Virus record (IMG/VR): IMGVR_UViG_3300009709_000001
Span: 317,336 to 381,335 of that record
Length of the DNA: 64,000 bases
Source: a virus
Taxonomy: Duplodnaviria; Heunggongvirae; Uroviricota; Caudoviricetes
Direction: 5' to 3' (one strand)
The position numbers and the translations under genes are program-made. A model generated the notes under the pieces. The model made no database searches. It was given only the letters and a program-made list of their open reading frames with translations, and had not been told where the DNA came from. Positions 1 through 64,000 of this stretch are shown one piece after another (positions within the stretch are counted from its first letter, which is position 1; each line of letters begins with the position of its first letter).

Positions 1-52
1 CAGTTCGTCGAGATGATCTTCGATACATGTGACAAGGCAATAATAGAAGACT

Positions 53-238
53 TTATCCTTCGTCATCATCGGGCATCCATTCGATCGTTACCTTGATGGT
101 TCCTTTGGAAATTCCCCATTCGTCTGCCGGTACCTTGCTCATAACCGGATTATAGGATTCGCTCAAAGCTTCGCTGACATCCTGTTCGATATCAATGATA
201 CCTTCGCCGCAATAGGAACGTTCAAAGATTTTGATCAT
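53..238 (-). CDS. hypothetical protein (61 aa)
   Basis: ORF track; its ATG (236-238) overlaps the stop of the upstream 59-aa ORF (ATGA). Confidence 0.5.
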   Translation of the reverse strand: MIKIFERSYCGEGIIDIEQDVSEALSESYNPVMSKVPADEWGISKGTIKVTIEWMPDDDEG

Positions 239-414
239 ACTCTAACTCCAAGCAAGTTGTGATCTGCAAGGCGAGGTCTCGTGTTACCTGAATTGAAAAC
301 TCCTCTGGGGCCAAGGATAAATCCTGTCGGAGTTTTACAATAGGAACACACCACCGGTCCCGATCTGGGGAGTGTCAGAGGCGCACCGCAAGGTTTGCAT
401 TCTTTTTGCATCAT
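235..414 (-). CDS. small zinc-ribbon protein (59 aa, below ORF-track cutoff)
   Basis: Hand translation of minus strand: MMQKECKPCGAPLTLPRSGPVVCSYCKTPTGF...; CxxC...CxxC; fills the 239-410 gap; ATGA overlaps with both neighbours. Confidence 0.55.
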   Translation of the reverse strand: MMQKECKPCGAPLTLPRSGPVVCSYCKTPTGFILGPRGVFNSGNTRPRLADHNLLGVRV

Positions 415-671
415 GATAGCAGATACCGGTGGAACTGATCTTGGTCTACTTCGTAGTCGTAGAGCAGCAGGAAATGTAGTTGATCTTCGGCGCGATCGAA
501 CACGAGCACTTTGTGATTATCGATGAGACGAACATTGTATTTTTTCAACACAGCCTCAACATTATCCCATCCATTTAGCCAATGAACGGTCATGAAGGTT
601 CTCCACCACCGTGGACATTCCCCTAATGAGTTGTCGCCAAGATAGAGAGTGTACCCGGGTGTCTTGGTCAT
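411..671 (-). CDS. hypothetical protein (86 aa)
   Basis: ORF 411..704 trimmed to the ATG at 669-671, which overlaps the stop of 668..946 (ATGA). Confidence 0.5.
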   Translation of the reverse strand: MTKTPGYTLYLGDNSLGECPRWWRTFMTVHWLNGWDNVEAVLKKYNVRLIDNHKVLVFDRAEDQLHFLLLYDYEVDQDQFHRYLLS

Positions 672-946
672 TCTTGTTCCTTGTAGGAGCCGTGCACCGG
701 ACACACATCGCCAAAATCTTCAAGGGAAAAATCTTCCCAGAATTTCGGATAATACCGGTCCTCTTCTGCAAGATAATACGTTCCGTATTTCTTAATCAGA
801 TCAAGATCGGTAATTTCTTTGTTGTGGAGCTTTACACAATCGGCAAGGTACTCGTTGTGCTTGGCAATGATCGGTGCTTGGGCCTTGGCCGCGGCCGCGC
901 GGGTCGCATCATCATAGCGGCGAGTTTTACCAAATCGTTTGGGCAT
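668..946 (-). CDS. hypothetical protein (92 aa)
   Basis: ORF track; co-directional array; no motif recognised. Confidence 0.5.
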   Translation of the reverse strand: MPKRFGKTRRYDDATRAAAAKAQAPIIAKHNEYLADCVKLHNKEITDLDLIKKYGTYYLAEEDRYYPKFWEDFSLEDFGDVCPVHGSYKEQE

Positions 947-1637
947 GGTGTTCCCTTAAAACCGAGTTTGACCATTGATAATAGTAACCGACCGAACCTT
1001 TAAGTCCCATTTTCTTTAGTGCTAAATTCGAACTACCTGTTTCGATATACAAACCCAAGAACTCATCTTTTCTCTTATCTAATTCAGCAAATTTTTTGTT
1101 ATCCTTTTTTCTACACTCTTTGCCACAGGTAAATTTTTTTACAGAATGTAGGAATTCGCAACCACAAACCCGACAAGTTTGAAAAGAATTATCAAAATCG
1201 TTAACTCTACCCTTAAGCCATCTCTGATCTAAATAAATCTGAATTTCAGAAATCTTTATCTTTTTATTCTCTCTTAGATTTCTATTATAGATCCAACAAG
1301 TTCCAAATTGGGAATTATTTTCACCACTCGATGATTCTTTAATCGATGTCTTGGCCCACTGATAAATTCTTCCCGTAAATCTTACTTGCTCCGATGACGA
1401 ACATTTTGCCATCATAATAGCTGCCCAGGCCAGTTTAGCATTTAATGGGTTTGCCTTACTCAATAGAAGATGTGCAACATAGTGTTCTTTTGCGGTTAGT
1501 TCTACAAGATTATTTAGATTGTCGGTTCCGCCCATGCACCGCGGAATAATATGATGCCTTTCGCGATACACTTCGTCGGATAAAACTCTGTCTTTTGCTT
1601 TTTCTATGAGATTATTGTATACTTTTTGATAATCCAA
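927..1637 (-). CDS. HNH homing endonuclease (236 aa)
   Basis: HNH core RERHHIIPRCMGGTDNLNNLVELTAKEHYVAHLLL; very AT-rich; first codon is TTG; paralog of 14903, 28365 and 46924 genes. Confidence 0.8.
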   Translation of the reverse strand: MDYQKVYNNLIEKAKDRVLSDEVYRERHHIIPRCMGGTDNLNNLVELTAKEHYVAHLLLSKANPLNAKLAWAAIMMAKCSSSEQVRFTGRIYQWAKTSIKESSSGENNSQFGTCWIYNRNLRENKKIKISEIQIYLDQRWLKGRVNDFDNSFQTCRVCGCEFLHSVKKFTCGKECRKKDNKKFAELDKRKDEFLGLYIETGSSNLALKKMGLKGSVGYYYQWSNSVLREHHAQTIW

Positions 1638-1638
1638 A

Positions 1639-1671
1639 ATACTTCTACTCCTATGATGGAAGTAGAAGTAT
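1639..1671 (-). promoter_or_regulatory. 11-bp perfect hairpin abutting the HNH start codon (RBS-occluding candidate)
   Basis: atacttctact (1639-1649) pairs with agtagaagtat (1661-1671), 11-nt loop; on the mRNA the only AGGAG lies at the loop/3' arm junction and the TTG start is 1 nt after the stem. Confidence 0.5.
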
Positions 1672-1681
1672 TTATCATTTT

Positions 1682-1760
1682 TGGTACCCCGGACAGGATT
1701 CGAACCTGCATTGACTCCATTACACTTCTACGCTTTAGAAGAGCGCTGTGGTACCGAGGT
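1682..1760 (-). tRNA. tRNA-like gene, 76 nt + encoded CCA; possible anticodon UCU (Arg); non-canonical D region
   Basis: Hand fold of minus strand: acceptor ACCTCGG/CCGGGGT (7 bp, one G-U), T arm GCAGG-TTCGAAT-CCTGT, discriminator A, CCA; only 5-bp/7-nt-loop arm is GCGCT-CTTCTAA-AGCGT, displaced 12 nt toward the 5' end; no canonical D arm found. Confidence 0.5.
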
Positions 1761-1768
1761 CTGAATTA

Positions 1769-2107
1769 TTATCTAAAAGCGAGAATAACTTTCTGTTTGA
1801 TTTCCATGAGGCGCATCGGACTCATCTTTGCCCGATAACACACCTCCAGCATTTCGTATTCTCTATCGCGAATTGGGGCGATCTTATGTTCTTTCCCCGA
1901 AAGCTTCAGGAATGTTTCGTACTCGCCATCAAGGCGAATAAGCATTCCGGTTCCCTCGTATACATAGAACATCGCACCACCACGAATTAGGGTCGAATTC
2001 CCTTTTATATCATATTCGGTGATTTCGATGTCTACGTAATCCTTCAACAATTCGTAGCAACCTGCAGGAAGCTCCCGAACTGCCGAAGCACGAGCGAAGT
2101 AAATCAT
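1769..2107 (-). CDS. hypothetical protein (112 aa)
   Basis: ORF 1769..2179 trimmed to ATG 2105-2107, which overlaps the stop of the 37-aa ORF (ATGA); stop lies 8 nt before the tRNA-like 5' end. Confidence 0.5.
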   Translation of the reverse strand: MIYFARASAVRELPAGCYELLKDYVDIEITEYDIKGNSTLIRGGAMFYVYEGTGMLIRLDGEYETFLKLSGKEHKIAPIRDREYEMLEVCYRAKMSPMRLMEIKQKVILAFR

Positions 2108-2217
2108 TGCATGAGCAGCGGGGCGACAGCCATGCACAACAGTTCGGTATTGGCACCGTAAGCAGTACGATACCACCAAACGGCCATGTAGTTGAGTGCA
2201 TCCAGGATTGTGTCCAT
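2104..2217 (-). CDS. small hydrophobic protein (37 aa, below ORF-track cutoff)
   Basis: Hand translation MDTILDALNYMAVWWYRTAYGANTELLCMAVAPLLMQ; AAGGAG 7 nt upstream of ATG; own TTGACA-17-TAAAAT promoter. Confidence 0.55.
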   Translation of the reverse strand: MDTILDALNYMAVWWYRTAYGANTELLCMAVAPLLMQ

Positions 2218-2239
2218 GATCTTGCTCCTTGTTGCCTAC

Positions 2240-2268
2240 ATTTTATTGTAGGTTTAGAAAGTTGTCAA
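2240..2268 (-). promoter_or_regulatory. sigma70-type promoter TTGACA-17-TAAAAT
   Basis: Minus strand cgctcatTTGACAactttctaaacctacaaTAAAATgtagg; -35 overlaps stop of 2265..2609; ~22-nt leader with AAGGAG before the 37-aa ORF. Confidence 0.65.
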
Positions 2269-2609
2269 ATGAGCGCGGCGAGCACATCGGCATCGTCTAC
2301 GAAGTTGCCGTACGAGATATCCTTGATAGCACCGGGATTAGCACCGATGCTGGTAAACCATTCATGCCAGTCCGTCATCACTGCATGGATGTCACCCTGT
2401 TCAACTTCGTAGGTATCCATCTCGATACCCGAAGTGACATCGCTGGTTACCAGCGCACCGCCACCATATTTCGCTTCCATACGGCCGACCTGTTCGATCA
2501 TATCATCCACCACAATGGCAGAAGGATTGTCGAGCTTGAAGCCAAAGATGTACTCAGTGCCATCATCAAGATCGGCATCGTAGAAAGAGAAAGAGAAAGG
2601 AATTGTCAT
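2265..2609 (-). CDS. hypothetical acidic protein (114 aa)
   Basis: ORF track; 1-nt overlap with upstream gene. Confidence 0.55.
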   Translation of the reverse strand: MTIPFSFSFYDADLDDGTEYIFGFKLDNPSAIVVDDMIEQVGRMEAKYGGGALVTSDVTSGIEMDTYEVEQGDIHAVMTDWHEWFTSIGANPGAIKDISYGNFVDDADVLAALI

Positions 2610-2872
2610 TATTTTACTCCAAAAATTCGTTCAAAGATAGGGCGTACACGGCGATGATATTTTTCTTCGCGCTGCCGGAGATTCAACCATTTCCTATTGT
2701 CCCACACCGGATCGTCGCCGTGTTTCTCTTCTTGGCGCCTGAACCAGAAGTGTGCCTGATATTTTGACCACCACATGATGGCGCCGTCGCAGGAATTCAC
2801 CGTTTTACTGATCCCGCCGGGGCCGGAAAGTGTAACAGCAACCTTCGGTTTAACTTTGATTTTGTCGCGCAT
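2609..2872 (-). CDS. hypothetical protein (87 aa)
   Basis: ORF track; 1-nt overlaps on both sides. Confidence 0.55.
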   Translation of the reverse strand: MRDKIKVKPKVAVTLSGPGGISKTVNSCDGAIMWWSKYQAHFWFRRQEEKHGDDPVWDNRKWLNLRQREEKYHRRVRPIFERIFGVK

Positions 2873-3075
2873 TACAACACCATCAGGACGAAGGCGAGAA
2901 TGAGTTGAAGAAGTAGGATTACAATCTTCATAAATCCATAGCCAGCCGCGATGGAAATGATCTGCAATTTGGTGCTGAGTTGCGAAGCACCAGTTTCACT
3001 CATGATGTAACGGCCGGCATAGAAGCCGCCAACAACCATAAGTACCAGAGAAAAGAGGGCAAATGCAAGTTCCAT
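2872..3075 (-). CDS. small two-TM membrane protein (67 aa)
   Basis: ORF 2872..3123 trimmed to MELAFALFSLVLMVVGGFY...; ATG 3073-3075 follows the stop of the 56-aa ORF by 1 nt; two hydrophobic helices. Confidence 0.55.
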   Translation of the reverse strand: MELAFALFSLVLMVVGGFYAGRYIMSETGASQLSTKLQIISIAAGYGFMKIVILLLQLILAFVLMVL

Positions 3076-3076
3076 A

Positions 3077-3247
3077 TTAATCTTTCGGGATGATGTAAAC
3101 GGCATGGCCGCTATAGTTGCCAATCATCCAATCCTCCATCACCTCATTGTGGGAGAACTGGTATGCTGTGGCACCAAAGGTAGCCACAACATTCAATTTC
3201 TCTTCAGTCTGAATATAGACTTTGATATCATCTAAGCGCATTCGCAT
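3077..3247 (-). CDS. hypothetical protein (56 aa, below ORF-track cutoff)
   Basis: Hand translation MRMRLDDIKVYIQTEEKLNVVATFGATAYQFSHNEVMEDWMIGNYSGHAVYIIPKD; fills the 3124-3227 gap. Confidence 0.45.
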   Translation of the reverse strand: MRMRLDDIKVYIQTEEKLNVVATFGATAYQFSHNEVMEDWMIGNYSGHAVYIIPKD

Positions 3248-3629
3248 CAATCAACTCTTTCAGTTTCTTATGTTGTTGTTGATTCCAGCCCATCGTTGCT
3301 TCACTCTGCACAAATTTCTCTTCAATCCAGACGTTAGGAATTTCCCATAATGACCGATAATTACCGTCGGTAAATCCGTAACGGTAATCTTGTGGCATGC
3401 GACGAACATTCAACCAGCCACAGTGACCAGTGATTGAGGTATACCAGACATGAGCTTTGTCGTATCTCGGTACAGACATGACCACATGTCCACGTTGCCA
3501 ACCAGTAGTGGTTGTATCACATTGCACCTTAAGCATGCAATCAACAGAAGCAACAATCGGACTGGCCGGCAAGTACCATGCCCCGGGGACAATGTCCCAT
3601 AGCAGAAGAGACTTGTGTTTCTTGCTCAC
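3228..3629 (-). CDS. hypothetical protein (133 aa)
   Basis: ORF track; 4-nt overlap with upstream gene. Confidence 0.55.
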   Translation of the reverse strand: MSKKHKSLLLWDIVPGAWYLPASPIVASVDCMLKVQCDTTTTGWQRGHVVMSVPRYDKAHVWYTSITGHCGWLNVRRMPQDYRYGFTDGNYRSLWEIPNVWIEEKFVQSEATMGWNQQQHKKLKELIDANALR

Positions 3630-4252
3630 AGCTTCTCCAAAAGCCGGCCCAGCAATGCATCCATTTCTTCTTCGGTGTAGCGAAGGTATGCATTGGGCGT
3701 CGGAATTGTGTCGCCGAAATCCGTCTTAGTGAAGATGCGCGAACGTTCCTTCACTGTGGGAAACTCGAACACCATGAACGATGTGAGTTGCGTGGGATCG
3801 TTTTCCACGCTGTGAATTTCGGTGTGGCCCTGGAAGTGCATGTCACCGGGACCCAACACTTGCGTATCGTGTACGCGCAAGCCCCTCTTCGTAACCAGTT
3901 CCAGTTTGATCTTCTTTTCCTTGTTGTCCGGATGCAGTGCCGACGTGAGTGCGTAGATGTTGTAGTCATCCCGCTCGTTATCGAGCTTGTAGACAGTGTT
4001 CGTGATGGTGCCGTGGAGCACCAGAATCTGGCTGTCATACAGGTGGTTGTGGATGTTGACTGCGCGCGTCTGCAGTTCGTCTTGCGGCTCCACGATATAA
4101 AGCCGAATAGTGTGCTCCGGAGTGAACTCGAAGCACACGTAATTCAGACCGGGAAAATGGAAATTCTTGATGGACAGATCACAGATCCGTTTCAGATTGT
4201 GTTTGCGCTGGAGTGCAATCCATTGCTTCCAAAAAATCGTGGACTGGTTCAT
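3626..4252 (-). CDS. cupin-fold metalloprotein-like (208 aa)
   Basis: Two cupin-type motifs: VNIHNHLYDSQILVLHG and GPGDMHFQGHTEIHSVEN; start moved to ATG 4252 (CAGGAG upstream) because the promoter -10 lies inside the longer ORF. Confidence 0.5.
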   Translation of the reverse strand: MNQSTIFWKQWIALQRKHNLKRICDLSIKNFHFPGLNYVCFEFTPEHTIRLYIVEPQDELQTRAVNIHNHLYDSQILVLHGTITNTVYKLDNERDDYNIYALTSALHPDNKEKKIKLELVTKRGLRVHDTQVLGPGDMHFQGHTEIHSVENDPTQLTSFMVFEFPTVKERSRIFTKTDFGDTIPTPNAYLRYTEEEMDALLGRLLEKL

Positions 4253-4282
4253 CACAAACTCCTGAACTAATAGGTTGCATGC

Positions 4283-4311
4283 ATTGTAACGCATGCAAGA
4301 CGGTGTGTCAA
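4283..4311 (-). promoter_or_regulatory. sigma70-type promoter TTGACA-17-TACAAT
   Basis: Minus strand gcacTAATTGACAcaccgtcttgcatgcgtTACAATgcatgc; directly follows the stop of 4312..4731. Confidence 0.7.
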
Positions 4312-4731
4312 TTAGTGCAAGATAGGCGGTTTGCCTAGCCGAGTGGATTCTGGAAAAAGGTTATCAACCGCGTCTTTCAAATCCAAATCATCAAGTGTAA
4401 TATCGCTCATTTCATCAAGAAAGTCTTTCTCGATATTCTCCAGCATTTCAGTCTGCTGGCGTTCTTGGCGAAGAATCATTCGAAGAATATTCTTGGCATG
4501 ATCTTCGGTTAAATCCTGAACGAAGTAAGGAACTGCATCCGCGGTGATCCAAATCTCATCTCTATATTCCTTGCCATCGCCATGGGCGATATAGGTCTTA
4601 TGTTCTTGCCATTCGACCGTATATTCTTCGGTTTTGAGATTCTTTCGAATATCGATGAACCATTTATCTTCGGCGATCAATGGAGCAACGAATGCCTTCA
4701 TTTCTTCATAGACAAGGAATGTCTTTTTCAT
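4312..4731 (-). CDS. hypothetical protein (139 aa)
   Basis: ORF track; 1-nt overlap with upstream gene. Confidence 0.55.
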   Translation of the reverse strand: MKKTFLVYEEMKAFVAPLIAEDKWFIDIRKNLKTEEYTVEWQEHKTYIAHGDGKEYRDEIWITADAVPYFVQDLTEDHAKNILRMILRQERQQTEMLENIEKDFLDEMSDITLDDLDLKDAVDNLFPESTRLGKPPILH

Positions 4732-5093
4732 TATAGTTCCTTATAATTCTTTTCAATCCAGTTTGCAATCTTCTTGAAGCTTACACCGCTATCATTTGCA
4801 TCGACAAGAGATTCATACACATTGCCGGAAATAGTAAGATCATCGGCGACTGAACCTTCACCGTTGTCCATCATAGCCCAGTCCCTAACTTCAAGCGGAA
4901 GAATTGCACTCTCTCCGAGATAAAAACGAGGTTGGGATTGTTCCCTGGCAATTTTCGGATGTGCCTGTGCATGTAGATTACACAGAACACCTAGACAACA
5001 GAACCCTTCGTCATTTCGAAGAGCACCTTCGGTCTTTTTGTATTCACCACTACGAAGTGCTTTCACCCACTTTTCTGCAATCTTCTTTTTCAT
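4731..5093 (-). CDS. hypothetical protein (120 aa), KWVKALRSGEY...CCLGVLC type
   Basis: ORF track; N-terminal pattern KWVKALRSGEYKKTEGALRNDEGFCCLGVLCNL recalls a widespread phage protein of unknown function (from memory). Confidence 0.55.
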   Translation of the reverse strand: MKKKIAEKWVKALRSGEYKKTEGALRNDEGFCCLGVLCNLHAQAHPKIAREQSQPRFYLGESAILPLEVRDWAMMDNGEGSVADDLTISGNVYESLVDANDSGVSFKKIANWIEKNYKEL

Positions 5094-5394
5094 TATTGTT
5101 TTCCTCTGTGTAACCTAGTGCTTTCAACATATTATCGCACCATTGTTTCGATTCTTCTAGTGTTTCGCCCTCTAGGCCATAGCACCAATCGAGCCATTCA
5201 TCCCATTTATATTCGACGTATTTTCCACCGTCTTCAAAGTATCCGACATCCTCACGATGATATGCAGCACGGATTCGAACTCGAGGTGTCTTCTCGATAA
5301 GAGCGACACGAGTTTCTACACGGTCAGGATCGGCACCAGAAATAGTCCGAACTACGAAACCATCACATTGAATCCATGGGCTGATTTTTTGCAT
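5050..5394 (-). CDS. hypothetical protein (114 aa)
   Basis: ORF track; only ATG available is 5 nt downstream of a consensus -10 (leaderless layout). Confidence 0.55.
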   Translation of the reverse strand: MQKISPWIQCDGFVVRTISGADPDRVETRVALIEKTPRVRIRAAYHREDVGYFEDGGKYVEYKWDEWLDWCYGLEGETLEESKQWCDNMLKALGYTEENNNEKEDCRKVGESTS

Positions 5395-5399
5395 ACTTA

Positions 5400-5428
5400 A
5401 TTATATGTGAGTTCTCTGGAAAAGTCAA
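5400..5428 (-). promoter_or_regulatory. sigma70-type promoter TTGACT-17-TATAAT, ATG 5 nt after -10
   Basis: Minus strand aagTTGACTtttccagagaactcacaTATAATtaagtATGCAAAAA. Confidence 0.7.
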
Positions 5429-5600
5429 CTTGATTAAGAATAGTGTTTCGTCAATCAAGTTGTTGCCTAAAGGCAACACTTCTTCGAAAATGAAGAATTG
5501 GACGGCGTTTGACTCAAAAGTGTTGGTTCTGAGCAACAAAACGCTCTAATGTTTCAATGATTTTCGTTGTGATCTGATCAGATTTCGAATGAGTTTCGTG

Positions 5601-6176
5601 TCATTCTTCGTCATCAAATTTCGGCTTTGTAGTTCGGAAGAGGACCTCATATTCCATGTCTGATATCTGGCGCATCCTCTCATGTTTTTCGCATAAGACC
5701 TTGGTGCCGGGCATGTTTACCATTTTTCCGGGTGAACCACAATCTTCACAGATTCTTTTCGACATACTCTGCGCCATAAGCAGATAATAACCATGTTCGT
5801 CGGTGCCGTTTAACATACCGATTCTTAATGTACCGAACTTTTGACGAACGCTAGTAATGGTCGGAAGTTCAGCGCGGAATTCCTCTAATCTCTTTTCTTG
5901 TCCGATAATTAACTCTCGAAGGTTACCTGAATCCTTCACATCAGTCTTTTCGCATTCTTCTCGGTAATATTCAAGTCGATTTTCGACCTGCTGTACCTTA
6001 TGATAAATTGTTTCGAAAAAGGTTTCTAGAATACCTGCCCATCCCGGGCCAACTGCAAAATGATCTATATCTGATTTCTCGAATAGATAGGGCCATTGAA
6101 AGACAAAGGGTTCTATTTCTAGATCTGGAATATTATCAGAGCTCATATTGGGTAGATTTGGTAGACGATTAGGCAC
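5601..6176 (-). CDS. hypothetical protein (191 aa) with C-terminal Cys cluster
   Basis: ORF track (first codon GTG at 6176; alternative ATG at 6146); C-terminal CEDCGSPG...LCEKH. Confidence 0.55.
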   Translation of the reverse strand: MPNRLPNLPNMSSDNIPDLEIEPFVFQWPYLFEKSDIDHFAVGPGWAGILETFFETIYHKVQQVENRLEYYREECEKTDVKDSGNLRELIIGQEKRLEEFRAELPTITSVRQKFGTLRIGMLNGTDEHGYYLLMAQSMSKRICEDCGSPGKMVNMPGTKVLCEKHERMRQISDMEYEVLFRTTKPKFDDEE

Positions 6177-6272
6177 ATAGGCACGTTTTCTGTGCGGGAT
6201 TTTCCCGCAGGATTCCTGTGCAAGATTCCAAATCCTGCGTCCAAATCTGATCTGGAAATCTAGGTCAGAAAG

Positions 6273-6734
6273 TTACGCTAGAACTGGACATAGGATACTA
6301 TAGACCGGTGTCTTCTTTCCGTAGTTATAGAAGTTGTCTTTTGTATTCCCGAATTCTTTTGAATGAATTGGTGCATCTTTATTACTCGGGAACTTCGGGC
6401 CATTGAAATACATCTCATAAACTGCAGACATGATGCCAGTCTTACAGTTCATTACAACACCCTTCATCATGCTCGTGACCATAATTGTCTTACCATCGAC
6501 GTTAATGGTTGTAGGCTTGTCGAGTGTGATTAAAAAGTCGCCGCCCGAAATGACTGTATGGTCAACATAGGTTGCGATTAGTGTTGAAGAATCGAAATAG
6601 AGATGTTCACCATTCTTAGAAACAAGACCGTAAACTTCTTTCCATTCCGGTTCAGGAAAAATGAGACCGGCTGTAGCATAAATGCCGACAACAGCGAGAC
6701 CAAGGCAACATAAGATCTTATTCAGTTTTGACAT
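6273..6734 (-). CDS. secreted or membrane-anchored protein (153 aa)
   Basis: N-terminal hydrophobic segment ILCCLGLAVVGIYATAGLIF. Confidence 0.55.
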   Translation of the reverse strand: MSKLNKILCCLGLAVVGIYATAGLIFPEPEWKEVYGLVSKNGEHLYFDSSTLIATYVDHTVISGGDFLITLDKPTTINVDGKTIMVTSMMKGVVMNCKTGIMSAVYEMYFNGPKFPSNKDAPIHSKEFGNTKDNFYNYGKKTPVYSILCPVLA

Positions 6735-7059
6735 ACTTCTTTCTCACTCCATCGGCAATTTGAGCAACCGTTATATTTACATCGATACGCTCAATGACAA
6801 TACGATTGCAGGCCAACTTCATCAGCAATGCTTCACCCGGATCCATCTTGGCATGATAGATGGTAACCAAGCCTTCGTTGCTTCTATTTGCTATGTTTTC
6901 GATGCCGACCTTATATGCATCTTGCACCGTTTGTATGCGATATGGAATGTTTCTTTGTGTAAGGTAAACACCTACATCAAAGCCGTCTGTCCATGGCTCC
7001 AGAATTTTGTAATTCAGAAGGGCCACAGGCTCCGGAAAAAGTTCTTCACGTTCAGCCAT
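6718..7059 (-). CDS. hypothetical protein (113 aa)
   Basis: ORF track; co-directional array. Confidence 0.5.
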   Translation of the reverse strand: MAEREELFPEPVALLNYKILEPWTDGFDVGVYLTQRNIPYRIQTVQDAYKVGIENIANRSNEGLVTIYHAKMDPGEALLMKLACNRIVIERIDVNITVAQIADGVRKKYVKTE

Positions 7060-7355
7060 GGTCTATTTTTTAGAATTGTTACGCCATTGAACAGCATCTT
7101 GAGTGCTGTCATATCTTCATCATCACCAAGAATGACGAAGGTGTAAACCACATATTCGTATGTCCAATTTTCGGGAACTGTGGATCCGTAGGTTACAAAC
7201 CCTACCGCACGCTCAACCTTCTTTGGAATATAATCGAATGGGATCAGCTCTTGCGAGTAATCCGCACTTACACTATAGGCAATACCTTTGCCCTTAAGGT
7301 AAGTGACCATTTCTGTATCATCGCCACTATCAAGTGCAAAGGTAATCCATTTCAT
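7014..7355 (-). CDS. hypothetical protein (113 aa)
   Basis: ORF track; contains ILGDDEDMTALKMLF, a weak match to the EEDA-helix motif. Confidence 0.5.
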   Translation of the reverse strand: MKWITFALDSGDDTEMVTYLKGKGIAYSVSADYSQELIPFDYIPKKVERAVGFVTYGSTVPENWTYEYVVYTFVILGDDEDMTALKMLFNGVTILKNRPWLNVKNFFRSLWPF

Positions 7356-7570
7356 AGTTCTCTAATCTTTCCGGCTGTACAAGCCAATCTTAAGAAAAGC
7401 AATTCGTATTTGGTTAGTTCAACTTCATACTCGATAAACATAGTGAGTATCAAATCTTTTACGGTGCCACGCGAATTGGGTTTTTCTCGTTTCACACCGA
7501 GAAGAGCCAAAGTGGACTTTAGTTCTTCGTGGTGTGTATCTTCAATAATGATGTGGTATCTTTTCTTCAT
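7352..7570 (-). CDS. hypothetical protein (72 aa)
   Basis: ORF track; 4-nt overlap downstream, 1-nt upstream. Confidence 0.5.
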   Translation of the reverse strand: MKKRYHIIIEDTHHEELKSTLALLGVKREKPNSRGTVKDLILTMFIEYEVELTKYELLFLRLACTAGKIREL

Positions 7571-7890
7571 CAGGGTGTGGGTGGGAGGCCATCGACCTTA
7601 ACAGTGATCTTGACCTTGTGTCGTTCGTCTTGTGCTGCTTCTTCGGCAAGCTCTTCTTCTGTACGGGCACGGCGAATCTTCAGATGCTTCATGCCCAGAC
7701 GGAAAGTCAGTGCTGCCTCGGGGTCCATCTCGATAACAGATTCGAGATCGGAATAGCGAGGATCATCGGGATTAACAACCTTGTGCTTTTCGACAACGTT
7801 GTATTCTTCTTCGTTCAGGCGTTGGAGCACTTCATCGAATTTACGCTTATCGCCCTGTTCGTAAGTGAAGGTGTAGTTAGTCCAAGTCAT
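7570..7890 (-). CDS. hypothetical protein (106 aa)
   Basis: ORF track; 4-nt overlap with upstream gene. Confidence 0.55.
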   Translation of the reverse strand: MTWTNYTFTYEQGDKRKFDEVLQRLNEEEYNVVEKHKVVNPDDPRYSDLESVIEMDPEAALTFRLGMKHLKIRRARTEEELAEEAAQDERHKVKITVKVDGLPPTP

Positions 7891-8126
7891 TGTGTTTCCT
7901 TTAGGTTTCCGATAGTCCTAGTAAAATTCATGCAACCATTCAATGGGAAGATTATTTTCATTGCTATTGCATCTTCGCTATCCATTTGCACTGAATACAG
8001 ATAATTTCCTGCACTCATATCAACCGACAGTCGACTATATTCGAGATTGTGGCTTGTTAAAAACTGTTCAAATTCATCACCACGTGGAATTTGAATTTTA
8101 ATGAAGTACCTCGATTTCAAGCTCAT
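7887..8126 (-). CDS. hypothetical protein (79 aa)
   Basis: ORF track; QMDSEDAIAMKIIF is a weak EEDA-helix match. Confidence 0.5.
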   Translation of the reverse strand: MSLKSRYFIKIQIPRGDEFEQFLTSHNLEYSRLSVDMSAGNYLYSVQMDSEDAIAMKIIFPLNGCMNFTRTIGNLKETQ

Positions 8127-8359
8127 TTGATAAATTTATTGAAATATTCGGTTAATGTAAATTTGGTGCTGTCAGCCTTATCATTGATTGAATCAATGAT
8201 CTTCTGCTTTCTCATTGCAGCCTGTTCTTCCTCTAATTCCTTCAACATGGTCTCCTTGAAGATAGGCATTTCGTAATCATAGAAATATTTTGATATCTCA
8301 ATCGACTTCTTAAGACGGATTGTCTCGGAATCAAATACTCGCGGTAATAAGATAATCAC
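8123..8359 (-). CDS. hypothetical protein (78 aa)
   Basis: ORF track; 4-nt overlap downstream. Confidence 0.5.
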   Translation of the reverse strand: MIILLPRVFDSETIRLKKSIEISKYFYDYEMPIFKETMLKELEEEQAAMRKQKIIDSINDKADSTKFTLTEYFNKFIK

Positions 8360-8549
8360 CGTACTTCAACTTTAACCAGACCGCAGCATCTTCCGGGCAG
8401 GTAAAAGTCAATAATGTAAATCCTGTCTTCGTCTTATGAAAAAATGTAGCACTGGTTACAATGCCATCCGAATACAGATCATAACAATCGGCAATGAACG
8501 ATCCATGTACCCTAGAGTTTGTTGGTAATCCGAAATCTTGTGTTATCAT
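8331..8549 (-). CDS. hypothetical protein (72 aa)
   Basis: ORF track; FTCPEDAAVWLKLKY is a weak EEDA-helix match. Confidence 0.5.
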   Translation of the reverse strand: MITQDFGLPTNSRVHGSFIADCYDLYSDGIVTSATFFHKTKTGFTLLTFTCPEDAAVWLKLKYGDYLITASI

Positions 8550-9322
8550 TTTTCTTGTTCTCTAACCAATTGTTCCATGTCGAGAATACGAGTTCGTGTA
8601 TTGCGACTACCTAATAAGATTAGGATACGCTTACCGACAGAGGAATTCATTATCATTACTAGGCATCCACCTGCTGCATTGGTAAAACCAGTCTTTGATA
8701 GGATGATGCTAAATTTCGAAGTAAGTGGATTGGTGTTATGAACACTAATCAACCTGCCTTGCGCCCTAATTTGTGCTGCCGGTAAACTTGACAATTCAGT
8801 AATAACCGAATTATTAGCAGCAACCAACAGCATCTTCAACAGATCCCGAGCAGTGCTTACGTTACCGTAATCAAGGCCTGTGGGTTCATAAAATTTCGTA
8901 TCGTGCATCTCCAACGTTGATGCACGTTCGTTCATCTTCTCTACACAGTTCTCGAGATTCAGGCAAAGAATTTGTGCAGCGAAATTATCAGATCTAACAA
9001 GAGCAAGTGTGAGTAATTCCTTTCGGGTGAGCTGTGTCACCTTACGCGGAATTGTCGAACTTACTTCCCTTGTCTTCAGAATGTTAAGCTCTTCATTTAG
9101 ATCCTGCTCGCTTGCAAGAATACCAATCATTAACTTACTGATTGATGCAATGGATCTAACCTCATTGCCATCCTTCTCGGTAAGGATATTACCGGAGTCA
9201 TCAGCAACAAGGTAGCTCTTCGCACTAAATGTAGGAATAGGTATAGGCTTGGGTTTCTTAGCCGCGTAAGCATTGCCAGTGGCAAGGGCCAGTGTGCAGG
9301 CGATTGTTACCAAGGCTCTCAT
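8546..9322 (-). CDS. secreted D-alanyl-D-alanine carboxy/endopeptidase (peptidase S11, PBP-type)
   Basis: Signal peptide MRALVTIACTLALATGNAYA; SxxK (ASISKLM), SxN (RSDNFAA) and KTG (SKTGFT) in canonical order; start set to ATG 9322 because a promoter lies inside the longer ORF (8546..9346). Confidence 0.8.
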   Translation of the reverse strand: MRALVTIACTLALATGNAYAAKKPKPIPIPTFSAKSYLVADDSGNILTEKDGNEVRSIASISKLMIGILASEQDLNEELNILKTREVSSTIPRKVTQLTRKELLTLALVRSDNFAAQILCLNLENCVEKMNERASTLEMHDTKFYEPTGLDYGNVSTARDLLKMLLVAANNSVITELSSLPAAQIRAQGRLISVHNTNPLTSKFSIILSKTGFTNAAGGCLVMIMNSSVGKRILILLGSRNTRTRILDMEQLVREQEK

Positions 9323-9328
9323 GTTTAT

Positions 9329-9357
9329 AGCATAACACGAGCGCATAGGTTTGTCAA
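9329..9357 (-). promoter_or_regulatory. sigma70-type promoter TTGACA-17-TATGCT, ATG 6 nt after -10
   Basis: Minus strand TAATTGACAaacctatgcgctcgtgtTATGCTataaacATGAGAGCC; -35 directly follows the stop of 9358..9741. Confidence 0.65.
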
Positions 9358-9741
9358 TTAACCCGTAATAAGTCCACTATCTGGTGAGTTCCATAAAGGC
9401 CCAACAGAAACAGGCCCGTATGTCTTCACAGGTGCAGTCATCGTTGTTCCATCATCTAATCTAAAACTTAGGTGACCTGCACGGTTACAGATATCTAGAA
9501 AGTTATCAGTCACCTCAACCATAAATGTTCCTTCTTCCGGAGACAATAAAATGAGTTGACGCATCTTGAACTGTACCGAAGCTGGATTCTTTGGATACCA
9601 GTTAATGGATATAATCCTATCCAGGTCTGTTCCTAATAACCTGAAGTAACTTGGAATGCCGCTTGTGATAACAATGCCGACAAGGCCTGAGCCTTCATAC
9701 GGACTGGAGGGTAATGCCTGGATGCGAGAAATGACTGTCAT
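9358..9741 (-). CDS. hypothetical protein (127 aa)
   Basis: ORF track; 4-nt overlap with upstream gene. Confidence 0.55.
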   Translation of the reverse strand: MTVISRIQALPSSPYEGSGLVGIVITSGIPSYFRLLGTDLDRIISINWYPKNPASVQFKMRQLILLSPEEGTFMVEVTDNFLDICNRAGHLSFRLDDGTTMTAPVKTYGPVSVGPLWNSPDSGLITG

Positions 9742-10076
9742 CTATTATTTATCTGCAAATTATTGTTCCAGTCATAAGAGCCCGATCGAGAAATACCTTT
9801 TCGAAGCTCGAGTGTTCTTTCTTTACTAAGGAAAACTATTCTATCGGATTTTAACCTATTAAATTCCTCGTCAGTTATTAGAGGAACATTATGGCCCCAG
9901 CGAAGCTTTACATATAGGTCGAATCCCTCAGCAGATTCAATAATCCATCCATTGGACCAATCATCAAGTTTTAGATGGCCACGGCCTGTTAACTCTGCAC
10001 TAACACAGACGAGCATACCCGAATAGTCTTCTTCGAGAAGACTAATCTGAGAACTCTTTAGGTAATAGTAGCTCAT
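9738..10076 (-). CDS. hypothetical protein (112 aa)
   Basis: ORF track; 4-nt overlaps on both sides. Confidence 0.55.
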   Translation of the reverse strand: MSYYYLKSSQISLLEEDYSGMLVCVSAELTGRGHLKLDDWSNGWIIESAEGFDLYVKLRWGHNVPLITDEEFNRLKSDRIVFLSKERTLELRKGISRSGSYDWNNNLQINNR

Positions 10077-10357
10077 TTCTTTGTTCTATACTTGTCTTTA
10101 AGCTCGTCGGGAATATAAGAGATTCGCATTCGTTCAGCAAGCCAACTGTTTTGCAACCTAATCATAGTTGCTGTTTCGGAATTAATCTTGCCCCATGTAT
10201 GCCAATAGGTCGTACCATAAGAATCGTCCTGATCTTGTTCTTCGGATATATCAGTACGTTCTAACTGAAATTCATCTTGTAACATTCTAACTTCATGTGC
10301 CATTTCTAGCGCTTCAGCAGCCGTACACATGAATTCGACAAGTACAAATTCTTTCAT
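10073..10357 (-). CDS. hypothetical protein (94 aa)
   Basis: ORF 10073..10477 trimmed to ATG 10355-10357, which overlaps the stop of 10354..10689 (ATGA). Confidence 0.5.
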   Translation of the reverse strand: MKEFVLVEFMCTAAEALEMAHEVRMLQDEFQLERTDISEEQDQDDSYGTTYWHTWGKINSETATMIRLQNSWLAERMRISYIPDELKDKYRTKK

Positions 10358-10689
10358 TCTATTTCTACATATTTGATCTGTATCAATCGTCGGTTGACTA
10401 TCGAACAAGTCGGTGAATAAACTCGACCACGTACTTCGAAATTTTCTATCCTTAGAATTTCGATTGCCCGTGTGCAAGAAATTGACTTGTTCAAGGTTAC
10501 ATTAAGGATTATATCTCGATTATCGTACGATAAATCGAGGCTCTCGATACTCTCCCCAGAGTTCTTGAGCAAGGTTGGTTTCAACAGTGTCTTTTCGGGA
10601 TCGTCATTAATTAACCAGTTCAGGGTAACAACGGTTAACATTAATGACAGGACAACGGTTACCACCCCGTTGCCCAAGAACTTAGTCAT
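10354..10689 (-). CDS. membrane-anchored protein (111 aa)
   Basis: N-terminal TM GVVTVVLSLMLTVVTLNWLI; GGAGAG upstream of ATG. Confidence 0.55.
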   Translation of the reverse strand: MTKFLGNGVVTVVLSLMLTVVTLNWLINDDPEKTLLKPTLLKNSGESIESLDLSYDNRDIILNVTLNKSISCTRAIEILRIENFEVRGRVYSPTCSIVNRRLIQIKYVEIE

Positions 10690-10706
10690 ATTTCTCTCCG
10701 GAAATT

Positions 10707-11204
10707 TTATAGGTTGCAGCTCTTATAGAAATCTTGTAGGTTGGTGTTGAAATCCCGGAGATCGAAAACTGTACGGCGGCGAACGTTGTCAGTGCCTGTC
10801 CATTCAAAGCTAATGGTGCGACCAGTTTTCATGGCTTGCATCATCTGCTTTGTAGATAGGAGCGATTTCATCAGCAGGGGACCATTCTGCTCCCAGGGAC
10901 CATGATCAACGATACGACCGTCAACCTTAACCTCTGGCATTTGCGGAATGTTGCCGATAAGTGTGTTCCAATACAGCGCGATTATCGGCTCTGCTGAGTT
11001 GCCCGGTTTTGTAGAGCAAATCATCCTAAGCCCGGTAACGAACTTTTCATTCTTACCGATTTGTGTGCCGGCTGCACTGACGTGATAAATGAATCCCACA
11101 GTTGCCCTGTCCATATCCTTCACTTCGGTAAGAGTCCAGCCCGTTTGTGCTGACGCTGCAAGCGAAGTAATGGAAAGTAGGAGAGCTGCAAAGACTTTTC
11201 TCAC
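10707..11204 (-). CDS. secreted protein (165 aa)
   Basis: GTG start at 11204 with GAGG 8 nt upstream; signal peptide VRKVFAALLLSITSLAASA/QT; own promoter. Confidence 0.6.
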   Translation of the reverse strand: MRKVFAALLLSITSLAASAQTGWTLTEVKDMDRATVGFIYHVSAAGTQIGKNEKFVTGLRMICSTKPGNSAEPIIALYWNTLIGNIPQMPEVKVDGRIVDHGPWEQNGPLLMKSLLSTKQMMQAMKTGRTISFEWTGTDNVRRRTVFDLRDFNTNLQDFYKSCNL

Positions 11205-11228
11205 GATAGAACCTCTGAAATTTGTAAT

Positions 11229-11258
11229 ATTGTAACTTATAATTACCTGTAAAGTCAA
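11229..11258 (-). promoter_or_regulatory. sigma70-type promoter TTGACT-18-TACAAT
   Basis: Minus strand tgTTGACTttacaggtaattataagtTACAATattac, in the divergent AT-rich gap 11205-11296. Confidence 0.65.
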
Positions 11259-11296
11259 CAGCATAAGAATAAATAACAACATACTTATCGAGAATC

Positions 11297-12355
11297 ATGT
11301 CACAACACGTCTATATCCTTCATAATGAATCTAATGACTATGTCGTTAAAGAAATCTGCAGACGGACAATTGTAAATTCTAGGTATTTTTGCGAAAATCT
11401 AGAACTTACTGAGGATGATTTAATCTATCTGGCCGAACATAGCCCTTCAGATTATTTCTATGTTATTTCGACTAACTATGATCTCGATATTACGTTAAAT
11501 GCATTCGATTACAAGCCACCTGCCTGGGACGGACATTACCTGCATATTTGGCCTGGCGACAATATTCGACTATACAGCAAATACTCGGTACTAGAAAGTC
11601 CCGATAGATATACCGATAAACGATTGTTCGAGGGTAAAGCCGAATTAAAGAGGATGGATAATGTTGTGGCAAAGCATCCAACATTCGATATCATCTTCCT
11701 TAGCTACGACGAGTCATTCGCCGATCAGCATTTTCATGAACTCTCTAGCCGCTATCGTCGTGCCAAGAGAGTTCATGGTGTGAAAGGAATATACGAAGCG
11801 CATAAAGAGGCGGCACGCATTGCCGAAACAGATATGTTCTATGTTGTCGATGCAGATGCCAGAATTTTAGATAGCTTCGATTTTGATTGTTATCATCTGC
11901 ATAGTTTAGATAGGCAATCTGTTCATGTCTGGACATCAAGCAATCCAGTAAATCATCTAAAATACGGATATGGTGGTGTAAAACTATTTCCGACTAAAGC
12001 ACTCAGAAACTACACCGGGTCGCCGATTGATTTTACCACAAGTGTTTCGAATGGATTTAAAGTCATGGATGAAGTCAGTAACCTTACATATTTCAATACC
12101 GACCCATTCTCAACTTGGCGAAGTGCATTTAGAGAATGTACCAAACTTGCCGCTGGATTAATTCGTAATCAAGATCATACCGAAACAGAACACAGACTTA
12201 ATATCTGGTGTACTGTTGGCGATGGGGAGTATGGAGAGTTTGCGCTAATGGGCGCAAATGAGGGAAGGGATTTTGGAACGAAAAACGCTAATCATCCCGA
12301 TATGCTCAGGATGATTAACGACTATACTTGGCTGGAAGATCGATTTAGTTCTTAA
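11297..12355 (+). CDS. GT-A-like glycosyltransferase candidate (352 aa)
   Basis: IIFLSYDESFADQHF (SYNE-like) followed by FYVVDADARILD (DxD-type); one of only three plus-strand genes that is not a homing endonuclease; assignment tentative. Confidence 0.35.
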   Translation: MSQHVYILHNESNDYVVKEICRRTIVNSRYFCENLELTEDDLIYLAEHSPSDYFYVISTNYDLDITLNAFDYKPPAWDGHYLHIWPGDNIRLYSKYSVLESPDRYTDKRLFEGKAELKRMDNVVAKHPTFDIIFLSYDESFADQHFHELSSRYRRAKRVHGVKGIYEAHKEAARIAETDMFYVVDADARILDSFDFDCYHLHSLDRQSVHVWTSSNPVNHLKYGYGGVKLFPTKALRNYTGSPIDFTTSVSNGFKVMDEVSNLTYFNTDPFSTWRSAFRECTKLAAGLIRNQDHTETEHRLNIWCTVGDGEYGEFALMGANEGRDFGTKNANHPDMLRMINDYTWLEDRFSS

Positions 12356-12687
12356 CAGTGAAAGCCGAGATATTTCTCAACTAACTCATTAATGTCTCTT
12401 TCGAGTTTTTCGGTATTGATGAATACCTTAATATCTCGCATCTTCTTGAATGTTTCTTCCATCACTTCCCAGTTCGCATCTTTGTTAACTGGAATTGGAT
12501 GGGTCAATTCGCTACCGCTAAGTTCAACAACATTACCATCATAATACTGCACCAAAATGTGTTCGATGTATTTTGCTGGAATTTCTTTAGCATCTACTTC
12601 TTTCACAATCCGGTCAAAGACTGATGGTTTAGCTATTCTGCTAATAGCCTTGTCGAGATTAAAGCTCGTTGTCCTTTTCGATGGCAT
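12352..12687 (-). CDS. hypothetical protein (111 aa)
   Basis: ORF track; 1-nt overlap with upstream GIY-YIG gene. Confidence 0.55.
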   Translation of the reverse strand: MPSKRTTSFNLDKAISRIAKPSVFDRIVKEVDAKEIPAKYIEHILVQYYDGNVVELSGSELTHPIPVNKDANWEVMEETFKKMRDIKVFINTEKLERDINELVEKYLGFHC

Positions 12688-13223
12688 TAAATAATCTCCT
12701 TATTTTTCTTGGCATTTTTATTGCCAATTTTTGCTAGAGATAATTTCTTTCTATGCTCATCGGACATATTCTTGGTCGCTAACGACAATTTGTCTTTTTG
12801 GGCTTGAGACATAGGGGGCCTGGATTTACCGATTAAACTATTAGAAATATTCTTTTTAGTCTCCTCGGATCTTATAGCACCGAGATGTCTTTGAGAAATT
12901 TTTTCCTTCGATTCTCTAGTATGCTTATATCCGGATGTTCCTTCGACGCCGTTGGTAAAATTCCAAAGTGTTCCTGTTTCTAGATCACGACGACCAAAAA
13001 TTGATATTAAACATTCTTCGAGAAAGAATGAATGTTCTTCGTCCAGTGCATTTATAATTTCGATATTGACGGAAAATCCCGAATCTATAATCTTTTGTTT
13101 TCTAGATTCGACATTTTTATTTTTATCGACTTTAAATCTTCTACCTGTCCCCTTACCGACATAGAATGGCTCATTATTTCTTGTCGGATCTCTAAGAATA
13201 TAGGTAAAGAATTTCTTTGCCAT
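12687..13223 (-). CDS. GIY-YIG homing endonuclease (178 aa)
   Basis: FFTYILRDPTRNNEPFYVGKGTGRR; four NUMOD3-like repeats (HTRESKEKIS, RSEETKKNIS, MSQAQKDKLS, MSDEHRKKLS); AT-rich. Confidence 0.8.
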   Translation of the reverse strand: MAKKFFTYILRDPTRNNEPFYVGKGTGRRFKVDKNKNVESRKQKIIDSGFSVNIEIINALDEEHSFFLEECLISIFGRRDLETGTLWNFTNGVEGTSGYKHTRESKEKISQRHLGAIRSEETKKNISNSLIGKSRPPMSQAQKDKLSLATKNMSDEHRKKLSLAKIGNKNAKKNKEII

Positions 13224-13255
13224 GGTTATCTCCCGTTTACCATATATTTATATGG

Positions 13256-13284
13256 AAAACATGGTTGAATAACAACCATGTTTT
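13256..13284 (-). terminator. hairpin terminator (12-bp stem)
   Basis: aaaacatggttg-aataa-caaccatgtttt, 4 nt after the stop of 13288..14055; A/T tracts form the stem ends, so it could act in both directions. Confidence 0.6.
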
Positions 13285-13287
13285 GGG

Positions 13288-14055
13288 TCAGGCTTTCGCT
13301 GCGCGTTCAGCATCTCTCTTGAGCTTGGCCGCAACCTTAGCATCAAGAGTAGCTTCGGCCTTTTGTACCTTAGCTTCGGCAGCTTTACGTTGATCGCGTT
13401 CACGACGCTTTTGCTTCTGCTCTTCAAGCTTCTGCGCCTTGATTTCTTCCGGCAATGCTGGACGACCACGACCCGGAATAAGTTCCGGATCCAAAGCATA
13501 CGCTTCTTCCCTTAGGGCATCGGCTTTGGCTTCAAGAGCCTGTGCTTCGGTAATGATCTTCTTTGCTCTTGCAACCGGATCAGTCATCAAGCGTGCTGCT
13601 TCTTCGGCGGCCGCAGCCTTTTCAGCCGGAGTACGAGTATCTTCCACTTTAGGTGGAAGAGTCTCGCCACGTTGCTGCGCCATGTACTGATCAACCTTCT
13701 TATCGATTGTTGCATTGATAAGGGCTAGAGGTACTGACTGTCCTGGAAGCGGAACCATTGTTACATTAGCTACCGGCTCCTTACGCAGGAATCCACGTTG
13801 GTGAAGCGAAGTAAGGCAGTTCGTGCCATCCGGGAATGTTCTACGATTTAGAACTTCATAGAAGTTATTCGTTTCTGCAGCTTCTTTCGAATTTAGTGTT
13901 TGAATGACAAAGTCATGGTAACTGTCAGGTAATCTTTCTGTCTCAACGATAAGGCAATGCGAATCGTCGGTTGGAAGAGTTCTGAACACTACAGCTACAC
14001 GTACTCCGGTGTTTACAAGCATCCCGGAGTGCTTTTTGAGGCCTTCAATTGCCAT
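13288..14055 (-). CDS. hypothetical protein (255 aa) with Ala/Lys/Glu-rich coiled-coil tail
   Basis: ORF track; globular N-terminal ~120 aa, then a long charged helical region. Confidence 0.6.
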   Translation of the reverse strand: MAIEGLKKHSGMLVNTGVRVAVVFRTLPTDDSHCLIVETERLPDSYHDFVIQTLNSKEAAETNNFYEVLNRRTFPDGTNCLTSLHQRGFLRKEPVANVTMVPLPGQSVPLALINATIDKKVDQYMAQQRGETLPPKVEDTRTPAEKAAAAEEAARLMTDPVARAKKIITEAQALEAKADALREEAYALDPELIPGRGRPALPEEIKAQKLEEQKQKRRERDQRKAAEAKVQKAEATLDAKVAAKLKRDAERAAKA

Positions 14056-14064
14056 ATTACTCCT

Positions 14065-14487
14065 TTATCCAATGACCGATGCCGGCACATTTGGAAATTT
14101 TCTTTTTAGTTCTTCTCTGAGCTTTGGCTTAACATTGTTTTCGAAATTCTCTTGCACCTTGGCAATACTTGGTGGCCTCGGTGAGAATGGCGCCATAACA
14201 ATCGGCTCGGCCCTTACCCTGATTAAATAATCGATGAGCATATTATTCAACCCATTGTGGGTCATGGCCATATTCATAAGTAAGACTTGAGTGTGCTCAT
14301 CTTCATAATCTAGACTTATAGCCATATAGTAATGTTCGACCCTAACATGCTCACTATGCTCATATTCGTCATCCGTAAGGGTTACTCGATATGAACCAAC
14401 ATTAACGGTTAGATTATTTGCTTCGAAAAAGCATTTAATCAATTCGATGTTTTGTGGTGTTGCGATAATAGTGGTATTCTTAATCAT
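14065..14487 (-). CDS. hypothetical protein (140 aa)
   Basis: ORF track; GGAG upstream of ATG. Confidence 0.55.
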   Translation of the reverse strand: MIKNTTIIATPQNIELIKCFFEANNLTVNVGSYRVTLTDDEYEHSEHVRVEHYYMAISLDYEDEHTQVLLMNMAMTHNGLNNMLIDYLIRVRAEPIVMAPFSPRPPSIAKVQENFENNVKPKLREELKRKFPNVPASVIG

Positions 14488-14516
14488 GTTACTCCATGGG
14501 GCTGAAGCTCCATCGA

Positions 14517-14810
14517 TTACTCTGCTTCTGCGGTTGCGGTTGCGGTTGCTTCAGCTTCTTTTTCCTTGGCCTGTACGCTCTCGACGTATGCAAGGAAGCC
14601 GGCAAGCTTGTTATAAGCCTCGCCAACTTGTGAAAGCTCGGCAGCTTGGAATGCGCCACGACGCGATGCCAAATCGACAATACGTGCTAGGACCTGGAGG
14701 TCAGAAACAGAGAGTTGAACTGGTTCGAGCGAAGCAGTTGCTGGTGCGTTTTCAGCAGCGGTTACAGTTTCTTGTACTTCAGGGACAGCCTTCTTGGTAT
14801 TCTTAGCCAT
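14517..14810 (-). CDS. hypothetical protein (97 aa)
   Basis: ORF 14517..14822 trimmed to MAKNTKK (GGAGA 5 nt upstream of ATG 14810). Confidence 0.55.
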   Translation of the reverse strand: MAKNTKKAVPEVQETVTAAENAPATASLEPVQLSVSDLQVLARIVDLASRRGAFQAAELSQVGEAYNKLAGFLAYVESVQAKEKEAEATATATAEAE

Positions 14811-14902
14811 TGTTTTCTCCATATGTGGTTTAATAATCTACCGTTTTTATTTAGCTGAATTTGCTAAAATCACCCATAATATTGATAATTATCTGGACGA
14901 TT

Positions 14903-15439
14903 TTACAAAGAATACAGCAATGCAGTGATTATAGCGGAATCTTTGGCTTTCTGCAAGTCTAACCAATATTTCTTCCAATATAAATCAACTTCTTCGGGAG
15001 TTTTGAATGGCCGTTGTTTATAGGTGGTATTTCTAAGAGCTTCAGCCCTTTTAGCAATATGCTCGGGTGTTTGTTTACGACCGCGATTAGCATTACCTAT
15101 CTTTTTCTTGTGTTGTTCGGATTTTGGCTTGTCTTTGTGAAGTTTTGAGATTTCTTCAGCCACACGATTTCTTAACCATCCGTACATTTTATTCCTTTTT
15201 ACTTTTCCATCTTTGGACATTCTAACCAATGCGAAAATAAGATATGGATGTTCCGGATATATACGAACTAATAACCTATGTGCAAGCCAATGTTCTTCGG
15301 CTGTTAGTTTAACGATATTTTCGGGATCATCTGTGCCACCTATGCATCGTGGAATTATATGATGCTTTTCGCAATATCCGATAATTTCACGTGATTTGGC
15401 ACATTCGATGAGTTTATTGTATGCTTCTTGATATTTCAT
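14903..15439 (-). CDS. HNH homing endonuclease (178 aa)
   Basis: HHIIPRCIGGTDDPENIVKLTAEEHWLAHRLL; N-terminus MKYQEAYNKLIE parallels MDYQKVYNNLIE of the 927 gene, so the start is set to ATG 15439 (track start 15472 is TTG). Confidence 0.8.
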   Translation of the reverse strand: MKYQEAYNKLIECAKSREIIGYCEKHHIIPRCIGGTDDPENIVKLTAEEHWLAHRLLVRIYPEHPYLIFALVRMSKDGKVKRNKMYGWLRNRVAEEISKLHKDKPKSEQHKKKIGNANRGRKQTPEHIAKRAEALRNTTYKQRPFKTPEEVDLYWKKYWLDLQKAKDSAIITALLYSL

Positions 15440-15501
15440 AACTTGAGATAATACCAGTGGATCTACATCCAAGCCGGCAATTTGGTAAATAATCAGTGCT
15501 C

Positions 15502-15534
15502 AAAAATAAAAAAGGACTGCGCCAACAGTCCTTT
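15502..15534 (-). terminator. rho-independent terminator
   Basis: Minus strand aaaggactg-ttggcg-cagtccttt followed by tttatttttg. Confidence 0.75.
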
Positions 15535-15667
15535 GCGAGTAACAGAAGTGAACTATCCTAAGGGATATGCAGTAAGGCCTTCGTTTAACATACCAGGCCC
15601 TACCACCTTTTGTACTCAAAGTTATTTATCATAAATGTTTCTAGTATTTATCAACATATAGAATCAA

Positions 15668-15695
15668 CCAAGAGAAAGCGCCCCGCGGGGCGCTT
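15668..15695 (-). terminator. GC-rich hairpin terminator after HNH gene 15697..16305
   Basis: aagcgccc-cgcg-gggcgctt starts 1 nt after the stop, followed on the minus strand by tctcttggtt. Confidence 0.6.
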
Positions 15696-15696
15696 G

Positions 15697-16305
15697 TTAG
15701 TCGGAATCCTTATTACTGGGTTCCCGAAGGCGTTGCCTGGGTACATTCACCACATGGATGAGATGCTCGGGCCAATCCACATAGTATGCCCATTCCGGTT
15801 CACGAATTTGAAGTGGCATCGTTTTCTTCTTTGCCAGTATCTCGTAGTAAGTCGGAACATGCGGCATCTTCTTAGGAACAATCTTTGCATTGTCGCCCTT
15901 GGTGCTGTTACAGTCCTTGCAAGCGGTGCAAATATTTTTCCAGTTGGATTTACCACCCATAGACGCAGGGACTACGTGGTCCAGCGTGAGCTCATTCACT
16001 TTGGCTTTTCCGCGGTTTTCCTTGCAATGCTTAGTGATTTGCAGCTGGCACGTGTAGTCGTCACGCAGGTAAATGTTGCCACGTGAATACTTCACCTTCT
16101 TATCCCATGAAACGTGCTTGACCATCATGACAATAGAAGGTACCTTGATCTCAAGCTTTTGAGACTTGATAACCCAGTCGTCGTATTCCTTAACAACCCT
16201 AACCTTACCATTATAGAGCATGTGCAATGCTCGTGCGGCAGGAATCACTGAGAAAGGACTCAGTGACATCGGTTGGCCGTCGGCATTAAGCAGTAATGTA
16301 TCCAT
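15697..16305 (-). CDS. HNH endonuclease (202 aa, McrA-like core)
   Basis: LTLDHVVPASMGGKSNWKNICTACKDCNSTKG. Confidence 0.75.
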   Translation of the reverse strand: MDTLLLNADGQPMSLSPFSVIPAARALHMLYNGKVRVVKEYDDWVIKSQKLEIKVPSIVMMVKHVSWDKKVKYSRGNIYLRDDYTCQLQITKHCKENRGKAKVNELTLDHVVPASMGGKSNWKNICTACKDCNSTKGDNAKIVPKKMPHVPTYYEILAKKKTMPLQIREPEWAYYVDWPEHLIHVVNVPRQRLREPSNKDSD

Positions 16306-16380
16306 AAAGCACCATTATAGTTAGGGAGTTTTAATTCTTGTACCAGTATACGGGAACGTATACTGAAAGGTTAATTGGAG

Positions 16381-16611
16381 TTATCCAATTAATTCAAGGT
16401 AGTCTTGAAATTCGGGCGGGAGTCCGCGTAGACGAAGAGCAACAGCATCTTCTTGTTTTTCGAAATCGACAGTCATGGCATTACGTTCGACTTTATAGAC
16501 GACTTGTTGCTCACAAATCTGATCTACCCAATCCTTGAAGAATAATTCAACTAATAATTTCTTATCAGTCTCGATATTCTCTTTAGTCTTGAATAGTATG
16601 GATGTTCGCAC
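16381..16611 (-). CDS. hypothetical protein (76 aa)
   Basis: ORF track (TTG at 16614); GTG at 16611 has AGGAG 7 nt upstream; FEKQEDAVALRLRG is a weak EEDA-helix match. Confidence 0.5.
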   Translation of the reverse strand: MRTSILFKTKENIETDKKLLVELFFKDWVDQICEQQVVYKVERNAMTVDFEKQEDAVALRLRGLPPEFQDYLELIG

Positions 16612-16643
16612 CAATAGTCTCCTATTGATGCTATTTATCCTTA

Positions 16644-16931
16644 TCAGGATGGAGAAATGAGAAGCTTTAGATTTATGGCCGAAATAACAGCCTCGGCTTC
16701 GATGCGATATGCATCTCTTTGCTCTGCATCGTTATCTGTTGTACCATTCCACAAGGAATCGAATACACGATCCTTTGCATCATCTAGTGCATTGGTCGGA
16801 AGCCTTTTTAAGCTTTCACCAATCATTTGACCAAGTGCCTTGGTTACGTCCCTGTCCCATCGAGTGCGTGCAATCTTCTTTGCAACGAAATCGATAAATT
16901 CTTGATCTGTTGGGAGTAGGTATCCTGACAT
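16644..16931 (-). CDS. hypothetical protein (95 aa)
   Basis: ORF track; 1-nt overlap upstream. Confidence 0.55.
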   Translation of the reverse strand: MSGYLLPTDQEFIDFVAKKIARTRWDRDVTKALGQMIGESLKRLPTNALDDAKDRVFDSLWNGTTDNDAEQRDAYRIEAEAVISAINLKLLISPS

Positions 16932-17122
16932 TAATTCTTTTCCTTAGGTGTATGTTCGACTAGCCATGTAGTCGTATCGCGATAAATTCCCCTGATCGCG
17001 AATTTGGTAAATCCGTCTTCATCTAATACATGATCCCACCAACATGGTAGAAGTATCGAAAGAAGAATAACTCCGAAAGCGAGTCTAATGACTAGCCCTT
17101 CGGTGTGTGTTCTGTTAGCCAC
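16931..17122 (-). CDS. small membrane protein (63 aa), paralog of 17092..17298
   Basis: TM LAFGVILLSILLPCWW; C-terminus WLVEHTPKEKN matches WLTEHTPKG of its neighbour. Confidence 0.55.
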   Translation of the reverse strand: MANRTHTEGLVIRLAFGVILLSILLPCWWDHVLDEDGFTKFAIRGIYRDTTTWLVEHTPKEKN

Positions 17123-17298
17123 TTACAGATGTCCTTATTTATTTCAGAGATCCGCAAGGCCATGCTATCTACGAAATAGGAAAACTGCTTTTGATGCACA
17201 GCCGCACGTTGGGAAGATGCGGGGTCGTAATACCACACACCGAACAAAAACATGGACCACACACCGAACAAAAACATGGCAACTAGAAAGTATTTCAT
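17092..17298 (-). CDS. small membrane protein (68 aa), paralog of 16931..17122
   Basis: Trimmed to MKYFLVAMFLFGVW...; contains a 24-bp in-frame tandem duplication. Confidence 0.55.
   Translation of the reverse strand: MKYFLVAMFLFGVWSMFLFGVWYYDPASSQRAAVHQKQFSYFVDSMALRISEINKDICKWLTEHTPKG
17233..17279. repeat. 24-bp period tandem duplication (2 copies) inside a TM segment
   Basis: ccacacaccgaacaaaaacatgg at 17233-17255 and 17257-17279; encodes the duplicated FGVW(S/Y)MFL-type segment. Confidence 0.85.
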
Positions 17299-17299
17299 A

Positions 17300-17800
17300 T
17301 CAATAGTCGTAAGATCTGTCGGGATCGAAACCGTACTCAAGAACAATTGCAGTACGTTCCGGAGGAGTTAGGCCCCATTTGCCCTCTGCAAAACTGCGGG
17401 CGTTAAGCAACGAAATATTTGCTTTTAGCGCGTGTAAATCTGCAATTTTACGCGAGTTAAGCGCGCTGTAATAATGCCGCGCTATGTTGAGCTCACGCGC
17501 ATTTGCGTTGACCCAAATCGCGGTTGTTGTGTTGGGATTGGCTTTGACATATTCGTTGAGCAGCTCAACTGCATCGCCGTAATACGGTTCTTCGACTCGG
17601 CAAATCTGTGGAGTGTCACCATTGGGCAACTCAACCCAATAACGTGTACCTGAACCACCTGCGCCCAAAGGAATGTTATATTCCTCCGAACGAATGGTCA
17701 GAATCTTGTTCATTTCCAGCTCTGTGAACTTGGGAGTTATGCTTTCCAGCGCAACATCCTCTCTCACGAACAACGGAGCATTTTCAAGGCGTTGTAACAC
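17300..17800 (-). CDS. hypothetical protein (166 aa)
   Basis: ORF track. Confidence 0.55.
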   Translation of the reverse strand: MLQRLENAPLFVREDVALESITPKFTELEMNKILTIRSEEYNIPLGAGGSGTRYWVELPNGDTPQICRVEEPYYGDAVELLNEYVKANPNTTTAIWVNANARELNIARHYYSALNSRKIADLHALKANISLLNARSFAEGKWGLTPPERTAIVLEYGFDPDRSYDY

Positions 17801-18218
17801 TTTTATCCTTGCATTGAAGACCAGTGATATCCGGATACACCTTTACAAACTTGTCATCAGCAATATCACCGATAAACCAAGTATTGTTCGAAGTTTTGTA
17901 GAAGTTGATACCTTCAACAAAGTACCACCCGATCAACTTATCCGGCTCACTGGTATCGTTGAACAACAGGAAGAAGGCACGTTCACGTGCACCGTCAACA
18001 CAGACCTTGGACATACGTGCATACGGTCGCACCATTGCATCGAGCATTTGTTGCGTGGTAGGCTTTTCCACAGGTTCGGCTGCTGGTTGTTCAACTGCCG
18101 ATGCAGCAGCTTCTACCTTGGCCACTTCCTTAGGCTTATCATCAGAGCAGCCGCTCATAGCGGCAGTCACCAATGCAACATTGAGTGCGGTAAGGATGAT
18201 TGTTTTTAACGGCTTCAT
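17784..18218 (-). CDS. lipoprotein (144 aa)
   Basis: Trimmed to MKPLKTIILTALNVALVTAAMSGC (lipobox-like AMSGC). Confidence 0.6.
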   Translation of the reverse strand: MKPLKTIILTALNVALVTAAMSGCSDDKPKEVAKVEAAASAVEQPAAEPVEKPTTQQMLDAMVRPYARMSKVCVDGARERAFFLLFNDTSEPDKLIGWYFVEGINFYKTSNNTWFIGDIADDKFVKVYPDITGLQCKDKSVTTP

Positions 18219-18230
18219 ATATCTCGTAAG

Positions 18231-18252
18231 AATGGGGCATTTCTGCCCCATT
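18231..18252 (-). terminator. 9-bp hairpin after VWA gene (weak T tract)
   Basis: aatggggca-tttc-tgccccatt, 4 nt downstream of the stop of 18257..19456. Confidence 0.45.
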
Positions 18253-18256
18253 GTGT

Positions 18257-19456
18257 TTACCTATTGTTTTGGGGCGAATGGTTGTCCGGCTCGTACCAAG
18301 CAGTCATACCAAACGGTGCGACCAGCCGTCGTTGCGTATCGCCGTGGATGAGGAACAGAGTGTCGCAGTAATTCTCGTCACCCCAGCTACCGCAAGGATA
18401 GCCGTCAGTCATCACGATGAAGCGTTCCGGCATCACATCATTTTCCTTCATGTAATCCCAGTTCACTGTGAAGTCGGTACCGCCACCACCCTTCAGATCG
18501 TAGGTATCGATGTCATCGATATTTTCCGGCGTAAAGATCTGCGGGTTGTAAACGCGAGTGTCGAATGTCCAAACGGTAAGCTTGAAGTCCATGAACTGTT
18601 CCATGATGCCCTTGACTTCGCCGAGCAAGTCACGCAGCATGTCTTCAGACATAGAACCCGATGCGTCAATTGCCACAGCGGCCTCGACACGTACATCTTC
18701 CTTCGTACCCGGCAGGTAGATGCCGCTCGACTGAGACTTACGCGAGCAGCGACTCCAGGTGAAGTCATTGCGAATCATCGACTGAATCTTCATGTTCAGG
18801 ATTTCACGCCAATCCATCTGCGGATTGGTCAAATCCTTCAGCATGCGCTTCACACCTGCAGGCACATTGCCAGCGCCAGCTGCCTTCGAAGCTTGCATCA
18901 CGGCAGCACGGATCTCGTCGCCCAGGATACGGCGTTCTTCCTCTGTCATCGGCTCACCCTTGCCATCGCCTGGCTCCAAGTGGATGTCGAATTCGGGGAA
19001 CTTCTGGCTCGGGTCCTTCATTAGGGCTTCGTACACTTCTTCAGCGAACATACCCTTGAACTTGGGATCGAAGCAGGCAGTCACACCAGATGTCTTGGGG
19101 TCGGGGATCTTACCGACACTGTTCTCGTGGAGTTCCCAGTTGATGACGTAGTCGGCAGCAGCGTTCCAAGCCTTCGGCTTACGCGAACCACGACGACCCA
19201 TGTGGTCATAGACGCAGTGTTCCACTTCGTGCGCAACCAAGAAAATCGTTTCTTGTTTGTTCAACTTCAGAATGAAGTTGCGATTGAAGTAGAAACTGCG
19301 ACCATCGGTGGCAGCAGTGGGGCACCAGCCATCGGGATCGTCGGTAGCGTCCTTCAGAATCAAGCGAGTGGCCAACGTGCCCCAGAACGGCTGTTGCAGA
19401 AGAAGAGAGATGCGTGCTCGCGTCAGCTGTTCAAATGCTTTTTCCTGATCGGTCAT
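18257..19456 (-). CDS. VWA-domain protein with N-terminal HExxH metallopeptidase-like region (MoxR partner, CobT-like)
   Basis: AHEVEHCVYDH (HExxH) and MIDAS AIDASGSMS (DxSxS); GC-rich; own promoter and hairpin. Confidence 0.8.
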   Translation of the reverse strand: MTDQEKAFEQLTRARISLLLQQPFWGTLATRLILKDATDDPDGWCPTAATDGRSFYFNRNFILKLNKQETIFLVAHEVEHCVYDHMGRRGSRKPKAWNAAADYVINWELHENSVGKIPDPKTSGVTACFDPKFKGMFAEEVYEALMKDPSQKFPEFDIHLEPGDGKGEPMTEEERRILGDEIRAAVMQASKAAGAGNVPAGVKRMLKDLTNPQMDWREILNMKIQSMIRNDFTWSRCSRKSQSSGIYLPGTKEDVRVEAAVAIDASGSMSEDMLRDLLGEVKGIMEQFMDFKLTVWTFDTRVYNPQIFTPENIDDIDTYDLKGGGGTDFTVNWDYMKENDVMPERFIVMTDGYPCGSWGDENYCDTLFLIHGDTQRRLVAPFGMTAWYEPDNHSPQNNR

Positions 19457-19483
19457 AAATTTCCTTATTTGTTGCTTAATTAC

Positions 19484-19513
19484 ACTGTAGCATCACCATT
19501 GACGGACTGTCAA
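19484..19513 (-). promoter_or_regulatory. sigma70-type promoter TTGACA-18-TACAGT
   Basis: Minus strand cccTTTGACAgtccgtcaatggtgatgcTACAGTgtaat; AAGGA before ATG 19456. Confidence 0.6.
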
Positions 19514-19731
19514 AGGGTAGCAAACTTGAGTGCGAAGAGTGTGGCTGTCTCTTCATTCTCAAACTCAATATATGGTGTCCCAAAATGGTCAATCATTCCG
19601 TACTCTGCCTTCATTTTTCTCCAGAACTCCTTAACCTCTTCAGAATCAATATCACCATTGGTTCCATAGATGCTGACATAGTTATTCCAGGCTTTGCCAA
19701 ATTGACCTTCGTATACATTCACGAGATGCAT
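19510..19731 (-). CDS. EEDA-helix small protein family member (73 aa)
   Basis: C-terminus YIEFENEETATLFALKFATL. Confidence 0.6.
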   Translation of the reverse strand: MHLVNVYEGQFGKAWNNYVSIYGTNGDIDSEEVKEFWRKMKAEYGMIDHFGTPYIEFENEETATLFALKFATL

Positions 19732-19741
19732 TTTATTCTTA

Positions 19742-19963
19742 TTATGTCCATTTTAGGAGGAAGATTGTTACATCCTCCTCGGTTTCAAATTCGAGTTTAT
19801 GTCGATCAACAACTCTGATACATTTGATGTCTCTGAATGCTCGTTCAAGGCCTCCTTTGCCATCGAATTGAACTTGATCGACAAAGTTAGACCATGCGTT
19901 ATTATTCTTTTCGGAGGCCTTGGGACCGGTAACAGTTAGGTATCGAGACATTATACTGACCAC
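19742..19963 (-). CDS. EEDA-helix small protein family member (73 aa)
   Basis: C-terminus LEFETEEDVTIFLLKWT. Confidence 0.6.
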   Translation of the reverse strand: MVSIMSRYLTVTGPKASEKNNNAWSNFVDQVQFDGKGGLERAFRDIKCIRVVDRHKLEFETEEDVTIFLLKWT

Positions 19964-20169
19964 CTCAGAAGAAATGCAGTTGCATCCTCATCTTCTTCAA
20001 ATTCAATATATGGTGTGTCCCACAAATTATGTCCACCGAATTTTGCCAACTCTTCGAAGATGTCGTAGTAGGGTGTCGGACTATTTTCCGAAATATAATC
20101 ACGAAATCTTAACCATTCGGTTCGGTGTAAACCACCATTGACTATATCTAATCTTGTTGTCATGCCCAT
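19951..20169 (-). CDS. EEDA-helix small protein family member (72 aa)
   Basis: C-terminus YIEFEEDEDATAFLLRWSV. Confidence 0.6.
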   Translation of the reverse strand: MGMTTRLDIVNGGLHRTEWLRFRDYISENSPTPYYDIFEELAKFGGHNLWDTPYIEFEEDEDATAFLLRWSV

Positions 20170-20357
20170 CTGAGCTTGAAGATCAATTCCTGTTCTTCAG
20201 ACTGGAACGGAATTTTTAGCCAATTAATATTCGTACCTAGGTTGAATTGTCGACCTTGATCAACTAACCAGGCCTCGTATTCAAGGCCAGTACCGCCAAT
20301 ATACTTACGAAAATAATCATAAGCATTTTCGAAATAGGGTTGTATCGGGAGTGCCAT
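20160..20357 (-). CDS. EEDA-helix small protein family member (65 aa)
   Basis: C-terminus IPFQSEEQELIFKLRWA. Confidence 0.6.
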   Translation of the reverse strand: MALPIQPYFENAYDYFRKYIGGTGLEYEAWLVDQGRQFNLGTNINWLKIPFQSEEQELIFKLRWA

Positions 20358-20418
20358 AATTTATATCATATATTTTAACAAAATTAGTTATAGTCTGCAA
20401 GATATAAACATAAATACT

Positions 20419-21405
20419 ATGGTAAATGTATTCTATAAGGAATTTCTAAAGATGAAGACACACAAATGCGAAAATATGACTTGCCAGAATAAATCCGAAA
20501 AGGATAAGTACGGCAATTATAAAAGATACTGCTCGGATGAATGCAAAAAGGTATCGAGATTATTAAAATTCAAAGAAACATATCAACATAAAGATATGGG
20601 TGCAATATTACAAAAACGAAAAGATACATTATTGTCTAAGTATGGTGTCGAGAACGCAGCATGTATATCTGAGGTCAAAGAAAAACTGCGTATAACCACT
20701 ACTAATACCGCGCAAATCCGCACAATAAAAACTAAAGAGACAAACTTAGCACGTTACGGCGTTGAGAGTACAAATTCCCTTGAGTCTGTTCAAGAGAAGA
20801 AAAAGCAAACCTTACTTGAAAGGTACGGCGTAGATCATCAACTTAAAATACCAGGAGTAGCTGCCGAAGTTTCGAAGAAGAATTCGGAAAATGCTAAGGA
20901 GCGACTAGTAAAGTCGAAGAAGACCAATCTTGAAAGATATGGATGTGAAAATCCATCTGCAAACGAAGATATCAAACTCAAAAGAACTGCAACTATGATT
21001 GAACGGTTCGGTGTAGAGAATGCATCGCAGAATGCTAAGGTTCAGTCGAAAAAAGTCAGGGCCGGCTTTAAGACTAAAAAATATACTTTCCCGTCCGGAA
21101 GAATAGACCATGTCCAAGGATATGAACCTTTGGCACTCAGTCAACTTTTACAGGAGGGATATCAAGAAAATGACATTATTACGCTTGATGAATTGATGCC
21201 GGAACTATGGTATCATGAATCGGATGGATCTAAGCGCAGATATTTCCCAGATATTTATATCCCGAAAGAAAATCTATTAATCGAAGTTAAATCCGAATAT
21301 ACTTATCGCGGATTTATTGGTTGGCTAATAACCAACCAATTAAAAGAGCAATGTGCCAGAGATGCTGGATTTAATTATCGACTAATGATAATGGTAAAGA
21401 AATAA
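20419..21405 (+). CDS. repeat-rich PD-(D/E)xK-like homing endonuclease candidate (328 aa)
   Basis: Five ~35-aa modules (KYGVENAAC, RYGVESTNS, RYGVDHQLK, RYGCENPSA, RFGVENASQ); C-terminal YFPDIYIPKENLLIEVKSEYT (D...ExK); AT-rich, antisense to the gene array; alternative start at 20452. Confidence 0.55.
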   Translation: MVNVFYKEFLKMKTHKCENMTCQNKSEKDKYGNYKRYCSDECKKVSRLLKFKETYQHKDMGAILQKRKDTLLSKYGVENAACISEVKEKLRITTTNTAQIRTIKTKETNLARYGVESTNSLESVQEKKKQTLLERYGVDHQLKIPGVAAEVSKKNSENAKERLVKSKKTNLERYGCENPSANEDIKLKRTATMIERFGVENASQNAKVQSKKVRAGFKTKKYTFPSGRIDHVQGYEPLALSQLLQEGYQENDIITLDELMPELWYHESDGSKRRYFPDIYIPKENLLIEVKSEYTYRGFIGWLITNQLKEQCARDAGFNYRLMIMVKK

Positions 21406-21432
21406 AAAAGCCCGGTTTAACCGGGCTTTTTG
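21405..21432. terminator. bidirectional rho-independent terminator
   Basis: aaaaagcccgg-tttaa-ccgggcttttt between convergent genes 20419..21405 (+) and 21484..22710 (-). Confidence 0.8.
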
Positions 21433-21483
21433 TTGATAACTTACTTTGCAAAGGCGTTGTAAGTCATTGATTTTAAAGGATTT

Positions 21484-22710
21484 TCAGTCCTCGAGGATGA
21501 ACTTGCCGTACTTGTCGTGGAACGACTTGAACTGCTTCAGCTCACGGTGGTTGATCGGCAACGAATAGTCCCGCAGCGCGGTCTTGGCTCCCAGAACGAT
21601 CATCTCAGTCTGGAAGTTGTCCATCATGAACTTGAAGAAGTGGTCCACGCACTCGTGCCATTGCTTCATGTCGAAGCCGTCGCCATCGCCCTTGCCGTTG
21701 TTCTGCTTGGCCTTCAGCGACCATTCCTGCAGCGTGTAGCAGAGGCTGATGGTCAGCGAGTACATGGCAGACAGGTCCTTGACGTTCAGCGTCTTTTCCT
21801 TGCCCATCAGCACGTCTTCCGACTTCGGCATCTTCGCCGCAACGCGACGGTGTGCAGTGAACTCGGTAGCGTTGCCTTCACCGACGGTACCTGCCACGAG
21901 GGAGGTGTTCATCGATTCCGGCAGGCTGTCGCTGATCAGCTGGGACACGAAAGTCCAGGAACGCGGCGTAGCGAACGCCTTGTCCGGCGACTTCGGATCG
22001 AAGTCGAACAGCTTCTGCTTGTGGTGCGACAGGAAGCCCACAACGTCCGGGTGAACCTTGGCGCCGATCGCCCACTTCTGCCAGTCTTCGAAGTTCGAAG
22101 TCATCTCGATGTGAACCAGACGGTTTGCCAGCGGGCTGGGCATACGGTAGGTCACGCCCTTGTCGCTGTCGCGGTTACCAGCGCACAGCATGGACACGCC
22201 ATCGGGCAGGTGGTATTCGCCGACACGACGGTTCAGGATGAGCTGGTAAGCAGCAGCCTGCACGCTCGGAGGAGCAGCGTTGATTTCGTCCAGGAACAGG
22301 ATCGCGTTGCTCATGTCGTAAGCGGCGCGGATCGACAGGGCGTATTCGCGAGCAGTTTCAGCTTCTTCGCTGACGTCCTTCTCGTCGAACTTGGCCGCAG
22401 CGGCCTCTGCCTTCTCGACGTCCTTCTTCTTGATGGACTTCGGCAGGTCGGCAGGATGTGCCCACTTCATGGTCTTGGTCTCGACGTCGAAGTAGGGGAT
22501 GCCCTTGATGTCAGTCGGTTCGAGCAGCAGCAAGCGCATGTCGATCACCTTGCGACCGGCCTTTGCGCCGATTTCAGCGATCAGTTCCGATTTGCCAATG
22601 CCCGGGGGACCCCAGATCATTGCGGGGCGGCGCACTTCCATGCAGCGCTCCAGAAGAGTCTTGACGTCCTTCGGACGTTCTTGACGGGAAGTAGAATGAT
22701 TTGCAGCCAT
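21484..22710 (-). CDS. MoxR-type AAA+ ATPase (CobS-like, 408 aa)
   Basis: Walker A GPPGIGKS, Walker B ILFLDEINAA; GC-rich; own promoter and terminator. Confidence 0.85.
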   Translation of the reverse strand: MAANHSTSRQERPKDVKTLLERCMEVRRPAMIWGPPGIGKSELIAEIGAKAGRKVIDMRLLLLEPTDIKGIPYFDVETKTMKWAHPADLPKSIKKKDVEKAEAAAAKFDEKDVSEEAETAREYALSIRAAYDMSNAILFLDEINAAPPSVQAAAYQLILNRRVGEYHLPDGVSMLCAGNRDSDKGVTYRMPSPLANRLVHIEMTSNFEDWQKWAIGAKVHPDVVGFLSHHKQKLFDFDPKSPDKAFATPRSWTFVSQLISDSLPESMNTSLVAGTVGEGNATEFTAHRRVAAKMPKSEDVLMGKEKTLNVKDLSAMYSLTISLCYTLQEWSLKAKQNNGKGDGDGFDMKQWHECVDHFFKFMMDNFQTEMIVLGAKTALRDYSLPINHRELKQFKSFHDKYGKFILED

Positions 22711-22751
22711 GTGTTCTCCAGTTGGCGGGGTTAAAATTGCGTTGTGTCTGT

Positions 22752-22780
22752 ATTATGTCTGCATGCAACGAATGAGTCAA
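22752..22780 (-). promoter_or_regulatory. sigma70-type promoter TTGACT-17-CATAAT
   Basis: Minus strand gccgtTTGACTcattcgttgcatgcagaCATAATacag; ~40-nt leader with GGAGA before ATG 22710. Confidence 0.7.
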
Positions 22781-22806
22781 ACGGCAAATGCAGGTACTTG
22801 GGGAAA

Positions 22807-23478
22807 TTAAGAATAATGACCACCTTTTAGGATTTTCATAATTCGAATTTGGTCTGCTTCGTATTTGGCCTGTGCAGCCTCGAAGTCTTCATCGGCCCAT
22901 TGTTGGGCAAGGCTGGGCCAATCTTCCAAAAAGATAATTACATCCCAGCCCCATTCTTCGTTACCACCTCCCCCACTGGAAGTTTTAATTCCAACAAAGT
23001 TGAGGAGATTACTCATCGGGTAAGAACCAAAATTGGTAGTACGGCTTAGGGAACCTCGACAATAACCAGTCCACCCGGGATAACCGGTAGGTTTGTTCTT
23101 ATCTTGAGCACACCAATTCATGAGTCCCCAATCAGGACGTACATGAGAATTTGATGCATGCTTAAATGATGACATATCGAGCTTGATATTTGATATGTCA
23201 TCATTTGCGTGGAAAAAGTCTCCCCACTTGCCAGCCCTAATTGTATTACACCAATCCATAAGTTGTTTCTGGTGCTTTTGAATCCAGGGGCAGATTTCAT
23301 GAAGGTAACTTACTTCTTTCTTCAGTTCGCGAAGTTCCTTCAGAATGTTCGATACAGTCTTTTCGTACCTTGCTTGTGCTACCCGTTTCTTACGGAGTTC
23401 AAGAAGGTGTTCACCATATTCAGCTCTATCTGTGAATATAGAACCAGTGAAAGGACATTTATTAACGATGATTCTCAT
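22807..23478 (-). CDS. hypothetical protein (223 aa)
   Basis: ORF track; no motif recognised. Confidence 0.55.
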   Translation of the reverse strand: MRIIVNKCPFTGSIFTDRAEYGEHLLELRKKRVAQARYEKTVSNILKELRELKKEVSYLHEICPWIQKHQKQLMDWCNTIRAGKWGDFFHANDDISNIKLDMSSFKHASNSHVRPDWGLMNWCAQDKNKPTGYPGWTGYCRGSLSRTTNFGSYPMSNLLNFVGIKTSSGGGGNEEWGWDVIIFLEDWPSLAQQWADEDFEAAQAKYEADQIRIMKILKGGHYS

Positions 23479-23749
23479 ATTTCAATTTAAAAATCGTTGC
23501 ATGTTCTTCATGAAGAAAATAGAATGAGAATTCGTATCTCCAGACTACATCTTTTGACCAACACCAATCGTCACCAAACTGCTCGTCACAATAGTCGAAT
23601 ATTTCATTAAATTTTAGTCCCGGGACATTGTCAAAAGAGACTTTTGTCCAATCTTGCACCTTTTCTTGCCAATTGTCGGATGTAAGTTCGAATTTAGCAA
23701 CCTTCCGAGCAAGGCTCAGGGCCTTAATATCGGCCATCGTATAACTCAT
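23462..23749 (-). CDS. EEDA-helix small protein family member (95 aa)
   Basis: C-terminus FYFLHEEHATIFKLKYENHR. Confidence 0.55.
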   Translation of the reverse strand: MSYTMADIKALSLARKVAKFELTSDNWQEKVQDWTKVSFDNVPGLKFNEIFDYCDEQFGDDWCWSKDVVWRYEFSFYFLHEEHATIFKLKYENHR

Positions 23750-24087
23750 TTAACCTTCCCGGCTAAGACTTCCCACATCAACTTAGCTTCGGCCTCTTCG
23801 ATAAACGAGGGCCAGATCTCTAAAAGCTTTTCAGGCGAAATTTTGACATAGCCCTTGCGTAGTTTGCTCTCACGCAGCTTGTTTAGGTCATGACCCGTAA
23901 TATCCGCCTTAAACTGCATGGCTTTGCCCCTGCGTCCCCAGAATATGCAGCAGTTATAGCCCCAGTCTTTAGTAGTCCATGCAGCCGCATCGGGTGTGGG
24001 GCGCAAGAAGTAACCCCAGATCTTGTCCGAATTTCCCTCTTGGCACCAACCAATAAACACAAATTCTGTAGTCATAGTGTTATTCAA
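23746..24087 (-). CDS. WGR-domain protein (113 aa)
   Basis: NSDKIWGYF ... FWGRRGKAMQFK ... KLRKGYVKI matches the WGR pattern (recalled from PARP/MolR-type proteins). Confidence 0.6.
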   Translation of the reverse strand: MNNTMTTEFVFIGWCQEGNSDKIWGYFLRPTPDAAAWTTKDWGYNCCIFWGRRGKAMQFKADITGHDLNKLRESKLRKGYVKISPEKLLEIWPSFIEEAEAKLMWEVLAGKVK

Positions 24088-24128
24088 TAGTCATAAGATA
24101 AATATAGTTTAGCAGGAGAATAGAAATT

Positions 24129-24881
24129 ATGCAAGAATTTAAACCAACATGGTTATACATAAAGAAACACAATATCACTGGTTTACAATATTTCGGTAAA
24201 ACAAATAGATATCATCCCGAGAAATATATAGGGTCTGGAAAATACTGGCTAGCGCATTTAAGGGTGCATGGAAAAGATATATCAACAACATGGTGTGAAC
24301 TATTCTTCGACCAGCAAACATTGGTAGAATATGCGCTTAAATTTTCAAAAGAAAATAATATAGCCGAATCAAGTGAATGGGCCAATCTTAAGTTTGAAAA
24401 CGGTCTTGATGGAGGTCACAGTGGCGTGGCAAGGAGCGATGAGACAAAGGAAAAATTATCTAAGAAAAATAGAGGAAAACGACATACAAAGGAAACCAAA
24501 AATAAAATTTCAGATTCCAATAAAGGTAAACATAACATGGTAAGACCTGCAGATGTCGGAGCCAAAATTTCGAAAGCACTGACCGGTAAAAAACGAGGTC
24601 CAATGCCAGATGAAACAAAAAGAAAAATTGGTGATGCAAATAAAGGAAAACCTTCATCAAAGAAGGGTATACCAATGCCAGATGAAACAAAAAGAAAAAT
24701 TGGTGATGCAAATAAAGGAAAACCTTCATCAAAGAAGGGTATACCTAGGTCAGCTATTGATAAAGATAAAATCAGAAAAGGCCAAGAAAATGTACCCGAA
24801 ATAACTTGCCCACACTGTCATATTTCAAATAAACCCGGATGTATGAAAAGATGGCACTTTGATAATTGTAAAAAGAAATAA
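24129..24881 (+). CDS. GIY-YIG-type (Seg-like) homing endonuclease (250 aa)
   Basis: WLYIKKHNITGLQYFGKTN; NUMOD3-like repeats (RSDETKEKLS, HTKETKNKIS, PMPDETKRKIG x2); C-terminal CPHC...KRWHFDNC zinc finger; AGGAGA RBS. Confidence 0.75.
   Translation: MQEFKPTWLYIKKHNITGLQYFGKTNRYHPEKYIGSGKYWLAHLRVHGKDISTTWCELFFDQQTLVEYALKFSKENNIAESSEWANLKFENGLDGGHSGVARSDETKEKLSKKNRGKRHTKETKNKISDSNKGKHNMVRPADVGAKISKALTGKKRGPMPDETKRKIGDANKGKPSSKKGIPMPDETKRKIGDANKGKPSSKKGIPRSAIDKDKIRKGQENVPEITCPHCHISNKPGCMKRWHFDNCKKK
24600..24744. repeat. perfect 72-bp tandem duplication (2 copies) inside the endonuclease gene
   Basis: caatgccagatgaaacaaaaagaaaaattggtgatgcaaataaaggaaaaccttcatcaaagaagggtatac at 24601-24672 and 24673-24744; duplicates 24 aa PMPDETKRKIGDANKGKPSSKKGI. 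Confidence 0.95.
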
Positions 24882-24903
24882 GGTGACTTAGTCACCTTAT
24901 TTA
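24879..24903. terminator. bidirectional hairpin terminator
   Basis: taaggtgac-tta-gtcacctta (9 bp); T-rich flank on the minus strand (tttcttttt), weaker (ttt) on the plus strand; lies between convergent genes. Confidence 0.65.
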
Positions 24904-24921
24904 GATTGACGTCAACTGGCT

Positions 24922-25545
24922 TTAGAAGAACAAGCCGCCGAATGCAATGCAGATAATCGTCAGGACGAGCATGACCCAGAAGCCAAGCCATTCGCCGTCG
25001 GTTTTGAGGTCGCCAAAGCTCTTCGGGATGCGAATCAGCTTCGTGCCCTTGAAGAATCCACCCAGGTACGAATATTCCACCTTCTCGTAACGGGCAGTGA
25101 ACAGGCGCTTGTAGATCACACGCACCATCGTCAGGCCCACCGTCAAGAAGATCACACCGTAGAGTGCCTTCATCAGCGCTGCACCAGCGACCTTCCAGAT
25201 GATGATCAGTGCGGTCAGCTTACCCGCGTCAGACTTGAGGAAGTCATTTATCGTGACATTCAGTTCCTTGGCTGCGATGCCCATGGCCTTGGCAAAGCCT
25301 TCGGCTGCGGCAGCGGCCTGTTGGCCCCAGGTTGCAGCGAGTGTCATTGTGGCACCCACATCCTTGGCGGGCGCAGCAGCATCGGCGACACCCTTGGCCT
25401 GTTGTGCGACGATCTGGGCAGCGTGTGCCTTCAGGTCTGCGATCTGGGCATCGGACAGACCCGATGTATCGATATTCGTGCTAGCCGCGAAAGAGGTTGC
25501 GGCGCACAGTGCGAGTGCCATACCGGCGATCATTTTGCGAAACAT
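24922..25545 (-). CDS. membrane protein with signal peptide (207 aa), GC-rich
   Basis: MFRKMIAGMALALCAATSFAAS; C-terminal TMs (LTALIIIWKVAGAALM, GVIFLTVGLTMV, LGFWVMLVLTIICIAFGGLFF); AAGGA RBS. Confidence 0.65.
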   Translation of the reverse strand: MFRKMIAGMALALCAATSFAASTNIDTSGLSDAQIADLKAHAAQIVAQQAKGVADAAAPAKDVGATMTLAATWGQQAAAAAEGFAKAMGIAAKELNVTINDFLKSDAGKLTALIIIWKVAGAALMKALYGVIFLTVGLTMVRVIYKRLFTARYEKVEYSYLGGFFKGTKLIRIPKSFGDLKTDGEWLGFWVMLVLTIICIAFGGLFF

Positions 25546-25583
25546 GGTTTTCCTTTCAGAACAAAGTTTTAACTGACAAATGC

Positions 25584-25613
25584 ATTATAGGGCCACCAGG
25601 GCCCTATAGTCAA
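25584..25613 (-). promoter_or_regulatory. sigma70-type promoter TTGACT-18-TATAAT whose spacer is a 9-bp hairpin
   Basis: Minus strand cagTTGACTatagggccctggtggcccTATAATgcatttg; tatagggcc/ggccctata stem spans the spacer and -10. Confidence 0.65.
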
Positions 25614-25641
25614 CTGAGTTTTACGTCAATTGGAACTGGTT

Positions 25642-26820
25642 TTACCAGTCGCTGCTGCCGGAATCGCTGCTGGAGCTGCTGCCGGAGTCGGACGAACCCC
25701 AGCTGCTGCCGCTGTCGCTGCTCGAACTGGACCAGCTGCTGGAACGGCTGCTGCTGTCGTCATCGTCACGGCTGGACGAATAGCTCGGAGCAGGGGCCGG
25801 CGCGTAGTACGGTGCAGGGGCGGGAGCCGGTTCCGGGGCAGAGCTGGAGCTGAACTCGGAAGTACCACCCCACTCGGCGTCGTCCTTGGCCGAGCTGCTG
25901 AAGGTCGGTGCAGGTGCCGTGATCACGGGCGGGGTGTACGTCGAAGCACTCGAACTGTAGTCACTGGTGCCCGAGGATTCCTCGCGGCGTCGACGAGTCA
26001 CAGTGTCATCATCATGACGATGACGGAGCGCATCGCTGATCATGTTGCCAGCAACCACACCACCTGCCACTGCCACACCCGTTTCCAGAGCCGACGGACC
26101 GGTATGGACCACGGTCGGAGGAACATAGGTGGGTGCCGGAGGAGCCGTATAGGTGCGCGACGGACGGGACCATGCAGCCGGGCTCGGTGCCGGAGGCGTC
26201 GAATAGGTGCTGCGAGTGGTACCCATACCGCTACTGGCCGTGGTCACAGAGGAGGGAGCCGAGGTAGCGGTTGCAGTCACAGGACTGGAGAAGTCGACGC
26301 CACCGTCTTCAGACTTGGTCCGGCGATACCAGTAGTAGCCCAGGCCACCCAGCGTGAACAGGAACAGCAGAACCAGGAACTTGGAACCGAACGAGCTGCC
26401 TTCATCGGCCGGCTTCGTTACCGCCACGGGTTGTGCCTGCACTTGAGGTGCAGCTTGGACGACCACGGGAGGAGGGGGCGGCACATAGGCCTGGACCACC
26501 GGCTGACGGGCGCCGGCGATGTCGCGTTCCATCTTGGCGAACAGGCGCGAACCGAGCACGTCACCCTTGTGATCGTATGCGCGGACGGCGTCCAGTTCAC
26601 GCTGGGCGAGATTGGGGTCTCGTTCCAGACACATGATCGTTGCCGCATTCAGCAGGTGAGCGCGAGCGCTATCCGGGCGCGACACCAGGATCTCATTCAC
26701 GTAATTGCGCGCTTGGGCGCAGTTGCCGTTTTCCAGGGCGGATTCGACCTGCTTCGGACTGGGGAGGGCCATTGCGGTCGCAGACAGCAAGGCAAGGGAA
26801 AGGGACAGAATACGCTTCAT
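25642..26820 (-). CDS. signal peptide + helical-repeat (TPR-like) domain + TM + Ser/Pro/Thr-rich tail (392 aa), GC-rich
   Basis: MKRILSLSLALLSATAMA; TM FLVLLFLFTLGGLGYYWY; tail ends SSSSDSGSSDW; AAGGAG 6 nt before ATG. Confidence 0.65.
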   Translation of the reverse strand: MKRILSLSLALLSATAMALPSPKQVESALENGNCAQARNYVNEILVSRPDSARAHLLNAATIMCLERDPNLAQRELDAVRAYDHKGDVLGSRLFAKMERDIAGARQPVVQAYVPPPPPVVVQAAPQVQAQPVAVTKPADEGSSFGSKFLVLLFLFTLGGLGYYWYRRTKSEDGGVDFSSPVTATATSAPSSVTTASSGMGTTRSTYSTPPAPSPAAWSRPSRTYTAPPAPTYVPPTVVHTGPSALETGVAVAGGVVAGNMISDALRHRHDDDTVTRRRREESSGTSDYSSSASTYTPPVITAPAPTFSSSAKDDAEWGGTSEFSSSSAPEPAPAPAPYYAPAPAPSYSSSRDDDDSSSRSSSWSSSSSDSGSSWGSSDSGSSSSSDSGSSDW

Positions 26821-26838
26821 GTGTAGCTCCTTGGGGGT

Positions 26839-26865
26839 GAAAACTGGGGCCCCGAAGGGCCCCAG
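26839..26865 (-). terminator. rho-independent terminator
   Basis: Minus strand ctggggccc-ttcg-gggccccag followed by ttttc, 3 nt after the stop of 26869..27966. Confidence 0.8.
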
Positions 26866-26868
26866 GGG

Positions 26869-27966
26869 TCAGATTGCAGCCATCCAGTCGTAGTTGGCGC
26901 GGCCGTACACCTCACGGGTGAACACCACGACCGTCTGCGCCGGCGTACCTTCGTCGACCACGTAAGTGAACGTACCCGCTTCCGGTTCGATGCGCTTCAG
27001 GTGCTTCGGATTCAGCTCCAGGGTGAAGCTGTCGTCCTTGTCTTCCGGGCAGCCGGCCGACTCGCCAACGCTGATGTTCAGCTCTTCGCTGGCCACCGGG
27101 CTTCCGCGCCACGTGTCGGGGTAGATGCGGTTGGTGTCGATCGCCTTGCCTTCGCGGATGATGCTGACCTTGTGGCGCATGCTGCTGTCGGCGAACGGTT
27201 TCGCGTTGAGCAGTTCCAGCACTTGGTGCGGCGTCTCGTTGTAGCGGTTCATGTCTTCGACCAGCGCCTTCAGCATGTCGAAGTTGAAGCTTTCGTACAG
27301 CATGGCCAGACGGCAGATCGTCGGGATGTGCGTCTTGTCGTTGAGGCGATCGTTGCAGTATTCTTCGATGAACGCTGCGTCGATGCCCTTGTACTCCAGG
27401 CAGTAGAAGACACGACCCGGCCGATTGCGCATGTGGCTGTTGACGCGGTACTTGTCGTTGCAGGTCAGGATGAACAGCTTCTTGCTCGGGAACACGCCGT
27501 CGAGCAGGGTCAGGATAGCTTCCTGTTCCTTTTCGCCGAACACCTTCTCGAACTCGTCGAACACGACCACGCACGGCTGGTTGATGTTCTGAATGAAGGC
27601 GTTGAAGCCGTCACCGCAGAAGTCGCTGTTGATGACCAGGACGGGCATGTTGTGCGCTTCAACCGCGTTCTTGGCGATGAGCTTGGCCAACATCGTCTTG
27701 CCCGAACCCTTTTCGCCGGTCAGCAGCACACCAGTGCTGTTCGGGCGATCGAGGAAGGTGCTCATGATGCGATCAGCACGGCCGTGGATGTTGCCGTAGA
27801 TCTTGCCGTCGATGTTGAAGTTGTTGATGGGCTTCAAGAAGAAGCCTCGGCCCGGCATTGCACCGACCGTGTACGTGCCCGGGGGCAGCGTCTCGTGCAT
27901 GTCGAGCGCCGCTTTCGGGGTGGGGAAAAACAAGCCGCCTTCGCGGGAGAAAATGGTGCTACTCAT
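26869..27966 (-). CDS. AAA+ ATPase (365 aa), GC-rich
   Basis: Walker A LLTGEKGSGKT, Walker B VVVFDEFEK. Confidence 0.8.
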   Translation of the reverse strand: MSSTIFSREGGLFFPTPKAALDMHETLPPGTYTVGAMPGRGFFLKPINNFNIDGKIYGNIHGRADRIMSTFLDRPNSTGVLLTGEKGSGKTMLAKLIAKNAVEAHNMPVLVINSDFCGDGFNAFIQNINQPCVVVFDEFEKVFGEKEQEAILTLLDGVFPSKKLFILTCNDKYRVNSHMRNRPGRVFYCLEYKGIDAAFIEEYCNDRLNDKTHIPTICRLAMLYESFNFDMLKALVEDMNRYNETPHQVLELLNAKPFADSSMRHKVSIIREGKAIDTNRIYPDTWRGSPVASEELNISVGESAGCPEDKDDSFTLELNPKHLKRIEPEAGTFTYVVDEGTPAQTVVVFTREVYGRANYDWMAAI

Positions 27967-28021
27967 CGCTTCTTTCTTGGTTGCGGGATAAATCCCTGGT
28001 TAAATTTGTTTAACAGTCTCT

Positions 28022-28050
28022 ATTTTATGCAGACGCGTGCGGTGACGCAA
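28022..28050 (-). promoter_or_regulatory. sigma70-type promoter TTGCGT-17-TAAAAT
   Basis: Minus strand cagTTGCGTcaccgcacgcgtctgcaTAAAATagag. Confidence 0.55.
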
Positions 28051-28056
28051 CTGATT

Positions 28057-28287
28057 TTATAGGTTGTAGTTTCTGATCCAGGAAGCCGTTTCTTCGTTGT
28101 CGGTATACAACATAATTTTCGAATGCGGATCGTAACCCTGCTTTTCGATAATATATGTTTTCGAATCAACGGAATCCTTCAGAGAGCGGAAGAAATCCGC
28201 CATTTCCAAAAGATTCTCCATATTGATCTGGCCAAAGTTGAAACCAAACTTGGCCTTCCGTGCTTTCACTTCAACAAAGACACTCAT
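28057..28287 (-). CDS. hypothetical protein (76 aa)
   Basis: ORF track; YTDNEETASWIRNYNL is a weak EEDA-helix match. Confidence 0.5.
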   Translation of the reverse strand: MSVFVEVKARKAKFGFNFGQINMENLLEMADFFRSLKDSVDSKTYIIEKQGYDPHSKIMLYTDNEETASWIRNYNL

Positions 28288-28364
28288 AGCGTACCCACCA
28301 CAGTTTCATCTTTTAATTTCCAAATGCCATCGCCAATTATTGGTCCAAAAAGATAAATAAACAT

Positions 28365-29192
28365 ATGAATACTCCATTTCTAAATAACAAATATACTGCC
28401 CGATATTATAAAATTATTAATACCGTTTTAGAATTAAATCGAAAGAAATTAAAAAGAAATAACCCTGATTACAGGTATTATGAATTGCATCATATTATTC
28501 CCAAATCATTAGGTGGTGACAATTCTTCTGCAAATCTTATACCTTTGACACCAAGGGAACATTATATATGCCACCTTTTACTCACCCGAATGACTGAAGG
28601 TAAAAATAGATATAAGATGCTCTGTGCATTCAACAGAATAACAAATAGAGGCCAGGCAGAAATTAAAAATTCTAGATTATATAATTCTATTCGAGAAGAC
28701 TTTTCGAAATCGCAGGCCGAAAATTATAAAGGTGATAAAAATCATTTTTATGGAAAGACTCACACAAAAGAAATCAGAGATTATTTAGCTGAGGTATGTC
28801 CACGATTCGGTAAAGATAATGGCAATTTTGGTAAATCATTATCTCAATCACAAAAAGATGCAATTTCGAAAAGTAATAAATCCAGAAAAATTATACCTCC
28901 ACCTCCGCAACTCGGTTCAAAAAATCATTTTTCTAAGATTTATAAAATAATCGACCCAACCGGTAATAAATTTACAATAAAATGCATGAGTGAATTTTGT
29001 GAAAGAAACAATCTTTGTAGTCGAACAATGATTTTATTTAAGGACAAAGGAAAAATTCCTGAATTGCAATTCGAACGAGAATATCGTGTAAAGAATCTCC
29101 AAGCAAAGAAGAACTGTGAAGGTTATTCTATTATTTCAATGACCTCGCCCCTTGGTCCTTTTCCATCAATCGACCATACAGTTACCGGATAA
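28365..29192 (+). CDS. HNH homing endonuclease (275 aa)
   Basis: LHHIIPKSLGGDNSSANLIPLTPREHYICHLLL; a 70-nt sample at the 5' end is 23% G+C by hand count; 3' end overlaps the macro-domain gene by 70 nt (convergent). Confidence 0.8.
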   Translation: MNTPFLNNKYTARYYKIINTVLELNRKKLKRNNPDYRYYELHHIIPKSLGGDNSSANLIPLTPREHYICHLLLTRMTEGKNRYKMLCAFNRITNRGQAEIKNSRLYNSIREDFSKSQAENYKGDKNHFYGKTHTKEIRDYLAEVCPRFGKDNGNFGKSLSQSQKDAISKSNKSRKIIPPPPQLGSKNHFSKIYKIIDPTGNKFTIKCMSEFCERNNLCSRTMILFKDKGKIPELQFEREYRVKNLQAKKNCEGYSIISMTSPLGPFPSIDHTVTG

Positions 29193-29626
29193 GTAACTGT
29201 TTCTTCAATAATGCTCTTAATTATATTCCACGAACCTCCGCCGAGGCCAGCACCAATAAACGGAATATGAATTTCCTTGGGTTGAAGATCTGCCATGCTT
29301 TCGAAGCCAGCATTTAGGTAATCCTCAACTTGTTGAAAACAAGTCTGAACTGCGTCATAACTTGTATGACGACCTGGACCACCAAACCCGTCTTGTGTCA
29401 CGGCATTCCAAATCTTGAGATTGATCGTTGCCAGAGATGGATATGCATTACCGAGTTTAAGCTTACCGGCTTCATATAGCTCACGGTAATCAAGATACAC
29501 ACTCGGATAAAGATTCTTGACTCCGAGCGCAACACCCGAACCCATCACACCTTGTGCGTTACAACCATGGACAATATGTCCGGCTGTGACATTGAACAAA
29601 TTACCGGTTTTGACTTGGATCTTCAT
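29123..29626 (-). CDS. macro-domain protein (ADP-ribose binding/hydrolase type, 167 aa)
   Basis: GHIVHGCNAQGVMGSGVALGVK and FIGAGLGGG. Confidence 0.8.
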   Translation of the reverse strand: MKIQVKTGNLFNVTAGHIVHGCNAQGVMGSGVALGVKNLYPSVYLDYRELYEAGKLKLGNAYPSLATINLKIWNAVTQDGFGGPGRHTSYDAVQTCFQQVEDYLNAGFESMADLQPKEIHIPFIGAGLGGGSWNIIKSIIEETVTYPVTVWSIDGKGPRGEVIEIIE

Positions 29627-29636
29627 TTCTTACCTT

Positions 29637-30092
29637 TCAGTATTCGGCAGGACCTTCTTCGATCTCGGGACGAACAATTTCGACACGAGCGCAATACTTC
29701 TCTTTCCACGACTTGTAAGCTTCCTTGACAAAGCCGTCCGGATCATTGCGATGTGCTTCCTTATATTCTTGGCGTTTCTCACTAAACCAAGACATTAGCG
29801 CTACGAAGCCTATTGCAAGGCCAAGGACAGCGATGACACCCATGGCGAGCTGGGCAACCTCGCTGAAGATGAACATGCCATACCAGAGGCTGAAACCGAT
29901 GCCAACAAGTATTTGCGACACGACAAAAGATGCAAGAGTTACACCGAGCAGAATAAGCCCGATTGTCAACAATGAAAACAGGAAGTATCTTGTGTAGGAA
30001 CAAATATCCACAAGGTCACGATCGCGTGCCGGTGTATATTTGTAAATCATCTTGTAATGCCAGCTATCGGGGCTAAACTTGAGAGTTTTCAT
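29637..30092 (-). CDS. multi-pass membrane protein (151 aa)
   Basis: Trimmed to MKTLKFSPDSW (ATG 30092 overlaps upstream stop, TAATG); several hydrophobic helices. Confidence 0.55.
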   Translation of the reverse strand: MKTLKFSPDSWHYKMIYKYTPARDRDLVDICSYTRYFLFSLLTIGLILLGVTLASFVVSQILVGIGFSLWYGMFIFSEVAQLAMGVIAVLGLAIGFVALMSWFSEKRQEYKEAHRNDPDGFVKEAYKSWKEKYCARVEIVRPEIEEGPAEY

Positions 30093-30544
30093 TATTCGAT
30101 CCTTTGGTTGAGTGTTTTGGTTACATCTTCGATCAGAATGTCCTCGGGGATCCATTCGACCTTGTGACTTTCGTACACACGGGTATAGAACTCGCTGCTG
30201 CCGAACAGATCGTGCACAAATTCATGAGCACAATCACCGAAGTCTTCGGTGTCGAGATATTCGGCAATGTTCTCATCGGGCATTGCTTCCGGAGGATGCC
30301 TCTTGAATAGTGTGCGCATTGCAGCAACGTAGGTCTTTTGCTCCCTGTCATTAGGCTCATACATATTACCGAAACCAGCCGGCCAGTTGTTCTTCGATTT
30401 GTGTAGAAGGGCAAGTTCGACCAACAACTTGACTTGAGGAAGAGTAAGACCTTCGGTAATGGTTGTGTTGTAACTATCACCGTCATTTTCCCATGACGTG
30501 ACAGTCAATCGGTAACCCTTAGGGATTCGTGTTTGGACGCTCAT
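30092..30544 (-). CDS. hypothetical protein (150 aa)
   Basis: ORF track; 4-nt overlap upstream. Confidence 0.55.
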   Translation of the reverse strand: MSVQTRIPKGYRLTVTSWENDGDSYNTTITEGLTLPQVKLLVELALLHKSKNNWPAGFGNMYEPNDREQKTYVAAMRTLFKRHPPEAMPDENIAEYLDTEDFGDCAHEFVHDLFGSSEFYTRVYESHKVEWIPEDILIEDVTKTLNQRIE

Positions 30545-30759
30545 TTCTTACCTTTCAGTTTTTCTACTACCTTTTCCATATCGTATAATGCCTTGCATTC
30601 AGGTGGCATACCGATACTTCCTACGACTGCCATACAAGTGGTGCAGCGATAACTGATTCCACTTGAGATATCGAATTCTGCAATACTTCCACAGAGCAAC
30701 TCGATGTCAGGCTCATTACTCGGTTCTATATAAGACCAATCAGGATTTGATTTCCACAT
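30541..30759 (-). CDS. small Cys-rich protein (72 aa)
   Basis: ORF track; CGS...CTTC...PEC. Confidence 0.5.
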   Translation of the reverse strand: MWKSNPDWSYIEPSNEPDIELLCGSIAEFDISSGISYRCTTCMAVVGSIGMPPECKALYDMEKVVEKLKGKK

Positions 30760-30762
30760 CTT

Positions 30763-31035
30763 TTATAAATTCTTTCCGGAGAGTTTCGCAATTATTTGTT
30801 CTTCTTCAATAAATTTCTTCGCTTCGGTTATGAACGTAAGTAGCTCATTCGGACTTACCTTAGTGCTTAGGCTGAAATTACCCTGAGACATAATCAGTTC
30901 GCCATTGCTCTTGATTGCTATTCTAACATCCTTACTGGCATAACCAGTACTTGCATCACACTGTTGGACTTCAATGCCGATTCGATCGGATTGACCTTCC
31001 ATCTCATTAACCGTTAAATACCGTACAGTTGTCAT
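30763..31035 (-). CDS. hypothetical protein (90 aa)
   Basis: ORF track. Confidence 0.55.
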   Translation of the reverse strand: MTTVRYLTVNEMEGQSDRIGIEVQQCDASTGYASKDVRIAIKSNGELIMSQGNFSLSTKVSPNELLTFITEAKKFIEEEQIIAKLSGKNL

Positions 31036-31112
31036 TGTGTTTGTGTGCGTGTGGCGTTGCGTATTGTGCGTTGGAATTTAACGTTAAAACCGTGCAATTT
31101 AGCGTGGCTGCT

Positions 31113-31307
31113 TTAGATTCTGCCCTGTAGCTTTAAAAAGGTATAGCGCTCTTGCAAAGCTTCGTTAAACTCTTCGAGTGTCCAACCCCTCATTTCGCAA
31201 ATCTTGGTTAGTACTGCCGCATCTGTTATCGACGTGTTCATTCGATAAATTGCAAGTTCATTTCGCAATACATCAAAATCACACTTTACAATAGGTGAAT
31301 GGTCCAT
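31113..31307 (-). CDS. hypothetical protein (64 aa)
   Basis: ORF track. Confidence 0.5.
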   Translation of the reverse strand: MDHSPIVKCDFDVLRNELAIYRMNTSITDAAVLTKICEMRGWTLEEFNEALQERYTFLKLQGRI

Positions 31308-31334
31308 GCAACATTATTGCACGGACCATCGAAA

Positions 31335-31359
31335 ACTACAACAGGGCCAAGGGCCCTGT
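31335..31359 (-). terminator. rho-independent terminator of the SPFH operon
   Basis: Minus strand acagggcc-ctt-ggccctgt followed by tgtagttttc, 5 nt after the stop at 31365. Confidence 0.7.
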
Positions 31360-31364
31360 GTTTC

Positions 31365-32612
31365 TTAGCGCTTGTTGGTTGCTGCGCCGCCCTTGACCGA
31401 CAAGTCGATGCCCATTTCACGAGCAGTCTTTGCCGTCATCAGGTCCACCAGATCAGTTGCACGGCTGGCCGAACCACCCGAACCCGATGCGCCCATCACC
31501 ACTTGCGGGCTCCAAGCACCCGGTTGTGCCTTCTCGATCGCCGCTGCGTACAGGCCGTTGATCTTGACCAGCGCTTCCAGCTTCTTGTCCAGTTGACCGT
31601 CAGCTTCCATGACCAGGCGCTTGCGAGTTGCTTCACCTTCACCGCGCAGCACTTCAGACTTCTTGAACGCTTCTGCTTCCTTGACTTGCGCTTCCGCGAT
31701 CGTCACTCGAGCTTGGGCTTCAGCAATCGTCTTCGCAGCCAGGGTCTTTTGTTCCCATTCGGCCTTGGCAGCGTTTGCCTTACCTTGAGCTTCGGCAGTC
31801 AGCGTATCCTGGTCGGCCTTCTTCGCAGTTGCGATGGCCACCACAGCCGCGTTCGTTGCCGCCTGTTGTTCCTGAATCTGCTTCTCGACACGGTCCTCGT
31901 ACTTGAAGCCCGAGATCGTCATCGGCAGCATCTGCACGTTGTACTTCTGCACATAGCTGGCCTGAGCACGCAGCGGAGCACCCTTTTCATCCTTGATGAT
32001 CTCGGTGACCGTCATGTCCTTTTCCACACCAGCGATGTCCTTGGCACGAACCACCACGCTTCGCGTCTTGTAGACGCCGTTCAGCGTTTGATCGTTCATG
32101 ATCTGCAGGAGTTCGTTGCGACGACCAGCTGCCGATTCGAACGAAGTCATCGTCGGACCGGAGAAGGTTGCAGCCGATTCCATGGAGCGTCGGATGGCTT
32201 GCAGCTCGAAGGCTTCGGCCGAACGGAACTCCTTGTGGATCTCGATCACGTCTTTCGGCGTCAGGGGCATCAGCCACGAGATGGAGCCGCAGAGTGCCGC
32301 GTTACCGCCGTCATAGAAACGAATCGCCAGACCAGCGGATGCTTGCGCATGAGCTTTGTCAGTGTCGTTCTTGGCGCAGGCCGGGTCGATGAACTTCAGT
32401 TCGTTACGACGCGGGTACTTGGTGACAGTGCCGAAGCCTTGCCATTTCCAGCCCGGGTCGGTATATACCGCCAGTTCGCCCGACATCGGGCTTTGGATCA
32501 CCATGATCTCCGATGCATCCAGGTTCTCCACCAGCATGGGCGCCGAGATCATCAGGAACAGGGCCACGAAAGCGGCACTGCCGCCAATCAAAACACGTTT
32601 CAAGGACATCAT
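31365..32612 (-). CDS. SPFH/band-7-like membrane protein (415 aa)
   Basis: N-terminal TM GGSAAFVALFLMISAPML, ~250-aa domain, then a long Ala/Glu/Lys coiled coil; family assigned from overall pattern, not one motif. Confidence 0.55.
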   Translation of the reverse strand: MMSLKRVLIGGSAAFVALFLMISAPMLVENLDASEIMVIQSPMSGELAVYTDPGWKWQGFGTVTKYPRRNELKFIDPACAKNDTDKAHAQASAGLAIRFYDGGNAALCGSISWLMPLTPKDVIEIHKEFRSAEAFELQAIRRSMESAATFSGPTMTSFESAAGRRNELLQIMNDQTLNGVYKTRSVVVRAKDIAGVEKDMTVTEIIKDEKGAPLRAQASYVQKYNVQMLPMTISGFKYEDRVEKQIQEQQAATNAAVVAIATAKKADQDTLTAEAQGKANAAKAEWEQKTLAAKTIAEAQARVTIAEAQVKEAEAFKKSEVLRGEGEATRKRLVMEADGQLDKKLEALVKINGLYAAAIEKAQPGAWSPQVVMGASGSGGSASRATDLVDLMTAKTAREMGIDLSVKGGAATNKR

Positions 32613-32857
32613 TCCTTCTTCTCCAGTTGTGCCTTACGGCGGTTGATTTCATCCAGTTCTTCGCGAAGGTGAACGTATTCACGCGCTTCTTCGAGCTCGT
32701 GCTCGGCAGCGTCGACCTTCACCTTCTGCTCCGTATCCTTGCGGAAATTCGGGAAAAGAGGAGTGCCGTACGCCAGCGGCAGACCGACTTGGGTTACGAA
32801 TAGAATCGCAACGCCAAACAGGGCGGCCAAAATCAGCAAATCAAGCAAAACAATCAT
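32609..32857 (-). CDS. small TM + coiled-coil protein (82 aa)
   Basis: MIVLLDLLILAALFGVAILFV; AGGAGA RBS; stop overlaps the SPFH ATG (ATGA). Confidence 0.6.
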   Translation of the reverse strand: MIVLLDLLILAALFGVAILFVTQVGLPLAYGTPLFPNFRKDTEQKVKVDAAEHELEEAREYVHLREELDEINRRKAQLEKKE

Positions 32858-32902
32858 TTTTCCATCTCCTGCGGCGCAAGCAAAATTGTTGACCGCAAAT
32901 GC

Positions 32903-32930
32903 ATTATAACAGTTACAGGAAGTGGGTCAA
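32903..32930 (-). promoter_or_regulatory. sigma70-type promoter TTGACC-16-TATAAT
   Basis: Minus strand ccagTTGACCcacttcctgtaactgtTATAATgcatttg; shares TATAATGCATTTG with the 25584 promoter. Confidence 0.65.
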
Positions 32931-33292
32931 CTGGCTTGCTTAGTGAGCCAGCCAAAAGATAGAATTTTAATTTCACGTTTTGCCTTTAGCATGCCGTGTT
33001 CTACCAAATCCGGACGAAATAGTGTAAATCTCCACCATCGTCGACATTTACCCAAAACATACATTCGATCACCCACAAAATTTCGACCTTCGAAAACGAA
33101 ATTAATTCGATGATGATTGTAGCCGGGCTTCACGGGATCCTTGTGCGTAGGCACAGACACCCCTTCTGGGATTTTGAGGAGGTAAAGATCGCATTTGAAA
33201 AATTCAGAAATCCAAAGCGGCATTTTAAAGTAACCGCTTCCTTGTCGACCTTCAATCCATTTAAAGCTCATCAGCCAGATCCTCAAGTTCAC
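32927..33292 (-). CDS. hypothetical protein (121 aa)
   Basis: ORF track; start uncertain (32-nt overlap with upstream gene). Confidence 0.5.
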   Translation of the reverse strand: MNLRIWLMSFKWIEGRQGSGYFKMPLWISEFFKCDLYLLKIPEGVSVPTHKDPVKPGYNHHRINFVFEGRNFVGDRMYVLGKCRRWWRFTLFRPDLVEHGMLKAKREIKILSFGWLTKQAS

Positions 33293-34337
33293 GAATCAAC
33301 GTAACAAGGGTACCATCCTTGCACTTGTTGAATACATTGTCGATTGTCCAATCGGCACCCGAATAGAAGACATGACTTGTCTTTCCAGACTTAATCACAT
33401 CTTCAATGCAATCGTAAATAGCCTGGTCGTCGTCTCTGAATGTATCACTCTTTAGCGCATCCAACGCCAAATTGGCAAGGTTTCGAGATTCCGCGAAATC
33501 TCTATTTGCCTTGTAACTCAAGAACATATAGTATCCTGTTCTTAGATACCTATCCTTTTTAATGGTATTCTCGATTGCTGTAGCCAAGCAATAATCGATA
33601 ACTCCCGCTTTTTCTCCGGGAACCGCTTTCTGTACTTCATCCAGGATGTTTACCCCGGCTTGCATCAATGTTGCAACAAGGCGCGGATTTCCCAGGATTT
33701 TCTTGTTAACAGTTTCGGTATCTTTTTCGATGCGAGCCTTCTTATCAGCTTCTCTAGTTTCAGTAAGCCAACGAGCATAGTTTCTCTCGTATTCCTGCAA
33801 CTGGTATCTGATTGAGGGAAGATTAGTTTTCGGAACTGTTCGATTCAAGTCGCCGATATAACCTGCAGTATGTGTGATCTGCTTTTTTGTGCGGCTACGA
33901 GAGGTGGGATATTCATAGGTGCTGTAATTCGGAGTAACACCCAGACGTGTCATAATTTCAGTAACACGCTCGACAATCTTCTTATTGTGATCAGCAAGAG
34001 GAATATTTTCGAGTTCAATGACCTCGATGTGAGCTTTCTGTGCTGCGATGGCAGCCAATACTTGCTTATCAATCTCTTCAAGACTAGTTCGTGTCCTAGG
34101 TCCCCATTGACTTGATGATTTCGGCTCATACAATTCCCGATAATCGGGAAGACTATTAACCGCATCTTTTAGTGGTAAAAATCCAACATTTTCGTCGAAT
34201 CCTGCAATTTTCTCTGCCTTGGCGAACTCACGTGTGACACGATCGCGCAAATCGACAAGTTTATCAAAGATTTGGTTCAATTCGGGATCAGTGCCGTACT
34301 TGAAGGGATTATCTTTTTTGGTAATTGGAAGTGTCAT
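33261..34337 (-). CDS. hypothetical protein (358 aa)
   Basis: ORF track; no motif recognised. Confidence 0.6.
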   Translation of the reverse strand: MTLPITKKDNPFKYGTDPELNQIFDKLVDLRDRVTREFAKAEKIAGFDENVGFLPLKDAVNSLPDYRELYEPKSSSQWGPRTRTSLEEIDKQVLAAIAAQKAHIEVIELENIPLADHNKKIVERVTEIMTRLGVTPNYSTYEYPTSRSRTKKQITHTAGYIGDLNRTVPKTNLPSIRYQLQEYERNYARWLTETREADKKARIEKDTETVNKKILGNPRLVATLMQAGVNILDEVQKAVPGEKAGVIDYCLATAIENTIKKDRYLRTGYYMFLSYKANRDFAESRNLANLALDALKSDTFRDDDQAIYDCIEDVIKSGKTSHVFYSGADWTIDNVFNKCKDGTLVTLIRELEDLADEL

Positions 34338-34340
34338 ATG

Positions 34341-34586
34341 TCACCAGGTAAGTCTAAGTTTTGTAATCAGTTCTGCTTGAGGGTGATTGATTAGCGGGAG
34401 TGGTAAACCAAACGGGCAATGGTCTCTTAGAAGAACGACATTCGTACAATAGTCGGAACCGTTATATACGGTAGTACCCCAGATATTCACAAACTCAAAA
34501 CCGATTGGAAATGTGGCTGCTTCAGCTGGGGTAATCAGTGCAAGTGTTTCATCCCATTTTATCATTTTGCTTTGAGGCTTCTTCAA
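34341..34586 (-). CDS. hypothetical protein (81 aa)
   Basis: ORF track; start uncertain. Confidence 0.5.
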   Translation of the reverse strand: MKKPQSKMIKWDETLALITPAEAATFPIGFEFVNIWGTTVYNGSDYCTNVVLLRDHCPFGLPLPLINHPQAELITKLRLTW

Positions 34587-34833
34587 ATAGCTCGTCTATC
34601 GTCCATCCATTATCGGAATAATAATTATGCCATTCTGATGACGGGCGCCCATGCGGCAATGGAGTTTTATCATTGTTAAGACGAGCCCACATCCTGATAA
34701 TCATTTGTATTCTGGATTCTCTTGAGCTACGGGCGAATATTGTCTGCGATACATGATCCACAACTTCAAGGAATGGAGTACGTGTCAGAAGACGAAATGT
34801 CTTCTCTTCCGGAGTTTCATTTTCGCGAACCAT
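34549..34833 (-). CDS. TFxxLxRTPF/GWT small protein family member (94 aa)
   Basis: KTFRLLTRTPFLEV ... DNGWTIDELFEEA. Confidence 0.6.
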   Translation of the reverse strand: MVRENETPEEKTFRLLTRTPFLEVVDHVSQTIFARSSRESRIQMIIRMWARLNNDKTPLPHGRPSSEWHNYYSDNGWTIDELFEEASKQNDKMG

Positions 34834-35131
34834 TTTTGGTGAACAATTCTTTATCTTCGTGTAATGGCAAGGTCACTCTACGCCGGCATTCATTTACAGT
34901 ATCAAACCATGTCCAATTGTGCTTTGCTAGAAATTCAGGACAAGAAAGTCTTGTCAGATTTTCTGTGGGATTACCCGAATACGACCAACGATAAACAATA
35001 TCGTCGAGTGTATAGTTTCCATAGTGGCAAAATTCCTTGATATAATCAGCAATCATTATCTCAAATGGGGTTCGTGTCAACGCCTCAAATGTATCGTCGA
35101 CTGTCGGGACCTTTTTACGAAATGGCCACAT
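34817..35131 (-). CDS. TFxxLxRTPF/GWT small protein family member (104 aa)
   Basis: DTFEALTRTPFEIM ... KHNWTWFDTVNEC. Confidence 0.6.
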   Translation of the reverse strand: MWPFRKKVPTVDDTFEALTRTPFEIMIADYIKEFCHYGNYTLDDIVYRWSYSGNPTENLTRLSCPEFLAKHNWTWFDTVNECRRRVTLPLHEDKELFTKNGSRK

Positions 35132-35313
35132 TACCGTGTATTGGAGTAATAGCCTTCAAGCCATGCAAAAAATTCATCAGTACCGTATTCGTATGGAATA
35201 GCACCAAGGCGAATTAGTTCCTGCATGTCCTTTTCAACAGGATTGTGGACAGCGTAAATAAAGCCTTCCTTCCAGGCTTGATATTCACGTGTCCCTTCGA
35301 CATAACTACTCAT
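35131..35313 (-). CDS. hypothetical protein (60 aa)
   Basis: ORF track; 1-nt overlap downstream. Confidence 0.5.
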   Translation of the reverse strand: MSSYVEGTREYQAWKEGFIYAVHNPVEKDMQELIRLGAIPYEYGTDEFFAWLEGYYSNTR

Positions 35314-35566
35314 TATTATCCTTTTTATATTTTACAGATTCATCTAACAATTCCCGAAATGTCCATCCATGTGATTTATAAAATTCAATCATTTTAACGG
35401 ACGGCCAACAATTGTCAGACGATAGTGTCCAATTTGTATAATGTCGACTCCAACCCCCGATAACCTCATCAATACTAGATCTCGGTGAATATCGAGAAAT
35501 TGCATATTCTATCACCTTAATAAAAGGTGTTCGTCTCAAGGTATTGAATGTATCATCTTCTGACAT
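35306..35566 (-). CDS. TFxxLxRTPF/GWT small protein family member (86 aa)
   Basis: DTFNTLRRTPFIKV ... SHGWTFRELLDES. Confidence 0.6.
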   Translation of the reverse strand: MSEDDTFNTLRRTPFIKVIEYAISRYSPRSSIDEVIGGWSRHYTNWTLSSDNCWPSVKMIEFYKSHGWTFRELLDESVKYKKDNNE

Positions 35567-35618
35567 ACATATTCTGAAAAATTAGCACTCGAGAAAATAC
35601 CCATCTATAAGAATTGGA

Positions 35619-36884
35619 TTAGCCCTTGACACATAACACCTGCTTCAAGGTGTGTACAACCTTGACCAAGTCAGTTTGGCTGAGCATCACATCGTCAATG
35701 GACTTATAGGCTGCCGGACTTTCGTCAATCATGCCTTCGTCCTTACGGCATTCCACACCTGCAGTGGCCGCCACGTGTTCTTCAACCGTAATTTCCTTCT
35801 TTGCTTTGGAACGGCTCATCTTGCGTCCTGCACCATGGCTGCATGAGCAGAAGCTTTCAACATTACCCAGGCCTTCAACGATGAAGCTCTTTGCACCCAT
35901 CGAGCCCGGGATGATGCCCAACTCACCAGCTTGTGCGCTTACCGCGCCCTTACGAGTAACGATCACGTTTTCACCAAAGTGAACTTCTTCGTTGATGTAG
36001 TTGTGGTGGCAATTGATAGCTTCCTTCGTGATCTTGAAGACAGGAAGATGACGAGTCAGCGCCGTAATAACCAGTTCCAACATTGCGTCACGGTTGCGAC
36101 GTGCGTATTCCTGCGCCCAGCTCATTGCCTCGACATAATCGTCGTAATGTTGGCTACCTTCCTGCAAGTAAGCCAGATCCTTGTTCGGAAGAACAATCTT
36201 CTGTTCTTCAGCGTCTTTCTGTGCCAGCTCGATAAAGTAACGACCGATTGCATTACCAATGCCGCGAGAACCACTGTGGAGCATAATCCACACATCGTTG
36301 TTTTCATCGATGCACAGTTCGATGAAGTGATTGCCTCCGCCCAACGAACCGAGCTGAGTACGCGCCTTCTTTTCAGCGTCCTTGACCATCTTGTCGATGC
36401 CAGGATGCTTTGCAACGATTGCTTCCAGGCCAGTCTTCAGATTCTTGAACTGGTTGTTCAGAACGGTGCGTGTATTTTGATGACCCTTGCCATTCAAACG
36501 GTCGGTACTGTGTTCGTCGAACCCAACAGGCACCATCAATTCGATTTCGGAACGAACCTTGTGCAGATTGTCCGGAAGCTGATCAGCAGTCAAGCTGGTA
36601 CGACATGCAATCATGCCGCAACCAATATCAACGCCAACAGCCGCAGGAATTACAGTGCCGTGCGTTGCAAGCACCGTACCAACAGTAGAACCAGTACCAA
36701 CGTGTACGTCCGGCATCGCAGCCACGTGCTTAAATACAAAAGGCAGTTTGGTAATGCTGCGAAGTTGATCGATCGCGCCGGATTCGACGGGGACGTGCTT
36801 AGTCCACATTTTCACATCAACAAGGTCTCCTCGAATTAAATTATATGGGAGATATTTCTCATCATTAATATCTTCTTGCATCAT
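35619..36884 (-). CDS. rtcB: RtcB RNA 3'-phosphate ligase (421 aa)
   Basis: HSGSRGIGN, CHHNY and CSCSHGAGR motifs; full length. Confidence 0.95.
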   Translation of the reverse strand: MMQEDINDEKYLPYNLIRGDLVDVKMWTKHVPVESGAIDQLRSITKLPFVFKHVAAMPDVHVGTGSTVGTVLATHGTVIPAAVGVDIGCGMIACRTSLTADQLPDNLHKVRSEIELMVPVGFDEHSTDRLNGKGHQNTRTVLNNQFKNLKTGLEAIVAKHPGIDKMVKDAEKKARTQLGSLGGGNHFIELCIDENNDVWIMLHSGSRGIGNAIGRYFIELAQKDAEEQKIVLPNKDLAYLQEGSQHYDDYVEAMSWAQEYARRNRDAMLELVITALTRHLPVFKITKEAINCHHNYINEEVHFGENVIVTRKGAVSAQAGELGIIPGSMGAKSFIVEGLGNVESFCSCSHGAGRKMSRSKAKKEITVEEHVAATAGVECRKDEGMIDESPAAYKSIDDVMLSQTDLVKVVHTLKQVLCVKG

Positions 36885-37558
36885 TTTTCCTTACAATTAT
36901 CGAAATGCCATCTTTTCATTTGGCTATTACCGCCAATTTTACCACAATATGGGCACTCAATTTTTATACGAGGAACTCTCATTTTTATTTTTTGTTCCTC
37001 GCTCATTGGTCTATTTTTACTAAATGGTTCTCTACCTTTGTTAGCCAAAGAAATTTTATTTTTCGTTTCTTGAGTTGTAATATGCCCCTTCAGGGAATTG
37101 GATCGTTTTATATTTTCTTCTATTGAAGGTTTTCTACCGGGTACACCTTTCTTAGATTTCGAAATTTTTTCTTTTGTAGAGGCTAAACACGGGCCGGTAC
37201 TCTTTCCAATTTTTGCTACAGACATTTTGGACTTGGCGGCTTCAGAATGTTTTCTTCCACCCGGACCTTCGCCGCCATCTGTTAGATTAAGCAACGGACC
37301 TTTACCGAGATCTTTTCTTCCAAATTTAGAAATAAGTTCTTCCTCAATTAAGTGCGCCAGTTCTTCATCGAGGCCAGAATAAATACCAATAATCGGAATA
37401 ATTTGGTTTCTTTCCATTAATTTTAATCGTTGTATTAATGGATGTTTTCCTTTTCTCTTTAAATGACTCCATGCACGACTATCTCTGCCTTTACCGACAT
37501 ATATCGGTTCATTATTTCGAGAAGGATCGTAGTAGATATAGGTGTAATAATTATTCAT
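36881..37558 (-). CDS. GIY-YIG homing endonuclease (225 aa)
   Basis: YYTYIYYDPSRNNEPIYVGKGRDSRAWSH; NUMOD3-like repeats; C-terminal CPYC...KRWHFDNC zinc finger; stop overlaps the rtcB ATG (ATGA). Confidence 0.8.
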   Translation of the reverse strand: MNNYYTYIYYDPSRNNEPIYVGKGRDSRAWSHLKRKGKHPLIQRLKLMERNQIIPIIGIYSGLDEELAHLIEEELISKFGRKDLGKGPLLNLTDGGEGPGGRKHSEAAKSKMSVAKIGKSTGPCLASTKEKISKSKKGVPGRKPSIEENIKRSNSLKGHITTQETKNKISLANKGREPFSKNRPMSEEQKIKMRVPRIKIECPYCGKIGGNSQMKRWHFDNCKEK

Positions 37559-37573
37559 TACACTATTTATCTA

Positions 37574-37663
37574 TCAGATAAGGTCAACAAGGTCGCCCTT
37601 GATCACGTTATAGAGGTAATCACCAACTTCGTCTTCGTCAATCTTCACTTGCTCAGTCATCAT
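37574..37663 (-). CDS. possible acidic micro-protein (29 aa)
   Basis: Hand translation MMTEQVKIDEDEVGDYLYNVIKGDLVDLI; ATG overlaps the stop of 37660..38082 (ATGA); fills the 100-nt gap. Confidence 0.3.
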   Translation of the reverse strand: MMTEQVKIDEDEVGDYLYNVIKGDLVDLI

Positions 37664-38082
37664 ATACCTTTCAATCGTTCAATGATGCGCTTTTCGCGCT
37701 CGTCGTAAACTTTCTCAGCCAACGTCATCATTGGCGCTTCCATCTTTATAATTGTACTGCAAACCGTTGTGTCGCTATACATGGTATCAGTGGTTTTTTG
37801 AATATTAGTCTCGAGAGTCGTTACTTCGGCCTGTTCGAATATACAATCTTTTAGAAGATGTTGACCATCCCATGTGCTGACACGATAGAGAGTGCTATCG
37901 ATATATTCCTCTGCCTCAAAGATACCTTCGTCAGCATCTCTCCAATGGCCACGCGCCTTCTGTAGTTTACGACCACGAGAACCATACAACGTTACATTCC
38001 ACAATACCCGGTTAGTTTTCGTATTTCTAATTCGAAATCTACGTTCGACTTCCTTAACCCGAACTGTTTTCTTAACCGTCAT
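37660..38082 (-). CDS. hypothetical protein (140 aa)
   Basis: ORF track; 4-nt overlap upstream. Confidence 0.55.
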   Translation of the reverse strand: MTVKKTVRVKEVERRFRIRNTKTNRVLWNVTLYGSRGRKLQKARGHWRDADEGIFEAEEYIDSTLYRVSTWDGQHLLKDCIFEQAEVTTLETNIQKTTDTMYSDTTVCSTIIKMEAPMMTLAEKVYDEREKRIIERLKGI

Positions 38083-38351
38083 CTTAATCTCTGGACGATT
38101 AAATCTTGCCGGATATCATCGACAATCTCCAGAATCCATCTCTCGCTCGGAACTTCTGTAAATTCGTATGCAAGAATTTGATGGTCGGAAAAATCTATCT
38201 CGACATTATTTTTGATCTGTTGTTCAATCCAATATTTTACTTCATGATAGTCCGAGGGCTCTACATGATAGGTGTAATGCGGACCGTTCCAATGATTTAG
38301 GATTGCAAATTCGTCAGTTGAGCGTTTTCTGATCTTGTAATATTTAAGCAT
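38079..38351 (-). CDS. hypothetical protein (90 aa)
   Basis: ORF track. Confidence 0.55.
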   Translation of the reverse strand: MLKYYKIRKRSTDEFAILNHWNGPHYTYHVEPSDYHEVKYWIEQQIKNNVEIDFSDHQILAYEFTEVPSERWILEIVDDIRQDLIVQRLR

Positions 38352-38676
38352 TCTTTCTTTTAAGTTTTTCTGCCACGGCTTCTAGGGACGCTTCTTCGAT
38401 TAGACTTTTTGCTGTTTCCGAAGGTTCGCGCACCTCCCAAGTCCATGTCTCAACTTCGAAATCATCTGCGAAGTCGATTTTCGAACATAGAGTTAGAAGA
38501 CGTTTTAGGTGGTCTATTGTTATTGCTTTACACACCGGCCTTGCATCATTACCGAATTGGGCATGAAGGCCATAATCCCCAATAGTTTTCTGCCAACGAG
38601 CTTTGGATATCTTTCCAGCTTTAAAAGCTGGAAAGATATTTTCCCGTCGACTTACGCTTAATCGCGTAATATTCAA
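38344..38676 (-). CDS. hypothetical protein (110 aa)
   Basis: ORF track; 4-nt overlap upstream. Confidence 0.55.
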   Translation of the reverse strand: MNITRLSVSRRENIFPAFKAGKISKARWQKTIGDYGLHAQFGNDARPVCKAITIDHLKRLLTLCSKIDFADDFEVETWTWEVREPSETAKSLIEEASLEAVAEKLKRKNA

Positions 38677-39281
38677 CCCTCGACTTCGTCAGCGCCATCG
38701 GCCATTTCCTTCTTCATGCGATCGATATTATCCTGAAGAATTTTGGCAACAAAGTCGTTAAAAGTCATATCTGCTTCATGAGCCAATTTCATTGCAGACA
38801 ACATCACATCGTCTTCCAGATTGATTTCAACCATGATGCGTGTATCGTAGGGTTCGCCTCGATACAATGCCGATGCCTTTTCCAACACGTCGGCAGCTAC
38901 TTCAAGATCAATGTATTTTCTTCCATCGATACTTTCTTCCGGATTTTGATTTCGTTCTTTGTGTTCGTTGAAGAGTGCTTCCTTGAAATCAGGACGGACC
39001 CAACGATACTCTCGATTATTGGCATAATCCCATATTTCCATCTCATACACAATATGCGAGCGCGTATCGTATACGACACTGATGCTACGACCATCAGCGT
39101 GTTTGCCGTCCCAATATTCCATGTGCATTGCATTCGGGCCATAACAATCGAACAAGAATGCATCACCCGTGGTGGCATCGTAATTGATGGTTTCCAGAAA
39201 GTCGGTAAGAGTAATCATGATTTTCAAAGTCCTAAAATTGGTGAAGTCAATATTGACACCCCTGCCAATTATTGACTTCAC
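38673..39281 (-). CDS. hypothetical protein (202 aa)
   Basis: ORF track; alternative start at MITLTDF (39218). Confidence 0.55.
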   Translation of the reverse strand: MKSIIGRGVNIDFTNFRTLKIMITLTDFLETINYDATTGDAFLFDCYGPNAMHMEYWDGKHADGRSISVVYDTRSHIVYEMEIWDYANNREYRWVRPDFKEALFNEHKERNQNPEESIDGRKYIDLEVAADVLEKASALYRGEPYDTRIMVEINLEDDVMLSAMKLAHEADMTFNDFVAKILQDNIDRMKKEMADGADEVEG

Positions 39282-39319
39282 ACTTATTACCTACAACTAT
39301 AATGCATCTTCAAGAAAAC

Positions 39320-40312
39320 TTAAAGAGTGCGCTTTTCAATATATTCATCAACCTCAAGTTTGGTAAACACTCGTGGCTCGATTTCTTTAAAGCTTGTTTC
39401 AGTCGCTTTGTAGAATTTCCAATTTTCGAGTTCAATGCAGGTTAATCCTGCCCAGCCCGGCGGAGGTGCAGAATAATCACCATACGGTGTACTTGTTGTA
39501 GGAACCGAAGCATATGCACAGGTATCGATATTAGTTTGACCATCCAATGTTAATGGATGCATCATAATAGTGTGGCCCGAAATAATATGCGACAATTCCG
39601 GATTAAAGTTATTAAGGCGCGGTCTGTATGCAACAAGTTTCTTTATCACATGACTTCTATCCGATGTATCATTTTTGTAGAACGGCATATAAAGGGCACG
39701 ATTCCACAAGAATGCATCACCATCGCCGGCGGTAATCTTAGCAAGAGCTTCGACATTGGATGCCTGTGATAATCTTTCATCGGTGATCTTACCTACGTTA
39801 AGTGGTAATTCCGCATGCAGAATATGATACTTTTTGCCTGCCCTTGTATTCACTGTGATGAGATATGGCATCTCATCAACAAGTTCTAACAAATCGATAA
39901 CTTCTTGATTTTCAGTAGTTGGATATCTGTGAGCAGGATCGTTATTCGGTAATTTGCTCGCCATATAATCGTTTACTGCTTCAGCTCCCCAGAAGCCACC
40001 GTTCTGAAACCAGTATCTACCCATGTATCCGCCGTCGAAGCACGATTGCATGAGTTGTTCATGATTGGCAAGAACAGGATGGAACCAGGGCTGACGAAGT
40101 AACTCTAGGCACTTCTTGCTTTCTGGTCCACGGTCGATTAAATCGCCTACAGAAAACATTCTATCCACTGTAGGATCGAAGTTTATGTTTTTCAGAAGAT
40201 TTTCAAATACGCGATATGCGCCGTGCAAATCGCCTATAACAAAGTCTCGTCCTTTCTCATTCGCCTGAAACGTCTTCAGGGGAAATTTCATTGTCGCTGC
40301 CATCCTTGTCAT
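39320..40312 (-). CDS. Ser/Thr protein phosphatase-family metallophosphoesterase (330 aa)
   Basis: VIGDLHGAY, SVGDLIDRGPES, LANHEQ, SGHT; start ambiguous (ATGs at 40312, 40303, 40291). Confidence 0.85.
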   Translation of the reverse strand: MTRMAATMKFPLKTFQANEKGRDFVIGDLHGAYRVFENLLKNINFDPTVDRMFSVGDLIDRGPESKKCLELLRQPWFHPVLANHEQLMQSCFDGGYMGRYWFQNGGFWGAEAVNDYMASKLPNNDPAHRYPTTENQEVIDLLELVDEMPYLITVNTRAGKKYHILHAELPLNVGKITDERLSQASNVEALAKITAGDGDAFLWNRALYMPFYKNDTSDRSHVIKKLVAYRPRLNNFNPELSHIISGHTIMMHPLTLDGQTNIDTCAYASVPTTSTPYGDYSAPPPGWAGLTCIELENWKFYKATETSFKEIEPRVFTKLEVDEYIEKRTL

Positions 40313-41183
40313 TTTCTTCTTCTTTTTCTTCTTCTTGTTTCTTGAGCTTGTTAATCGCTCTTTGTAATTGCTTCGACTGTGTAGATTTACCAGTTAGCAT
40401 TTCAGCTGTCAAGTCAAGCATCATGACTTCTCTGAGTGTATCGTCCATTTCCCAATCGCTTAAAGCATTCTTTTCGGACATACCCGCAATGAAAAGTGCC
40501 CATTGCTTAACCGTGAGCTTGGATTTAGCAATGTTGTCTACCGTTAGCAACTTGATGATATCGGGATGCTTTCTGATAACTTCACGAATGTCAGTCTTAG
40601 TCGAGCATGTCGATGCATACTTAATGAAGACTTCTTTAAATTTCTCGTCATGCTTAATAAGCTTCAACCAGAAATTAGCATAAGTGGAAAAGCCGGTAAA
40701 ATCAGTAATGTGCTTATCGAATACCCATTTATTGGATTGAATAAGTGTACTAAGGTCACCTGATGTCAGTTTCGATGGTACAGGCTGGCCAGCATCAAGA
40801 ATTCTCTTTGGAATCTGTGCAAATAGGTTACCCTGTGCTCTAACACCCATTCCTTTGTAAAGATCTATATCAAAATATTTCTTTGGATCCTTAGCCATTA
40901 GTCTCGATTTTTGTGCGTCGGATAAGACTTCAAGTTCCTTGGTGGTTAATGTGATTAGCTTACTAGCCGAAACATTCACACCTTCGATTGCATAAACCTT
41001 TTCTCCAATACTAGAAAACTTAATCTTACTAGCCACTTCCGGCACATTGTTAAGGAGCGCAATCTTTTCACTTAGTGATAGATTTGTGAATGAAAATAAT
41101 TCAGGCTGAGACTTAGCCAATTCCACAATGTCCTTTAAGCATCCTGATAAGATACTCTTTGTCGATCCATAATAGTAACTCAT
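40257..41183 (-). CDS. hypothetical protein (308 aa) with acidic C-terminus
   Basis: ORF track; 4-nt overlap upstream. Confidence 0.6.
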   Translation of the reverse strand: MSYYYGSTKSILSGCLKDIVELAKSQPELFSFTNLSLSEKIALLNNVPEVASKIKFSSIGEKVYAIEGVNVSASKLITLTTKELEVLSDAQKSRLMAKDPKKYFDIDLYKGMGVRAQGNLFAQIPKRILDAGQPVPSKLTSGDLSTLIQSNKWVFDKHITDFTGFSTYANFWLKLIKHDEKFKEVFIKYASTCSTKTDIREVIRKHPDIIKLLTVDNIAKSKLTVKQWALFIAGMSEKNALSDWEMDDTLREVMMLDLTAEMLTGKSTQSKQLQRAINKLKKQEEEKEEENDKDGSDNEISPEDVSGE

Positions 41184-41638
41184 AGCAATCCTTTTCTTGT
41201 TCTTCTAGCTATTTCTTTTTTGTATTGTTTCGGAGGAAGCTTCTGCCCATCAATCCAGTATTGTTTTGGTCCACCCGGATCTTCAATGGCAGGTCCATCA
41301 AGTCGATGGAGCTTTCCGTCCTTCATCCAAATCTTTGTGTCTTTGTGTATAATCGCCGGACCACCTTCACGGTGTCTTATGCCGTGAATATACCATTCTT
41401 CAATTTCATATTTGAAACCGATGTAGGCAGGGCCATATACGCGATGATAACGTCCTTCATCATCACGATACGCAATATCTTTAGGGTGTTCGTCTGTGTT
41501 ATGATTCCACCAGTACCACCGGTTAAAATCACTTCTCCAGGCGTCCCCTCCATAGCCGCCGTATAGGCCGCCTCGGGGATCTTCGTATCGTTTTTCTAGT
41601 GTTAGACGTTCAAAAAGTGCATCAAGATTCTCGTCCAT
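41180..41638 (-). CDS. MORN-repeat-variant-like protein (152 aa)
   Basis: Repeats of the type hR.dGPA...W..dGk: YHRVYGPAYI, RHREGGPAIIHKDTKIWMKDGKLHRLDGPAIE, YWIDGQKL; ATG 6 nt after a consensus -10. Confidence 0.5.
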   Translation of the reverse strand: MDENLDALFERLTLEKRYEDPRGGLYGGYGGDAWRSDFNRWYWWNHNTDEHPKDIAYRDDEGRYHRVYGPAYIGFKYEIEEWYIHGIRHREGGPAIIHKDTKIWMKDGKLHRLDGPAIEDPGGPKQYWIDGQKLPPKQYKKEIARRTRKGLL

Positions 41639-41644
41639 GCTTTA

Positions 41645-41673
41645 ATTATAGCATACTTTTCAATATCTGTCAA
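41645..41673 (-). promoter_or_regulatory. perfect consensus sigma70 promoter TTGACA-17-TATAAT, ATG 6 nt after -10
   Basis: Minus strand ccTAATTGACAgatattgaaaagtatgcTATAATtaaagcATGGACGAA. Confidence 0.75.
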
Positions 41674-42040
41674 TTAGGAAACAGTTCTCCAAGAACTGTT
41701 CAATTCCACCGCAGAGTTTTACGGTCATTGCATCCATTTCAGAAAAGAGTATAAGACGACGAGATGTAAAGAAGTAAGGATATTCCATATTAGCCATACC
41801 TGCATGGTGCCTGGCTTTAATTGTTTCTGGAATCTCGAAACTATAGACTGTGAAAATTCGCTTCAGGATAAGAAATCCCGAGTATGTCAACCTTAAGCCA
41901 TCTCTGTGATGAAAAATACGTTGATGGAGTTGTTCATCATTAAGTTCGGCCGCTTCTGCATTCTGTTTGCGGACCTCTTCAAAAATGGCCAACTTGAGTG
42001 GTGTCATAATCGTATTTATATTCTCGTTCTGTTCGGACAT
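41660..42040 (-). CDS. hypothetical protein (126 aa)
   Basis: ORF track. Confidence 0.55.
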   Translation of the reverse strand: MSEQNENINTIMTPLKLAIFEEVRKQNAEAAELNDEQLHQRIFHHRDGLRLTYSGFLILKRIFTVYSFEIPETIKARHHAGMANMEYPYFFTSRRLILFSEMDAMTVKLCGGIEQFLENCFLIDRY

Positions 42041-42059
42041 TTTTTAGATAAATAGTGAT

Positions 42060-42428
42060 ATGAAACTTCGCGAAATTCTACTAGAACACATGGTAACGCA
42101 CTTGCTCGAATTATGCAAACGTGAACTAGAAATTGATCAATTTCCTCAAATACAGCTTATCAACGAGCCAACAACTCGTAGCGGCACATCATTCGGCGAA
42201 TTTGACGGAAATATTGTGGTAGTTATTAAGGGAAGACACCCGATGGATGTTATGAGAACTCTTGCACACGAGTTGGTGCACTGGAAACAAAGAGTTGAAA
42301 ATTTGGAACTAGATGGTTCCGATGGAAGTGATACCGAAAATCAGGCAAATGCGATTGCCGGTATCATAATGCGAAAATTCGGGCAAATGTATCCCGAATA
42401 TTTCTTTGAAACTCTTCCAAAATCTTAA
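42060..42428 (+). CDS. small HExxH-motif protein (122 aa), putative metallopeptidase-like
   Basis: TLAHELVHWKQ; occupies a gap in the minus-strand array. Confidence 0.45.
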   Translation: MKLREILLEHMVTHLLELCKRELEIDQFPQIQLINEPTTRSGTSFGEFDGNIVVVIKGRHPMDVMRTLAHELVHWKQRVENLELDGSDGSDTENQANAIAGIIMRKFGQMYPEYFFETLPKS

Positions 42429-42721
42429 TCGTCACTTTCGGTACACAATGTACCTTCGATTAACTTGTAGACTGCAAAGTCTTCGGTCTTGAACATCTTA
42501 TTCAATCTTTCTGCAAGGTTGAAAGCATGTCCCGAATTTGAAAAACTAACCTTCTTGTATTTTGGTCCCGGATAAGATATCAGGTGGCTGAGTGTTCTTA
42601 GATTGATTGGTTTACCTTGATAGAAAACCGCATAGATAGCTTCGGCCTCTAAAACTTGCTCAGCCTTGTAAGTTTTGGAATTAACATTCTCTAGAATGAT
42701 ATTTGGTTTAGGTCTTGCCAC
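42425..42721 (-). CDS. hypothetical protein (98 aa)
   Basis: ORF track. Confidence 0.5.
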   Translation of the reverse strand: MARPKPNIILENVNSKTYKAEQVLEAEAIYAVFYQGKPINLRTLSHLISYPGPKYKKVSFSNSGHAFNLAERLNKMFKTEDFAVYKLIEGTLCTESDD

Positions 42722-42804
42722 TTCAATGTCTCCTTTATAGTAGTATTTATCTGATCGGAATGAAAAACACTCCGGTTGAAATAAATACTAAACTGGGAGA
42801 AACT

Positions 42805-43041
42805 ATGAAGTTATACGAATTGGCTGAAGGTTATTGGAAAAATATCGACATTGCTCGACAGGAAAGACCTGCTCCGCCATCTGTGTTAAACAAGCCTAAA
42901 AGATTTCATGTTCTTATCAATGGTAAGGTTTGGAAGAAAAATGGAGAACCTGTAGAATTTACTTCACAGGGATCAGCTCAACGTGCAGCCGATACTATTC
43001 GTACACGTCGTAACATTACCACTCAGGTTGTTCCGGCTTAA
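42805..43041 (+). CDS. hypothetical basic protein (78 aa)
   Basis: ORF 42715..43041 trimmed to MKLYELAEGYW (GGAGA 5 nt upstream of ATG 42805). Confidence 0.5.
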   Translation: MKLYELAEGYWKNIDIARQERPAPPSVLNKPKRFHVLINGKVWKKNGEPVEFTSQGSAQRAADTIRTRRNITTQVVPA

Positions 43042-43429
43042 GTGGTCCACCTAGCACCAGCTCCCCACGCATTTTCATAATCGAAATTTGCATCAAGAAC
43101 TCTTCTGCAATAGAAGATCCACATTTACCAAGAAACTTATCGTTTTCTATAACTCTGAAATTTTTCGACTTATCGGCTAACTCTTGAGTTAGTTCTTCGA
43201 AGTCGTCTACCTTTTCGATTGTAATAGATTTACCAATCTTACCGTAGAACTTGTAATAGATCTTGTCTGGCTTACGGAACTTACGATTTACTTCGTCCCA
43301 GTAATCATAAACCATCTTGTCCTGATCTTTAGGCACGAAGTATCCCCAAAAGGAACCCTTGTTCGCATCCTTGCGAATGCCAACCCATTTAAGATCAATA
43401 TAACCGTTAATCGATAAAGGATCCGCCAT
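43016..43429 (-). CDS. WGR-like protein (137 aa), tentative
   Basis: NKGSFWGYFV ... FYGKIGKSITIEK parallels NSDKIWGYF ... FWGRRGKAMQFK of 23746..24087. Confidence 0.4.
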   Translation of the reverse strand: MADPLSINGYIDLKWVGIRKDANKGSFWGYFVPKDQDKMVYDYWDEVNRKFRKPDKIYYKFYGKIGKSITIEKVDDFEELTQELADKSKNFRVIENDKFLGKCGSSIAEEFLMQISIMKMRGELVLGGPLKPEQPEW

Positions 43430-43607
43430 CTAATATCTTCGGTGTTGTCGATACTTCTTTGACTACAACTTGGGCTGGCTTTTTAGCCTGTTCAACAAGT
43501 GCATCAATTTCGGTTAACAAATTCCTAGCCTCCGTAACTGTCATTCTGTATTCGGGAACACCTTTAGATATATTCTTTAGGCGAGTTCTTAGTTTTTCAA
43601 TTTCCAT
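43407..43607 (-). CDS. hypothetical protein (66 aa)
   Basis: ORF track. Confidence 0.5.
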   Translation of the reverse strand: MEIEKLRTRLKNISKGVPEYRMTVTEARNLLTEIDALVEQAKKPAQVVVKEVSTTPKILDGGSFID

Positions 43608-43947
43608 ATTGTCGTCCCTGTAATACCGAGAATGTCATATCGATGACTGTATCCTCGAGTAGATTCCAGACTTCGCCTAACGGATGTGAAATTCCTTCGT
43701 GCGAAATATCTTCATAGATCTGTTTCAGATTGAAGATTTCGGCTCTAATATTTTTCAGACCAAAATTCTGCAGAGATCCGAGTGATTTGCAATACGATAC
43801 CGTACCGTTAACAAGTCCAACCATGTAAGATTGAAATAGCTGATCTTTTATGATATTACCGCATGATCCGGTTGGTCTAAAGATGAGGACGTGCAACTCC
43901 TCATCTCCATCCATTCTACGACCAATGAAATCAATTTTATAATGCAT
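43597..43947 (-). CDS. hypothetical protein (116 aa)
   Basis: ORF track. Confidence 0.55.
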   Translation of the reverse strand: MHYKIDFIGRRMDGDEELHVLIFRPTGSCGNIIKDQLFQSYMVGLVNGTVSYCKSLGSLQNFGLKNIRAEIFNLKQIYEDISHEGISHPLGEVWNLLEDTVIDMTFSVLQGRQYGN

Positions 43948-44233
43948 CTTTCAACACTTTCATCGAAAGTTGTATTTCGATATCGCGTATTACCTCTGGA
44001 AAGCTCGACTTAATTCTTTCCATCGAAATATCTTTCCAGCCCTGCGTTAATTTTGTAGATCTTGTCGATCTCGGTATTTCAAAGGACCAATGAATTCTAT
44101 TCATATGCATGTGGGCCGATTTGCATTCACCGTAGACACGATAAGCATCTTGTCCGACTGTAATCGTTCCATAGAGATGATGCTTCCCGCGTTGATCGCG
44201 TTTATGCACCATCCATACTAACGACCAGCTCAT
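43937..44233 (-). CDS. WGR-like protein (98 aa), tentative
   Basis: KLTQGWKDISMERIKSSFPEV parallels KLRKGYVKISPEKLLEIWPSF of 23746..24087. Confidence 0.4.
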   Translation of the reverse strand: MSWSLVWMVHKRDQRGKHHLYGTITVGQDAYRVYGECKSAHMHMNRIHWSFEIPRSTRSTKLTQGWKDISMERIKSSFPEVIRDIEIQLSMKVLKDAL

Positions 44234-44727
44234 TTCTTGCTGTTATTTTCTTTACGAAGTTTGTTCAACGCCAAACGCATTTCTGCTTCGGTCTTAAACG
44301 GACCGGCATATTCGTATGTTTGTAGAGTTGAGTATTTCGGGCAATGTGCAGGCATCCAATTCTTAGGGAAATGGAGACAGTAATAACCGGCACTGTAATA
44401 AACATCACTTGTCGGCTTCTTGCTGAACAATGGCAATTTATTTCCTTTGATGATTACTTCATGTGGGCTATCGAAATCTACAGGATAACCATTGATGAAA
44501 TAATCCTTCTTTACTTCTTCTTCGGGTTCGACAGCAACAACATTGTCGAATACATTTTCCTTGAAGTAACCATTTACGTCTTTCTGGGAGAGGAACAATT
44601 TCTTTTCACCCTTTACCATCAGGACATACTGATCTCTAATTTCCGACAGAAGACCAATTCGCATCTCTTCTGTGTCGCCCAATACTAACCAGCTCTTTTC
44701 TGTTATTGGTTTTAGTTTTACCGTCAT
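44230..44727 (-). CDS. hypothetical protein (165 aa)
   Basis: ORF track; 4-nt overlaps on both sides. Confidence 0.55.
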   Translation of the reverse strand: MTVKLKPITEKSWLVLGDTEEMRIGLLSEIRDQYVLMVKGEKKLFLSQKDVNGYFKENVFDNVVAVEPEEEVKKDYFINGYPVDFDSPHEVIIKGNKLPLFSKKPTSDVYYSAGYYCLHFPKNWMPAHCPKYSTLQTYEYAGPFKTEAEMRLALNKLRKENNSKK

Positions 44728-44924
44728 TTGATCTCGATTATAGATTCTTTCTTAATACATACCATATCTTGACTATGTGTCAAGATGGCGTAACCCTGCA
44801 GGTCGGTACACTGTCTTCTAAATTTTGAATAAGGACTATCCCTTAGGTCACCGCGTTCAGCACGAGCAAAGCTCAAGCCAGCCAGAATAAGAACTAACAA
44901 TAGAACACCGACTGCAGATTTCAT
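44724..44924 (-). CDS. small secreted/membrane protein (66 aa)
   Basis: MKSAVGVLLLVLILAGLSFA. Confidence 0.55.
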   Translation of the reverse strand: MKSAVGVLLLVLILAGLSFARAERGDLRDSPYSKFRRQCTDLQGYAILTHSQDMVCIKKESIIEIK

Positions 44925-45976
44925 TATACATACCTAGATTTTAGCATTGGCATGAACTTCTCAGAGTGATTGCCAATTCTTTGCAGATCCCATTTACCAC
45001 AGAAGCGCATAAATCCCATACCAATCTCGATTGCCGGCACTGGTGGACGATTTACTGTTTCATTGATGATAGCTAAGCTCGATGCTTTAATATCTGCAGG
45101 GATTTCAGAAAGATCAATGAGCTTCTTATTCAGCTCGTATCTTTCTTTAACACGCTGCTCGACATCATTATGATCGACCCATTTCTGCAACATGAAATTG
45201 TTCCATGCGTATCCCTTACCATTCATGTCACCGTAGGCTTCGCGAATACCGACAGTAGTCTTGGTACCCTTTTCACGAACACCGGGATATGCACTGAAAA
45301 TGTTATCGGTATTATCACCACGAATGCACTTTAGGAACAATGCATATTCATACCATTTGTCTTCGCATACAAATGTCGGATCTTTCTTACCTACTTTAAT
45401 CTTCGCCTGGCTGGTAACAGTAAACGATAACTTATTGCCGTCATCGTCATATACACCATCTTGTTTGATCAGGATATCCTTAACCGGATCGTATAATGTT
45501 ACATTCGGGAAACGCAACAACTGGAAGAAGTCTGAATCTGAACTAACCAGAATGTGCTTATCATCTGGATGCGCTTCAATAAAGATTGCAATCATATCAT
45601 CAGCTTCGGCAACTGGATTGCGCAGAACTGTGATATTGGTCTTTGTTGATAAGAATTCAACGAAATCGTCAAATGCTTCCACCGCGATCATGTGATCTTC
45701 TTGTTCTTTCGGTGTCTGCTTGGCAAAGGTGACTGCTCTATTCAGTTTATATTCTGGATAGATATTCCTGCGCCAAGAACGACCTTCCATGTAAAACACG
45801 GTATGCGTACCACCCCACTTGTTATACTCCTTTTTCATGGAGTTAAAGATCATGTGGAGTGCCATACCGATAGCACTATCCAAACCCAACGAAGGGTTGG
45901 TCATATTAATCTGTCTATGAAACAGATTACTGCCGTCGGTATGAATAAAAACGTGTGGCTTTTTCTCTTCAGTCAT
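44924..45976 (-). CDS. 5'-3' exonuclease / RNase H (FEN-type, T4 RNase H-like, 350 aa)
   Basis: HTDGSNLFHR, YPEYKLNR, AEADDMIA, SSDSDFFQL. Confidence 0.8.
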   Translation of the reverse strand: MTEEKKPHVFIHTDGSNLFHRQINMTNPSLGLDSAIGMALHMIFNSMKKEYNKWGGTHTVFYMEGRSWRRNIYPEYKLNRAVTFAKQTPKEQEDHMIAVEAFDDFVEFLSTKTNITVLRNPVAEADDMIAIFIEAHPDDKHILVSSDSDFFQLLRFPNVTLYDPVKDILIKQDGVYDDDGNKLSFTVTSQAKIKVGKKDPTFVCEDKWYEYALFLKCIRGDNTDNIFSAYPGVREKGTKTTVGIREAYGDMNGKGYAWNNFMLQKWVDHNDVEQRVKERYELNKKLIDLSEIPADIKASSLAIINETVNRPPVPAIEIGMGFMRFCGKWDLQRIGNHSEKFMPMLKSRYV

Positions 45977-46247
45977 TAGCGAAATGTTCCCTCATTGCCT
46001 TGTACTGTTCCGGATGTGAACGCCAGTACATGGTATAGGCCTTATGTCCGGCATTGTAGTATCTATCGAAAATACGGCCACGAACTCTTTCGCTGCGAAC
46101 TTTGTGACCAATATTACCAGGACACTGATGTGTTCTATGCTCGAGAAGCTTGTCCCGAACTGTTCGATTGCATCCAATTCTGTTCTTAAAAGGAACGTGA
46201 CTTGTAGTGCCGATTTTGGCTGCTGTATGTGCGTTTACCGAAATCAT
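45969..46247 (-). CDS. hypothetical basic protein (92 aa)
   Basis: ORF track. Confidence 0.5.
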   Translation of the reverse strand: MISVNAHTAAKIGTTSHVPFKNRIGCNRTVRDKLLEHRTHQCPGNIGHKVRSERVRGRIFDRYYNAGHKAYTMYWRSHPEQYKAMREHFAND

Positions 46248-46882
46248 TTGTAACCCTTTCTTCCGTCCTTAAAGACTTCTGTTTCAAAACTCCAGCGTTT
46301 CATGGCTTCAAGGTTTGCTTCCGAATCAGCAGTGAAATCACCAGTACCATCAAATTCTTCGAGTGCTACGTTTCTGCATACTTCCATAAACCATTGGTTT
46401 ACCAGATGATCAGCAGATGGGCCTACATATCCTTCAGACTTTAGCTTTTCAACAAAAGCATCGTTCCAGTCTAATTCAAAACTACCTTCGAGTGATGTAG
46501 ACTTACCGAAGTCCATATGTACCACCGTAACCCACGGCTCTCCCTTAAGTGTAGCACATTTTTTAGAATATTCTGTATCCCCAATTGAGCCTTCACGAAA
46601 GTCAAGTTCCGCCTTTGCTAAGGCACGAAGTTTATCGTCCTTAATCAAATCTAACAATCCATGTTCGTATTCTGACCTTGTGATCTTGGCATACTTCAGC
46701 CTGAGGTCTAACATTCTCTGATTGAAGTCTTCCGATGACATTTCATCTTGGCGAATTTGGAGTAATTTTTCTTCTCTCTCAAATCCAGTAAGCTCGTATT
46801 CAGCTTTAGCAGTCTCTCTTGTCTTTCCGGCTAGGCCCCAACTATAGGGCCACCAGGAAAAAGGAATTAATCGTTTAGACAT
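46244..46882 (-). CDS. hypothetical protein (212 aa)
   Basis: ORF track. Confidence 0.6.
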   Translation of the reverse strand: MSKRLIPFSWWPYSWGLAGKTRETAKAEYELTGFEREEKLLQIRQDEMSSEDFNQRMLDLRLKYAKITRSEYEHGLLDLIKDDKLRALAKAELDFREGSIGDTEYSKKCATLKGEPWVTVVHMDFGKSTSLEGSFELDWNDAFVEKLKSEGYVGPSADHLVNQWFMEVCRNVALEEFDGTGDFTADSEANLEAMKRWSFETEVFKDGRKGYK

Positions 46883-46923
46883 TATTTCAGCTCCCAGAAA
46901 CTTATGCGTTGATAAATATATTT

Positions 46924-47592
46924 ATGATCAATATTCATTTTTATAAAACATTTTTAGGTAACAAATACTCGAAATGGTATTTGTCTATTATTGTTGCTGC
47001 ACAATCGAAAAATCGTAAAAAATCCGAAGATTGCTATTACGAGCGTCATCATATTATACCCAAATCTATAAATCCTGAGATTTCGAACTTAAAATTAAAT
47101 CCCTGGAATGGAGTATTACTAACCGCGAAAGAGCATTTCATTTGTCATCTTCTTCTTACAAAAATGGCTATAGGAAAAGATAAGAATAAGATGATTTATG
47201 CATTATGGAATCTACGTAATCAGAAAACTAAATCTCAGGACCAGAGATTTACCTCAAATCTATACAACGTATACAAGAAACAGATGCAAGAAGCATTATC
47301 TGTAGATCGAAAAGGTAAATCTCTGGAAGAACGATACGGGATTACTCGTGCATCGGAGATTAAAGCATCCTACCGCACAAGAATCCCTCGTGGGAAAGTT
47401 TCCAATGAAGAAAAGGGTAAACTTTCTGAAAATATGAAAACTCTTCATCAAACCCGGCCTTGGAAAAGATTTATGCAAACCAACGGTGTTCTTCCAAAAA
47501 ATACCTGCCCGCATTGTAATAAAACAATGGATGTCGGTAATTATGGAAGATATCACGGGGACAAATGTAAATTACGCGAGATTAGCAAATAG
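46924..47592 (+). CDS. HNH homing endonuclease (222 aa)
   Basis: RHHIIPKSINPEISNLKLNPWNGVLLTAKEHFICHLLL; C-terminal CPHC...YHGDKC zinc finger; first ATG is 46924 (track start 46909 is TTG); 3' end overlaps the QueE 3' end by 21 nt. Confidence 0.8.
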   Translation: MINIHFYKTFLGNKYSKWYLSIIVAAQSKNRKKSEDCYYERHHIIPKSINPEISNLKLNPWNGVLLTAKEHFICHLLLTKMAIGKDKNKMIYALWNLRNQKTKSQDQRFTSNLYNVYKKQMQEALSVDRKGKSLEERYGITRASEIKASYRTRIPRGKVSNEEKGKLSENMKTLHQTRPWKRFMQTNGVLPKNTCPHCNKTMDVGNYGRYHGDKCKLREISK

Positions 47593-48453
47593 ATGCATTT
47601 GCATTTGCATTCTGTAACCGTGCTCCATACAATATCTACCCACGTATTCGTGATTTTCTTGTATCTTCTGCATATTTAATAATCCCGGTTCGAAGAAATT
47701 AATAACTTCATCAACAGTTGAGCGCTCATCCATTGTGATATTGCCTTTTTCGTTGTGTAGAATTTTAATCTTCTGTGGAAGGCTGTTATACACATTCATC
47801 GGGCTAAGATATACTTCCTTAGTAGGATTATTTCTTTTCCACTCATGTGCCCATTCCGGAATTTGATTGTATGGGCTATCTGTTTCGGCACTAACGACAA
47901 ACTTCAAGCAATCTGCTCTTTCCAAAATTTGTTTGGTAGGAGAAAGATACTTAGTAGCCACACCATTCTTTTCAGCACATTTCGGGCTGCAAACGAGTGT
48001 AACACCTTCAGGAATAGGAAGATTTACAGTACCATTGCTTTCGATTTGTACTGCTCTGAAGTTAGGAACTTGTCTTTCTAGGAATGCTGTAAGGTTTGAT
48101 TGTAGTGTGGGTTCACCACCTGTAATAACCATAACAATGTTCGGGAAACTATATGCCTTCTTATCTGGATGTGCCCAAATAGGTGCTACACCACCTTTGT
48201 CTTCCCAATATTTATAGATCGTGTCACCTACCTTCTTTTCCAGTTCTTCATAAGTCATCCAATCTCCATCATCGAAGAATGTATCACAGAAAGAACAAGC
48301 TAGGTTACATTTTGTCAATCTAATGAATAGTGCAGGAGAACCGGCGTATGGACCCTCGCCTTGAAGTGTAAAGAACATACTTGTAACAAATAAACTATTC
48401 TCTGGTGCATCTTTGAAAAATTTCTGGCCAATAATTTGGTTAGTTCCGAACAT
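47572..48453 (-). CDS. queE: 7-carboxy-7-deazaguanine synthase QueE-like radical SAM enzyme (293 aa)
   Basis: TLQGEGPYAG followed by CNLACSFCDT (CxxxCxxC). Confidence 0.8.
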   Translation of the reverse strand: MFGTNQIIGQKFFKDAPENSLFVTSMFFTLQGEGPYAGSPALFIRLTKCNLACSFCDTFFDDGDWMTYEELEKKVGDTIYKYWEDKGGVAPIWAHPDKKAYSFPNIVMVITGGEPTLQSNLTAFLERQVPNFRAVQIESNGTVNLPIPEGVTLVCSPKCAEKNGVATKYLSPTKQILERADCLKFVVSAETDSPYNQIPEWAHEWKRNNPTKEVYLSPMNVYNSLPQKIKILHNEKGNITMDERSTVDEVINFFEPGLLNMQKIQENHEYVGRYCMEHGYRMQMQMHLFANLA

Positions 48454-48985
48454 CTATTAATTCCTTCATTTCGTTTAGTGATAGAAATAACTTTTCACAG
48501 CTAAAACCATCTTTCTTATATTTGCTATTTTCTAAACACCAGCTTCTTATTGTTGTGTGATAAACACCGTAGAATTTGGCAGCGTGTTCTAGGGATGGAA
48601 ATTTTCCGTCTAGTGTGGTTACCAACATTTTCCATCCTTTTGCATCATCTCTGTCAATTTTGCCGAGAGAACACTCAACTTCTGGAACAACATATTCTCT
48701 AGAAAGGTAATTTATTGCACTTTGTAGAAGAGAAATATCATCCTTGAATAACCCGAGTGCGGTGTTGCAGTCAGTGCATAGTAGACCTCTGATTTTTCCA
48801 GATACATGATTATGATCAACTGCTAGATCTCTTCCGCAATAGTCGACTTGCTGGCAGATGCAACAGACACCATTTTGATCGGATTTTATTGCTTCATATT
48901 GATCGTAGTTTATTCCAAACTTCAAAAGAAGCCCATTTTTCTTTCTTCTTTTTTTAGATCTTTCCGGTGTATTAATTATTCCCAT
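48440..48985 (-). CDS. Endonuclease VII-type (HNH-like) homing endonuclease candidate (181 aa)
   Basis: CCICQ...LAVDHNHVSGKIRGLLCTDCNTALG; C-terminal HTH-like tail; AT-rich. Confidence 0.75.
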   Translation of the reverse strand: MGIINTPERSKKRRKKNGLLLKFGINYDQYEAIKSDQNGVCCICQQVDYCGRDLAVDHNHVSGKIRGLLCTDCNTALGLFKDDISLLQSAINYLSREYVVPEVECSLGKIDRDDAKGWKMLVTTLDGKFPSLEHAAKFYGVYHTTIRSWCLENSKYKKDGFSCEKLFLSLNEMKELIDVRN

Positions 48986-48991
48986 AAAAAT

Positions 48992-49018
48992 CTCCTTGTT
49001 TCTTATTTATACAAGGAG
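48992..49018 (-). promoter_or_regulatory. hairpin sequestering the Shine-Dalgarno of the EndoVII-type gene
   Basis: mRNA CTCCTTG-tataaataagaaa-CAAGGAG-attttt-ATG; the 3' arm contains the AAGGAG RBS. Confidence 0.55.
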
Positions 49019-49023
49019 CTGGT

Positions 49024-49049
49024 AAACACTATAGAAATCTATAGTGTTT
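49024..49049 (-). terminator. 11-bp hairpin overlapping the stop of 49048..49629
   Basis: aaacactatag-aaat-ctatagtgttt; T tract lies within the stem end. Confidence 0.5.
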
Positions 49050-49629
49050 ATTCATCGGTCCCTTTTAACTTTTCAATAATTTTAGAGGATTCCAGCATGA
49101 AAGTCAAGTCATCTGCTGTCAGGGCGCCTTTCTCCTTCGCAAACCGAATTACATCTTCAAAGACTTGATCTCGAATCTTACATTTCAGAGCGTGACTAAT
49201 ACCGAGTTTATTTTCGACACTAAAATTCAGCATCTTTTCAAATTGTCGGGATGCTTCATTGACATCTACTTCGGGCGCCCATTCGACTGATCCATCCTTA
49301 TTCAGACGAACAAGTTCTTTACCTGCGGCAGAATAGATTGTCAACAATGTCTTATCAGTTGCTGAGCTGCTGAATACATATGAAGAAGCTGGCGGAGACG
49401 CCGGCATTGTAAACCAACTCGACGAAACTCCTACGCCACCAGTAAGAATACCACTTGTGAACATTCCGCTGCTACTACCGGTAGTAGTGATCGAGCCCAT
49501 ATTAATTCCCGATGATCCTACTGCACCGACATTAGTCATTGGTGTTCCACTTGCATTACCTGTTGGTGCTGGTGGTACTACATTATTCAACGGAGTCTCT
49601 TGTCTTTTCTTAAAATATTTTTCAAACAT
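49048..49629 (-). CDS. hypothetical protein (193 aa) with Gly/Ser/Thr-rich N-terminal half
   Basis: ORF track. Confidence 0.55.
   Translation of the reverse strand: MFEKYFKKRQETPLNNVVPPAPTGNASGTPMTNVGAVGSSGINMGSITTTGSSSGMFTSGILTGGVGVSSSWFTMPASPPASSYVFSSSATDKTLLTIYSAAGKELVRLNKDGSVEWAPEVDVNEASRQFEKMLNFSVENKLGISHALKCKIRDQVFEDVIRFAKEKGALTADDLTFMLESSKIIEKLKGTDE
49079..49107 (-). promoter_or_regulatory. internal sigma70-type promoter TTGACT-17-TAAAAT upstream of the EndoVII-type gene
   Basis: Minus strand gacTTGACTttcatgctggaatcctcTAAAATtattg, inside the 3' end of 49048..49629. Confidence 0.5.
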
Positions 49630-49913
49630 TATTCCTCCTTGCCAGCTGCCGGTCCATTAACCAGTGCTAGAATAGTTTGATATGCATCATATGCTTCCTT
49701 GAGTGCTGGATATTTCTCATGTAACTCAAGGTGCGGATGTAGAATTAGAAGCCGTGTCTCAATATTGCTGAGGCGTGCTTCTATTTGTGCAAGATTTTCT
49801 TGCGTCTTATCGGTTGTCGTTGTCCAATAAGCGGTTGTGCCTGTGCTGCCGCTCATCAGAACATTGCCAAGTGCACCGTAATTTGTCGGAAGTATTGAAT
49901 TTGTTGTACTCAT
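49629..49913 (-). CDS. hypothetical protein (94 aa)
   Basis: ORF track; 1-nt and 4-nt overlaps. Confidence 0.55.
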   Translation of the reverse strand: MSTTNSILPTNYGALGNVLMSGSTGTTAYWTTTTDKTQENLAQIEARLSNIETRLLILHPHLELHEKYPALKEAYDAYQTILALVNGPAAGKEE

Positions 49914-50188
49914 TTTGAAAACCTTATTTTGAAAACTAATGCATCTTCAGGATTTTCAAAGCCCACGAAGACTATTACATTTCCGTGATTGCTGAGCACT
50001 TTCACATCTGCTGACCCCGACGTATTATCGTGGAGCCAGTAGAGCAATTCTAAATACATTTCCTGCTGATACGGAAACTTGATTATAGTTCTGAATTTTT
50101 CGTCGAAGTTAACCACTAATGGTTCCGGCTCCAGACTTACTGTCGGTTGCTTCCGGAACATATTCCAAAGTTGCGCCATTTTCCCCAT
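49910..50188 (-). CDS. EEDA-helix small protein family member (92 aa)
   Basis: C-terminus VFVGFENPEDALVFKIRFSK; start uncertain (overlaps the QueD-like 3' end). Confidence 0.55.
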   Translation of the reverse strand: MGKMAQLWNMFRKQPTVSLEPEPLVVNFDEKFRTIIKFPYQQEMYLELLYWLHDNTSGSADVKVLSNHGNVIVFVGFENPEDALVFKIRFSK

Positions 50189-50495
50189 CTTCGCTAACCT
50201 CTACGGAAATTTTACGATTTGGATAGGTCTTGCTGATGTAGTCAATTAAGTCTTCAGCAAGCATTTCGCAACTCTTGAAATCTACCTGCAATGTTGCTTC
50301 GGAATACAGAGCTTCGAGTTCTCTCTTAAATAGGATGAACTCGATATCCCTGTCATTGTGAAATACTTCCACTGTAACCCTGAAGTGGAAAATATGTCTG
50401 TGTGGATGTTTTAGAAATTCTACACCTTCTGGTGCATCGGGATACCTATGAATCCCTTCTTTCTGAAATGTTACGAAAATTGTCCGTGAAATCAT
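50109..50495 (-). CDS. queD: QueD/6-pyruvoyl-tetrahydropterin synthase-like protein (128 aa)
   Basis: TFQKEGIHRYPDAPEGVEFLKHPHRHIFHFRVTVEV aligns by eye with the E. coli QueD N-terminus ([30 protein letters not shown], from memory). Confidence 0.55.
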   Translation of the reverse strand: MISRTIFVTFQKEGIHRYPDAPEGVEFLKHPHRHIFHFRVTVEVFHNDRDIEFILFKRELEALYSEATLQVDFKSCEMLAEDLIDYISKTYPNRKISVEVSEDGENGATLEYVPEATDSKSGAGTISG

Positions 50496-50701
50496 TTTAT
50501 TCTTTTTGTCTTAACCTTATACCTAGATTTGAATTCCATCTTCTTTAATTTCCGATAGTATTCTTCGAAAGTATATGGTCGAAAAATCATTGCCGCACCA
50601 ACTGGTGCAAAGCTTGTCTTGTCTTCATGCCACAGAGAAACTAAGCGTCCACTTAGTTTCTCTATGATATATAACTTCTCTGCTTCGGCACGAGTTGTCA
50701 T
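50492..50701 (-). CDS. hypothetical protein (69 aa)
   Basis: ORF track; 4-nt overlap downstream. Confidence 0.5.
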   Translation of the reverse strand: MTTRAEAEKLYIIEKLSGRLVSLWHEDKTSFAPVGAAMIFRPYTFEEYYRKLKKMEFKSRYKVKTKRIK

Positions 50702-51583
50702 TTACTTCTTCTTAGATGCCGCCTTTTTCGCACCCGATTCTTGGGTTTCGGTCGTGCCATCTGCATGAGCATAGAGATCAGCGACTTCCTGCTTCGTCGA
50801 GCTTCCTTGCGAAAGAACAACTTCACTCTTGACTTCTTCATCCGCTTCAGCCTTTAGTTGAGAAGGTGAGGTTGGGTCAAGGCCGAGAGATGCATCGTTC
50901 TGCACGGGTGTCTCGGCCTTCTCAACAGCCTTAACCTGCTTTGCGATCAAATCACTCGGATCGATGTAAGTAATCTCTCGTTCTGGCTCCTTGCGAACAA
51001 CATATGGAGGCATCGGTGTAGGTAATACATCATGAGACGGTGATGCAGAGATATTAACCTGACCGGTAACATCTTCATCAGTCACATAATCTTGCCAATC
51101 AGTGAAACGATTGCTGTCGGTTAATTCAGTGAAATGCCTGCACCATACACCTGGATTAGTTGCCTTGAAATCAATATCATCGATCTTAACCGTTAGATTA
51201 GGACTAGACATTTCGATCTTAGGAATACGAACACTGAGCAAGGGCACGAATAAACGAGATTGCCATACACCAGCACTGAAGATGTTTAAGACATCCTTAT
51301 GTTGATGTGCCTGATAATCGATTGTTACCCAAAAACCACGATCGAGCAAGTGTGTTGCAAGATCATTCCAATTCTTGTTTTCGACATCAGAATTTGCCTC
51401 AACATCAAATGAATGATTTGCGCCAAGGAATACATGCTGTACCTTATATTGGCGAGCATATTTTTCCACTTCTTGTGGACTCTGATATCCGACTACAAAG
51501 AGTGTCTTTTTCGAGTATGCCGGAGTATGTTCAACTTCCGGTCCAATGAAATATTTTGTTTTTTCGTGTCCTGCTCTATTCAT
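50702..51583 (-). CDS. hypothetical protein (293 aa): unknown N-domain + acidic/Lys-rich disordered tail
   Basis: ORF track; no motif recognised; embedded in the deazaguanine gene set. Confidence 0.6.
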   Translation of the reverse strand: MNRAGHEKTKYFIGPEVEHTPAYSKKTLFVVGYQSPQEVEKYARQYKVQHVFLGANHSFDVEANSDVENKNWNDLATHLLDRGFWVTIDYQAHQHKDVLNIFSAGVWQSRLFVPLLSVRIPKIEMSSPNLTVKIDDIDFKATNPGVWCRHFTELTDSNRFTDWQDYVTDEDVTGQVNISASPSHDVLPTPMPPYVVRKEPEREITYIDPSDLIAKQVKAVEKAETPVQNDASLGLDPTSPSQLKAEADEEVKSEVVLSQGSSTKQEVADLYAHADGTTETQESGAKKAASKKK

Positions 51584-51592
51584 AATTTCCTT

Positions 51593-52783
51593 TTAGTATT
51601 TTTCGCGGCCGACGTGCTTTCTATAATCTAGTCCGTTTCGTGCCCACTGTGCGCCGTTACCCTTTTCGCCACCCTCAAGGATATCGATGGTACGGTCAAT
51701 TGTTCCATTCTGCCAATCGCTGACTGCACCAGTTGTAAACTTTGCAGGATTGTTCAGCATTGCGGTTAGCTTTGCTGCGGCATCATCTAAGCTCCACGGA
51801 ATATACAAGTTATTCGCATTATTTGCGAACACTTCCGGGAAACTACGATAAGCTGGGAACAAGGTCAGTGTTCCAAATGTGTCGGCTTCGCTAACAGTGT
51901 TACTTACCCAATCTTGAAGGGCACAGTTGAATAAAACGACACTGTCTGCGACAATTTCGTAATAATCGTTCTTCTTCAGACCGGTATAGACCTTGAAATT
52001 AGCAGTTCCGCTAGATTCCAGGTATTTCGCAAACTCGATGTTTTGCGGATTGTTGCTCTTCAATTCAGGATGTCCAGTCACTACCGCAAATTCCACATCA
52101 GGGTGTGTCTTGAACATTTTCTGTGCGAGCTGCATATAGAAGTCGGGTTGCTTCTCATCATCCCAACGAGCTGCAAACACGACACGTTGTTCACGCGAGG
52201 TAATTGGCTTGATGTACTCAACACGTTCAAGCACTTCTTCTTTGCCAAACGGAAGACCAGTAACATAGATAGGTGCCTTGAATCCTGCGATACGCAGATT
52301 AGCAACCATTTCTTCACTTGCCACAAGGATGCCCGATACAAATTCGTCGATCATCAACTCATAGTTACGCATCCAATGACCCATTCCTTCGCGGTTAACG
52401 AAATCATCGGGATCAATGGATTGTGCAAGACAACGAACATAAACCTTCGGACGATACTTCTTAGGCACCTGGTCCATGATGTACGGTAAACATTCAATGC
52501 CTGGAGTAAACATATCTTCGTAGAAGATAACGTCATTACTTGTGACTTTACCTTCCTTCATCAGCTTGATCAGATTTGCAGTCTGCATCATGCTGTAATA
52601 TGTTCGACCGTGTGCATCAAGTACACTACCGGTAACAATGTTCTTGTCGGCAGTTAATTCTGCACCTTTGACAATCTCGTAGTCGATGCCACGAGCTTGA
52701 AATACACGTTCATTCCAGTCTTGGAGTTGCAGTGTGTATCGAGCTTCGTATGCTTCCAAGCCCATATAGAACAGTTTTTTCAT
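51593..52783 (-). CDS. GT-B-like glycosyltransferase candidate (396 aa)
   Basis: Trimmed to MKKLFYMGLEAY (ATGA overlap with upstream stop); C-terminal half RVVFAARWDDEKQPDFY ... VSEADTFGTLTLFP resembles a GT-B Rossmann domain; size similar to T4 alpha-glucosyltransferase; tentative. Confidence 0.4.
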   Translation of the reverse strand: MKKLFYMGLEAYEARYTLQLQDWNERVFQARGIDYEIVKGAELTADKNIVTGSVLDAHGRTYYSMMQTANLIKLMKEGKVTSNDVIFYEDMFTPGIECLPYIMDQVPKKYRPKVYVRCLAQSIDPDDFVNREGMGHWMRNYELMIDEFVSGILVASEEMVANLRIAGFKAPIYVTGLPFGKEEVLERVEYIKPITSREQRVVFAARWDDEKQPDFYMQLAQKMFKTHPDVEFAVVTGHPELKSNNPQNIEFAKYLESSGTANFKVYTGLKKNDYYEIVADSVVLFNCALQDWVSNTVSEADTFGTLTLFPAYRSFPEVFANNANNLYIPWSLDDAAAKLTAMLNNPAKFTTGAVSDWQNGTIDRTIDILEGGEKGNGAQWARNGLDYRKHVGREKY

Positions 52784-53151
52784 AGGTCTTCCTTGTTGAT
52801 TCCCCATTTTACTTTAAGTGTATGTATATCGTCAAAGGGGCCAGTCATTGGCTGCACTCCGAGAAGTTCATCGGCAATAATGTTAGGCATAATTCGATTA
52901 ATCATTGGAATTCTTATACCCTTAGGCTTTGGAGGGGCCTTAAGTTTTTCGATAATCTTTTCAGCCTCAATTTCCTCTGTTGTCATACCCGCAAGACGCA
53001 ATTCTTCTGCAGCCTCTGCATCAATCTTTTCGGCAAAAATCCTGGCTTGTTCTTCCAGCATATACTTGACGATATCATTATTACTACTGGTAATCGAATC
53101 TATTAATTCTTTCTTGGATTCGTTCCAGTTTTCGAATAATTTCTTTGTCAT
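52780..53151 (-). CDS. 123-aa protein carrying a T4 gp23-type capsid motif
   Basis: INRIMPNIIADELLGVQPMTGP versus T4 gp23 VRRAIPNLIAFDICGVQPMNSP (from memory). Confidence 0.5.
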   Translation of the reverse strand: MTKKLFENWNESKKELIDSITSSNNDIVKYMLEEQARIFAEKIDAEAAEELRLAGMTTEEIEAEKIIEKLKAPPKPKGIRIPMINRIMPNIIADELLGVQPMTGPFDDIHTLKVKWGINKEDL

Positions 53152-53432
53152 TTCGACATTCTCAATACATAGGCCACGGCATCGGGTCCGTCGAGTTTAA
53201 TTGACGCGTCGCTATAAATCTGATATCCTGCCTCGGGCATCCAACCATAGCCAGACTTGGCAAGTGGCTTTACCTTGATTGTTTTCGGACTAATTGTAGT
53301 GACCTTGCTGACGATTAATTGGTTTTGTCTAGCAAATGCTACTGTATCGCCTAATTTTAGTTCAGTACCTAGAAGATCTTTTTGGACTAACGGTTCTTTC
53401 TTTTTTCTTGTTGTTTTTATTTCTTCAGTCAC
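53148..53432 (-). CDS. hypothetical protein (94 aa)
   Basis: ORF track. Confidence 0.55.
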   Translation of the reverse strand: MTEEIKTTRKKKEPLVQKDLLGTELKLGDTVAFARQNQLIVSKVTTISPKTIKVKPLAKSGYGWMPEAGYQIYSDASIKLDGPDAVAYVLRMSK

Positions 53433-53445
53433 TTACCTACTTTCC

Positions 53446-53913
53446 TTAAATCCAGGTACCCTCTCTCGATACCTTGTTATCAATACCTGCCAATTTATTC
53501 ATCGTTTTTTGCTGATTTGCAAATTCAGTTTCTTGATCGATGCGCTTCTTTAGATATGTTCTAATCACGTCACGATGATACCAAATGAATTCTTCATATT
53601 TGGATAGACCATTACATGGACAACACAATACGAAATTAATGCCATTGATAATACGACCTGATACTGCATCGCTGTCGTAATGCAAGATCACTTTATCAGG
53701 ACTTTCTTTATATCGAAACTCGCAATGTTCTGCCCAGTTCTTTTCATCTTCTTCGTCACACTCAGACCAACCCCAATCGACATTGACGCACAAATGTTCA
53801 CGTCCGCACCAATTGCAATCCATCTGATAAGAACCGTGGCCAGGTTCTGCTTCACGGCAGGCATCTAAAAAAAGCTCCGTTGGAGCTTTTGGGCAATCTT
53901 TAGGATTTTTCAT
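53446..53913 (-). CDS. Cys/Trp-rich hypothetical protein (155 aa)
   Basis: ORF track; CNWCGREHLC ... LCCPC. Confidence 0.55.
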   Translation of the reverse strand: MKNPKDCPKAPTELFLDACREAEPGHGSYQMDCNWCGREHLCVNVDWGWSECDEEDEKNWAEHCEFRYKESPDKVILHYDSDAVSGRIINGINFVLCCPCNGLSKYEEFIWYHRDVIRTYLKKRIDQETEFANQQKTMNKLAGIDNKVSREGTWI

Positions 53914-54145
53914 GTCCGTCCTTTATAATATCGAATATAGTGCTCTTATACTCGTATTCAGTCGCAAAGAATATCTTGTTCATGATCATATCAAATCTTG
54001 TCCAATAGGGTTGATGAACTTGTTTTCTTAGTACAAATTCTAACCAAACTGTTTCTTTGTCATTGATCTTAACTGGATGCCAAGCAAACCAGCGGTGCCA
54101 TACTAAGCGTGGATTTTCTGACGGATTATAAACTTTCCATCTCAT
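53900..54145 (-). CDS. hypothetical protein (81 aa)
   Basis: ORF track. Confidence 0.5.
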   Translation of the reverse strand: MRWKVYNPSENPRLVWHRWFAWHPVKINDKETVWLEFVLRKQVHQPYWTRFDMIMNKIFFATEYEYKSTIFDIIKDGHEKS

Positions 54146-54978
54146 GGTTCAAAGTCCTTTGCCTGCTCGTGTGTTCTTTTAAAGCCGGATGCAGTCTTGT
54201 GGCCACCGCCTCCAAAGATTTCGGCAATCTCAGCAACATTCATACCTTCTGCAGTCGAACGTAGACCAAATTCTCTATGTGTGGCAGTGTCGTAATAATA
54301 CGCTGCGAAAGGCTCGTTTTTCGCCAAAATTGAGCAAATATCAGAACCAAACTGATAGGGAACGTTAGCAGCTGGAACATTAAACCCTGCAATATTCAGA
54401 CGTCTAACGACAACGCCAAGTAATTCCTTGACATTTTTCATGTTGGCACGCTCGATAGCTGTACCATCTCTGATTTGCTCTTCAATGCTTTGTTCCGCAA
54501 TCATGTCCCAGTTTTCGAAGTTGTATTCGTAGCTGAAAATGCTCGCGTTGACTTCACGGCAGCCCGGAATTAAAAACTTCCAACGATCCCTATCATCGAC
54601 ATAGCGGATAAACGGTGGAACTTCTAGATCCTTGAAGAAATACTTCCAAGCCAGCATTGCACCGCTTTCAGTATTCTTTGGACTGTAGAAAGATTCGAAT
54701 TTAGGATCCGAAAAACCTTCCATGTCACGAATTGCTGTTTCGTGATGGTCAATGTGAATAACCTGTTTTGCGTCACGAACAATTTGTTCCATGATCGGAC
54801 GCTTATAGCTGAAGTCGACGATGTAGACAATCTTGTCTTTTACATCAGGCGGCTCTTCTTTGTAGACGCCAGGATGATATACAATACTTTCATCCTTGCC
54901 GTGTGCTGCTCTGACTACCCATGCAGCAGTAAATCCATCAATGCATTTGCCGTGATAGATACATACAATTCCACTCAT
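54142..54978 (-). CDS. DHH/DHHA1-family phosphoesterase (278 aa)
   Basis: HGKCIDGFTAAW, HIDHHETA, FGGGGHKTASGF. Confidence 0.8.
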   Translation of the reverse strand: MSGIVCIYHGKCIDGFTAAWVVRAAHGKDESIVYHPGVYKEEPPDVKDKIVYIVDFSYKRPIMEQIVRDAKQVIHIDHHETAIRDMEGFSDPKFESFYSPKNTESGAMLAWKYFFKDLEVPPFIRYVDDRDRWKFLIPGCREVNASIFSYEYNFENWDMIAEQSIEEQIRDGTAIERANMKNVKELLGVVVRRLNIAGFNVPAANVPYQFGSDICSILAKNEPFAAYYYDTATHREFGLRSTAEGMNVAEIAEIFGGGGHKTASGFKRTHEQAKDFEP

Positions 54979-55175
54979 TTGTTCCCGGCTCCGTGGCTCT
55001 GTGCGATAAACGCCTTCAACTCAGCTTCATGTGCCCTCATGAATTGCTCAGCGATAAGAAGGGAAATTCCGGTGGTTCCACCGATTACCTTCGTTGCTAT
55101 ATGTGCTTCTTGCGCTTCTTGCAGGGCGGTAAACACCTCCCCTACAGTTAGCGGATATTGAGCTAGATTTCTCAT
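54975..55175 (-). CDS. hypothetical protein (66 aa)
   Basis: ORF track; 4-nt overlaps. Confidence 0.5.
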   Translation of the reverse strand: MRNLAQYPLTVGEVFTALQEAQEAHIATKVIGGTTGISLLIAEQFMRAHEAELKAFIAQSHGAGNK

Positions 55176-55396
55176 TTCTTTCCTTTGTGTCGAACCCGTG
55201 ATTCGCGCCTAATCTTTTTCGGCATAACATAAAAGTCGGGTTTCATACCAGAAATTAGAGAATGAGAATAAATCATCCCGTTCATCATACCATGCATGTA
55301 CTGGGAGGGTTCACTTGCGGAGGACTGTAAACAATCCTCCTGTATGCCCATCATTTCCTCTAATTTTTTCAGGCGCTTTTGCAGCTCGTCATTCAT
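55172..55396 (-). CDS. hypothetical protein (74 aa; start uncertain)
   Basis: ORF 55172..55477 trimmed to MNDELQKRLKKLEE to limit the overlap with the DpdA-like gene; no clear RBS. Confidence 0.4.
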   Translation of the reverse strand: MNDELQKRLKKLEEMMGIQEDCLQSSASEPSQYMHGMMNGMIYSHSLISGMKPDFYVMPKKIRRESRVRHKGKK

Positions 55397-56954
55397 CGAT
55401 CTTAGAATGATCATCTTGACCTTGATCTGCCATTTCTTCACCAGATGGTGTTTCAGCACGATGGCCATCGATATCACCCCACATTACTGTGTTGGTCATT
55501 GTAGTAGTGGTTTTCTTATCGCCAAAACTTACAAAGTCGAGGAATTTCTGATTCTCTGCCAACATATTGTAAGGGTCTTTGTTGGAAGGGTCAAGTAATT
55601 CCTCAACAAAGGAGTTGAAATACAAAATTGAGTTTGGAACAAAGTTACTAATCGGTGTACTGCTCTTTTTATCACCGGGGCGATAATCTTTCCAACTAAT
55701 TTTAGGCTTCAAAATATATTCGATGTCTGCAAGACGATTAATTTCTTGCACAGCCTGAATATGATTGTATACATTATGTGCCATGACAAGAGCATAAGTG
55801 GTTGTATCCCAACTTGTCTTGCCTTCTTTGCCATGCTTGTTCAAATCGCCGGGCCCCATCACACACATATCAGATGCGTATAATCTTTCCATAATCGGTC
55901 CTTGGAACGGCATTGCAATTTTCTTATCTTTCAAATCCTTGCTATCAATGCCCCTGCCCATCGCATAGGTAAGTTGATCGGGTTTGAAATAATTGTAATT
56001 GTAGGAGAGTGCATAACCACCAGCCGCAACAAAAGGTGATGCAGCGTCGAAGCTGATATTGATATTAGGATTATCGTATTTCTTCAACAGACGCTCGATA
56101 CTAGACAAATAACATGCCCAATCTAAACGACCAATACCCAGAAAGTGAATCCAATCTTTACCCTCTAACAGTCCATCTCTGCGCAAGTCAAGAATACGTT
56201 CAAGAACAGTTTTCATGTTCTTCATGTTGATACCTGCAAATGCCCAACCTTCTAATGTTCTATCCTTGGAATAGCCCATAGCTTCAACACTCGATGGAAT
56301 ACTGAAGTGTTTTACTGTTTCATACCAATCACGAGAATTGCTATTATCACTACCCGAAAGAACATTAAGAAACTTAGTTGCTCCCGGAACCCGATTCTTC
56401 ATGAAATAATGCAAATTGTATTCGGTAACATCCAGACAGTCCTGAAACTTAGTAAGTCCAGTTTTTGCACTCAATGGTGGAAGAGCAGCAAATGCCGGCA
56501 CGTCCAATGTCATTGACCAATCAGCAGTATGTTCTAGGTAACGTAGAATTTCTTCACGTAGCTTATCACCTGCGTCTGTCATGACTGTTGACCAATCAAG
56601 CTTAATAACGCCGGTTGCAATCTGGAAGCCGCCAGAGTCGCCAATCAGTACGGTGTCATCTCCACGCTTGTGAATCATCGGTTCACGATCGTCACAACGT
56701 GATAAATTTCTATCAGCATGTCCTGCTGAATACAAACCCCACTTGTAGTGAAAATAACTATCTTCTGATTTTAGGAAATCGAGTCCTTGAATACCATATT
56801 CAAATTTTTCAGGCACACGTTCTTTCGGTACAAAGTTCTCGTCTGCAAGATCTTTACCGAGATGAGTGGTATAAAAACCACTAATGGCGGGAAGGTATTT
56901 TGCCCAACCGCCTTCGATATGTCTTTCGGTAAAATCTACTCTATTTTTTGTCAT
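55389..56954 (-). CDS. dpdA: DpdA-like tRNA-guanine-transglycosylase-family protein (521 aa), putative DNA 7-deazaguanine transglycosylase
   Basis: LIGDSGGFQIATG (TGT DSGGFQ), WSMTLDVPAF, WIHFLGIGRLDW. Confidence 0.7.
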   Translation of the reverse strand: MTKNRVDFTERHIEGGWAKYLPAISGFYTTHLGKDLADENFVPKERVPEKFEYGIQGLDFLKSEDSYFHYKWGLYSAGHADRNLSRCDDREPMIHKRGDDTVLIGDSGGFQIATGVIKLDWSTVMTDAGDKLREEILRYLEHTADWSMTLDVPAFAALPPLSAKTGLTKFQDCLDVTEYNLHYFMKNRVPGATKFLNVLSGSDNSNSRDWYETVKHFSIPSSVEAMGYSKDRTLEGWAFAGINMKNMKTVLERILDLRRDGLLEGKDWIHFLGIGRLDWACYLSSIERLLKKYDNPNINISFDAASPFVAAGGYALSYNYNYFKPDQLTYAMGRGIDSKDLKDKKIAMPFQGPIMERLYASDMCVMGPGDLNKHGKEGKTSWDTTTYALVMAHNVYNHIQAVQEINRLADIEYILKPKISWKDYRPGDKKSSTPISNFVPNSILYFNSFVEELLDPSNKDPYNMLAENQKFLDFVSFGDKKTTTTMTNTVMWGDIDGHRAETPSGEEMADQGQDDHSKIDE

Positions 56955-57153
56955 ATATTTCTTGTACTTTGGCTATCAGTAATTCAACTGTCCAACCGTG
57001 TTTTGCGATAGTGTCTAATGCACCAGATGGAAACCATACAGATTCATCCTGCCGAACTTCGTATAAGCGACCATATTTGGCTATCATCTCTGTGTGCAGA
57101 GTATGAAAGCTTGATCTCTTTAATCGTTCGAATGTAAGGTCAATGTCTTCCAT
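56941..57153 (-). CDS. TFxxLxRTPF/GWT small protein family member (70 aa)
   Basis: LTFERLKRSSFHTL ... KHGWTVELLIAKV. Confidence 0.55.
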   Translation of the reverse strand: MEDIDLTFERLKRSSFHTLHTEMIAKYGRLYEVRQDESVWFPSGALDTIAKHGWTVELLIAKVQEIYDKK

Positions 57154-57371
57154 TATTCTTGAATTGGCACTATTTGAAAGATCCTATATTTAGATTTGTT
57201 CGGGAACATTGGATCTTTTTTCTGGTTTGCATTTAGGAAATCTCTTGATGATTTTGCACGGTGAAGTGTTCCGTGAAATATTTCACCACCACTTGTGTAA
57301 AAACCAACCTCAGAATTGGGGTTGGTTTCGTCCCAGAGAAATCCTAATGCGAAATATGCATTATCGTTCAT
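57153..57371 (-). CDS. hypothetical protein (72 aa)
   Basis: ORF 57153..57431 trimmed to MNDNAYFALGFLW (ATG 57371, 1 nt after the clamp stop). Confidence 0.5.
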   Translation of the reverse strand: MNDNAYFALGFLWDETNPNSEVGFYTSGGEIFHGTLHRAKSSRDFLNANQKKDPMFPNKSKYRIFQIVPIQE

Positions 57372-57372
57372 C

Positions 57373-58125
57373 TTAGCTCTTGCTTGCTGGAAGAATGTAG
57401 GAATACTTACCAATGCCACTATCGATCTCAATCTTCATTGCACCCATGTCTGAGAAGTACATGGTTGTATCCTTGGCAGTTTCGCTCAACTTCAAAATGC
57501 TGAGAACTTGTGCAAGAGGCCAAGACCACTGATGCTTTAAGCTACCGGTAACATTTTCGGCAAACGGAACAACAGTTCTATCAGTTGGACCTGTACCTAC
57601 AGAGAAGTTCAATGTGTTATTTGCATCGACACTTGCAATGAAGCGCTTTTCAAATCCACCCAATACACCCGAGAAGTAAGAAAGTTCTGCAATCTTCTTC
57701 TTTTCTGGAGTTACAGTCAGATTCCAAGTTGCACCCTTGAATGGCGGAACTTTAATCTGCTCACTAACCATAGCTTCACTCATAAAGCGATAGTTAGATA
57801 CGTGGCCTGTGCCGCTTGCGAATTTGATTTCAGTTGGCATTACATCGCCATTGCGTGTTTCTGTAACGACTTCGACCTTTGCTTTATCTCCAGCAAATGG
57901 TGGGAAGTCGATATAACCCTTGAGAATGCCCATTCTGGACAATCCAATAGTTTTATCAAGTCCATCGATTGGTTGATACATGCTGCCGAAAATAACGACA
58001 GTCTTATCAGCATCGATTGCTTCAATCTTTGCATCGTTAGCTTCGCCAACGATTTTAACCATATCAATAAAGCCCAGCGAACTGGTGTGCTTCACGATAT
58101 CTTTCATGTTATCTAAAATGCTCAT
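57373..58125 (-). CDS. putative sliding clamp (gp45-like, 250 aa)
   Basis: Size and position immediately downstream of PolB, own promoter; no diagnostic motif, so tentative. Confidence 0.4.
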   Translation of the reverse strand: MSILDNMKDIVKHTSSLGFIDMVKIVGEANDAKIEAIDADKTVVIFGSMYQPIDGLDKTIGLSRMGILKGYIDFPPFAGDKAKVEVVTETRNGDVMPTEIKFASGTGHVSNYRFMSEAMVSEQIKVPPFKGATWNLTVTPEKKKIAELSYFSGVLGGFEKRFIASVDANNTLNFSVGTGPTDRTVVPFAENVTGSLKHQWSWPLAQVLSILKLSETAKDTTMYFSDMGAMKIEIDSGIGKYSYILPASKS

Positions 58126-58165
58126 AGTTGTTCCTTATGTTTCTAGTATTTCTACAGCTTTTCAC

Positions 58166-58194
58166 AGTTTAAAGACTTTCAGCGCGAAAGTCAA
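58166..58194 (-). promoter_or_regulatory. sigma70-type promoter TTGACT-17-TAAACT
   Basis: Minus strand aaaTTTGACTttcgcgctgaaagtcttTAAACTgtg; the spacer pairs with the PolB 3' end (ttcagcgcg/cgcgctgaa). Confidence 0.6.
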
Positions 58195-58199
58195 ATTTT

Positions 58200-61151
58200 T
58201 CAAAACGCGCTGAAGTCGAATAATGTTTCAAGGTGTGCGTGTTCTTTATTAGTTCTCGAAAGATCCCAATTCAAAACACCTAGAAGATTCTTAACCTTCT
58301 GATCGACAATCGAACCCATCATTTCATCACTGTCAAATGGGAGGTTCAAGAACCAATCTGGTAAATGGGCTTCATCAACCGGATATGCAATGCTACTCAA
58401 ATTGTTTTCGGCATTGATCTTGAGTTTACAAACAATAATCTTCTGTCCGTCAATAATCCTCATTGCATGCTGGTCACGATGAATTTCTTTCAATCGATTC
58501 CACGCAAGGCTTGCTGTAACGTGTCCTGGTACATGCAAGTTACCGACTGTAATACCTTTTGCTTTCTGAATACCTGCAAGTTCAATCTTATCACGATAGT
58601 GAGTTAGCTTGTTAACTGCTCGCGGAGTTCCTTGTTTCCAAGGCTTCAAATCTTCAAACTGTTCTTTAAACAGGCGAATTTTCTCAATAACGGCATTTTC
58701 GCCCTTGTCTAGTAGAGTATCAAGTAAGATCTCAGACAAGAATTTTTGCACGAATTTAGGTGTATCTGCACGCTTCAAATCGAGACCCATAGCCTTGACT
58801 TTACCCGGCTTTCCGTCGACATCATATCTAATGCCGTCCTTATCGTACATCAAGCAAGCATATCTCTTCTTAACAATCCAAATACCTGTTTCGGACACAG
58901 TTTCACGAGACGATGCAATAACACCAGTCGAACGCTTTTGTGGCACATTCAATTTCTTGTTCAAGAACTCGGGGAATGTAGCAGAAACTGCTTTTGCCAA
59001 ATCATTGTAAAGATCGACAATGCTTTCCTTTGTCCACATAATATCACCACGTGCAATTTCTTCACGTAGAATTGGATATGCAGAGAAATAGCACGAGTCC
59101 GTATCACCATAAACAATTGCCTTGCCGTAATGATTATATTCACCAGCAATCATTTCATTTGTCTGAGCTGCCATGTGCTTCGTGATTGTACGACCAGTAA
59201 GCGTTGTGGATTGTCCTAGACGTTGATCGAAGAATCGACTACCTGCATTCAACAAAGCGCCGTATGCCGAGTTCAAGTTAATCTTCTTAACGAGCTGACG
59301 TTTGTCCCAGAAGCCAACAATACGCTTCAAATCCTTTTGATCGCGATGAATTGCTTTACCGTCCTTGACCATAAGGTTGTGTTGATTCATGTACTGAACA
59401 ACTCTCTTCTTATGACCTTCGGCGATAATTTCCTTCAGTTTCTTCGGCTTGTACGATTCCGATTCTGAATAGGGATTAGCCTTCAATTCTACATCACTGA
59501 TATCATCATTTGTGAACAATTCTGCCGGAACTAGAGTACCTTCAATTTTGGAGTTATCCTGAATGTCTTCATAGTTGGTCATAATACCTTGAAGCGTCTT
59601 ACGCTCGGTATACCAACGTGTCAGAATTCCCGGAATAATACCGTCAATATCTGTTCTAAAGATTGTACCGTTTGCACTGATACACCATGGCTGTCCACTC
59701 TTGAAAATCAAGTCATGCAATTCCTTGCCAGTGACTTCAAATTCAGAGCCGTCTTCCATATCAAGAGTTAGCTTATTGGCAATATCTTGATTATAAAAGT
59801 CTTCCATTTCTAGAACGTTGAATCTATCGTTCCACCAGTTAGCGAATGTGTATTTCGCACCTTTCTTTTCCCAAATGCCGATTGCATCGTTTGTACGATC
59901 TAGACGAATCTGTCCAACAATTGTTTCTGGACTCATATTCAGTGCTCTAAGAACCGACGGATACAGAGACTTCATGTCAGTTGAACCAATCCAGCGATGG
60001 AATCCCTTTCTTGGAGTTGCAACCCAGCCACCTGCAGCACGATTTGCTTCTTCGTCGCTACCACGCTTCTTATCTGGACAGATAAGTCCGCGATTGTGTG
60101 CTTCGACAAGTACAGCCTGGTCAGTAACTGCAACCGCACCCATTGTGGTCTGAATTAGAACACAGTTGGCATGTGCAATCGAATTTGCAAGATCCATGAA
60201 CTGGAGCTTCTTATCTAATCGATCAAGAAGTCGCGTATCCTGGATGTTATACTGTAAGAACTGCTCAAAGTCGTCATTGTAGAGTTCGTCAAGCGTACCT
60301 TCGTATTGTACCTTAGTTTCGTTAAGTTCAATTTCCGAGATAGCATTCAACGCATAACTATGTCTTTCTTCATAGTTGTATTTCTTGTAAAGCTGAAGAT
60401 AATCAACGTGAACACGACCAATAAGGTCGTAAGTTGGTTGAGTCTTGCCGCCGCGTTCAAATTCACGAACTTTAGGTTGCTGGTCCCACAGACAAAGTCT
60501 GCGAGCTTCATGCTTACCAAGAACACGCTTGATACGATTTACAACATAAGGAATATCGTATGCTTCACTATTCCATCCACTAAGAATGTCTGCATCTTCG
60601 ACAACGTCAATGAATGCATTAAGCATGTCTGCTTCGTTCTTGAATAGAACTACATTACCTACCTTATTTGCAATTTCATTAGCTTCATCCCAGGTCAATG
60701 TCTCTGGTGGCAATGCCAAGCAGATAATTTCATCTAGCCATTGCAGATGAACAGAAATTGAAGTGATGTAATTTAGTGCTTCGCTTGCTTCTGACCAGCC
60801 CGACTCTTTATCAAAGCTGGTTTCAATGTCGAAGAATGCAATGTTAAGGGAAGGAGCATCTTGCCCCTGATAATTGTGTTCAATACAGCGGAAGATTGGA
60901 TCTACATCCGATTCCCATGTTTTCGTATTGCTTGCCACAGTTTTCATTAGCTTCTGCTTTTCAGCATAGGTGCGTGGCGCTACCTTTTTTACGGAATTAC
61001 CGTAGATGGTCTTATTAAGACCCTTCGGGTCATTAATGAAGAAGTGATAGTCAGGTTGGAATTCCCGGTAAACTCTCTTACCGTTAACACGTTCAACAAT
61101 TTTGATTACTTCGCTATCACCGCCTCTTTTGAACAAGGCGTCAATATACAT
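58200..61151 (-). CDS. family B DNA polymerase (T4 gp43-like, 983 aa)
   Basis: Exo I FFDIETS, Exo II WNSEAYDIPY, Exo III YNIQDTRLL, motif A DMKSLYPS, motif B KINLNSAYG, motif C YGDTDS; uninterrupted. Confidence 0.97.
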   Translation of the reverse strand: MYIDALFKRGGDSEVIKIVERVNGKRVYREFQPDYHFFINDPKGLNKTIYGNSVKKVAPRTYAEKQKLMKTVASNTKTWESDVDPIFRCIEHNYQGQDAPSLNIAFFDIETSFDKESGWSEASEALNYITSISVHLQWLDEIICLALPPETLTWDEANEIANKVGNVVLFKNEADMLNAFIDVVEDADILSGWNSEAYDIPYVVNRIKRVLGKHEARRLCLWDQQPKVREFERGGKTQPTYDLIGRVHVDYLQLYKKYNYEERHSYALNAISEIELNETKVQYEGTLDELYNDDFEQFLQYNIQDTRLLDRLDKKLQFMDLANSIAHANCVLIQTTMGAVAVTDQAVLVEAHNRGLICPDKKRGSDEEANRAAGGWVATPRKGFHRWIGSTDMKSLYPSVLRALNMSPETIVGQIRLDRTNDAIGIWEKKGAKYTFANWWNDRFNVLEMEDFYNQDIANKLTLDMEDGSEFEVTGKELHDLIFKSGQPWCISANGTIFRTDIDGIIPGILTRWYTERKTLQGIMTNYEDIQDNSKIEGTLVPAELFTNDDISDVELKANPYSESESYKPKKLKEIIAEGHKKRVVQYMNQHNLMVKDGKAIHRDQKDLKRIVGFWDKRQLVKKINLNSAYGALLNAGSRFFDQRLGQSTTLTGRTITKHMAAQTNEMIAGEYNHYGKAIVYGDTDSCYFSAYPILREEIARGDIMWTKESIVDLYNDLAKAVSATFPEFLNKKLNVPQKRSTGVIASSRETVSETGIWIVKKRYACLMYDKDGIRYDVDGKPGKVKAMGLDLKRADTPKFVQKFLSEILLDTLLDKGENAVIEKIRLFKEQFEDLKPWKQGTPRAVNKLTHYRDKIELAGIQKAKGITVGNLHVPGHVTASLAWNRLKEIHRDQHAMRIIDGQKIIVCKLKINAENNLSSIAYPVDEAHLPDWFLNLPFDSDEMMGSIVDQKVKNLLGVLNWDLSRTNKEHAHLETLFDFSAF

Positions 61152-61402
61152 TAGCCGAGACCTCCAGCCTTGTATAGTTCTTCAAGTTCGTCCCAATCTT
61201 CACGGGCGTCATTCATTCGACCCTTTTGAACGATCTTGATTAGCTTATTCAACTGTGCTGGTTTGACTTCTAGTTCCTCGGCGATTGCCTTCACTGTTTC
61301 ATTGAGACCTTGCTTCAGGTCTTCGCATTCCTGAAGAACTGATACACCATCTTGAACGAGTTGTTTCAGACGTGTGATATTTTCTTGGCTAAGTTTCGCC
61401 AT
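61151..61402 (-). CDS. hypothetical protein (83 aa)
   Basis: ORF track; 1-nt overlap with PolB. Confidence 0.55.
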
Positions 61403-62000
61403 TTTTATTTTTCTCCTGCTCTAATTTTCTTTTAGCCCATCGCTCTTTCATCGATGCACTCTGTTTCATTTTTGCTTCAGGCGTCTGTGGTTGTCCCTTA
61501 TTATAAGGCACTCTACCAGACATATTCTTACTCATTGATTCTTTTGCGGATTCTGTGTGTTTGCGACCCAACATCGGGTGCTGCAATTTAGATCTTGCTT
61601 CGGTTGCTTTTTCATAAACCCAGTCGGGTTGTCTTTTGCCGAAAAATGAGCTATTTTCACCAGAGTGTTGCTGTCTTAATTTTTCTCTAATTTCCGGTGT
61701 TTTAGCATCAGACATTTTCTGTTTGGTTTCAGCAGTATGTTTTCTTCCCGAGGCGCCTTCACCACCGTCGGTTAAATTTCTAAGAATACCTGTTCCGATA
61801 TCTTTTCTGCCATACCAACGAATATATCTTCGTTCTAGTGCAAATGCACCTATTTCTGTAAGATTAGACTCGAGTATAATAATCCGAAATTTATCCGGTG
61901 GGACATTTACAGTATGTCGACCGAGAAATCTTTTACCTGATCCTTTACCGATATAATAAGGAGTATTATCTACTCTAAGATAAGCGTAAACATAGAACAT
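61389..62000 (-). CDS. GIY-YIG homing endonuclease (203 aa)
   Basis: [24 protein letters not shown]; NUMOD3-like repeats ([20 protein letters not shown]). Confidence 0.8.
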
Positions 62001-62021
62001 AAATTACTTACCATTTCAGTA

Positions 62022-62050
62022 AGTATACTCTAGACAACATTGAAAGTCAA
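62022..62050 (-). promoter_or_regulatory. sigma70-type promoter TTGACT-17-TATACT
   Basis: Minus strand actcTTGACTttcaatgttgtctagagTATACTtactg. Confidence 0.65.
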
Positions 62051-62079
62051 GAGTTTCAATGCAAGTCAAAAAAGGGAGA

Positions 62080-62670
62080 TCAGAATCTTCCGTAGGCATC
62101 CCCGGTAATAGGATCGTTGGTTCCCTTATACATATGGGGATCATAGCCGTGAATTGGAGACAATAAACCCTTGGCTTGATTGTCATCACGTACATCACCG
62201 GTAAATCTGTACATTTGGTCAGGCATTACTCGCTTGAACCATTCGACAATTAGCGGTCTAACATCTTGACCGGGCTCTGATTCTTCGATTGACTTGAACT
62301 GATCTGTTAATTCATCGTCATCAATTAGGCCTTCAATAAAAATCGGTGCTATCACAGCAGGGATTGGTTTCTCAAGCATTTTCTTTGCAAGCTCAAAATC
62401 ATCATTTGAGAGTGGCAAACGATGTACTGCTTCAGATAAGGTATTTGACATGCACATTTCCGGAACTAGGCCTTTAAGTTCACGATAATCTGCACGAAGC
62501 TTATCTTTTAGGAATTCTCTGCCGTTAGGAGATGTTCCTGGGTGCATAATCTTATCAACATATCGATCCATGCGTCCTTGGAGCATGTCAATACGCATGG
62601 CTGTTTGCGGCGAGAGGCTACGATCACTCATAGCCCCTTTCGGTAATAATAGTTCTAGAATTCGCATCAT
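62080..62670 (-). CDS. hypothetical protein (196 aa)
   Basis: ORF track. Confidence 0.55.
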   Translation of the reverse strand: MMRILELLLPKGAMSDRSLSPQTAMRIDMLQGRMDRYVDKIMHPGTSPNGREFLKDKLRADYRELKGLVPEMCMSNTLSEAVHRLPLSNDDFELAKKMLEKPIPAVIAPIFIEGLIDDDELTDQFKSIEESEPGQDVRPLIVEWFKRVMPDQMYRFTGDVRDDNQAKGLLSPIHGYDPHMYKGTNDPITGDAYGRF

Positions 62671-62696
62671 GTATTTATCACATGATGCGTCGGTTA

Positions 62697-63068
62697 TTAA
62701 CCGATAGCGAATTCTTCCGCTACGCTTGTAGGAATAAGATCGACATCAAATTCCTTAGCAAATTCAACCAACATTGGAAGAACAAAAACAGTTCCCGGGA
62801 TCGCAAGCAAGAATGCAAAGCGAGTAGAAACCATCAATTCATGTGCTATCTTGTTGGCCTTGGCAATTTCATTTACCGATGCATCACCGGTAGTTGCCTT
62901 CTGATAAATCTGCCACATTTCCTTGCTGTTCTTGGATTCAGCTTGGAAAACGGCCTTAACCTTTTCAAGCAATGCCTTCACATCAGTTTCGTTCTTTGGA
63001 AACTGAGTAAGGTAGCTCGAAGTTACTTTGAAAAATTCTTGTGGGGTCTTTGGAATGGGTCTGAACAT
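62697..63068 (-). CDS. hypothetical protein (123 aa)
   Basis: ORF 62697..63101 trimmed to MFRPIPK (AGGAGA 6 nt upstream of ATG 63068). Confidence 0.55.
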   Translation of the reverse strand: MFRPIPKTPQEFFKVTSSYLTQFPKNETDVKALLEKVKAVFQAESKNSKEMWQIYQKATTGDASVNEIAKANKIAHELMVSTRFAFLLAIPGTVFVLPMLVEFAKEFDVDLIPTSVAEEFAIG

Positions 63069-63169
63069 ATAGTGTCTCCTGTTTATTATTGTGCATTGCA
63101 CGATATTTGTAATGTAGCATATTTACCTCTTGCAGTGCAACATTTCCTTATTACGCGGTAAATATTTGT

Positions 63170-63709
63170 ATGAATACTATCAAATATTGTGCATTACCCG
63201 AATGTGGTAAACCTTTCACTAATTGGAGAAGTTCTTGTTGTTGCAAAAGCCATCAGGGAATCTTTTCGGCTAAAAGTCGACATGGAACACTTGGTAAGCC
63301 TAACATATCAAAAGAGGAATTGAAGATAAAGGCAAAAGATAGAAAAATTCTAAATCAAGAATTTATAGGCCCAAAGAAACCAAAAGAAAAAAGAGTCTAT
63401 ACCAAGAAAGTAAAAACATCTTCCGAATATATAACAATCGAAGAAAGAAAGGCTAAATGGGCAGCTTATATTGCAAATAGGAAGAAGAAAAGGGATCAGT
63501 CAATGCCAGCATGGGCTGACAAAGATAAGATTTTAGAATTCTATATAGAAGCAAGAAAACTTACAAAAGAAACTGGAATACTTCATGAGGTTGATCATAT
63601 TATCCCTTCTAATCATAAGTTAGTCTGTGGTTTACACAATGAGTTTAATCTTCAGATATTAACCAAAGATGAAAATCGTAAGAAAAGTAATAAATTCAAA
63701 ATAGAATAA
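63170..63709 (+). CDS. HNH endonuclease (179 aa)
   Basis: HEVDHIIPSNHKLVCGLHNEFNLQILTKDENRKKSNKF; N-terminal Cys cluster; AT-rich. Confidence 0.8.
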   Translation: MNTIKYCALPECGKPFTNWRSSCCCKSHQGIFSAKSRHGTLGKPNISKEELKIKAKDRKILNQEFIGPKKPKEKRVYTKKVKTSSEYITIEERKAKWAAYIANRKKKRDQSMPAWADKDKILEFYIEARKLTKETGILHEVDHIIPSNHKLVCGLHNEFNLQILTKDENRKKSNKFKIE

Positions 63710-64000
63710 TTATTCCGAAATCCTGAGCGAGCGGAAGACTCTACGAAATAGTTCCTTCTTATCTTTGTCGGATAATAGTGTTGGACACCATTTGAAAAAT
63801 TCTTCAAGCTTACCTTGCTGTGCATACTTTCGCATCTTGGATGCACTAACACCATTTACCTTGCCTGAATTATTTCTGAGGCCGGCCGATTTAACATCTA
63901 ATTCAATGCCCCATTCCTTAGCGTAGGGCATCATTCGTTCTGTAAATTCGGAAACTTGATCACTACCCACAATAAGAATGGCTTTATCGTAATTTTTCGA
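63710..64000 (-). CDS. cytidylyltransferase-superfamily nucleotidyltransferase (NMNAT-like), C-terminal part; continues beyond the window
   Basis: In-frame to the window edge (SKNYDKAILIVGSDQ...); GVSASKMRKY resembles the ISxTxxR motif; its stop abuts the stop of the HNH gene (TAATTA). Confidence 0.45.
   Translation of the reverse strand, partial: SKNYDKAILIVGSDQVSEFTERMMPYAKEWGIELDVKSAGLRNNSGKVNGVSASKMRKYAQQGKLEEFFKWCPTLLSDKDKKELFRRVFRSLRISE

Follow-up and report, generated by a model that had tools for sequence, protein, structure and literature searches.

Morons of temperate phages, in the Juhala/Hendrix concept, are units with their own promoter and terminator and a composition unlike that of their neighbours; a given moron is of foreign origin and occupies a junction that is empty in related phages. 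T4-like phages also carry free-standing homing endonucleases of the seg/mob type. Codon usage that differs between expression classes was reportedly described in T4 by Cowe and Sharp in 1991 (J Mol Evol 33:13). Shigella phage Sf14, like T4 a tRNA-bearing lytic phage, also uses codons by expression class (Ross & Doore 2025, PMC12482277). For the jumbo phages of group 2.2, a chaperone pair consisting of a MoxR AAA+ ATPase and a vWA-metallopeptidase protein has been described (Iyer et al. 2021, PMC7824862); the Acidianus two-tailed virus also has a MoxR-vWA pair, and a role in virion assembly has been proposed for these proteins (PMC7824862). Our searches turned up no mention of anomalous codon usage or GC content of the MoxR/VWA genes in PMC7824862 or the PA5oct papers.

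The window, meaning the whole 64,000-nucleotide stretch that we analyzed, comes from a jumbo phage genome of about 385 kb that is of the Rak2/PA5oct/Atu_ph07 type ('group 2.2'). A sequence-only reading of this DNA had described GC-rich autonomous units in an AT-rich genome and had attributed them either to acquisition from a GC-rich host lineage or to selection on codon usage acting differently on different expression classes. We propose, with a probability of about 70%, that the mosaic reflects translational codon selection on conserved resident genes together with inserted AT-rich endonuclease genes. The genes with elevated GC3 are the following:

18257..19456, minus strand: VWA co-chaperone with N-terminal metallopeptidase-like domain (DUF2201_N + DUF2201; Pfam, PHROG), 399 aa; GC 0.535, GC3 0.65
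21484..22710, minus strand: MoxR-type AAA+ ATPase (Pfam AAA/AAA_5, phrog_1297), 408 aa; GC 0.584, GC3 0.79, Nc 33.9
24922..25545, minus strand: conserved 207-aa protein (phrog_19575); GC 0.57, GC3 0.70
25642..26820, minus strand: 392-aa secreted or membrane protein, as read from its translation; GC 0.635, GC1 0.60, GC2 0.61, GC3 0.69
26869..27966, minus strand: AAA+ ATPase (phrog_2376), 365 aa, the most extreme gene; GC 0.592, GC3 0.86, Nc 31.0
31365..32612, minus strand: SPFH/Band 7 protein (Pfam, phrog_11908), 415 aa; GC 0.579, GC3 0.69, Nc 33.6
32609..32857, minus strand: 82-aa gene, first of a two-gene unit and overlapping the SPFH start; GC 0.52, GC3 0.60
35619..36884, minus strand: RtcB RNA ligase, which shares this codon usage to a moderate extent; GC3 0.54, CAI-like index 0.56
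3626..4294, minus strand: 222-aa gene with the same signature, outside the region named in the sequence-only reading; GC3 0.68

GC profiles and per-gene values show that the mosaic is real. Four blocks (18.0-19.4, 21.5-22.8, 25.0-28.0, and 31.4-32.8 kb) have a GC content above 0.52-0.66 and are separated by troughs of 0.29-0.37, with a mean of 0.432 for the whole window; the GC-rich set (VWA, MoxR, 207-aa, 392-aa, AAA+, and 82-aa/SPFH) has 52-64% GC versus 43% for the window. Third codon positions carry the excess in all of these genes but the 392-aa one (GC3 0.60-0.86 versus a median of 0.39), with GC1 moderately higher (0.54-0.61) and GC2 (0.38-0.44) near that of typical genes. Among the 101 window genes that encode 80 aa or more, GC3 had a median of 0.393 and a robust sd of 0.071, and the GC-rich genes lay 3.0-6.5 robust sd above that median. 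Nc was 31-34 in three GC-rich genes and 40-42 in the VWA and 207-aa genes, versus about 45-55 otherwise. As to the bimodality on which the sequence-only reading had staked its case, a two-component mixture fitted GC3 better than one component (BIC -162.9 versus -144.7), but the distribution does not fall into two clean peaks: it has one main mode with a heavy tail at the upper end. The enrichment is restricted to coding sequence and ends exactly where the genes end. Several earlier estimates needed correction. The AAA+ gene, put at about 64% G+C, has 59%, and 64% suits the adjoining 392-aa gene and peak 200-bp windows; the most AT-rich endonuclease gene (28365-29192) has 32% GC instead of about 23%, its GC3 being 0.23. 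The stretch 13288-14055 is GC-rich through GC1 (0.65), whereas its GC3 is ordinary (0.40), and an HNH-domain gene with a GC3 of 0.56 (15697-16305) breaks the rule that all endonucleases are AT-rich. No cupin-family match was found among 30 window proteins scanned against Pfam, which left the cupin gene of the sequence-only reading unplaced, and the 64-kb window contains no tRNA genes. The region also encodes RNA-repair and anti-defence-like functions, with RtcB, a protein containing a Macro domain, and numerous endonucleases.

We compared the window with nine collinear relatives (L002-L009 and L169, the closest). Five of the six GC-rich genes occur at identical positions in these relatives with 52-94% protein identity, rank among the best-conserved proteins of a region in which most neighbours reach 35-65%, and have a GC3 above their neighbours in all relatives. 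Specifically, VWA is 75-88% identical at the same position throughout L002-L009 and L169; MoxR is 72-76% identical by tblastn and 79-84% by global alignment (74% in L004), and 48.5% identical to its PA5oct counterpart; AAA+ orthologues lie at the same site with 52-74% identity; SPFH is 94% identical in L169 and 71% in L002; and the 207-aa protein has orthologues in L002, L007, L008, and L169. These genes are thus vertically inherited, syntenic core genes, not morons, which is the outcome that the sequence-only reading itself had named as refuting import. The exception is the 392-aa gene, which was not found in L002-L009 and has a 50%-identical homologue at the same site in L169. Its product combines a signal peptide, a TPR-like domain, a Pro-rich linker, one TM helix, and a Ser/Thr/Pro/Asp-rich tail, and its GC1 and GC2 indicate that its GC content stems largely from amino-acid composition. 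Because it is confined to a subclade and its GC is largely amino-acid-driven, this gene may have a different history from the other GC-rich genes.

The bias is codon-specific. Relative to expectations from N3 composition, the GC-rich set contained no GGG (43.7 expected) and only 3 CGG (30.8 expected) and retained GAA (87 observed, 30.2 expected), with p-values of 1e-8 to 1e-32 for codon choice in most families tested. CTG, CCG, TCG/AGC, AAG, CGY, GGY, and C-ending two-fold codons are preferred, and TTA, AGA, GGA/GGG, CGG, ATA, ACA, CCA, and TCA are avoided. A codon index trained solely on MoxR and VWA gave scores of 0.65-0.78 for AAA+, SPFH, 207-aa, and 392-aa (median 0.34). Since the preferred codons mostly end in G or C in this lineage, they make these genes stand out as GC islands against a genome with 43% GC. 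At identical MoxR residues, the window shared the same codon with L003 at a rate of 0.27 (0.26 if independent) and with L002 at 0.67 (0.58 if independent), control genes showing a similarly small excess; synonymous sites are saturated even in the closest pairs examined. Moreover, the MoxR proteins of L002 and L003 are 90% identical while their GC3 is 0.75 and 0.32, and across relatives the GC3 of this one gene ranges from 0.32 to 0.79. Together, these observations show that the codon bias is actively maintained in each lineage independently rather than inherited.

The same anomaly is seen in other phages. GC3 of MoxR/VWA was 0.67/0.50 in PA5oct (local background 0.22), 0.54/0.47 in Atu_ph07 (0.33), 0.77/0.77 in Phosso (0.60), 0.42/0.34 in SCTP-2 (0.20), and 0.34/0.24 in 121Q (0.19); Pectobacterium phage CBB showed no MoxR/VWA excess. 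At uncultured loci, MoxR exceeded the neighbour median in GC3 in 51 out of 52, GGY/Gly was higher and ATA/Ile lower in all 52, and C-ending two-fold codons were higher in 50 out of 52. The excess was present also where phage MoxR proteins share just 30-48% identity. The favoured codons vary: MoxR/VWA prefer CGT, GGT, ACT, and TCT in 121Q and CTT and TCT in Atu_ph07, and a marine subgroup retains AGA. Against an E. coli ribosomal-protein reference, MoxR and VWA of 121Q have the two highest CAI values among 19 neighbours (0.61 and 0.56). The codon optimum is therefore host-specific. In all, a bias that is synonymous, codon-specific, and host-specific, with E. coli optimal codons in 121Q, supports codon-usage selection by expression class. 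PA5oct encodes tRNAs with the anticodons TAA, TCT, TGG, TCC, TGA, and TGT (PMC7318152; this analysis), and its MoxR/VWA genes avoid the A-ending codons that these phage tRNAs read (TTA 4% versus 51% in the comparison, AGA 8% versus 46%, ACA 0% versus 48%). The remaining GC3 outliers of PA5oct cluster in the terminal repeat, an early, highly transcribed region (Lood et al., PMC7318152), and an ESI-MS/MS flag on its ATPase is the sole hint at abundance. The structural genes of 121Q and PA5oct are not codon-optimised although high expression is expected of them, so that simple 'high expression' is not the whole story; expression timing or the tRNA regime may matter.

Several GC-rich genes have transcription signals of their own:

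19484..19513, minus strand: sigma70-like promoter of VWA, TTGACA-18-TACAGT, 10/12, with TG
22752..22780, minus strand: sigma70-like promoter of MoxR, TTGACT-17-CATAAT
25584..25613, minus strand: sigma70-like promoter of the 207-aa gene, TTGACT-18-TATAAT, 11/12
32903..32930, minus strand: sigma70-like promoter of the 82-aa/SPFH unit, TTGACC-16-TATAAT, 11/12, with TG
21405..21431, unstranded: hairpin terminator between an endonuclease gene and MoxR, 12-bp stem, A/T runs at its sides
24876..24902, minus strand: hairpin terminator after the 207-aa gene
31341..31359, unstranded: palindromic hairpin terminator after SPFH
27001..28062, plus strand: spurious antisense ORF over the AAA+ gene, 353 aa
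18251-19024, 21517-22734, 25630-26826, 31299-32672: similar spurious antisense ORFs

The claim that each GC-rich gene has its own promoter holds for VWA, MoxR, 207-aa, and 82-aa/SPFH, with sites 28-46 nt upstream scoring 10-11 of 12, but not for AAA+, whose best site scores merely 8/12, or for the 392-aa gene, which has no sigma70-like site of its own. The 17-34 kb region contains 22 promoter-like sites versus 21.4 +/- 4.6 by chance, so the case for these sites rests on their position and on their conservation in relatives. A TTGAC-type site is kept at equal distance from VWA in L169, L007, L008, L005, L003, and L009 (seven phages in all, with L002 the exception among the collinear relatives examined); the MoxR promoter is conserved in seven phages at a distance to the ATG of about 41 nt (range 40-61 nt) and is followed by a conserved 5'UTR; and the 207-aa promoter is conserved in L169 and L008. 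Terminators, said to accompany most of these genes, take the form of hairpins 3' of MoxR, 207-aa, and SPFH, and the one at 21405..21431 plausibly terminates in both directions, given the A and T runs that flank it. A moron-like layout therefore applies to three or four units, but equally strong sites also precede genes of ordinary GC3 (5050-5394, 41180-41638, and 61389-62000). Sigma70-type promoters are the general promoters of this phage group; PA5oct relies on host RNA polymerase (PMC7318152). As the sequence-only reading had noted, long antisense ORFs (257-457 aa) with a high GC1 (0.66-0.82) cover all five large GC-rich genes; a public gene call of this contig chose the 353-aa one in place of the AAA+ gene.

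The units that do look mobile are AT-rich:

20419..21405, plus strand: homing-endonuclease-like gene (DUF7487, Pfam), 328 aa, between VWA and MoxR; GC 0.37, GC3 0.34
24129..24881, plus strand: NUMOD3 homing endonuclease gene (Pfam), 250 aa; GC 0.35, GC3 0.25
28365..29192, plus strand: HNH/NUMOD3 homing endonuclease gene (Pfam), 275 aa; GC 0.32, GC3 0.23

All three are missing from the corresponding sites in L169, where the MoxR-VWA spacer measures 352 bp versus 2028 bp in the window and the spacer at the NUMOD3 site 82 bp; the DUF7487 gene is found in some relatives only. Their absence from L169 marks these genes as the inserted parts, which turns round the picture of GC-rich units set into an AT-rich genome.

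The evidence does not support acquisition from a GC-rich donor as the cause of the mosaic. Recent import of morons from a GC-rich bacterial or phage source, promoter and terminator included and amelioration still to come, would account for the layout and the aberrant composition, and would suit the best cultured-phage match of AAA+, which is an actinophage protein (Microbacterium phage Pumpernickel gp160, 50% identity), as well as the subclade-only 392-aa gene with its DUF2076/YgcG-like homologues in Burkholderia and Limnohabitans (about 30%). It is nevertheless very unlikely: for VWA, MoxR, AAA+, 207-aa, and SPFH it is already contradicted by synteny and conservation, the MoxR-VWA pair characterises the entire jumbo-phage group (PMC7824862; our comparisons), and no bacterial MoxR donor closer than about 50% was found, the best matches lying on MAG contigs of probable viral origin and those in isolate genomes reaching 32-37%. 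With synonymous sites saturated, a donor signature could not have survived, and avoidance of GGG and CGG with retention of GAA is unlike plain GC-rich DNA. The saturation also contradicts a relic of ancient acquisition that decayed at lineage-specific speed, an idea compatible with the spread of GC3 among relatives and with the existence of MoxR-VWA systems in bacteria; since the excess persists at 30-48% MoxR identity and follows GC-independent markers of optimisation, we consider such a relic extremely improbable.

Selection on a property of the mRNA or DNA rather than on decoding (resistance to AU-directed RNases, stabler folding, or fewer AT-rich nuclease targets) would fit an enrichment that stops at gene ends and the nearby RNA-repair and anti-defence-like genes. 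We regard it as unlikely, as it leaves unexplained the universal loss of ATA and the choice of GGY over GGG, CGY over CGG, and GAA over GAG, and 121Q enriches AT-ending codons, its two genes combining top CAI with a GC3 of merely 0.24-0.34. GC-biased gene conversion at recombination hot spots made by flanking homing endonucleases draws on the endonuclease gene that adjoins each GC-rich unit in the window and on the one between the ATPase and VWA genes of PA5oct. Yet L169 has the same GC3 (0.74, 0.65, and 0.73) without endonuclease genes at these sites, only third positions are affected, within exact gene boundaries that spare adjacent small genes (22807-23478, GC3 0.38), and the G/C-ending GGG and CGG are depleted; contradicted by both L169 and the codon-specific pattern, this process has next to no likelihood as the cause.

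Translational selection thus remains the most likely cause. A small conserved resident set (the MoxR-VWA pair, AAA+, 207-aa, 82-aa/SPFH, and, less markedly, RtcB and a few more) uses a strongly skewed set of codons that would be tuned to the abundant tRNAs of the host, mostly as monocistronic units behind conserved near-consensus sigma70 promoters, while the rest of the genome would drift towards AT. Three free-standing AT-rich endonuclease genes, inserted on the opposite strand beside conserved genes, deepen the troughs. The driver would be how efficiently or accurately genes are translated when expressed highly or early, and the preferred codons are presumably those of the phage's host, by extrapolation from relatives with known hosts.

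As in T4 and Sf14, gene groups within one genome use discretely different synonymous codons, one group fitting the host tRNA pool and the other the codons read by phage tRNAs. In this phage the gap is far wider (GC3 0.86 versus 0.39) and shows up as GC islands, the genes adapted to the host form a small conserved chaperone/ATPase/SPFH set not defined by known timing, structural genes are unadapted in this phage's relatives, and the window lacks tRNA genes, the tRNA link being shown in PA5oct only. The GC-rich units resemble morons in having their own promoter and terminator and a distinct base composition but, the 392-aa gene aside, are present in all relatives and lack close foreign homologues. 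The window shares with the group 2.2 pair a DUF2201_N metallopeptidase-like and VWA-like protein beside a MoxR-type ATPase, and belongs to the same phage group by PolB similarity. Like the seg/mob genes of T4-like phages, the HNH, NUMOD3, and DUF7487 genes are intergenic, lie beside highly conserved genes, and vary in presence among close relatives; these putative endonucleases form the AT-rich, not the GC-rich, half of the mosaic.

We found that the GC-rich genes of the window are long-standing residents of the genome that share one codon usage. The compositional mosaic seen in the sequence-only reading was borne out by both sliding-window GC and per-gene GC3: mean GC is 43.2%, and four blocks reach 0.52-0.66 (18.0-19.4, 21.5-22.8, 25.0-28.0 and 31.4-32.8 kb, with troughs of 0.29-0.37 between them). 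The 101 genes have a median GC3 of 0.393 (robust sd 0.071), the GC-rich genes lie 3.0-6.5 sd higher, and a two-component mixture fits the GC3 distribution better than a single component. The hand-counted values of that reading needed correction: GC is 59% in the AAA+ gene (hand count 64%) and 32% in the most AT-rich endonuclease gene (hand count 23%). The window also encodes RtcB and a family B DNA polymerase (Pfam/PHROG scans).

GC-rich genes and AT-rich endonuclease genes of the window (coordinates, strand, description)
18257-19456, minus, VWA/DUF2201 gene; GC3 0.65; Pfam DUF2201_N and DUF2201, N-terminal metallopeptidase-like domain
20419-21405, plus, AT-rich DUF7487 endonuclease gene (Pfam)
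21484-22710, minus, MoxR-type ATPase gene; GC3 0.79; Pfam AAA/AAA_5, phrog_1297
24129-24881, plus, AT-rich NUMOD3 endonuclease gene (Pfam)
24922-25545, minus, 207-aa gene; GC3 0.70
25642-26820, minus, 392-aa gene; GC3 0.69
26869-27966, minus, second AAA+ ATPase gene; GC3 0.86; phrog_2376
28365-29192, plus, AT-rich HNH endonuclease gene (Pfam)
31365-32857, minus, 82-aa/SPFH gene pair; GC3 0.60/0.69

The long antisense ORFs reported over the GC-rich genes are present as well (257-457 aa, covering all five large genes). High GC3 misleads automated gene callers into such ORFs: the public (Logan) gene call for the window's own contig (L168 1759-2820, equal to window 27001-28062, plus strand) annotates an antisense 353-aa ORF and omits the AAA+ gene at 26869-27966 (minus), which is why searching for an exact copy of the AAA+ protein gave no match. 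A 222-aa gene at 3626-4294 (minus; GC3 0.68, CAI-like index 0.58), with no Pfam match and an antisense ORF (3578-4270, plus) longer than the gene itself, belongs to the codon class of the GC-rich set. None of the 30 window proteins scanned against Pfam matched a cupin family, and the previously mentioned cupin gene could not be located.

Relatives were found by a MoxR scan of viral contigs, which gave eight collinear loci (L002-L009, 72-76% identity), and by a look-up of the 392-aa protein, which gave the still closer L169; no cultured phage matched the 15-kb region by megablast. When all window proteins were compared by tblastn and blastp, gene order was the same in the relatives across ~8.5-42 kb, and VWA, MoxR, AAA+, the 207-aa gene and SPFH kept their places in L002-L009 and/or L169. 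The GC-rich genes rank among the best-conserved proteins of the region, with identities of 75-88% for VWA, 72-84% for MoxR and up to 94% for SPFH, against 35-65% for most neighbours. For MoxR, no sign of foreign origin was found: its nearest homologues are these syntenic viral orthologues, and a scan of 185,579 genomes returned no bacterial or archaeal MoxR closer than ~50%, the ~50% matches sitting on MAG contigs with a viral look and bacterial isolate genomes giving 32-37%. In every relative the GC-rich genes exceed nearby control genes in GC3, by varying amounts (MoxR versus control 0.32/~0.24 in L003, 0.48/~0.27 in L005, 0.61/~0.36 in L008, 0.75/~0.35 in L002, 0.74/~0.40 in L169 and 0.79/~0.39 in the window). 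We also considered that conserved genes might simply be GC-richer and rejected this, since GC3 is ordinary in the well-conserved controls 12352-12687 (55-90% identity among relatives) and 13288-14055 (64-88%). The sequence-only reading had offered import from a GC-rich host lineage as one of two alternatives and had itself named the finding that would speak against it; because of the synteny, the conservation, the GC3 excess in relatives and the lack of a bacterial or archaeal MoxR match above ~50%, that finding is the one we obtained. The GC islands here are the oldest residents.

The only restricted unit is the 392-aa gene, which is missing from L002-L009 and which the window shares only with L169; all others are present at the same junctions in close relatives. 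We had considered the 392-aa gene unique to the window and dropped this, since L169 has a 50% identical homologue at the same site. Its product has a signal peptide, a small TPR-like domain, a Pro-rich linker, a single TM helix and a tail rich in Ser, Thr, Pro and Asp, with DUF2076/YgcG-like bacterial homologues at ~30%. GC1 of 0.60 and GC2 of 0.61 (GC 63.5%) show that much of the GC of this gene is driven by amino-acid composition, and later acquisition is still plausible for this unit alone.

The moron layout proposed earlier stood in part. VWA, MoxR, the 207-aa gene and the 82-aa/SPFH unit are each preceded, at a distance of 28-46 nt, by a sigma70-like site (10-11 of 12), and hairpin terminators lie 3' of MoxR, the 207-aa gene and SPFH, so that four units have their own promoter and three a terminator. 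The regional count of promoter-like sites is at chance level (22 vs 21.4). The VWA promoter recurs in seven phages, as does that of MoxR (TTGACn-17-[C/T]ATAAT, ~41 nt ahead of the ATG, range 40-61 nt, and followed by a conserved 5'UTR), and we therefore consider the units real, conserved and mostly monocistronic. In the distant cultured jumbo phages PA5oct, Atu_ph07, SCTP-2 and CBB, sigma70-like promoters of MoxR and VWA are not clearly recognisable. The layout is not specific to morons, because equally strong sites occur upstream of ordinary-GC window genes (5400, 41645 and 62022) and because PA5oct relies throughout on host RNA polymerase and TTGAC/TATAATA promoters (PMC7318152). GC islands with their own promoters in AT-rich phages are easily mistaken for imported morons or host-derived auxiliary genes. 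The MoxR 5'UTR (22711-22751), between promoter and ATG, is conserved in L169, L002, L008, L005, L003 and L009 as TTTTTAACC...CTGGAGAA and could enhance translation or have a regulatory function.

The AT-rich endonuclease genes have the opposite history. L169 has the gene order and GC3 values of the window and lacks endonuclease genes at all three sites; its MoxR-VWA spacer is 352 bp versus 2028 bp in the window, and its spacer past the 207-aa homologue is 82 bp. This presence/absence polymorphism, together with the DUF7487, NUMOD3 and HNH matches, identifies them as free-standing homing endonuclease genes, which usually adjoin the most conserved genes; judged from these comparisons, the three are most readily read as mobile insertions next to the most conserved genes of the region. 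Their codons are the least optimised of the window (AAA 73%, AGA 49%, ATA 31%). Within the NUMOD3 gene, an identical 16-nt hairpin and tail (CCTTCTTTGATGAAGG TTTTCCTTTA) occurs at 24651-24666 and 24723-24738, 72 bp apart, probably reflecting a repeated NUMOD3 module. The HNH-domain gene at 15697-16305 (minus), unlike the AT-rich mobile genes, behaves as a resident: all relatives keep it (55-74% identity), a conserved sigma70-like promoter of its own precedes it, and its GC3 is 0.56. Likewise, although it runs in the opposite direction, the 352-aa gene at 11297-12355 (plus; no Pfam match), kept at 52-70% identity in L002, L005, L006, L009 and L169, is no insertion of the endonuclease type. The HNH endonuclease gene overlaps by 70 bp the 3' end of a Macro-domain gene kept in relatives (29123-29626, minus), whose product could possibly bind or hydrolyse ADP-ribose.

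The bias of the GC-rich set lies at synonymous sites, with GC3 of 0.65-0.86, GC2 near background and GC1 raised only moderately. The effective codon number Nc is 31-42 versus about 45-55 elsewhere (31-34 for MoxR, AAA+ and SPFH). Leu is written as CTG in 65% of cases, Arg as CGC or CGT in 89%, Gly as GGC or GGT in 98% and Lys as AAG in 92%, yet GAA still accounts for 67% of Glu, and TTA, AGA, GGG, TCA, ATA, CCA and CTA are almost missing. When third bases were drawn at the set's own N3 frequencies, the observed counts departed strongly from expectation (GGG 0 vs 43.7, CGG 3 vs 30.8, GAA 87 vs 30.2; chi-square p as low as 1e-32), and the codon choices thus go beyond base composition alone. An adaptation index trained only on MoxR and VWA gave 0.78 for AAA+, 0.73 for SPFH and 0.65 for each of the 207-aa and 392-aa genes (median 0.34), indicating one codon dialect common to all. 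The second alternative of the sequence-only reading, codon selection by expression class, holds up for gene-class selection on these grounds of synonymous location, reduced Nc and codon specificity; the step to expression is one that we infer.

The bias is general among related jumbo phages. The window polymerase is 39-43% identical to the PolB of Phosso, Atu_ph07 and the Rak2/121Q group, which places the window in 'group 2.2', of which the MoxR-vWA-metallopeptidase pair is a hallmark (Iyer et al., PMC7824862). The window, from a jumbo phage with T4-like replication, encodes this chaperone pair, in which a MoxR AAA+ ATPase is coupled with a vWA protein that carries a metallopeptidase domain at its N terminus; the two genes are adjacent in relatives and split in the window by a 2-kb spacer with an endonuclease gene. 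In PA5oct, MoxR at 234078-235193 and VWA at 238080-239264 of NC_071039.1 have GC3 of 0.67 and 0.50 against a genome median of 0.227 (MoxR ~9.6 robust sd out), and the pair also exceeds background in Atu_ph07 (0.54/0.47 vs 0.33), Phosso (0.77/0.77 vs 0.60), SCTP-2 (0.42/0.34 vs 0.20) and 121Q (0.34/0.24 vs 0.19). The excess is absent in Pectobacterium phage CBB (L087 9950-12687), where CAI is mid-range against the E. coli reference. In 52 further uncultured loci, MoxR GC3 lay above the neighbour median in 51 and was the top value in 23, and GC-independent markers agreed (GGY/Gly up in 52/52, ATA/Ile down in 52/52, C-ending two-fold codons up in 50/52). In most of the group 2.2 loci examined, no neighbouring gene pair is as codon-adapted as MoxR-VWA. 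Twelve uncultured marine-type loci (L011, L020, L024, L028, L029, L033, L037, L040, L041, L061, L064 and L066) keep AGA and show no CGY shift in MoxR; GGY enrichment and ATA depletion persist there, the GC3 excess is small in several, and the pattern is consistent with hosts in which AGA is the major Arg codon.

The preferred codons vary with the host (CGT, GGT, ACT and TCT in 121Q; CTT and TCT in Atu_ph07). With CAI weights derived from an E. coli K-12 set of 25 genes (ribosomal proteins and rpoA), 121Q MoxR (0.61) and VWA (0.56) ranked first and second of 19 neighbours, tail-tube genes among them, and so match host optimal codons. PA5oct encodes twelve tRNAs, reading TTA, AGA, CCA, GGA, TCA and ACA (PMC7318152). 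Its MoxR and VWA avoid the codons read by these tRNAs and its bulk genes favour them, a usage complementary to the phage tRNAs. The remaining GC3 outliers of PA5oct (NC_071039.1) cluster in the terminal repeat (1-39 kb, examples spanning 7.5-38.5 kb), which is reported to be an early, highly transcribed region (Lood et al., PMC7318152); among them are 33964-34425, 16712-17248 and a phosphatase gene at 15701-16195 (0.5-0.77 vs a median of 0.23). The PA5oct ATPase was detected by ESI-MS/MS; this detection, the place of those outliers and the conserved near-consensus promoters are indirect signs that the biased genes may be expressed strongly or early. Neither the ATPase nor GC islands are discussed in the main texts on PA5oct. 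To probe a tRNA regime in the window's own lineage we looked for tRNA genes; the window has none, nor do ten related loci. For the second AAA+ ATPase, the closest cultured-phage homologue is gp160 of Microbacterium phage Pumpernickel (L001 8007-9071, 50% identity), whose gene sits within a large array of tRNA genes, with an RtcB ligase gene at a distance of 1.7 kb; the window gene lies 7.6 kb from RtcB, and the homologue phi92 gp190 overlaps a 'hypothetical tRNA' feature, which hints at a link of this family to tRNA or RNA repair.

Transfer, whether recent or ancient, would explain the GC islands as foreign DNA. Recent transfer is contradicted by the synteny and conservation in relatives. For an ancient transfer whose composition was never ameliorated, the synonymous sites are decisive: at residues identical between orthologues, the fraction of MoxR codons that are the same was close to the value expected if each gene's codons were drawn independently from its own usage (observed/expected 0.27/0.26 for window-L003, 0.37/0.38 for window-L005 and 0.67/0.58 for window-L002, with control genes showing a comparable small excess), and these sites are thus essentially saturated. 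A relic would have decayed, and the GC3 level must therefore be held by each lineage itself. Between L002 and L003, MoxR is 90% identical in protein and has GC3 of 0.75 vs 0.32. Sequence comparison thus points to a bias that is maintained, not inherited. Biased gene conversion driven by the endonucleases, which would attribute the GC excess to the neighbouring insertions, is contradicted by the same GC3 in L169, where those genes are missing, and by the depletion of GGG and CGG. Selection on mRNA or DNA properties could contribute, but it cannot account for the codon-family choices or for the AT-ending optima of 121Q.

We propose that selection on decoding by host tRNAs, for efficiency or accuracy, would keep the GC-rich genes in the host dialect, and that the remaining genome may drift AT-rich, supported partly by phage tRNAs. 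Structural genes of 121Q and PA5oct are not codon-optimised, and timing or independence of phage tRNAs may therefore outweigh sheer abundance. On this basis we tentatively raise a possibility that we regard as rather doubtful, namely that group 2.2 phages have two translational regimes: a conserved set (MoxR-VWA, the AAA+ ATPase, SPFH, partly RtcB, and the PA5oct early terminal-repeat genes) written in the host dialect and avoiding phage-tRNA codons, and a bulk, including the structural genes, that needs phage tRNAs. The host dialect would then allow translation while phage tRNAs are absent or disabled, just after injection or under anticodon-nuclease attack, and MoxR-VWA would act early or apart from the late programme, instead of or besides a role as virion-assembly chaperone. 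The codon adaptation of MoxR-VWA flags a poorly understood chaperone as either very abundant or made under host-tRNA-only conditions, and the preferred codons of this class could help to predict the hosts of uncultured jumbo phages when bulk composition gives no guidance.

T4 is a known case of codon usage that differs between gene classes in connection with expression and phage tRNAs. The same phenomenon has been described for Sf14 (PMC12482277), and the MoxR-vWA pair was itself already known (PMC7824862); we found no description of its codon or GC anomaly in the literature searched. We therefore see here a new case, unusually strong and broad in its phylogenetic range, of a known phenomenon, and not a new kind of element.

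Follow-up and report, generated by a model that had tools for sequence, protein, structure and literature searches.

The window analyzed here (i.e., a stretch of 64,000 nucleotides from a 385,394-bp JGI metagenome contig) carries four head-to-tail minus-strand ORFs, which extend from 20357 to 19510 and are named D, C, B, and A in the order of transcription (Table 1). Their C-termini match exactly those quoted in a preliminary description of this DNA, and their tails fit the pattern F-E-x-E-E-D-A-x-x-F-x-L-[KR]-[WF]. An AAA+ ATPase gene (21484-22710) flanks the array on one side and a gene encoding a DUF2201 metallopeptidase/VWA protein (18257-19456) on the other, with gene A lying 53 nt upstream of the latter; the ATPase gene is separated from the array by a DUF7487 gene on the plus strand (20419-21405). 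A strong bidirectional terminator (21405-21431) ends both the DUF7487 gene and the upstream AAA gene. Several HNH and GIY-YIG-type endonuclease genes and a Macro-domain gene are found nearby, and the region as a whole is rich in accessory genes.

Table 1 Features of the array and its surroundings, dispersed copies in the window, and arrays on other contigs
Feature	Position or contig	Strand	Description	Basis
Gene D	20160-20357	-	65 aa; first in array; tail IPFQSEEQELIFKLRWA	ORF; external HMM E = 5.9e-6
Gene C	19951-20169	-	72 aa from 20169; tail YIEFEEDEDATAFLLRWSV	ORF; external HMM E = 3.3e-19
Gene B	19742-19963	-	73 aa from GTG at 19963; tail LEFETEEDVTIFLLKWT	ORF; external HMM E = 1.1e-14
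Gene A	19510-19731	-	73 aa; last in array; tail YIEFENEETATLFALKFATL	ORF; external HMM E = 6e-15
D/C junction	20160-20171	-	AGATGGGCATGA	Sequence read
C/B junction	19949-19965	-	AGGTGGTCAGTATAATG	Sequence read
Region upstream of D	20358-20418	-	AT-rich, divergent, intergenic	Sequence
Gene E	23462-23749	-	95 aa; dispersed, divergent, longer N-terminal part; tail FYFLHEEHATIFKLKYENHR	External HMM E = 2e-4
Gene F	49910-50188	-	92 aa; dispersed; distinct subgroup FDKKYKTII...FVGFENxDDALVFKIKYS	External HMM E = 6.5e-6
Gene G	411-704	-	97 aa; full domain (WWRTF ... LKKYNVRLIDNHKVLVFDRAEDQLHFLL)	External HMM E = 7.6e-9
Gene H	16381-16614	-	77 aa; TTG start uncertain; motif MTVDFEKQEDAVALRLR	External HMM E = 3.4e-4
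L009	8.7-kb contig		13 consecutive small ORFs, of which 10 are significant and 3 degenerate copies, just upstream of a DUF2201 gene	
L007	7.6-kb contig		11 members	
L011	364,576-bp contig		≥17 significant members (16 in a 5.7-kb stretch)	
L014	3.6-kb contig		12 members	
L139	561-kb IMG/VR genome (UViG)		8 copies in 2.8 kb	
L157	77.7-kb IMG/VR contig		6 members	

The junctions within the array bear on where its genes begin. The final codons of D (R-W-A-stop) hold a weak Shine-Dalgarno-like AGATGG and an overlapping ATGA stop/start, and the R-W codons of C read AGGTGG and stand 8 nt before an ATG for B that overlaps the TAA of C. These junction sequences, together with the gene calls in public assemblies, suggest shorter starts for C and B: the more likely start of C is the ATG at 20163 (70 aa), which would overlap the stop of D as ATGA (the JGI call, P0005, begins at MTTRL), and that of B is more likely the ATG at 19951 (69 aa), which would overlap the stop of C as TAATG (the JGI call, P0004, begins at MSRYL). 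The protein of gene D was called identically in the JGI and Logan assemblies (P0001). The AT-rich region upstream of D is presumed to be the start of a D-C-B-A(-DUF2201) transcription unit; no strong sigma-70 match was detected within it, and a scan of 18000-24500 for sigma-70 promoters and terminators returned counts that were not above those in shuffled sequence. The best explanation overall, which we hold with evenly balanced confidence, is that A to D are functional, co-transcribed, and partly translationally coupled paralogues of a hitherto unnamed family, whose small compact domains would act as non-enzymatic binders.

Relationships among the window proteins were evaluated by pairwise BLASTP against all 468 window ORFs (each at least 40 aa) and by profile searches. 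BLASTP linked A to C (E = 1.5e-5), B to C (3e-4), A to B (0.026), and B to D (0.065), and an HMM built from the four tandem genes detected the ORFs at 49910 (E = 0.0013) and 23462 (E = 0.0093), with the best of 2808 reversed or shuffled control sequences at 0.033. An external HMM, built from 134 members from outside the window and searched against both the window ORFs and controls, detected eight ORFs with E-values from 3.3e-19 (C) to 3.4e-4 (H), the best control reaching 0.036. This external-only test indicates that the window holds eight family members, i.e., the four tandem genes and four dispersed copies (E, F, G, and the weak H), of which H is borderline. The additional copies that had been proposed at 23462 and 49910 are thus borne out, as both scored above the best control with the four-gene and the external HMM. 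The weaker matches proposed alongside them fared unevenly: 16381 (gene H) was recovered by the external HMM, but 7014, 7887, 8331, and 28057 never rose above controls.

The eight window members are 65-97 aa long, and the motif ends 0-4 residues before the stop in A to F and 14-17 residues before it in H and G. All are thus stand-alone proteins within 55-110 aa that carry the motif at or near the C-terminus, and the models of C and F (see below) have the order strand-helix-strand-strand-helix. Among the dispersed copies, the external HMM match to E spans residues 29-94, and E also matched a member of the L009 array by BLASTP (E = 8.6e-8); homologues of F have the N-terminal MGKMAQLWN in common. 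Gene G has a 17-residue C-terminal extension and matched the profile of the main group of relatives (alignment A3, described below) over residues 19-80 (E = 2.1e-5); it was absent from the list in the preliminary description. Gene H has a 14-residue extension after the motif and scored E = 0.058 with the four-gene HMM. A motif-only HMM of 20 residues found nothing in the window past the six clear copies, and the ORFs at 7014, 7887, 8331, and 28057 were unsupported by this HMM as well as by the four-gene HMM, a 38-sequence profile, and the external HMM.

Outside the window, 1.84 billion representative proteins were searched exhaustively with HMMER and a profile of six window proteins. The 52 matches with E no higher than 1e-3 are, apart from a single spurious one, 65-106 aa long and aligned through to the C-terminus, and the search yielded 46 further small proteins. 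These proteins are stand-alone, and no fusions were seen among the matches. A second search with the A3 profile recovered more members on contigs of 52-365 kb, all of them named "hypothetical protein" or carrying no name. The main group (A3) follows the pattern M-x-Y-[KR]-L-x-V ... W-x-N-F ... L-x-x-Y-N-A-x-N-V ... Y-I-E-F-E-T-E-E-D-A-x-x-F-K-L-R-W-S, and a second, F-like group (alignment A4) follows the pattern given for gene F in Table 1. Profile-profile comparison of the main and the 49910-like groups (hhalign) gave E = 2e-9 at 96% probability, with the similarity confined to the final 23 columns. The outcome that the preliminary description had named as refuting its proposal, a lack of significant profile-profile relationship among members, was not obtained. 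The profiles, the external HMM, and AlphaFold2 models agree that these proteins form a real paralogous family with a shared fold, as had been proposed from the motif.

Reference collections offered little to which this family could be tied. A word-indexed protein search with the six window proteins recovered those six along with two strain variants and nothing else, the relatives emerging only from the exhaustive HMM search. The region 18000-24500 had no megablast match among GenBank phages, and tblastn of C and a consensus-like member yielded no relevant match in 50,697 GenBank phage records. The window proteins and 38 members were also scanned against Pfam-A, PHROGs v4, and NCBIfam 20, with no consistent family match; the family profile matched nothing significantly among PDB sequences, and a literature search found no description of the family. 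Within these searches, no curated family, solved structure, or paper describes it. The best structural matches in BFVD were A0A6J7WGC4, A0A6J5KWS6, and A0A6J7WPL8 (TM-score 0.66-0.71, 65-84 aa, 20-26% identity), three proteins listed as "uncultured Caudovirales phage" in UniProt/BFVD that probably belong to the same family; they carry neither annotation nor published analysis and therefore add nothing on function.

Relatives come from many metagenomes, where the phage contigs that carry them reach 561 kb and include several of 355-371 kb. Their tandem arrays contain between 2 and at least 17 diverged copies, up to about 20 (Table 1), and fill several kilobases in some phage contigs. A scan for a degenerate FETEEDAxxF DNA pattern in bacterial and archaeal genomes gave 118 loci, none of which encodes a member, while 10 of 31 newly fetched viral loci do. 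As far as tested, the family thus appears restricted to phages, and among these to large/jumbo phages from environmental samples. We are highly confident in the family, its fold, and its phage-restricted array structure taken together.

AlphaFold2 modeled the protein of gene C with a mean pLDDT of 92.4 and a pTM of 0.79 (38-sequence alignment), placing strands at residues 5-8, 46-48, and 54-57 and helices at 16-29, 33-42, and 60-70. The model of F (pLDDT 80) has a low-confidence/flexible N-terminal tail followed by strand-helix-strand-strand-helix (E34-39 H42-55 E60-67 E70-77 H80-90). On this basis, each protein is predicted to be one compact acidic domain of ~70 residues with the order strand1-helix1-helix1'-strand2-strand3-helix2, i.e., a two-layer alpha/beta sandwich of the ferredoxin/RRM type without the final strand. 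The median pI of the family is 4.7, and net charge goes down to -8. The same strand-helix-strand-strand-helix order is found in ferredoxin-like domains (e.g., RRM, ACT, KH-like, and designed proteins), from which the family differs in the missing final strand, a helix 1 that is split in two, and an acidic surface. No significant sequence match to ferredoxin-like families was found in Pfam or among PDB sequences, and since the ferredoxin-like fold is very common, the likeness does not imply a shared function.

Conservation across 146 distinct sequences, mapped on the model of C, places the tail motif within this fold. Residues F57 and F66 are each conserved in 99% of sequences, followed by L68 (92%), D62 (91%), W19 (90%), E61 (82%), E60 (81%), and A63 (79%); position 70 is aromatic in 98%, and T, N, or S occupies position 59 in 81%, in keeping with a helix cap. 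On the model, the F and I of the tail lie on strand 3, E-E-D forms the first helical turn of the last helix, and A, F, L (92%), and W/F/Y (98%) make up the buried face of that helix. This mapping argues that the motif is the core of the fold with an acidic knob and no separable docking tag. The preliminary description had proposed a shared fold or docking helix beneath variable heads; the shared fold stands, but the docking helix does not, as the tail consists of strand 3, the N-cap, and the buried helix face. The conserved E-E-D could be purely structural as the helix N-terminus, as it is in RRMs. The N-terminal halves, reported as divergent, are so only in part, since the strand Y-K/R-L-x-V and the helix start W-x-N-F are kept family-wide (W 90%, N 73%, and F 70% across the wider family) and A, B, and C align to the profile from end to end. 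Residues 8-18, 23-36, and 50-53 are variable and indel-rich, and variation and insertions cluster in the strand1-helix1 loop, the helix1-helix1' region, and the strand2-strand3 hairpin.

Rates of substitution were estimated against a related strain (ENA ERZ27252311) in which A and E are 90-91% identical in nucleotides. The dN/dS was 0.20 for A and 0.14 for E, the family being represented by these two orthologue pairs only (the orthologue of A, P0003 on contig L001, has 86% protein identity, and E was compared with strain L003), and it was 0.04 for the adjoining DUF2201 gene and 0.09-0.11 for two neighboring genes. The values for A and E indicate purifying selection. Moreover, each of A to D is closest to proteins of other phages (36-42% identity) and shares only 21-26% identity with C in its own array, which suggests that the duplications are old and predate the divergence of these phages. 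The earlier characterization of the family as rapidly diversifying is therefore not upheld; the low dN/dS and the position of the nearest relatives in other phages point to an old, constrained array.

What these proteins do can be approached through their likeness to known systems. T7 Gp2, T4 Dmd, PBS2 Ugi, and the anti-CRISPRs are small acidic single-domain phage inhibitors, and the family resembles them in size (60-100 aa), acidity, alpha/beta structure, the lack of a catalytic motif, and encoding by stand-alone accessory genes. Those inhibitors are typically single-copy, whereas the family here occurs in arrays of 4-20 paralogues, and it has no sequence match to such inhibitors in Pfam or PHROGs. 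Tandem multigene families are known from large DNA viruses, and adjoining arrays of diversified immunity proteins from polymorphic toxin systems, in both of which each copy handles its own target. These likewise comprise many diverged head-to-tail paralogues of one small domain in accessory regions, but their sequences and hosts are unrelated to those of the family, and the analogy serves as a lead only. Small accessory proteins encoded in tandem families are thus already a familiar feature of large viruses, and nothing mechanistically new is demonstrated here.

Given the lack of a catalytic signature and of fusions, and a constant scaffold with an acidic patch combined with variable loops, we consider it most plausible that these are putative non-enzymatic binders of host proteins with a takeover, counter-defence, or antitoxin-like role, a tentative assignment to which we give somewhat less than an even chance, with what is left after the rivals below going to functions other than those considered here. 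Mechanistically, the constant scaffold and acidic patch would present paralogue-specific surfaces, so that each copy might bind and neutralize a different host protein, and the outcome would be host takeover, counter-defence, or antitoxin-like action. Small acidic proteins that have no catalytic motifs, occur in many copies, and are found only in phages would suit the takeover or anti-defence role that the preliminary description favored, all of this being circumstantial. Against a binder role, a dN/dS well below 1 and old paralogues are unlike the arms-race signature that is often found in counter-defence genes, and sequence and fold searches found no likeness to known anti-defence or takeover proteins. 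A stronger version, in which giant phages maintain a binder repertoire from one 70-residue scaffold copied up to ~20 times per genome, each copy tuned to neutralize another defence or housekeeping protein of the host, is speculative and rather unlikely. If the proteins are indeed target-specific inhibitors, the arrays would represent a ready catalogue of host antagonists from uncultivated jumbo phages; if they are not binders, an ordinary family of hypothetical phage proteins remains. In either case, small size and a confidently predicted fold allow cheap synthesis and screens for toxicity, host partners, and defence systems, and the copy numbers and dual-coded junctions add to the value of the family as an experimental target.

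Other roles have to be weighed against that of host-protein binders, of which the most immediate, given the location of the array, is a partnership with the flanking pair of AAA+ (MoxR/CobS-like) and DUF2201 (metallopeptidase-like plus VWA) proteins, which the family might serve as accessory subunits, adaptors, or substrates. The window array sits between both genes, the L009 array stops just before a DUF2201 gene, and an array on a 109.6-kb ENA contig begins just past an AAA_5-type ATPase. We nevertheless regard this association as decidedly unlikely to be functional, as the adjacency looks like inherited synteny. The window AAA ATPase shares 48.5% identity with its counterpart in PA5oct-like Pseudomonas jumbo phages, which keep the gene pair without a family member: in PA5oct, the AAA gene and a putative DUF2201 gene enclose unrelated small ORFs and a homing endonuclease, and no member was found between them. 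Conversely, some other arrays are far from any AAA/DUF2201 pair; the flanks read for L011, L007, and a 52-kb contig contain no CobS-like AAA/DUF2201 pair, and L007 has only a different AAA gene of the nSTAND3 type. The contents of the PA5oct interval and the arrays without the pair suggest that the interval is a plastic accessory slot and not part of a functional operon with the ATPase. The fold itself raises the prospect of small RRM-like RNA-binding regulators (e.g., translational repressors), in which F-x-F-x-x-E-E-D-A would be homologous to strand 3-helix 2 of RRMs. The topology and an aromatic strand followed by an E-D-A helix start do recall RRMs, whose pattern F-V-x-F-x-x-x-E-D-A resembles the buried strand-3 aromatic and acidic helix start of the family, and weak single matches were obtained to RRM_1 (one of 38 members, E = 0.042) and xRRM (16381, E = 0.022). 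Yet no match reaches Pfam thresholds, RRM_1 (PF00076) matches no window protein, and the profile is not significant against PDB (nucleolin, E = 7.6). The models are three-stranded and end at helix 2 with no residues left, and so depart from the b1-a1-b2-b3-a2-b4 order of RRMs; the proteins are also acidic, with exposed sheet positions that are mostly polar or acidic and not aromatic or basic. RNA binding of this kind is therefore very improbable.

Large phages often encode paralogous small internal proteins, and the many paralogues seen here could likewise be virion-associated, as proteins of the head interior, of ejection, or of capsid decoration. At rank 50, the BFVD matches include an internal head protein, though without significance (E = 3.1). 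The arrays, however, lie among genes for DNA polymerase B, RNase H, AAA ATPases, and RNA ligase and not in structural modules, neither a targeting sequence nor a cleavage motif of the prohead-protease type was noticed, and structural similarity to known virion proteins is absent, which together make a place in the virion highly improbable. Finally, the tail might owe its conservation to the DNA, as a ribosome-binding or coupling cassette, a recombination site, or a promoter, or it might reflect chance similarity; taken together, these are extremely unlikely. The last four codons are near-fixed in relatives, as a nucleotide-level element would predict, but the ~13 conserved residues upstream are free at synonymous sites: among 32 members, the motif Ala is encoded by GCT (8), GCA (6), GCC (4), and GCG (4), Glu by both GAA and GAG, Asp by both GAT and GAC, and Leu by five codons. 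Homology across all 70 residues, the confident fold, and a dN/dS well below 1 likewise argue for constraint on the protein, and chance is excluded by the shuffled and reversed controls. A purely nucleotide-level tail is thus largely refuted by synonymous-site variation, and a constraint on the DNA would reach no further than the R-W-S-stop end, where it amounts to dual coding.

This dual-coded end offers a compact case of protein sequence and translation signals carried on the same bases. In relatives, the L-R-W-S-stop tail is most often written TTG AGG TGG TCA TGA, in which AGGTGG is Shine-Dalgarno-like and ATGA fuses the stop of one copy with the start of the next; overlap of copies as ATGA is frequent among them. 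The putative role of the tail codons AGG TGG is thus to serve as the ribosome-binding site of the next copy. With the last codons carrying the next copy's ribosome-binding site and start, each copy would be a self-contained, duplicable, translationally coupled cassette. Constraint at the nucleotide level may act on the last three or four residues and cannot account for the remaining motif. Codon choice at these residues is strongly skewed: the tail Arg is AGG in 13 of 18 cases, whereas five large genes of the window use AGG for 3 of their 132 Arg codons, and the tail Ser is TCA in 12 of 13. In the window, the stop/start-overlap arrangement is found at the D/C and C/B junctions.

The codons for L-R-W-S-stop that end the family genes read mostly TTG AGG TGG TCA TGA, taking together the relatives carrying family arrays (contigs L007, L009, L011 and L014) and the C/B (19949-19965) and D/C (20160-20171) junctions of the window, so that the conserved C-terminus also encodes a Shine-Dalgarno-like AGGTGG and the ATGA stop/start overlap for the following copy. 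For the dispersed member F (49910-50188, minus strand), the public gene call P0002 gives 68 aa from a GTG start, and the ORF has 92 aa. The N-terminal MGKMAQLWNxFRK of this longer ORF is also found in the F homologues P0022 and P0037 (ERLWNMFRK in P0037), and the public call is probably too short. Directly upstream of E, another dispersed member, lies a 113-aa ORF for which no Pfam match was found at E<=1e-3; it carries a 'WGYF ... FWGRRG' pattern reminiscent of WGR domains.

Besides the NUMOD3 and DUF7487 genes, the window has three HNH-endonuclease genes in a span of 15 kb (table), so that homing-endonuclease-like genes are unusually dense here. Two aligned blocks are separated by 847 nt in the window versus 89 nt in contig L003, from a related strain, and, judged from this alignment, the NUMOD3 gene is a presence/absence polymorphism of a mobile gene. 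The DUF7487 gene is inserted between the small-gene array and the AAA ATPase gene, and shares with this convergent gene a hairpin (21405-21431) with a perfect 12-bp stem (AAAAAGCCCGGTTAAACCGGGCTTTTT), a predicted bidirectional terminator that would serve both.

Positions and matches of features in the window
Feature	Position	Strand	Remark
HNH-endonuclease gene	14903-15472	-	
HNH-endonuclease gene	15697-16305	-	
DUF7487 gene	20419-21405	+	DUF7487, E=7e-56
113-aa ORF	23746-24087	-	
NUMOD3-containing homing-endonuclease-like gene, 250 aa	24129-24881	+	absent from related strain
392-aa ORF	within about 25600-28000		no Pfam match
AAA/nSTAND3-like ATPase, 365 aa	within about 25600-28000		
HNH-endonuclease gene	28365-29192	+	
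Macro-domain protein, 167 aa	29123-29626	-	PF01661, E=6e-6

The region at about 25600-28000 is a GC-rich island (GC 0.61 versus about 0.42 in the remaining window), which may be a foreign acquisition. Removal of ADP-ribose is a candidate activity of the phage Macro-domain protein, a putative enzyme.
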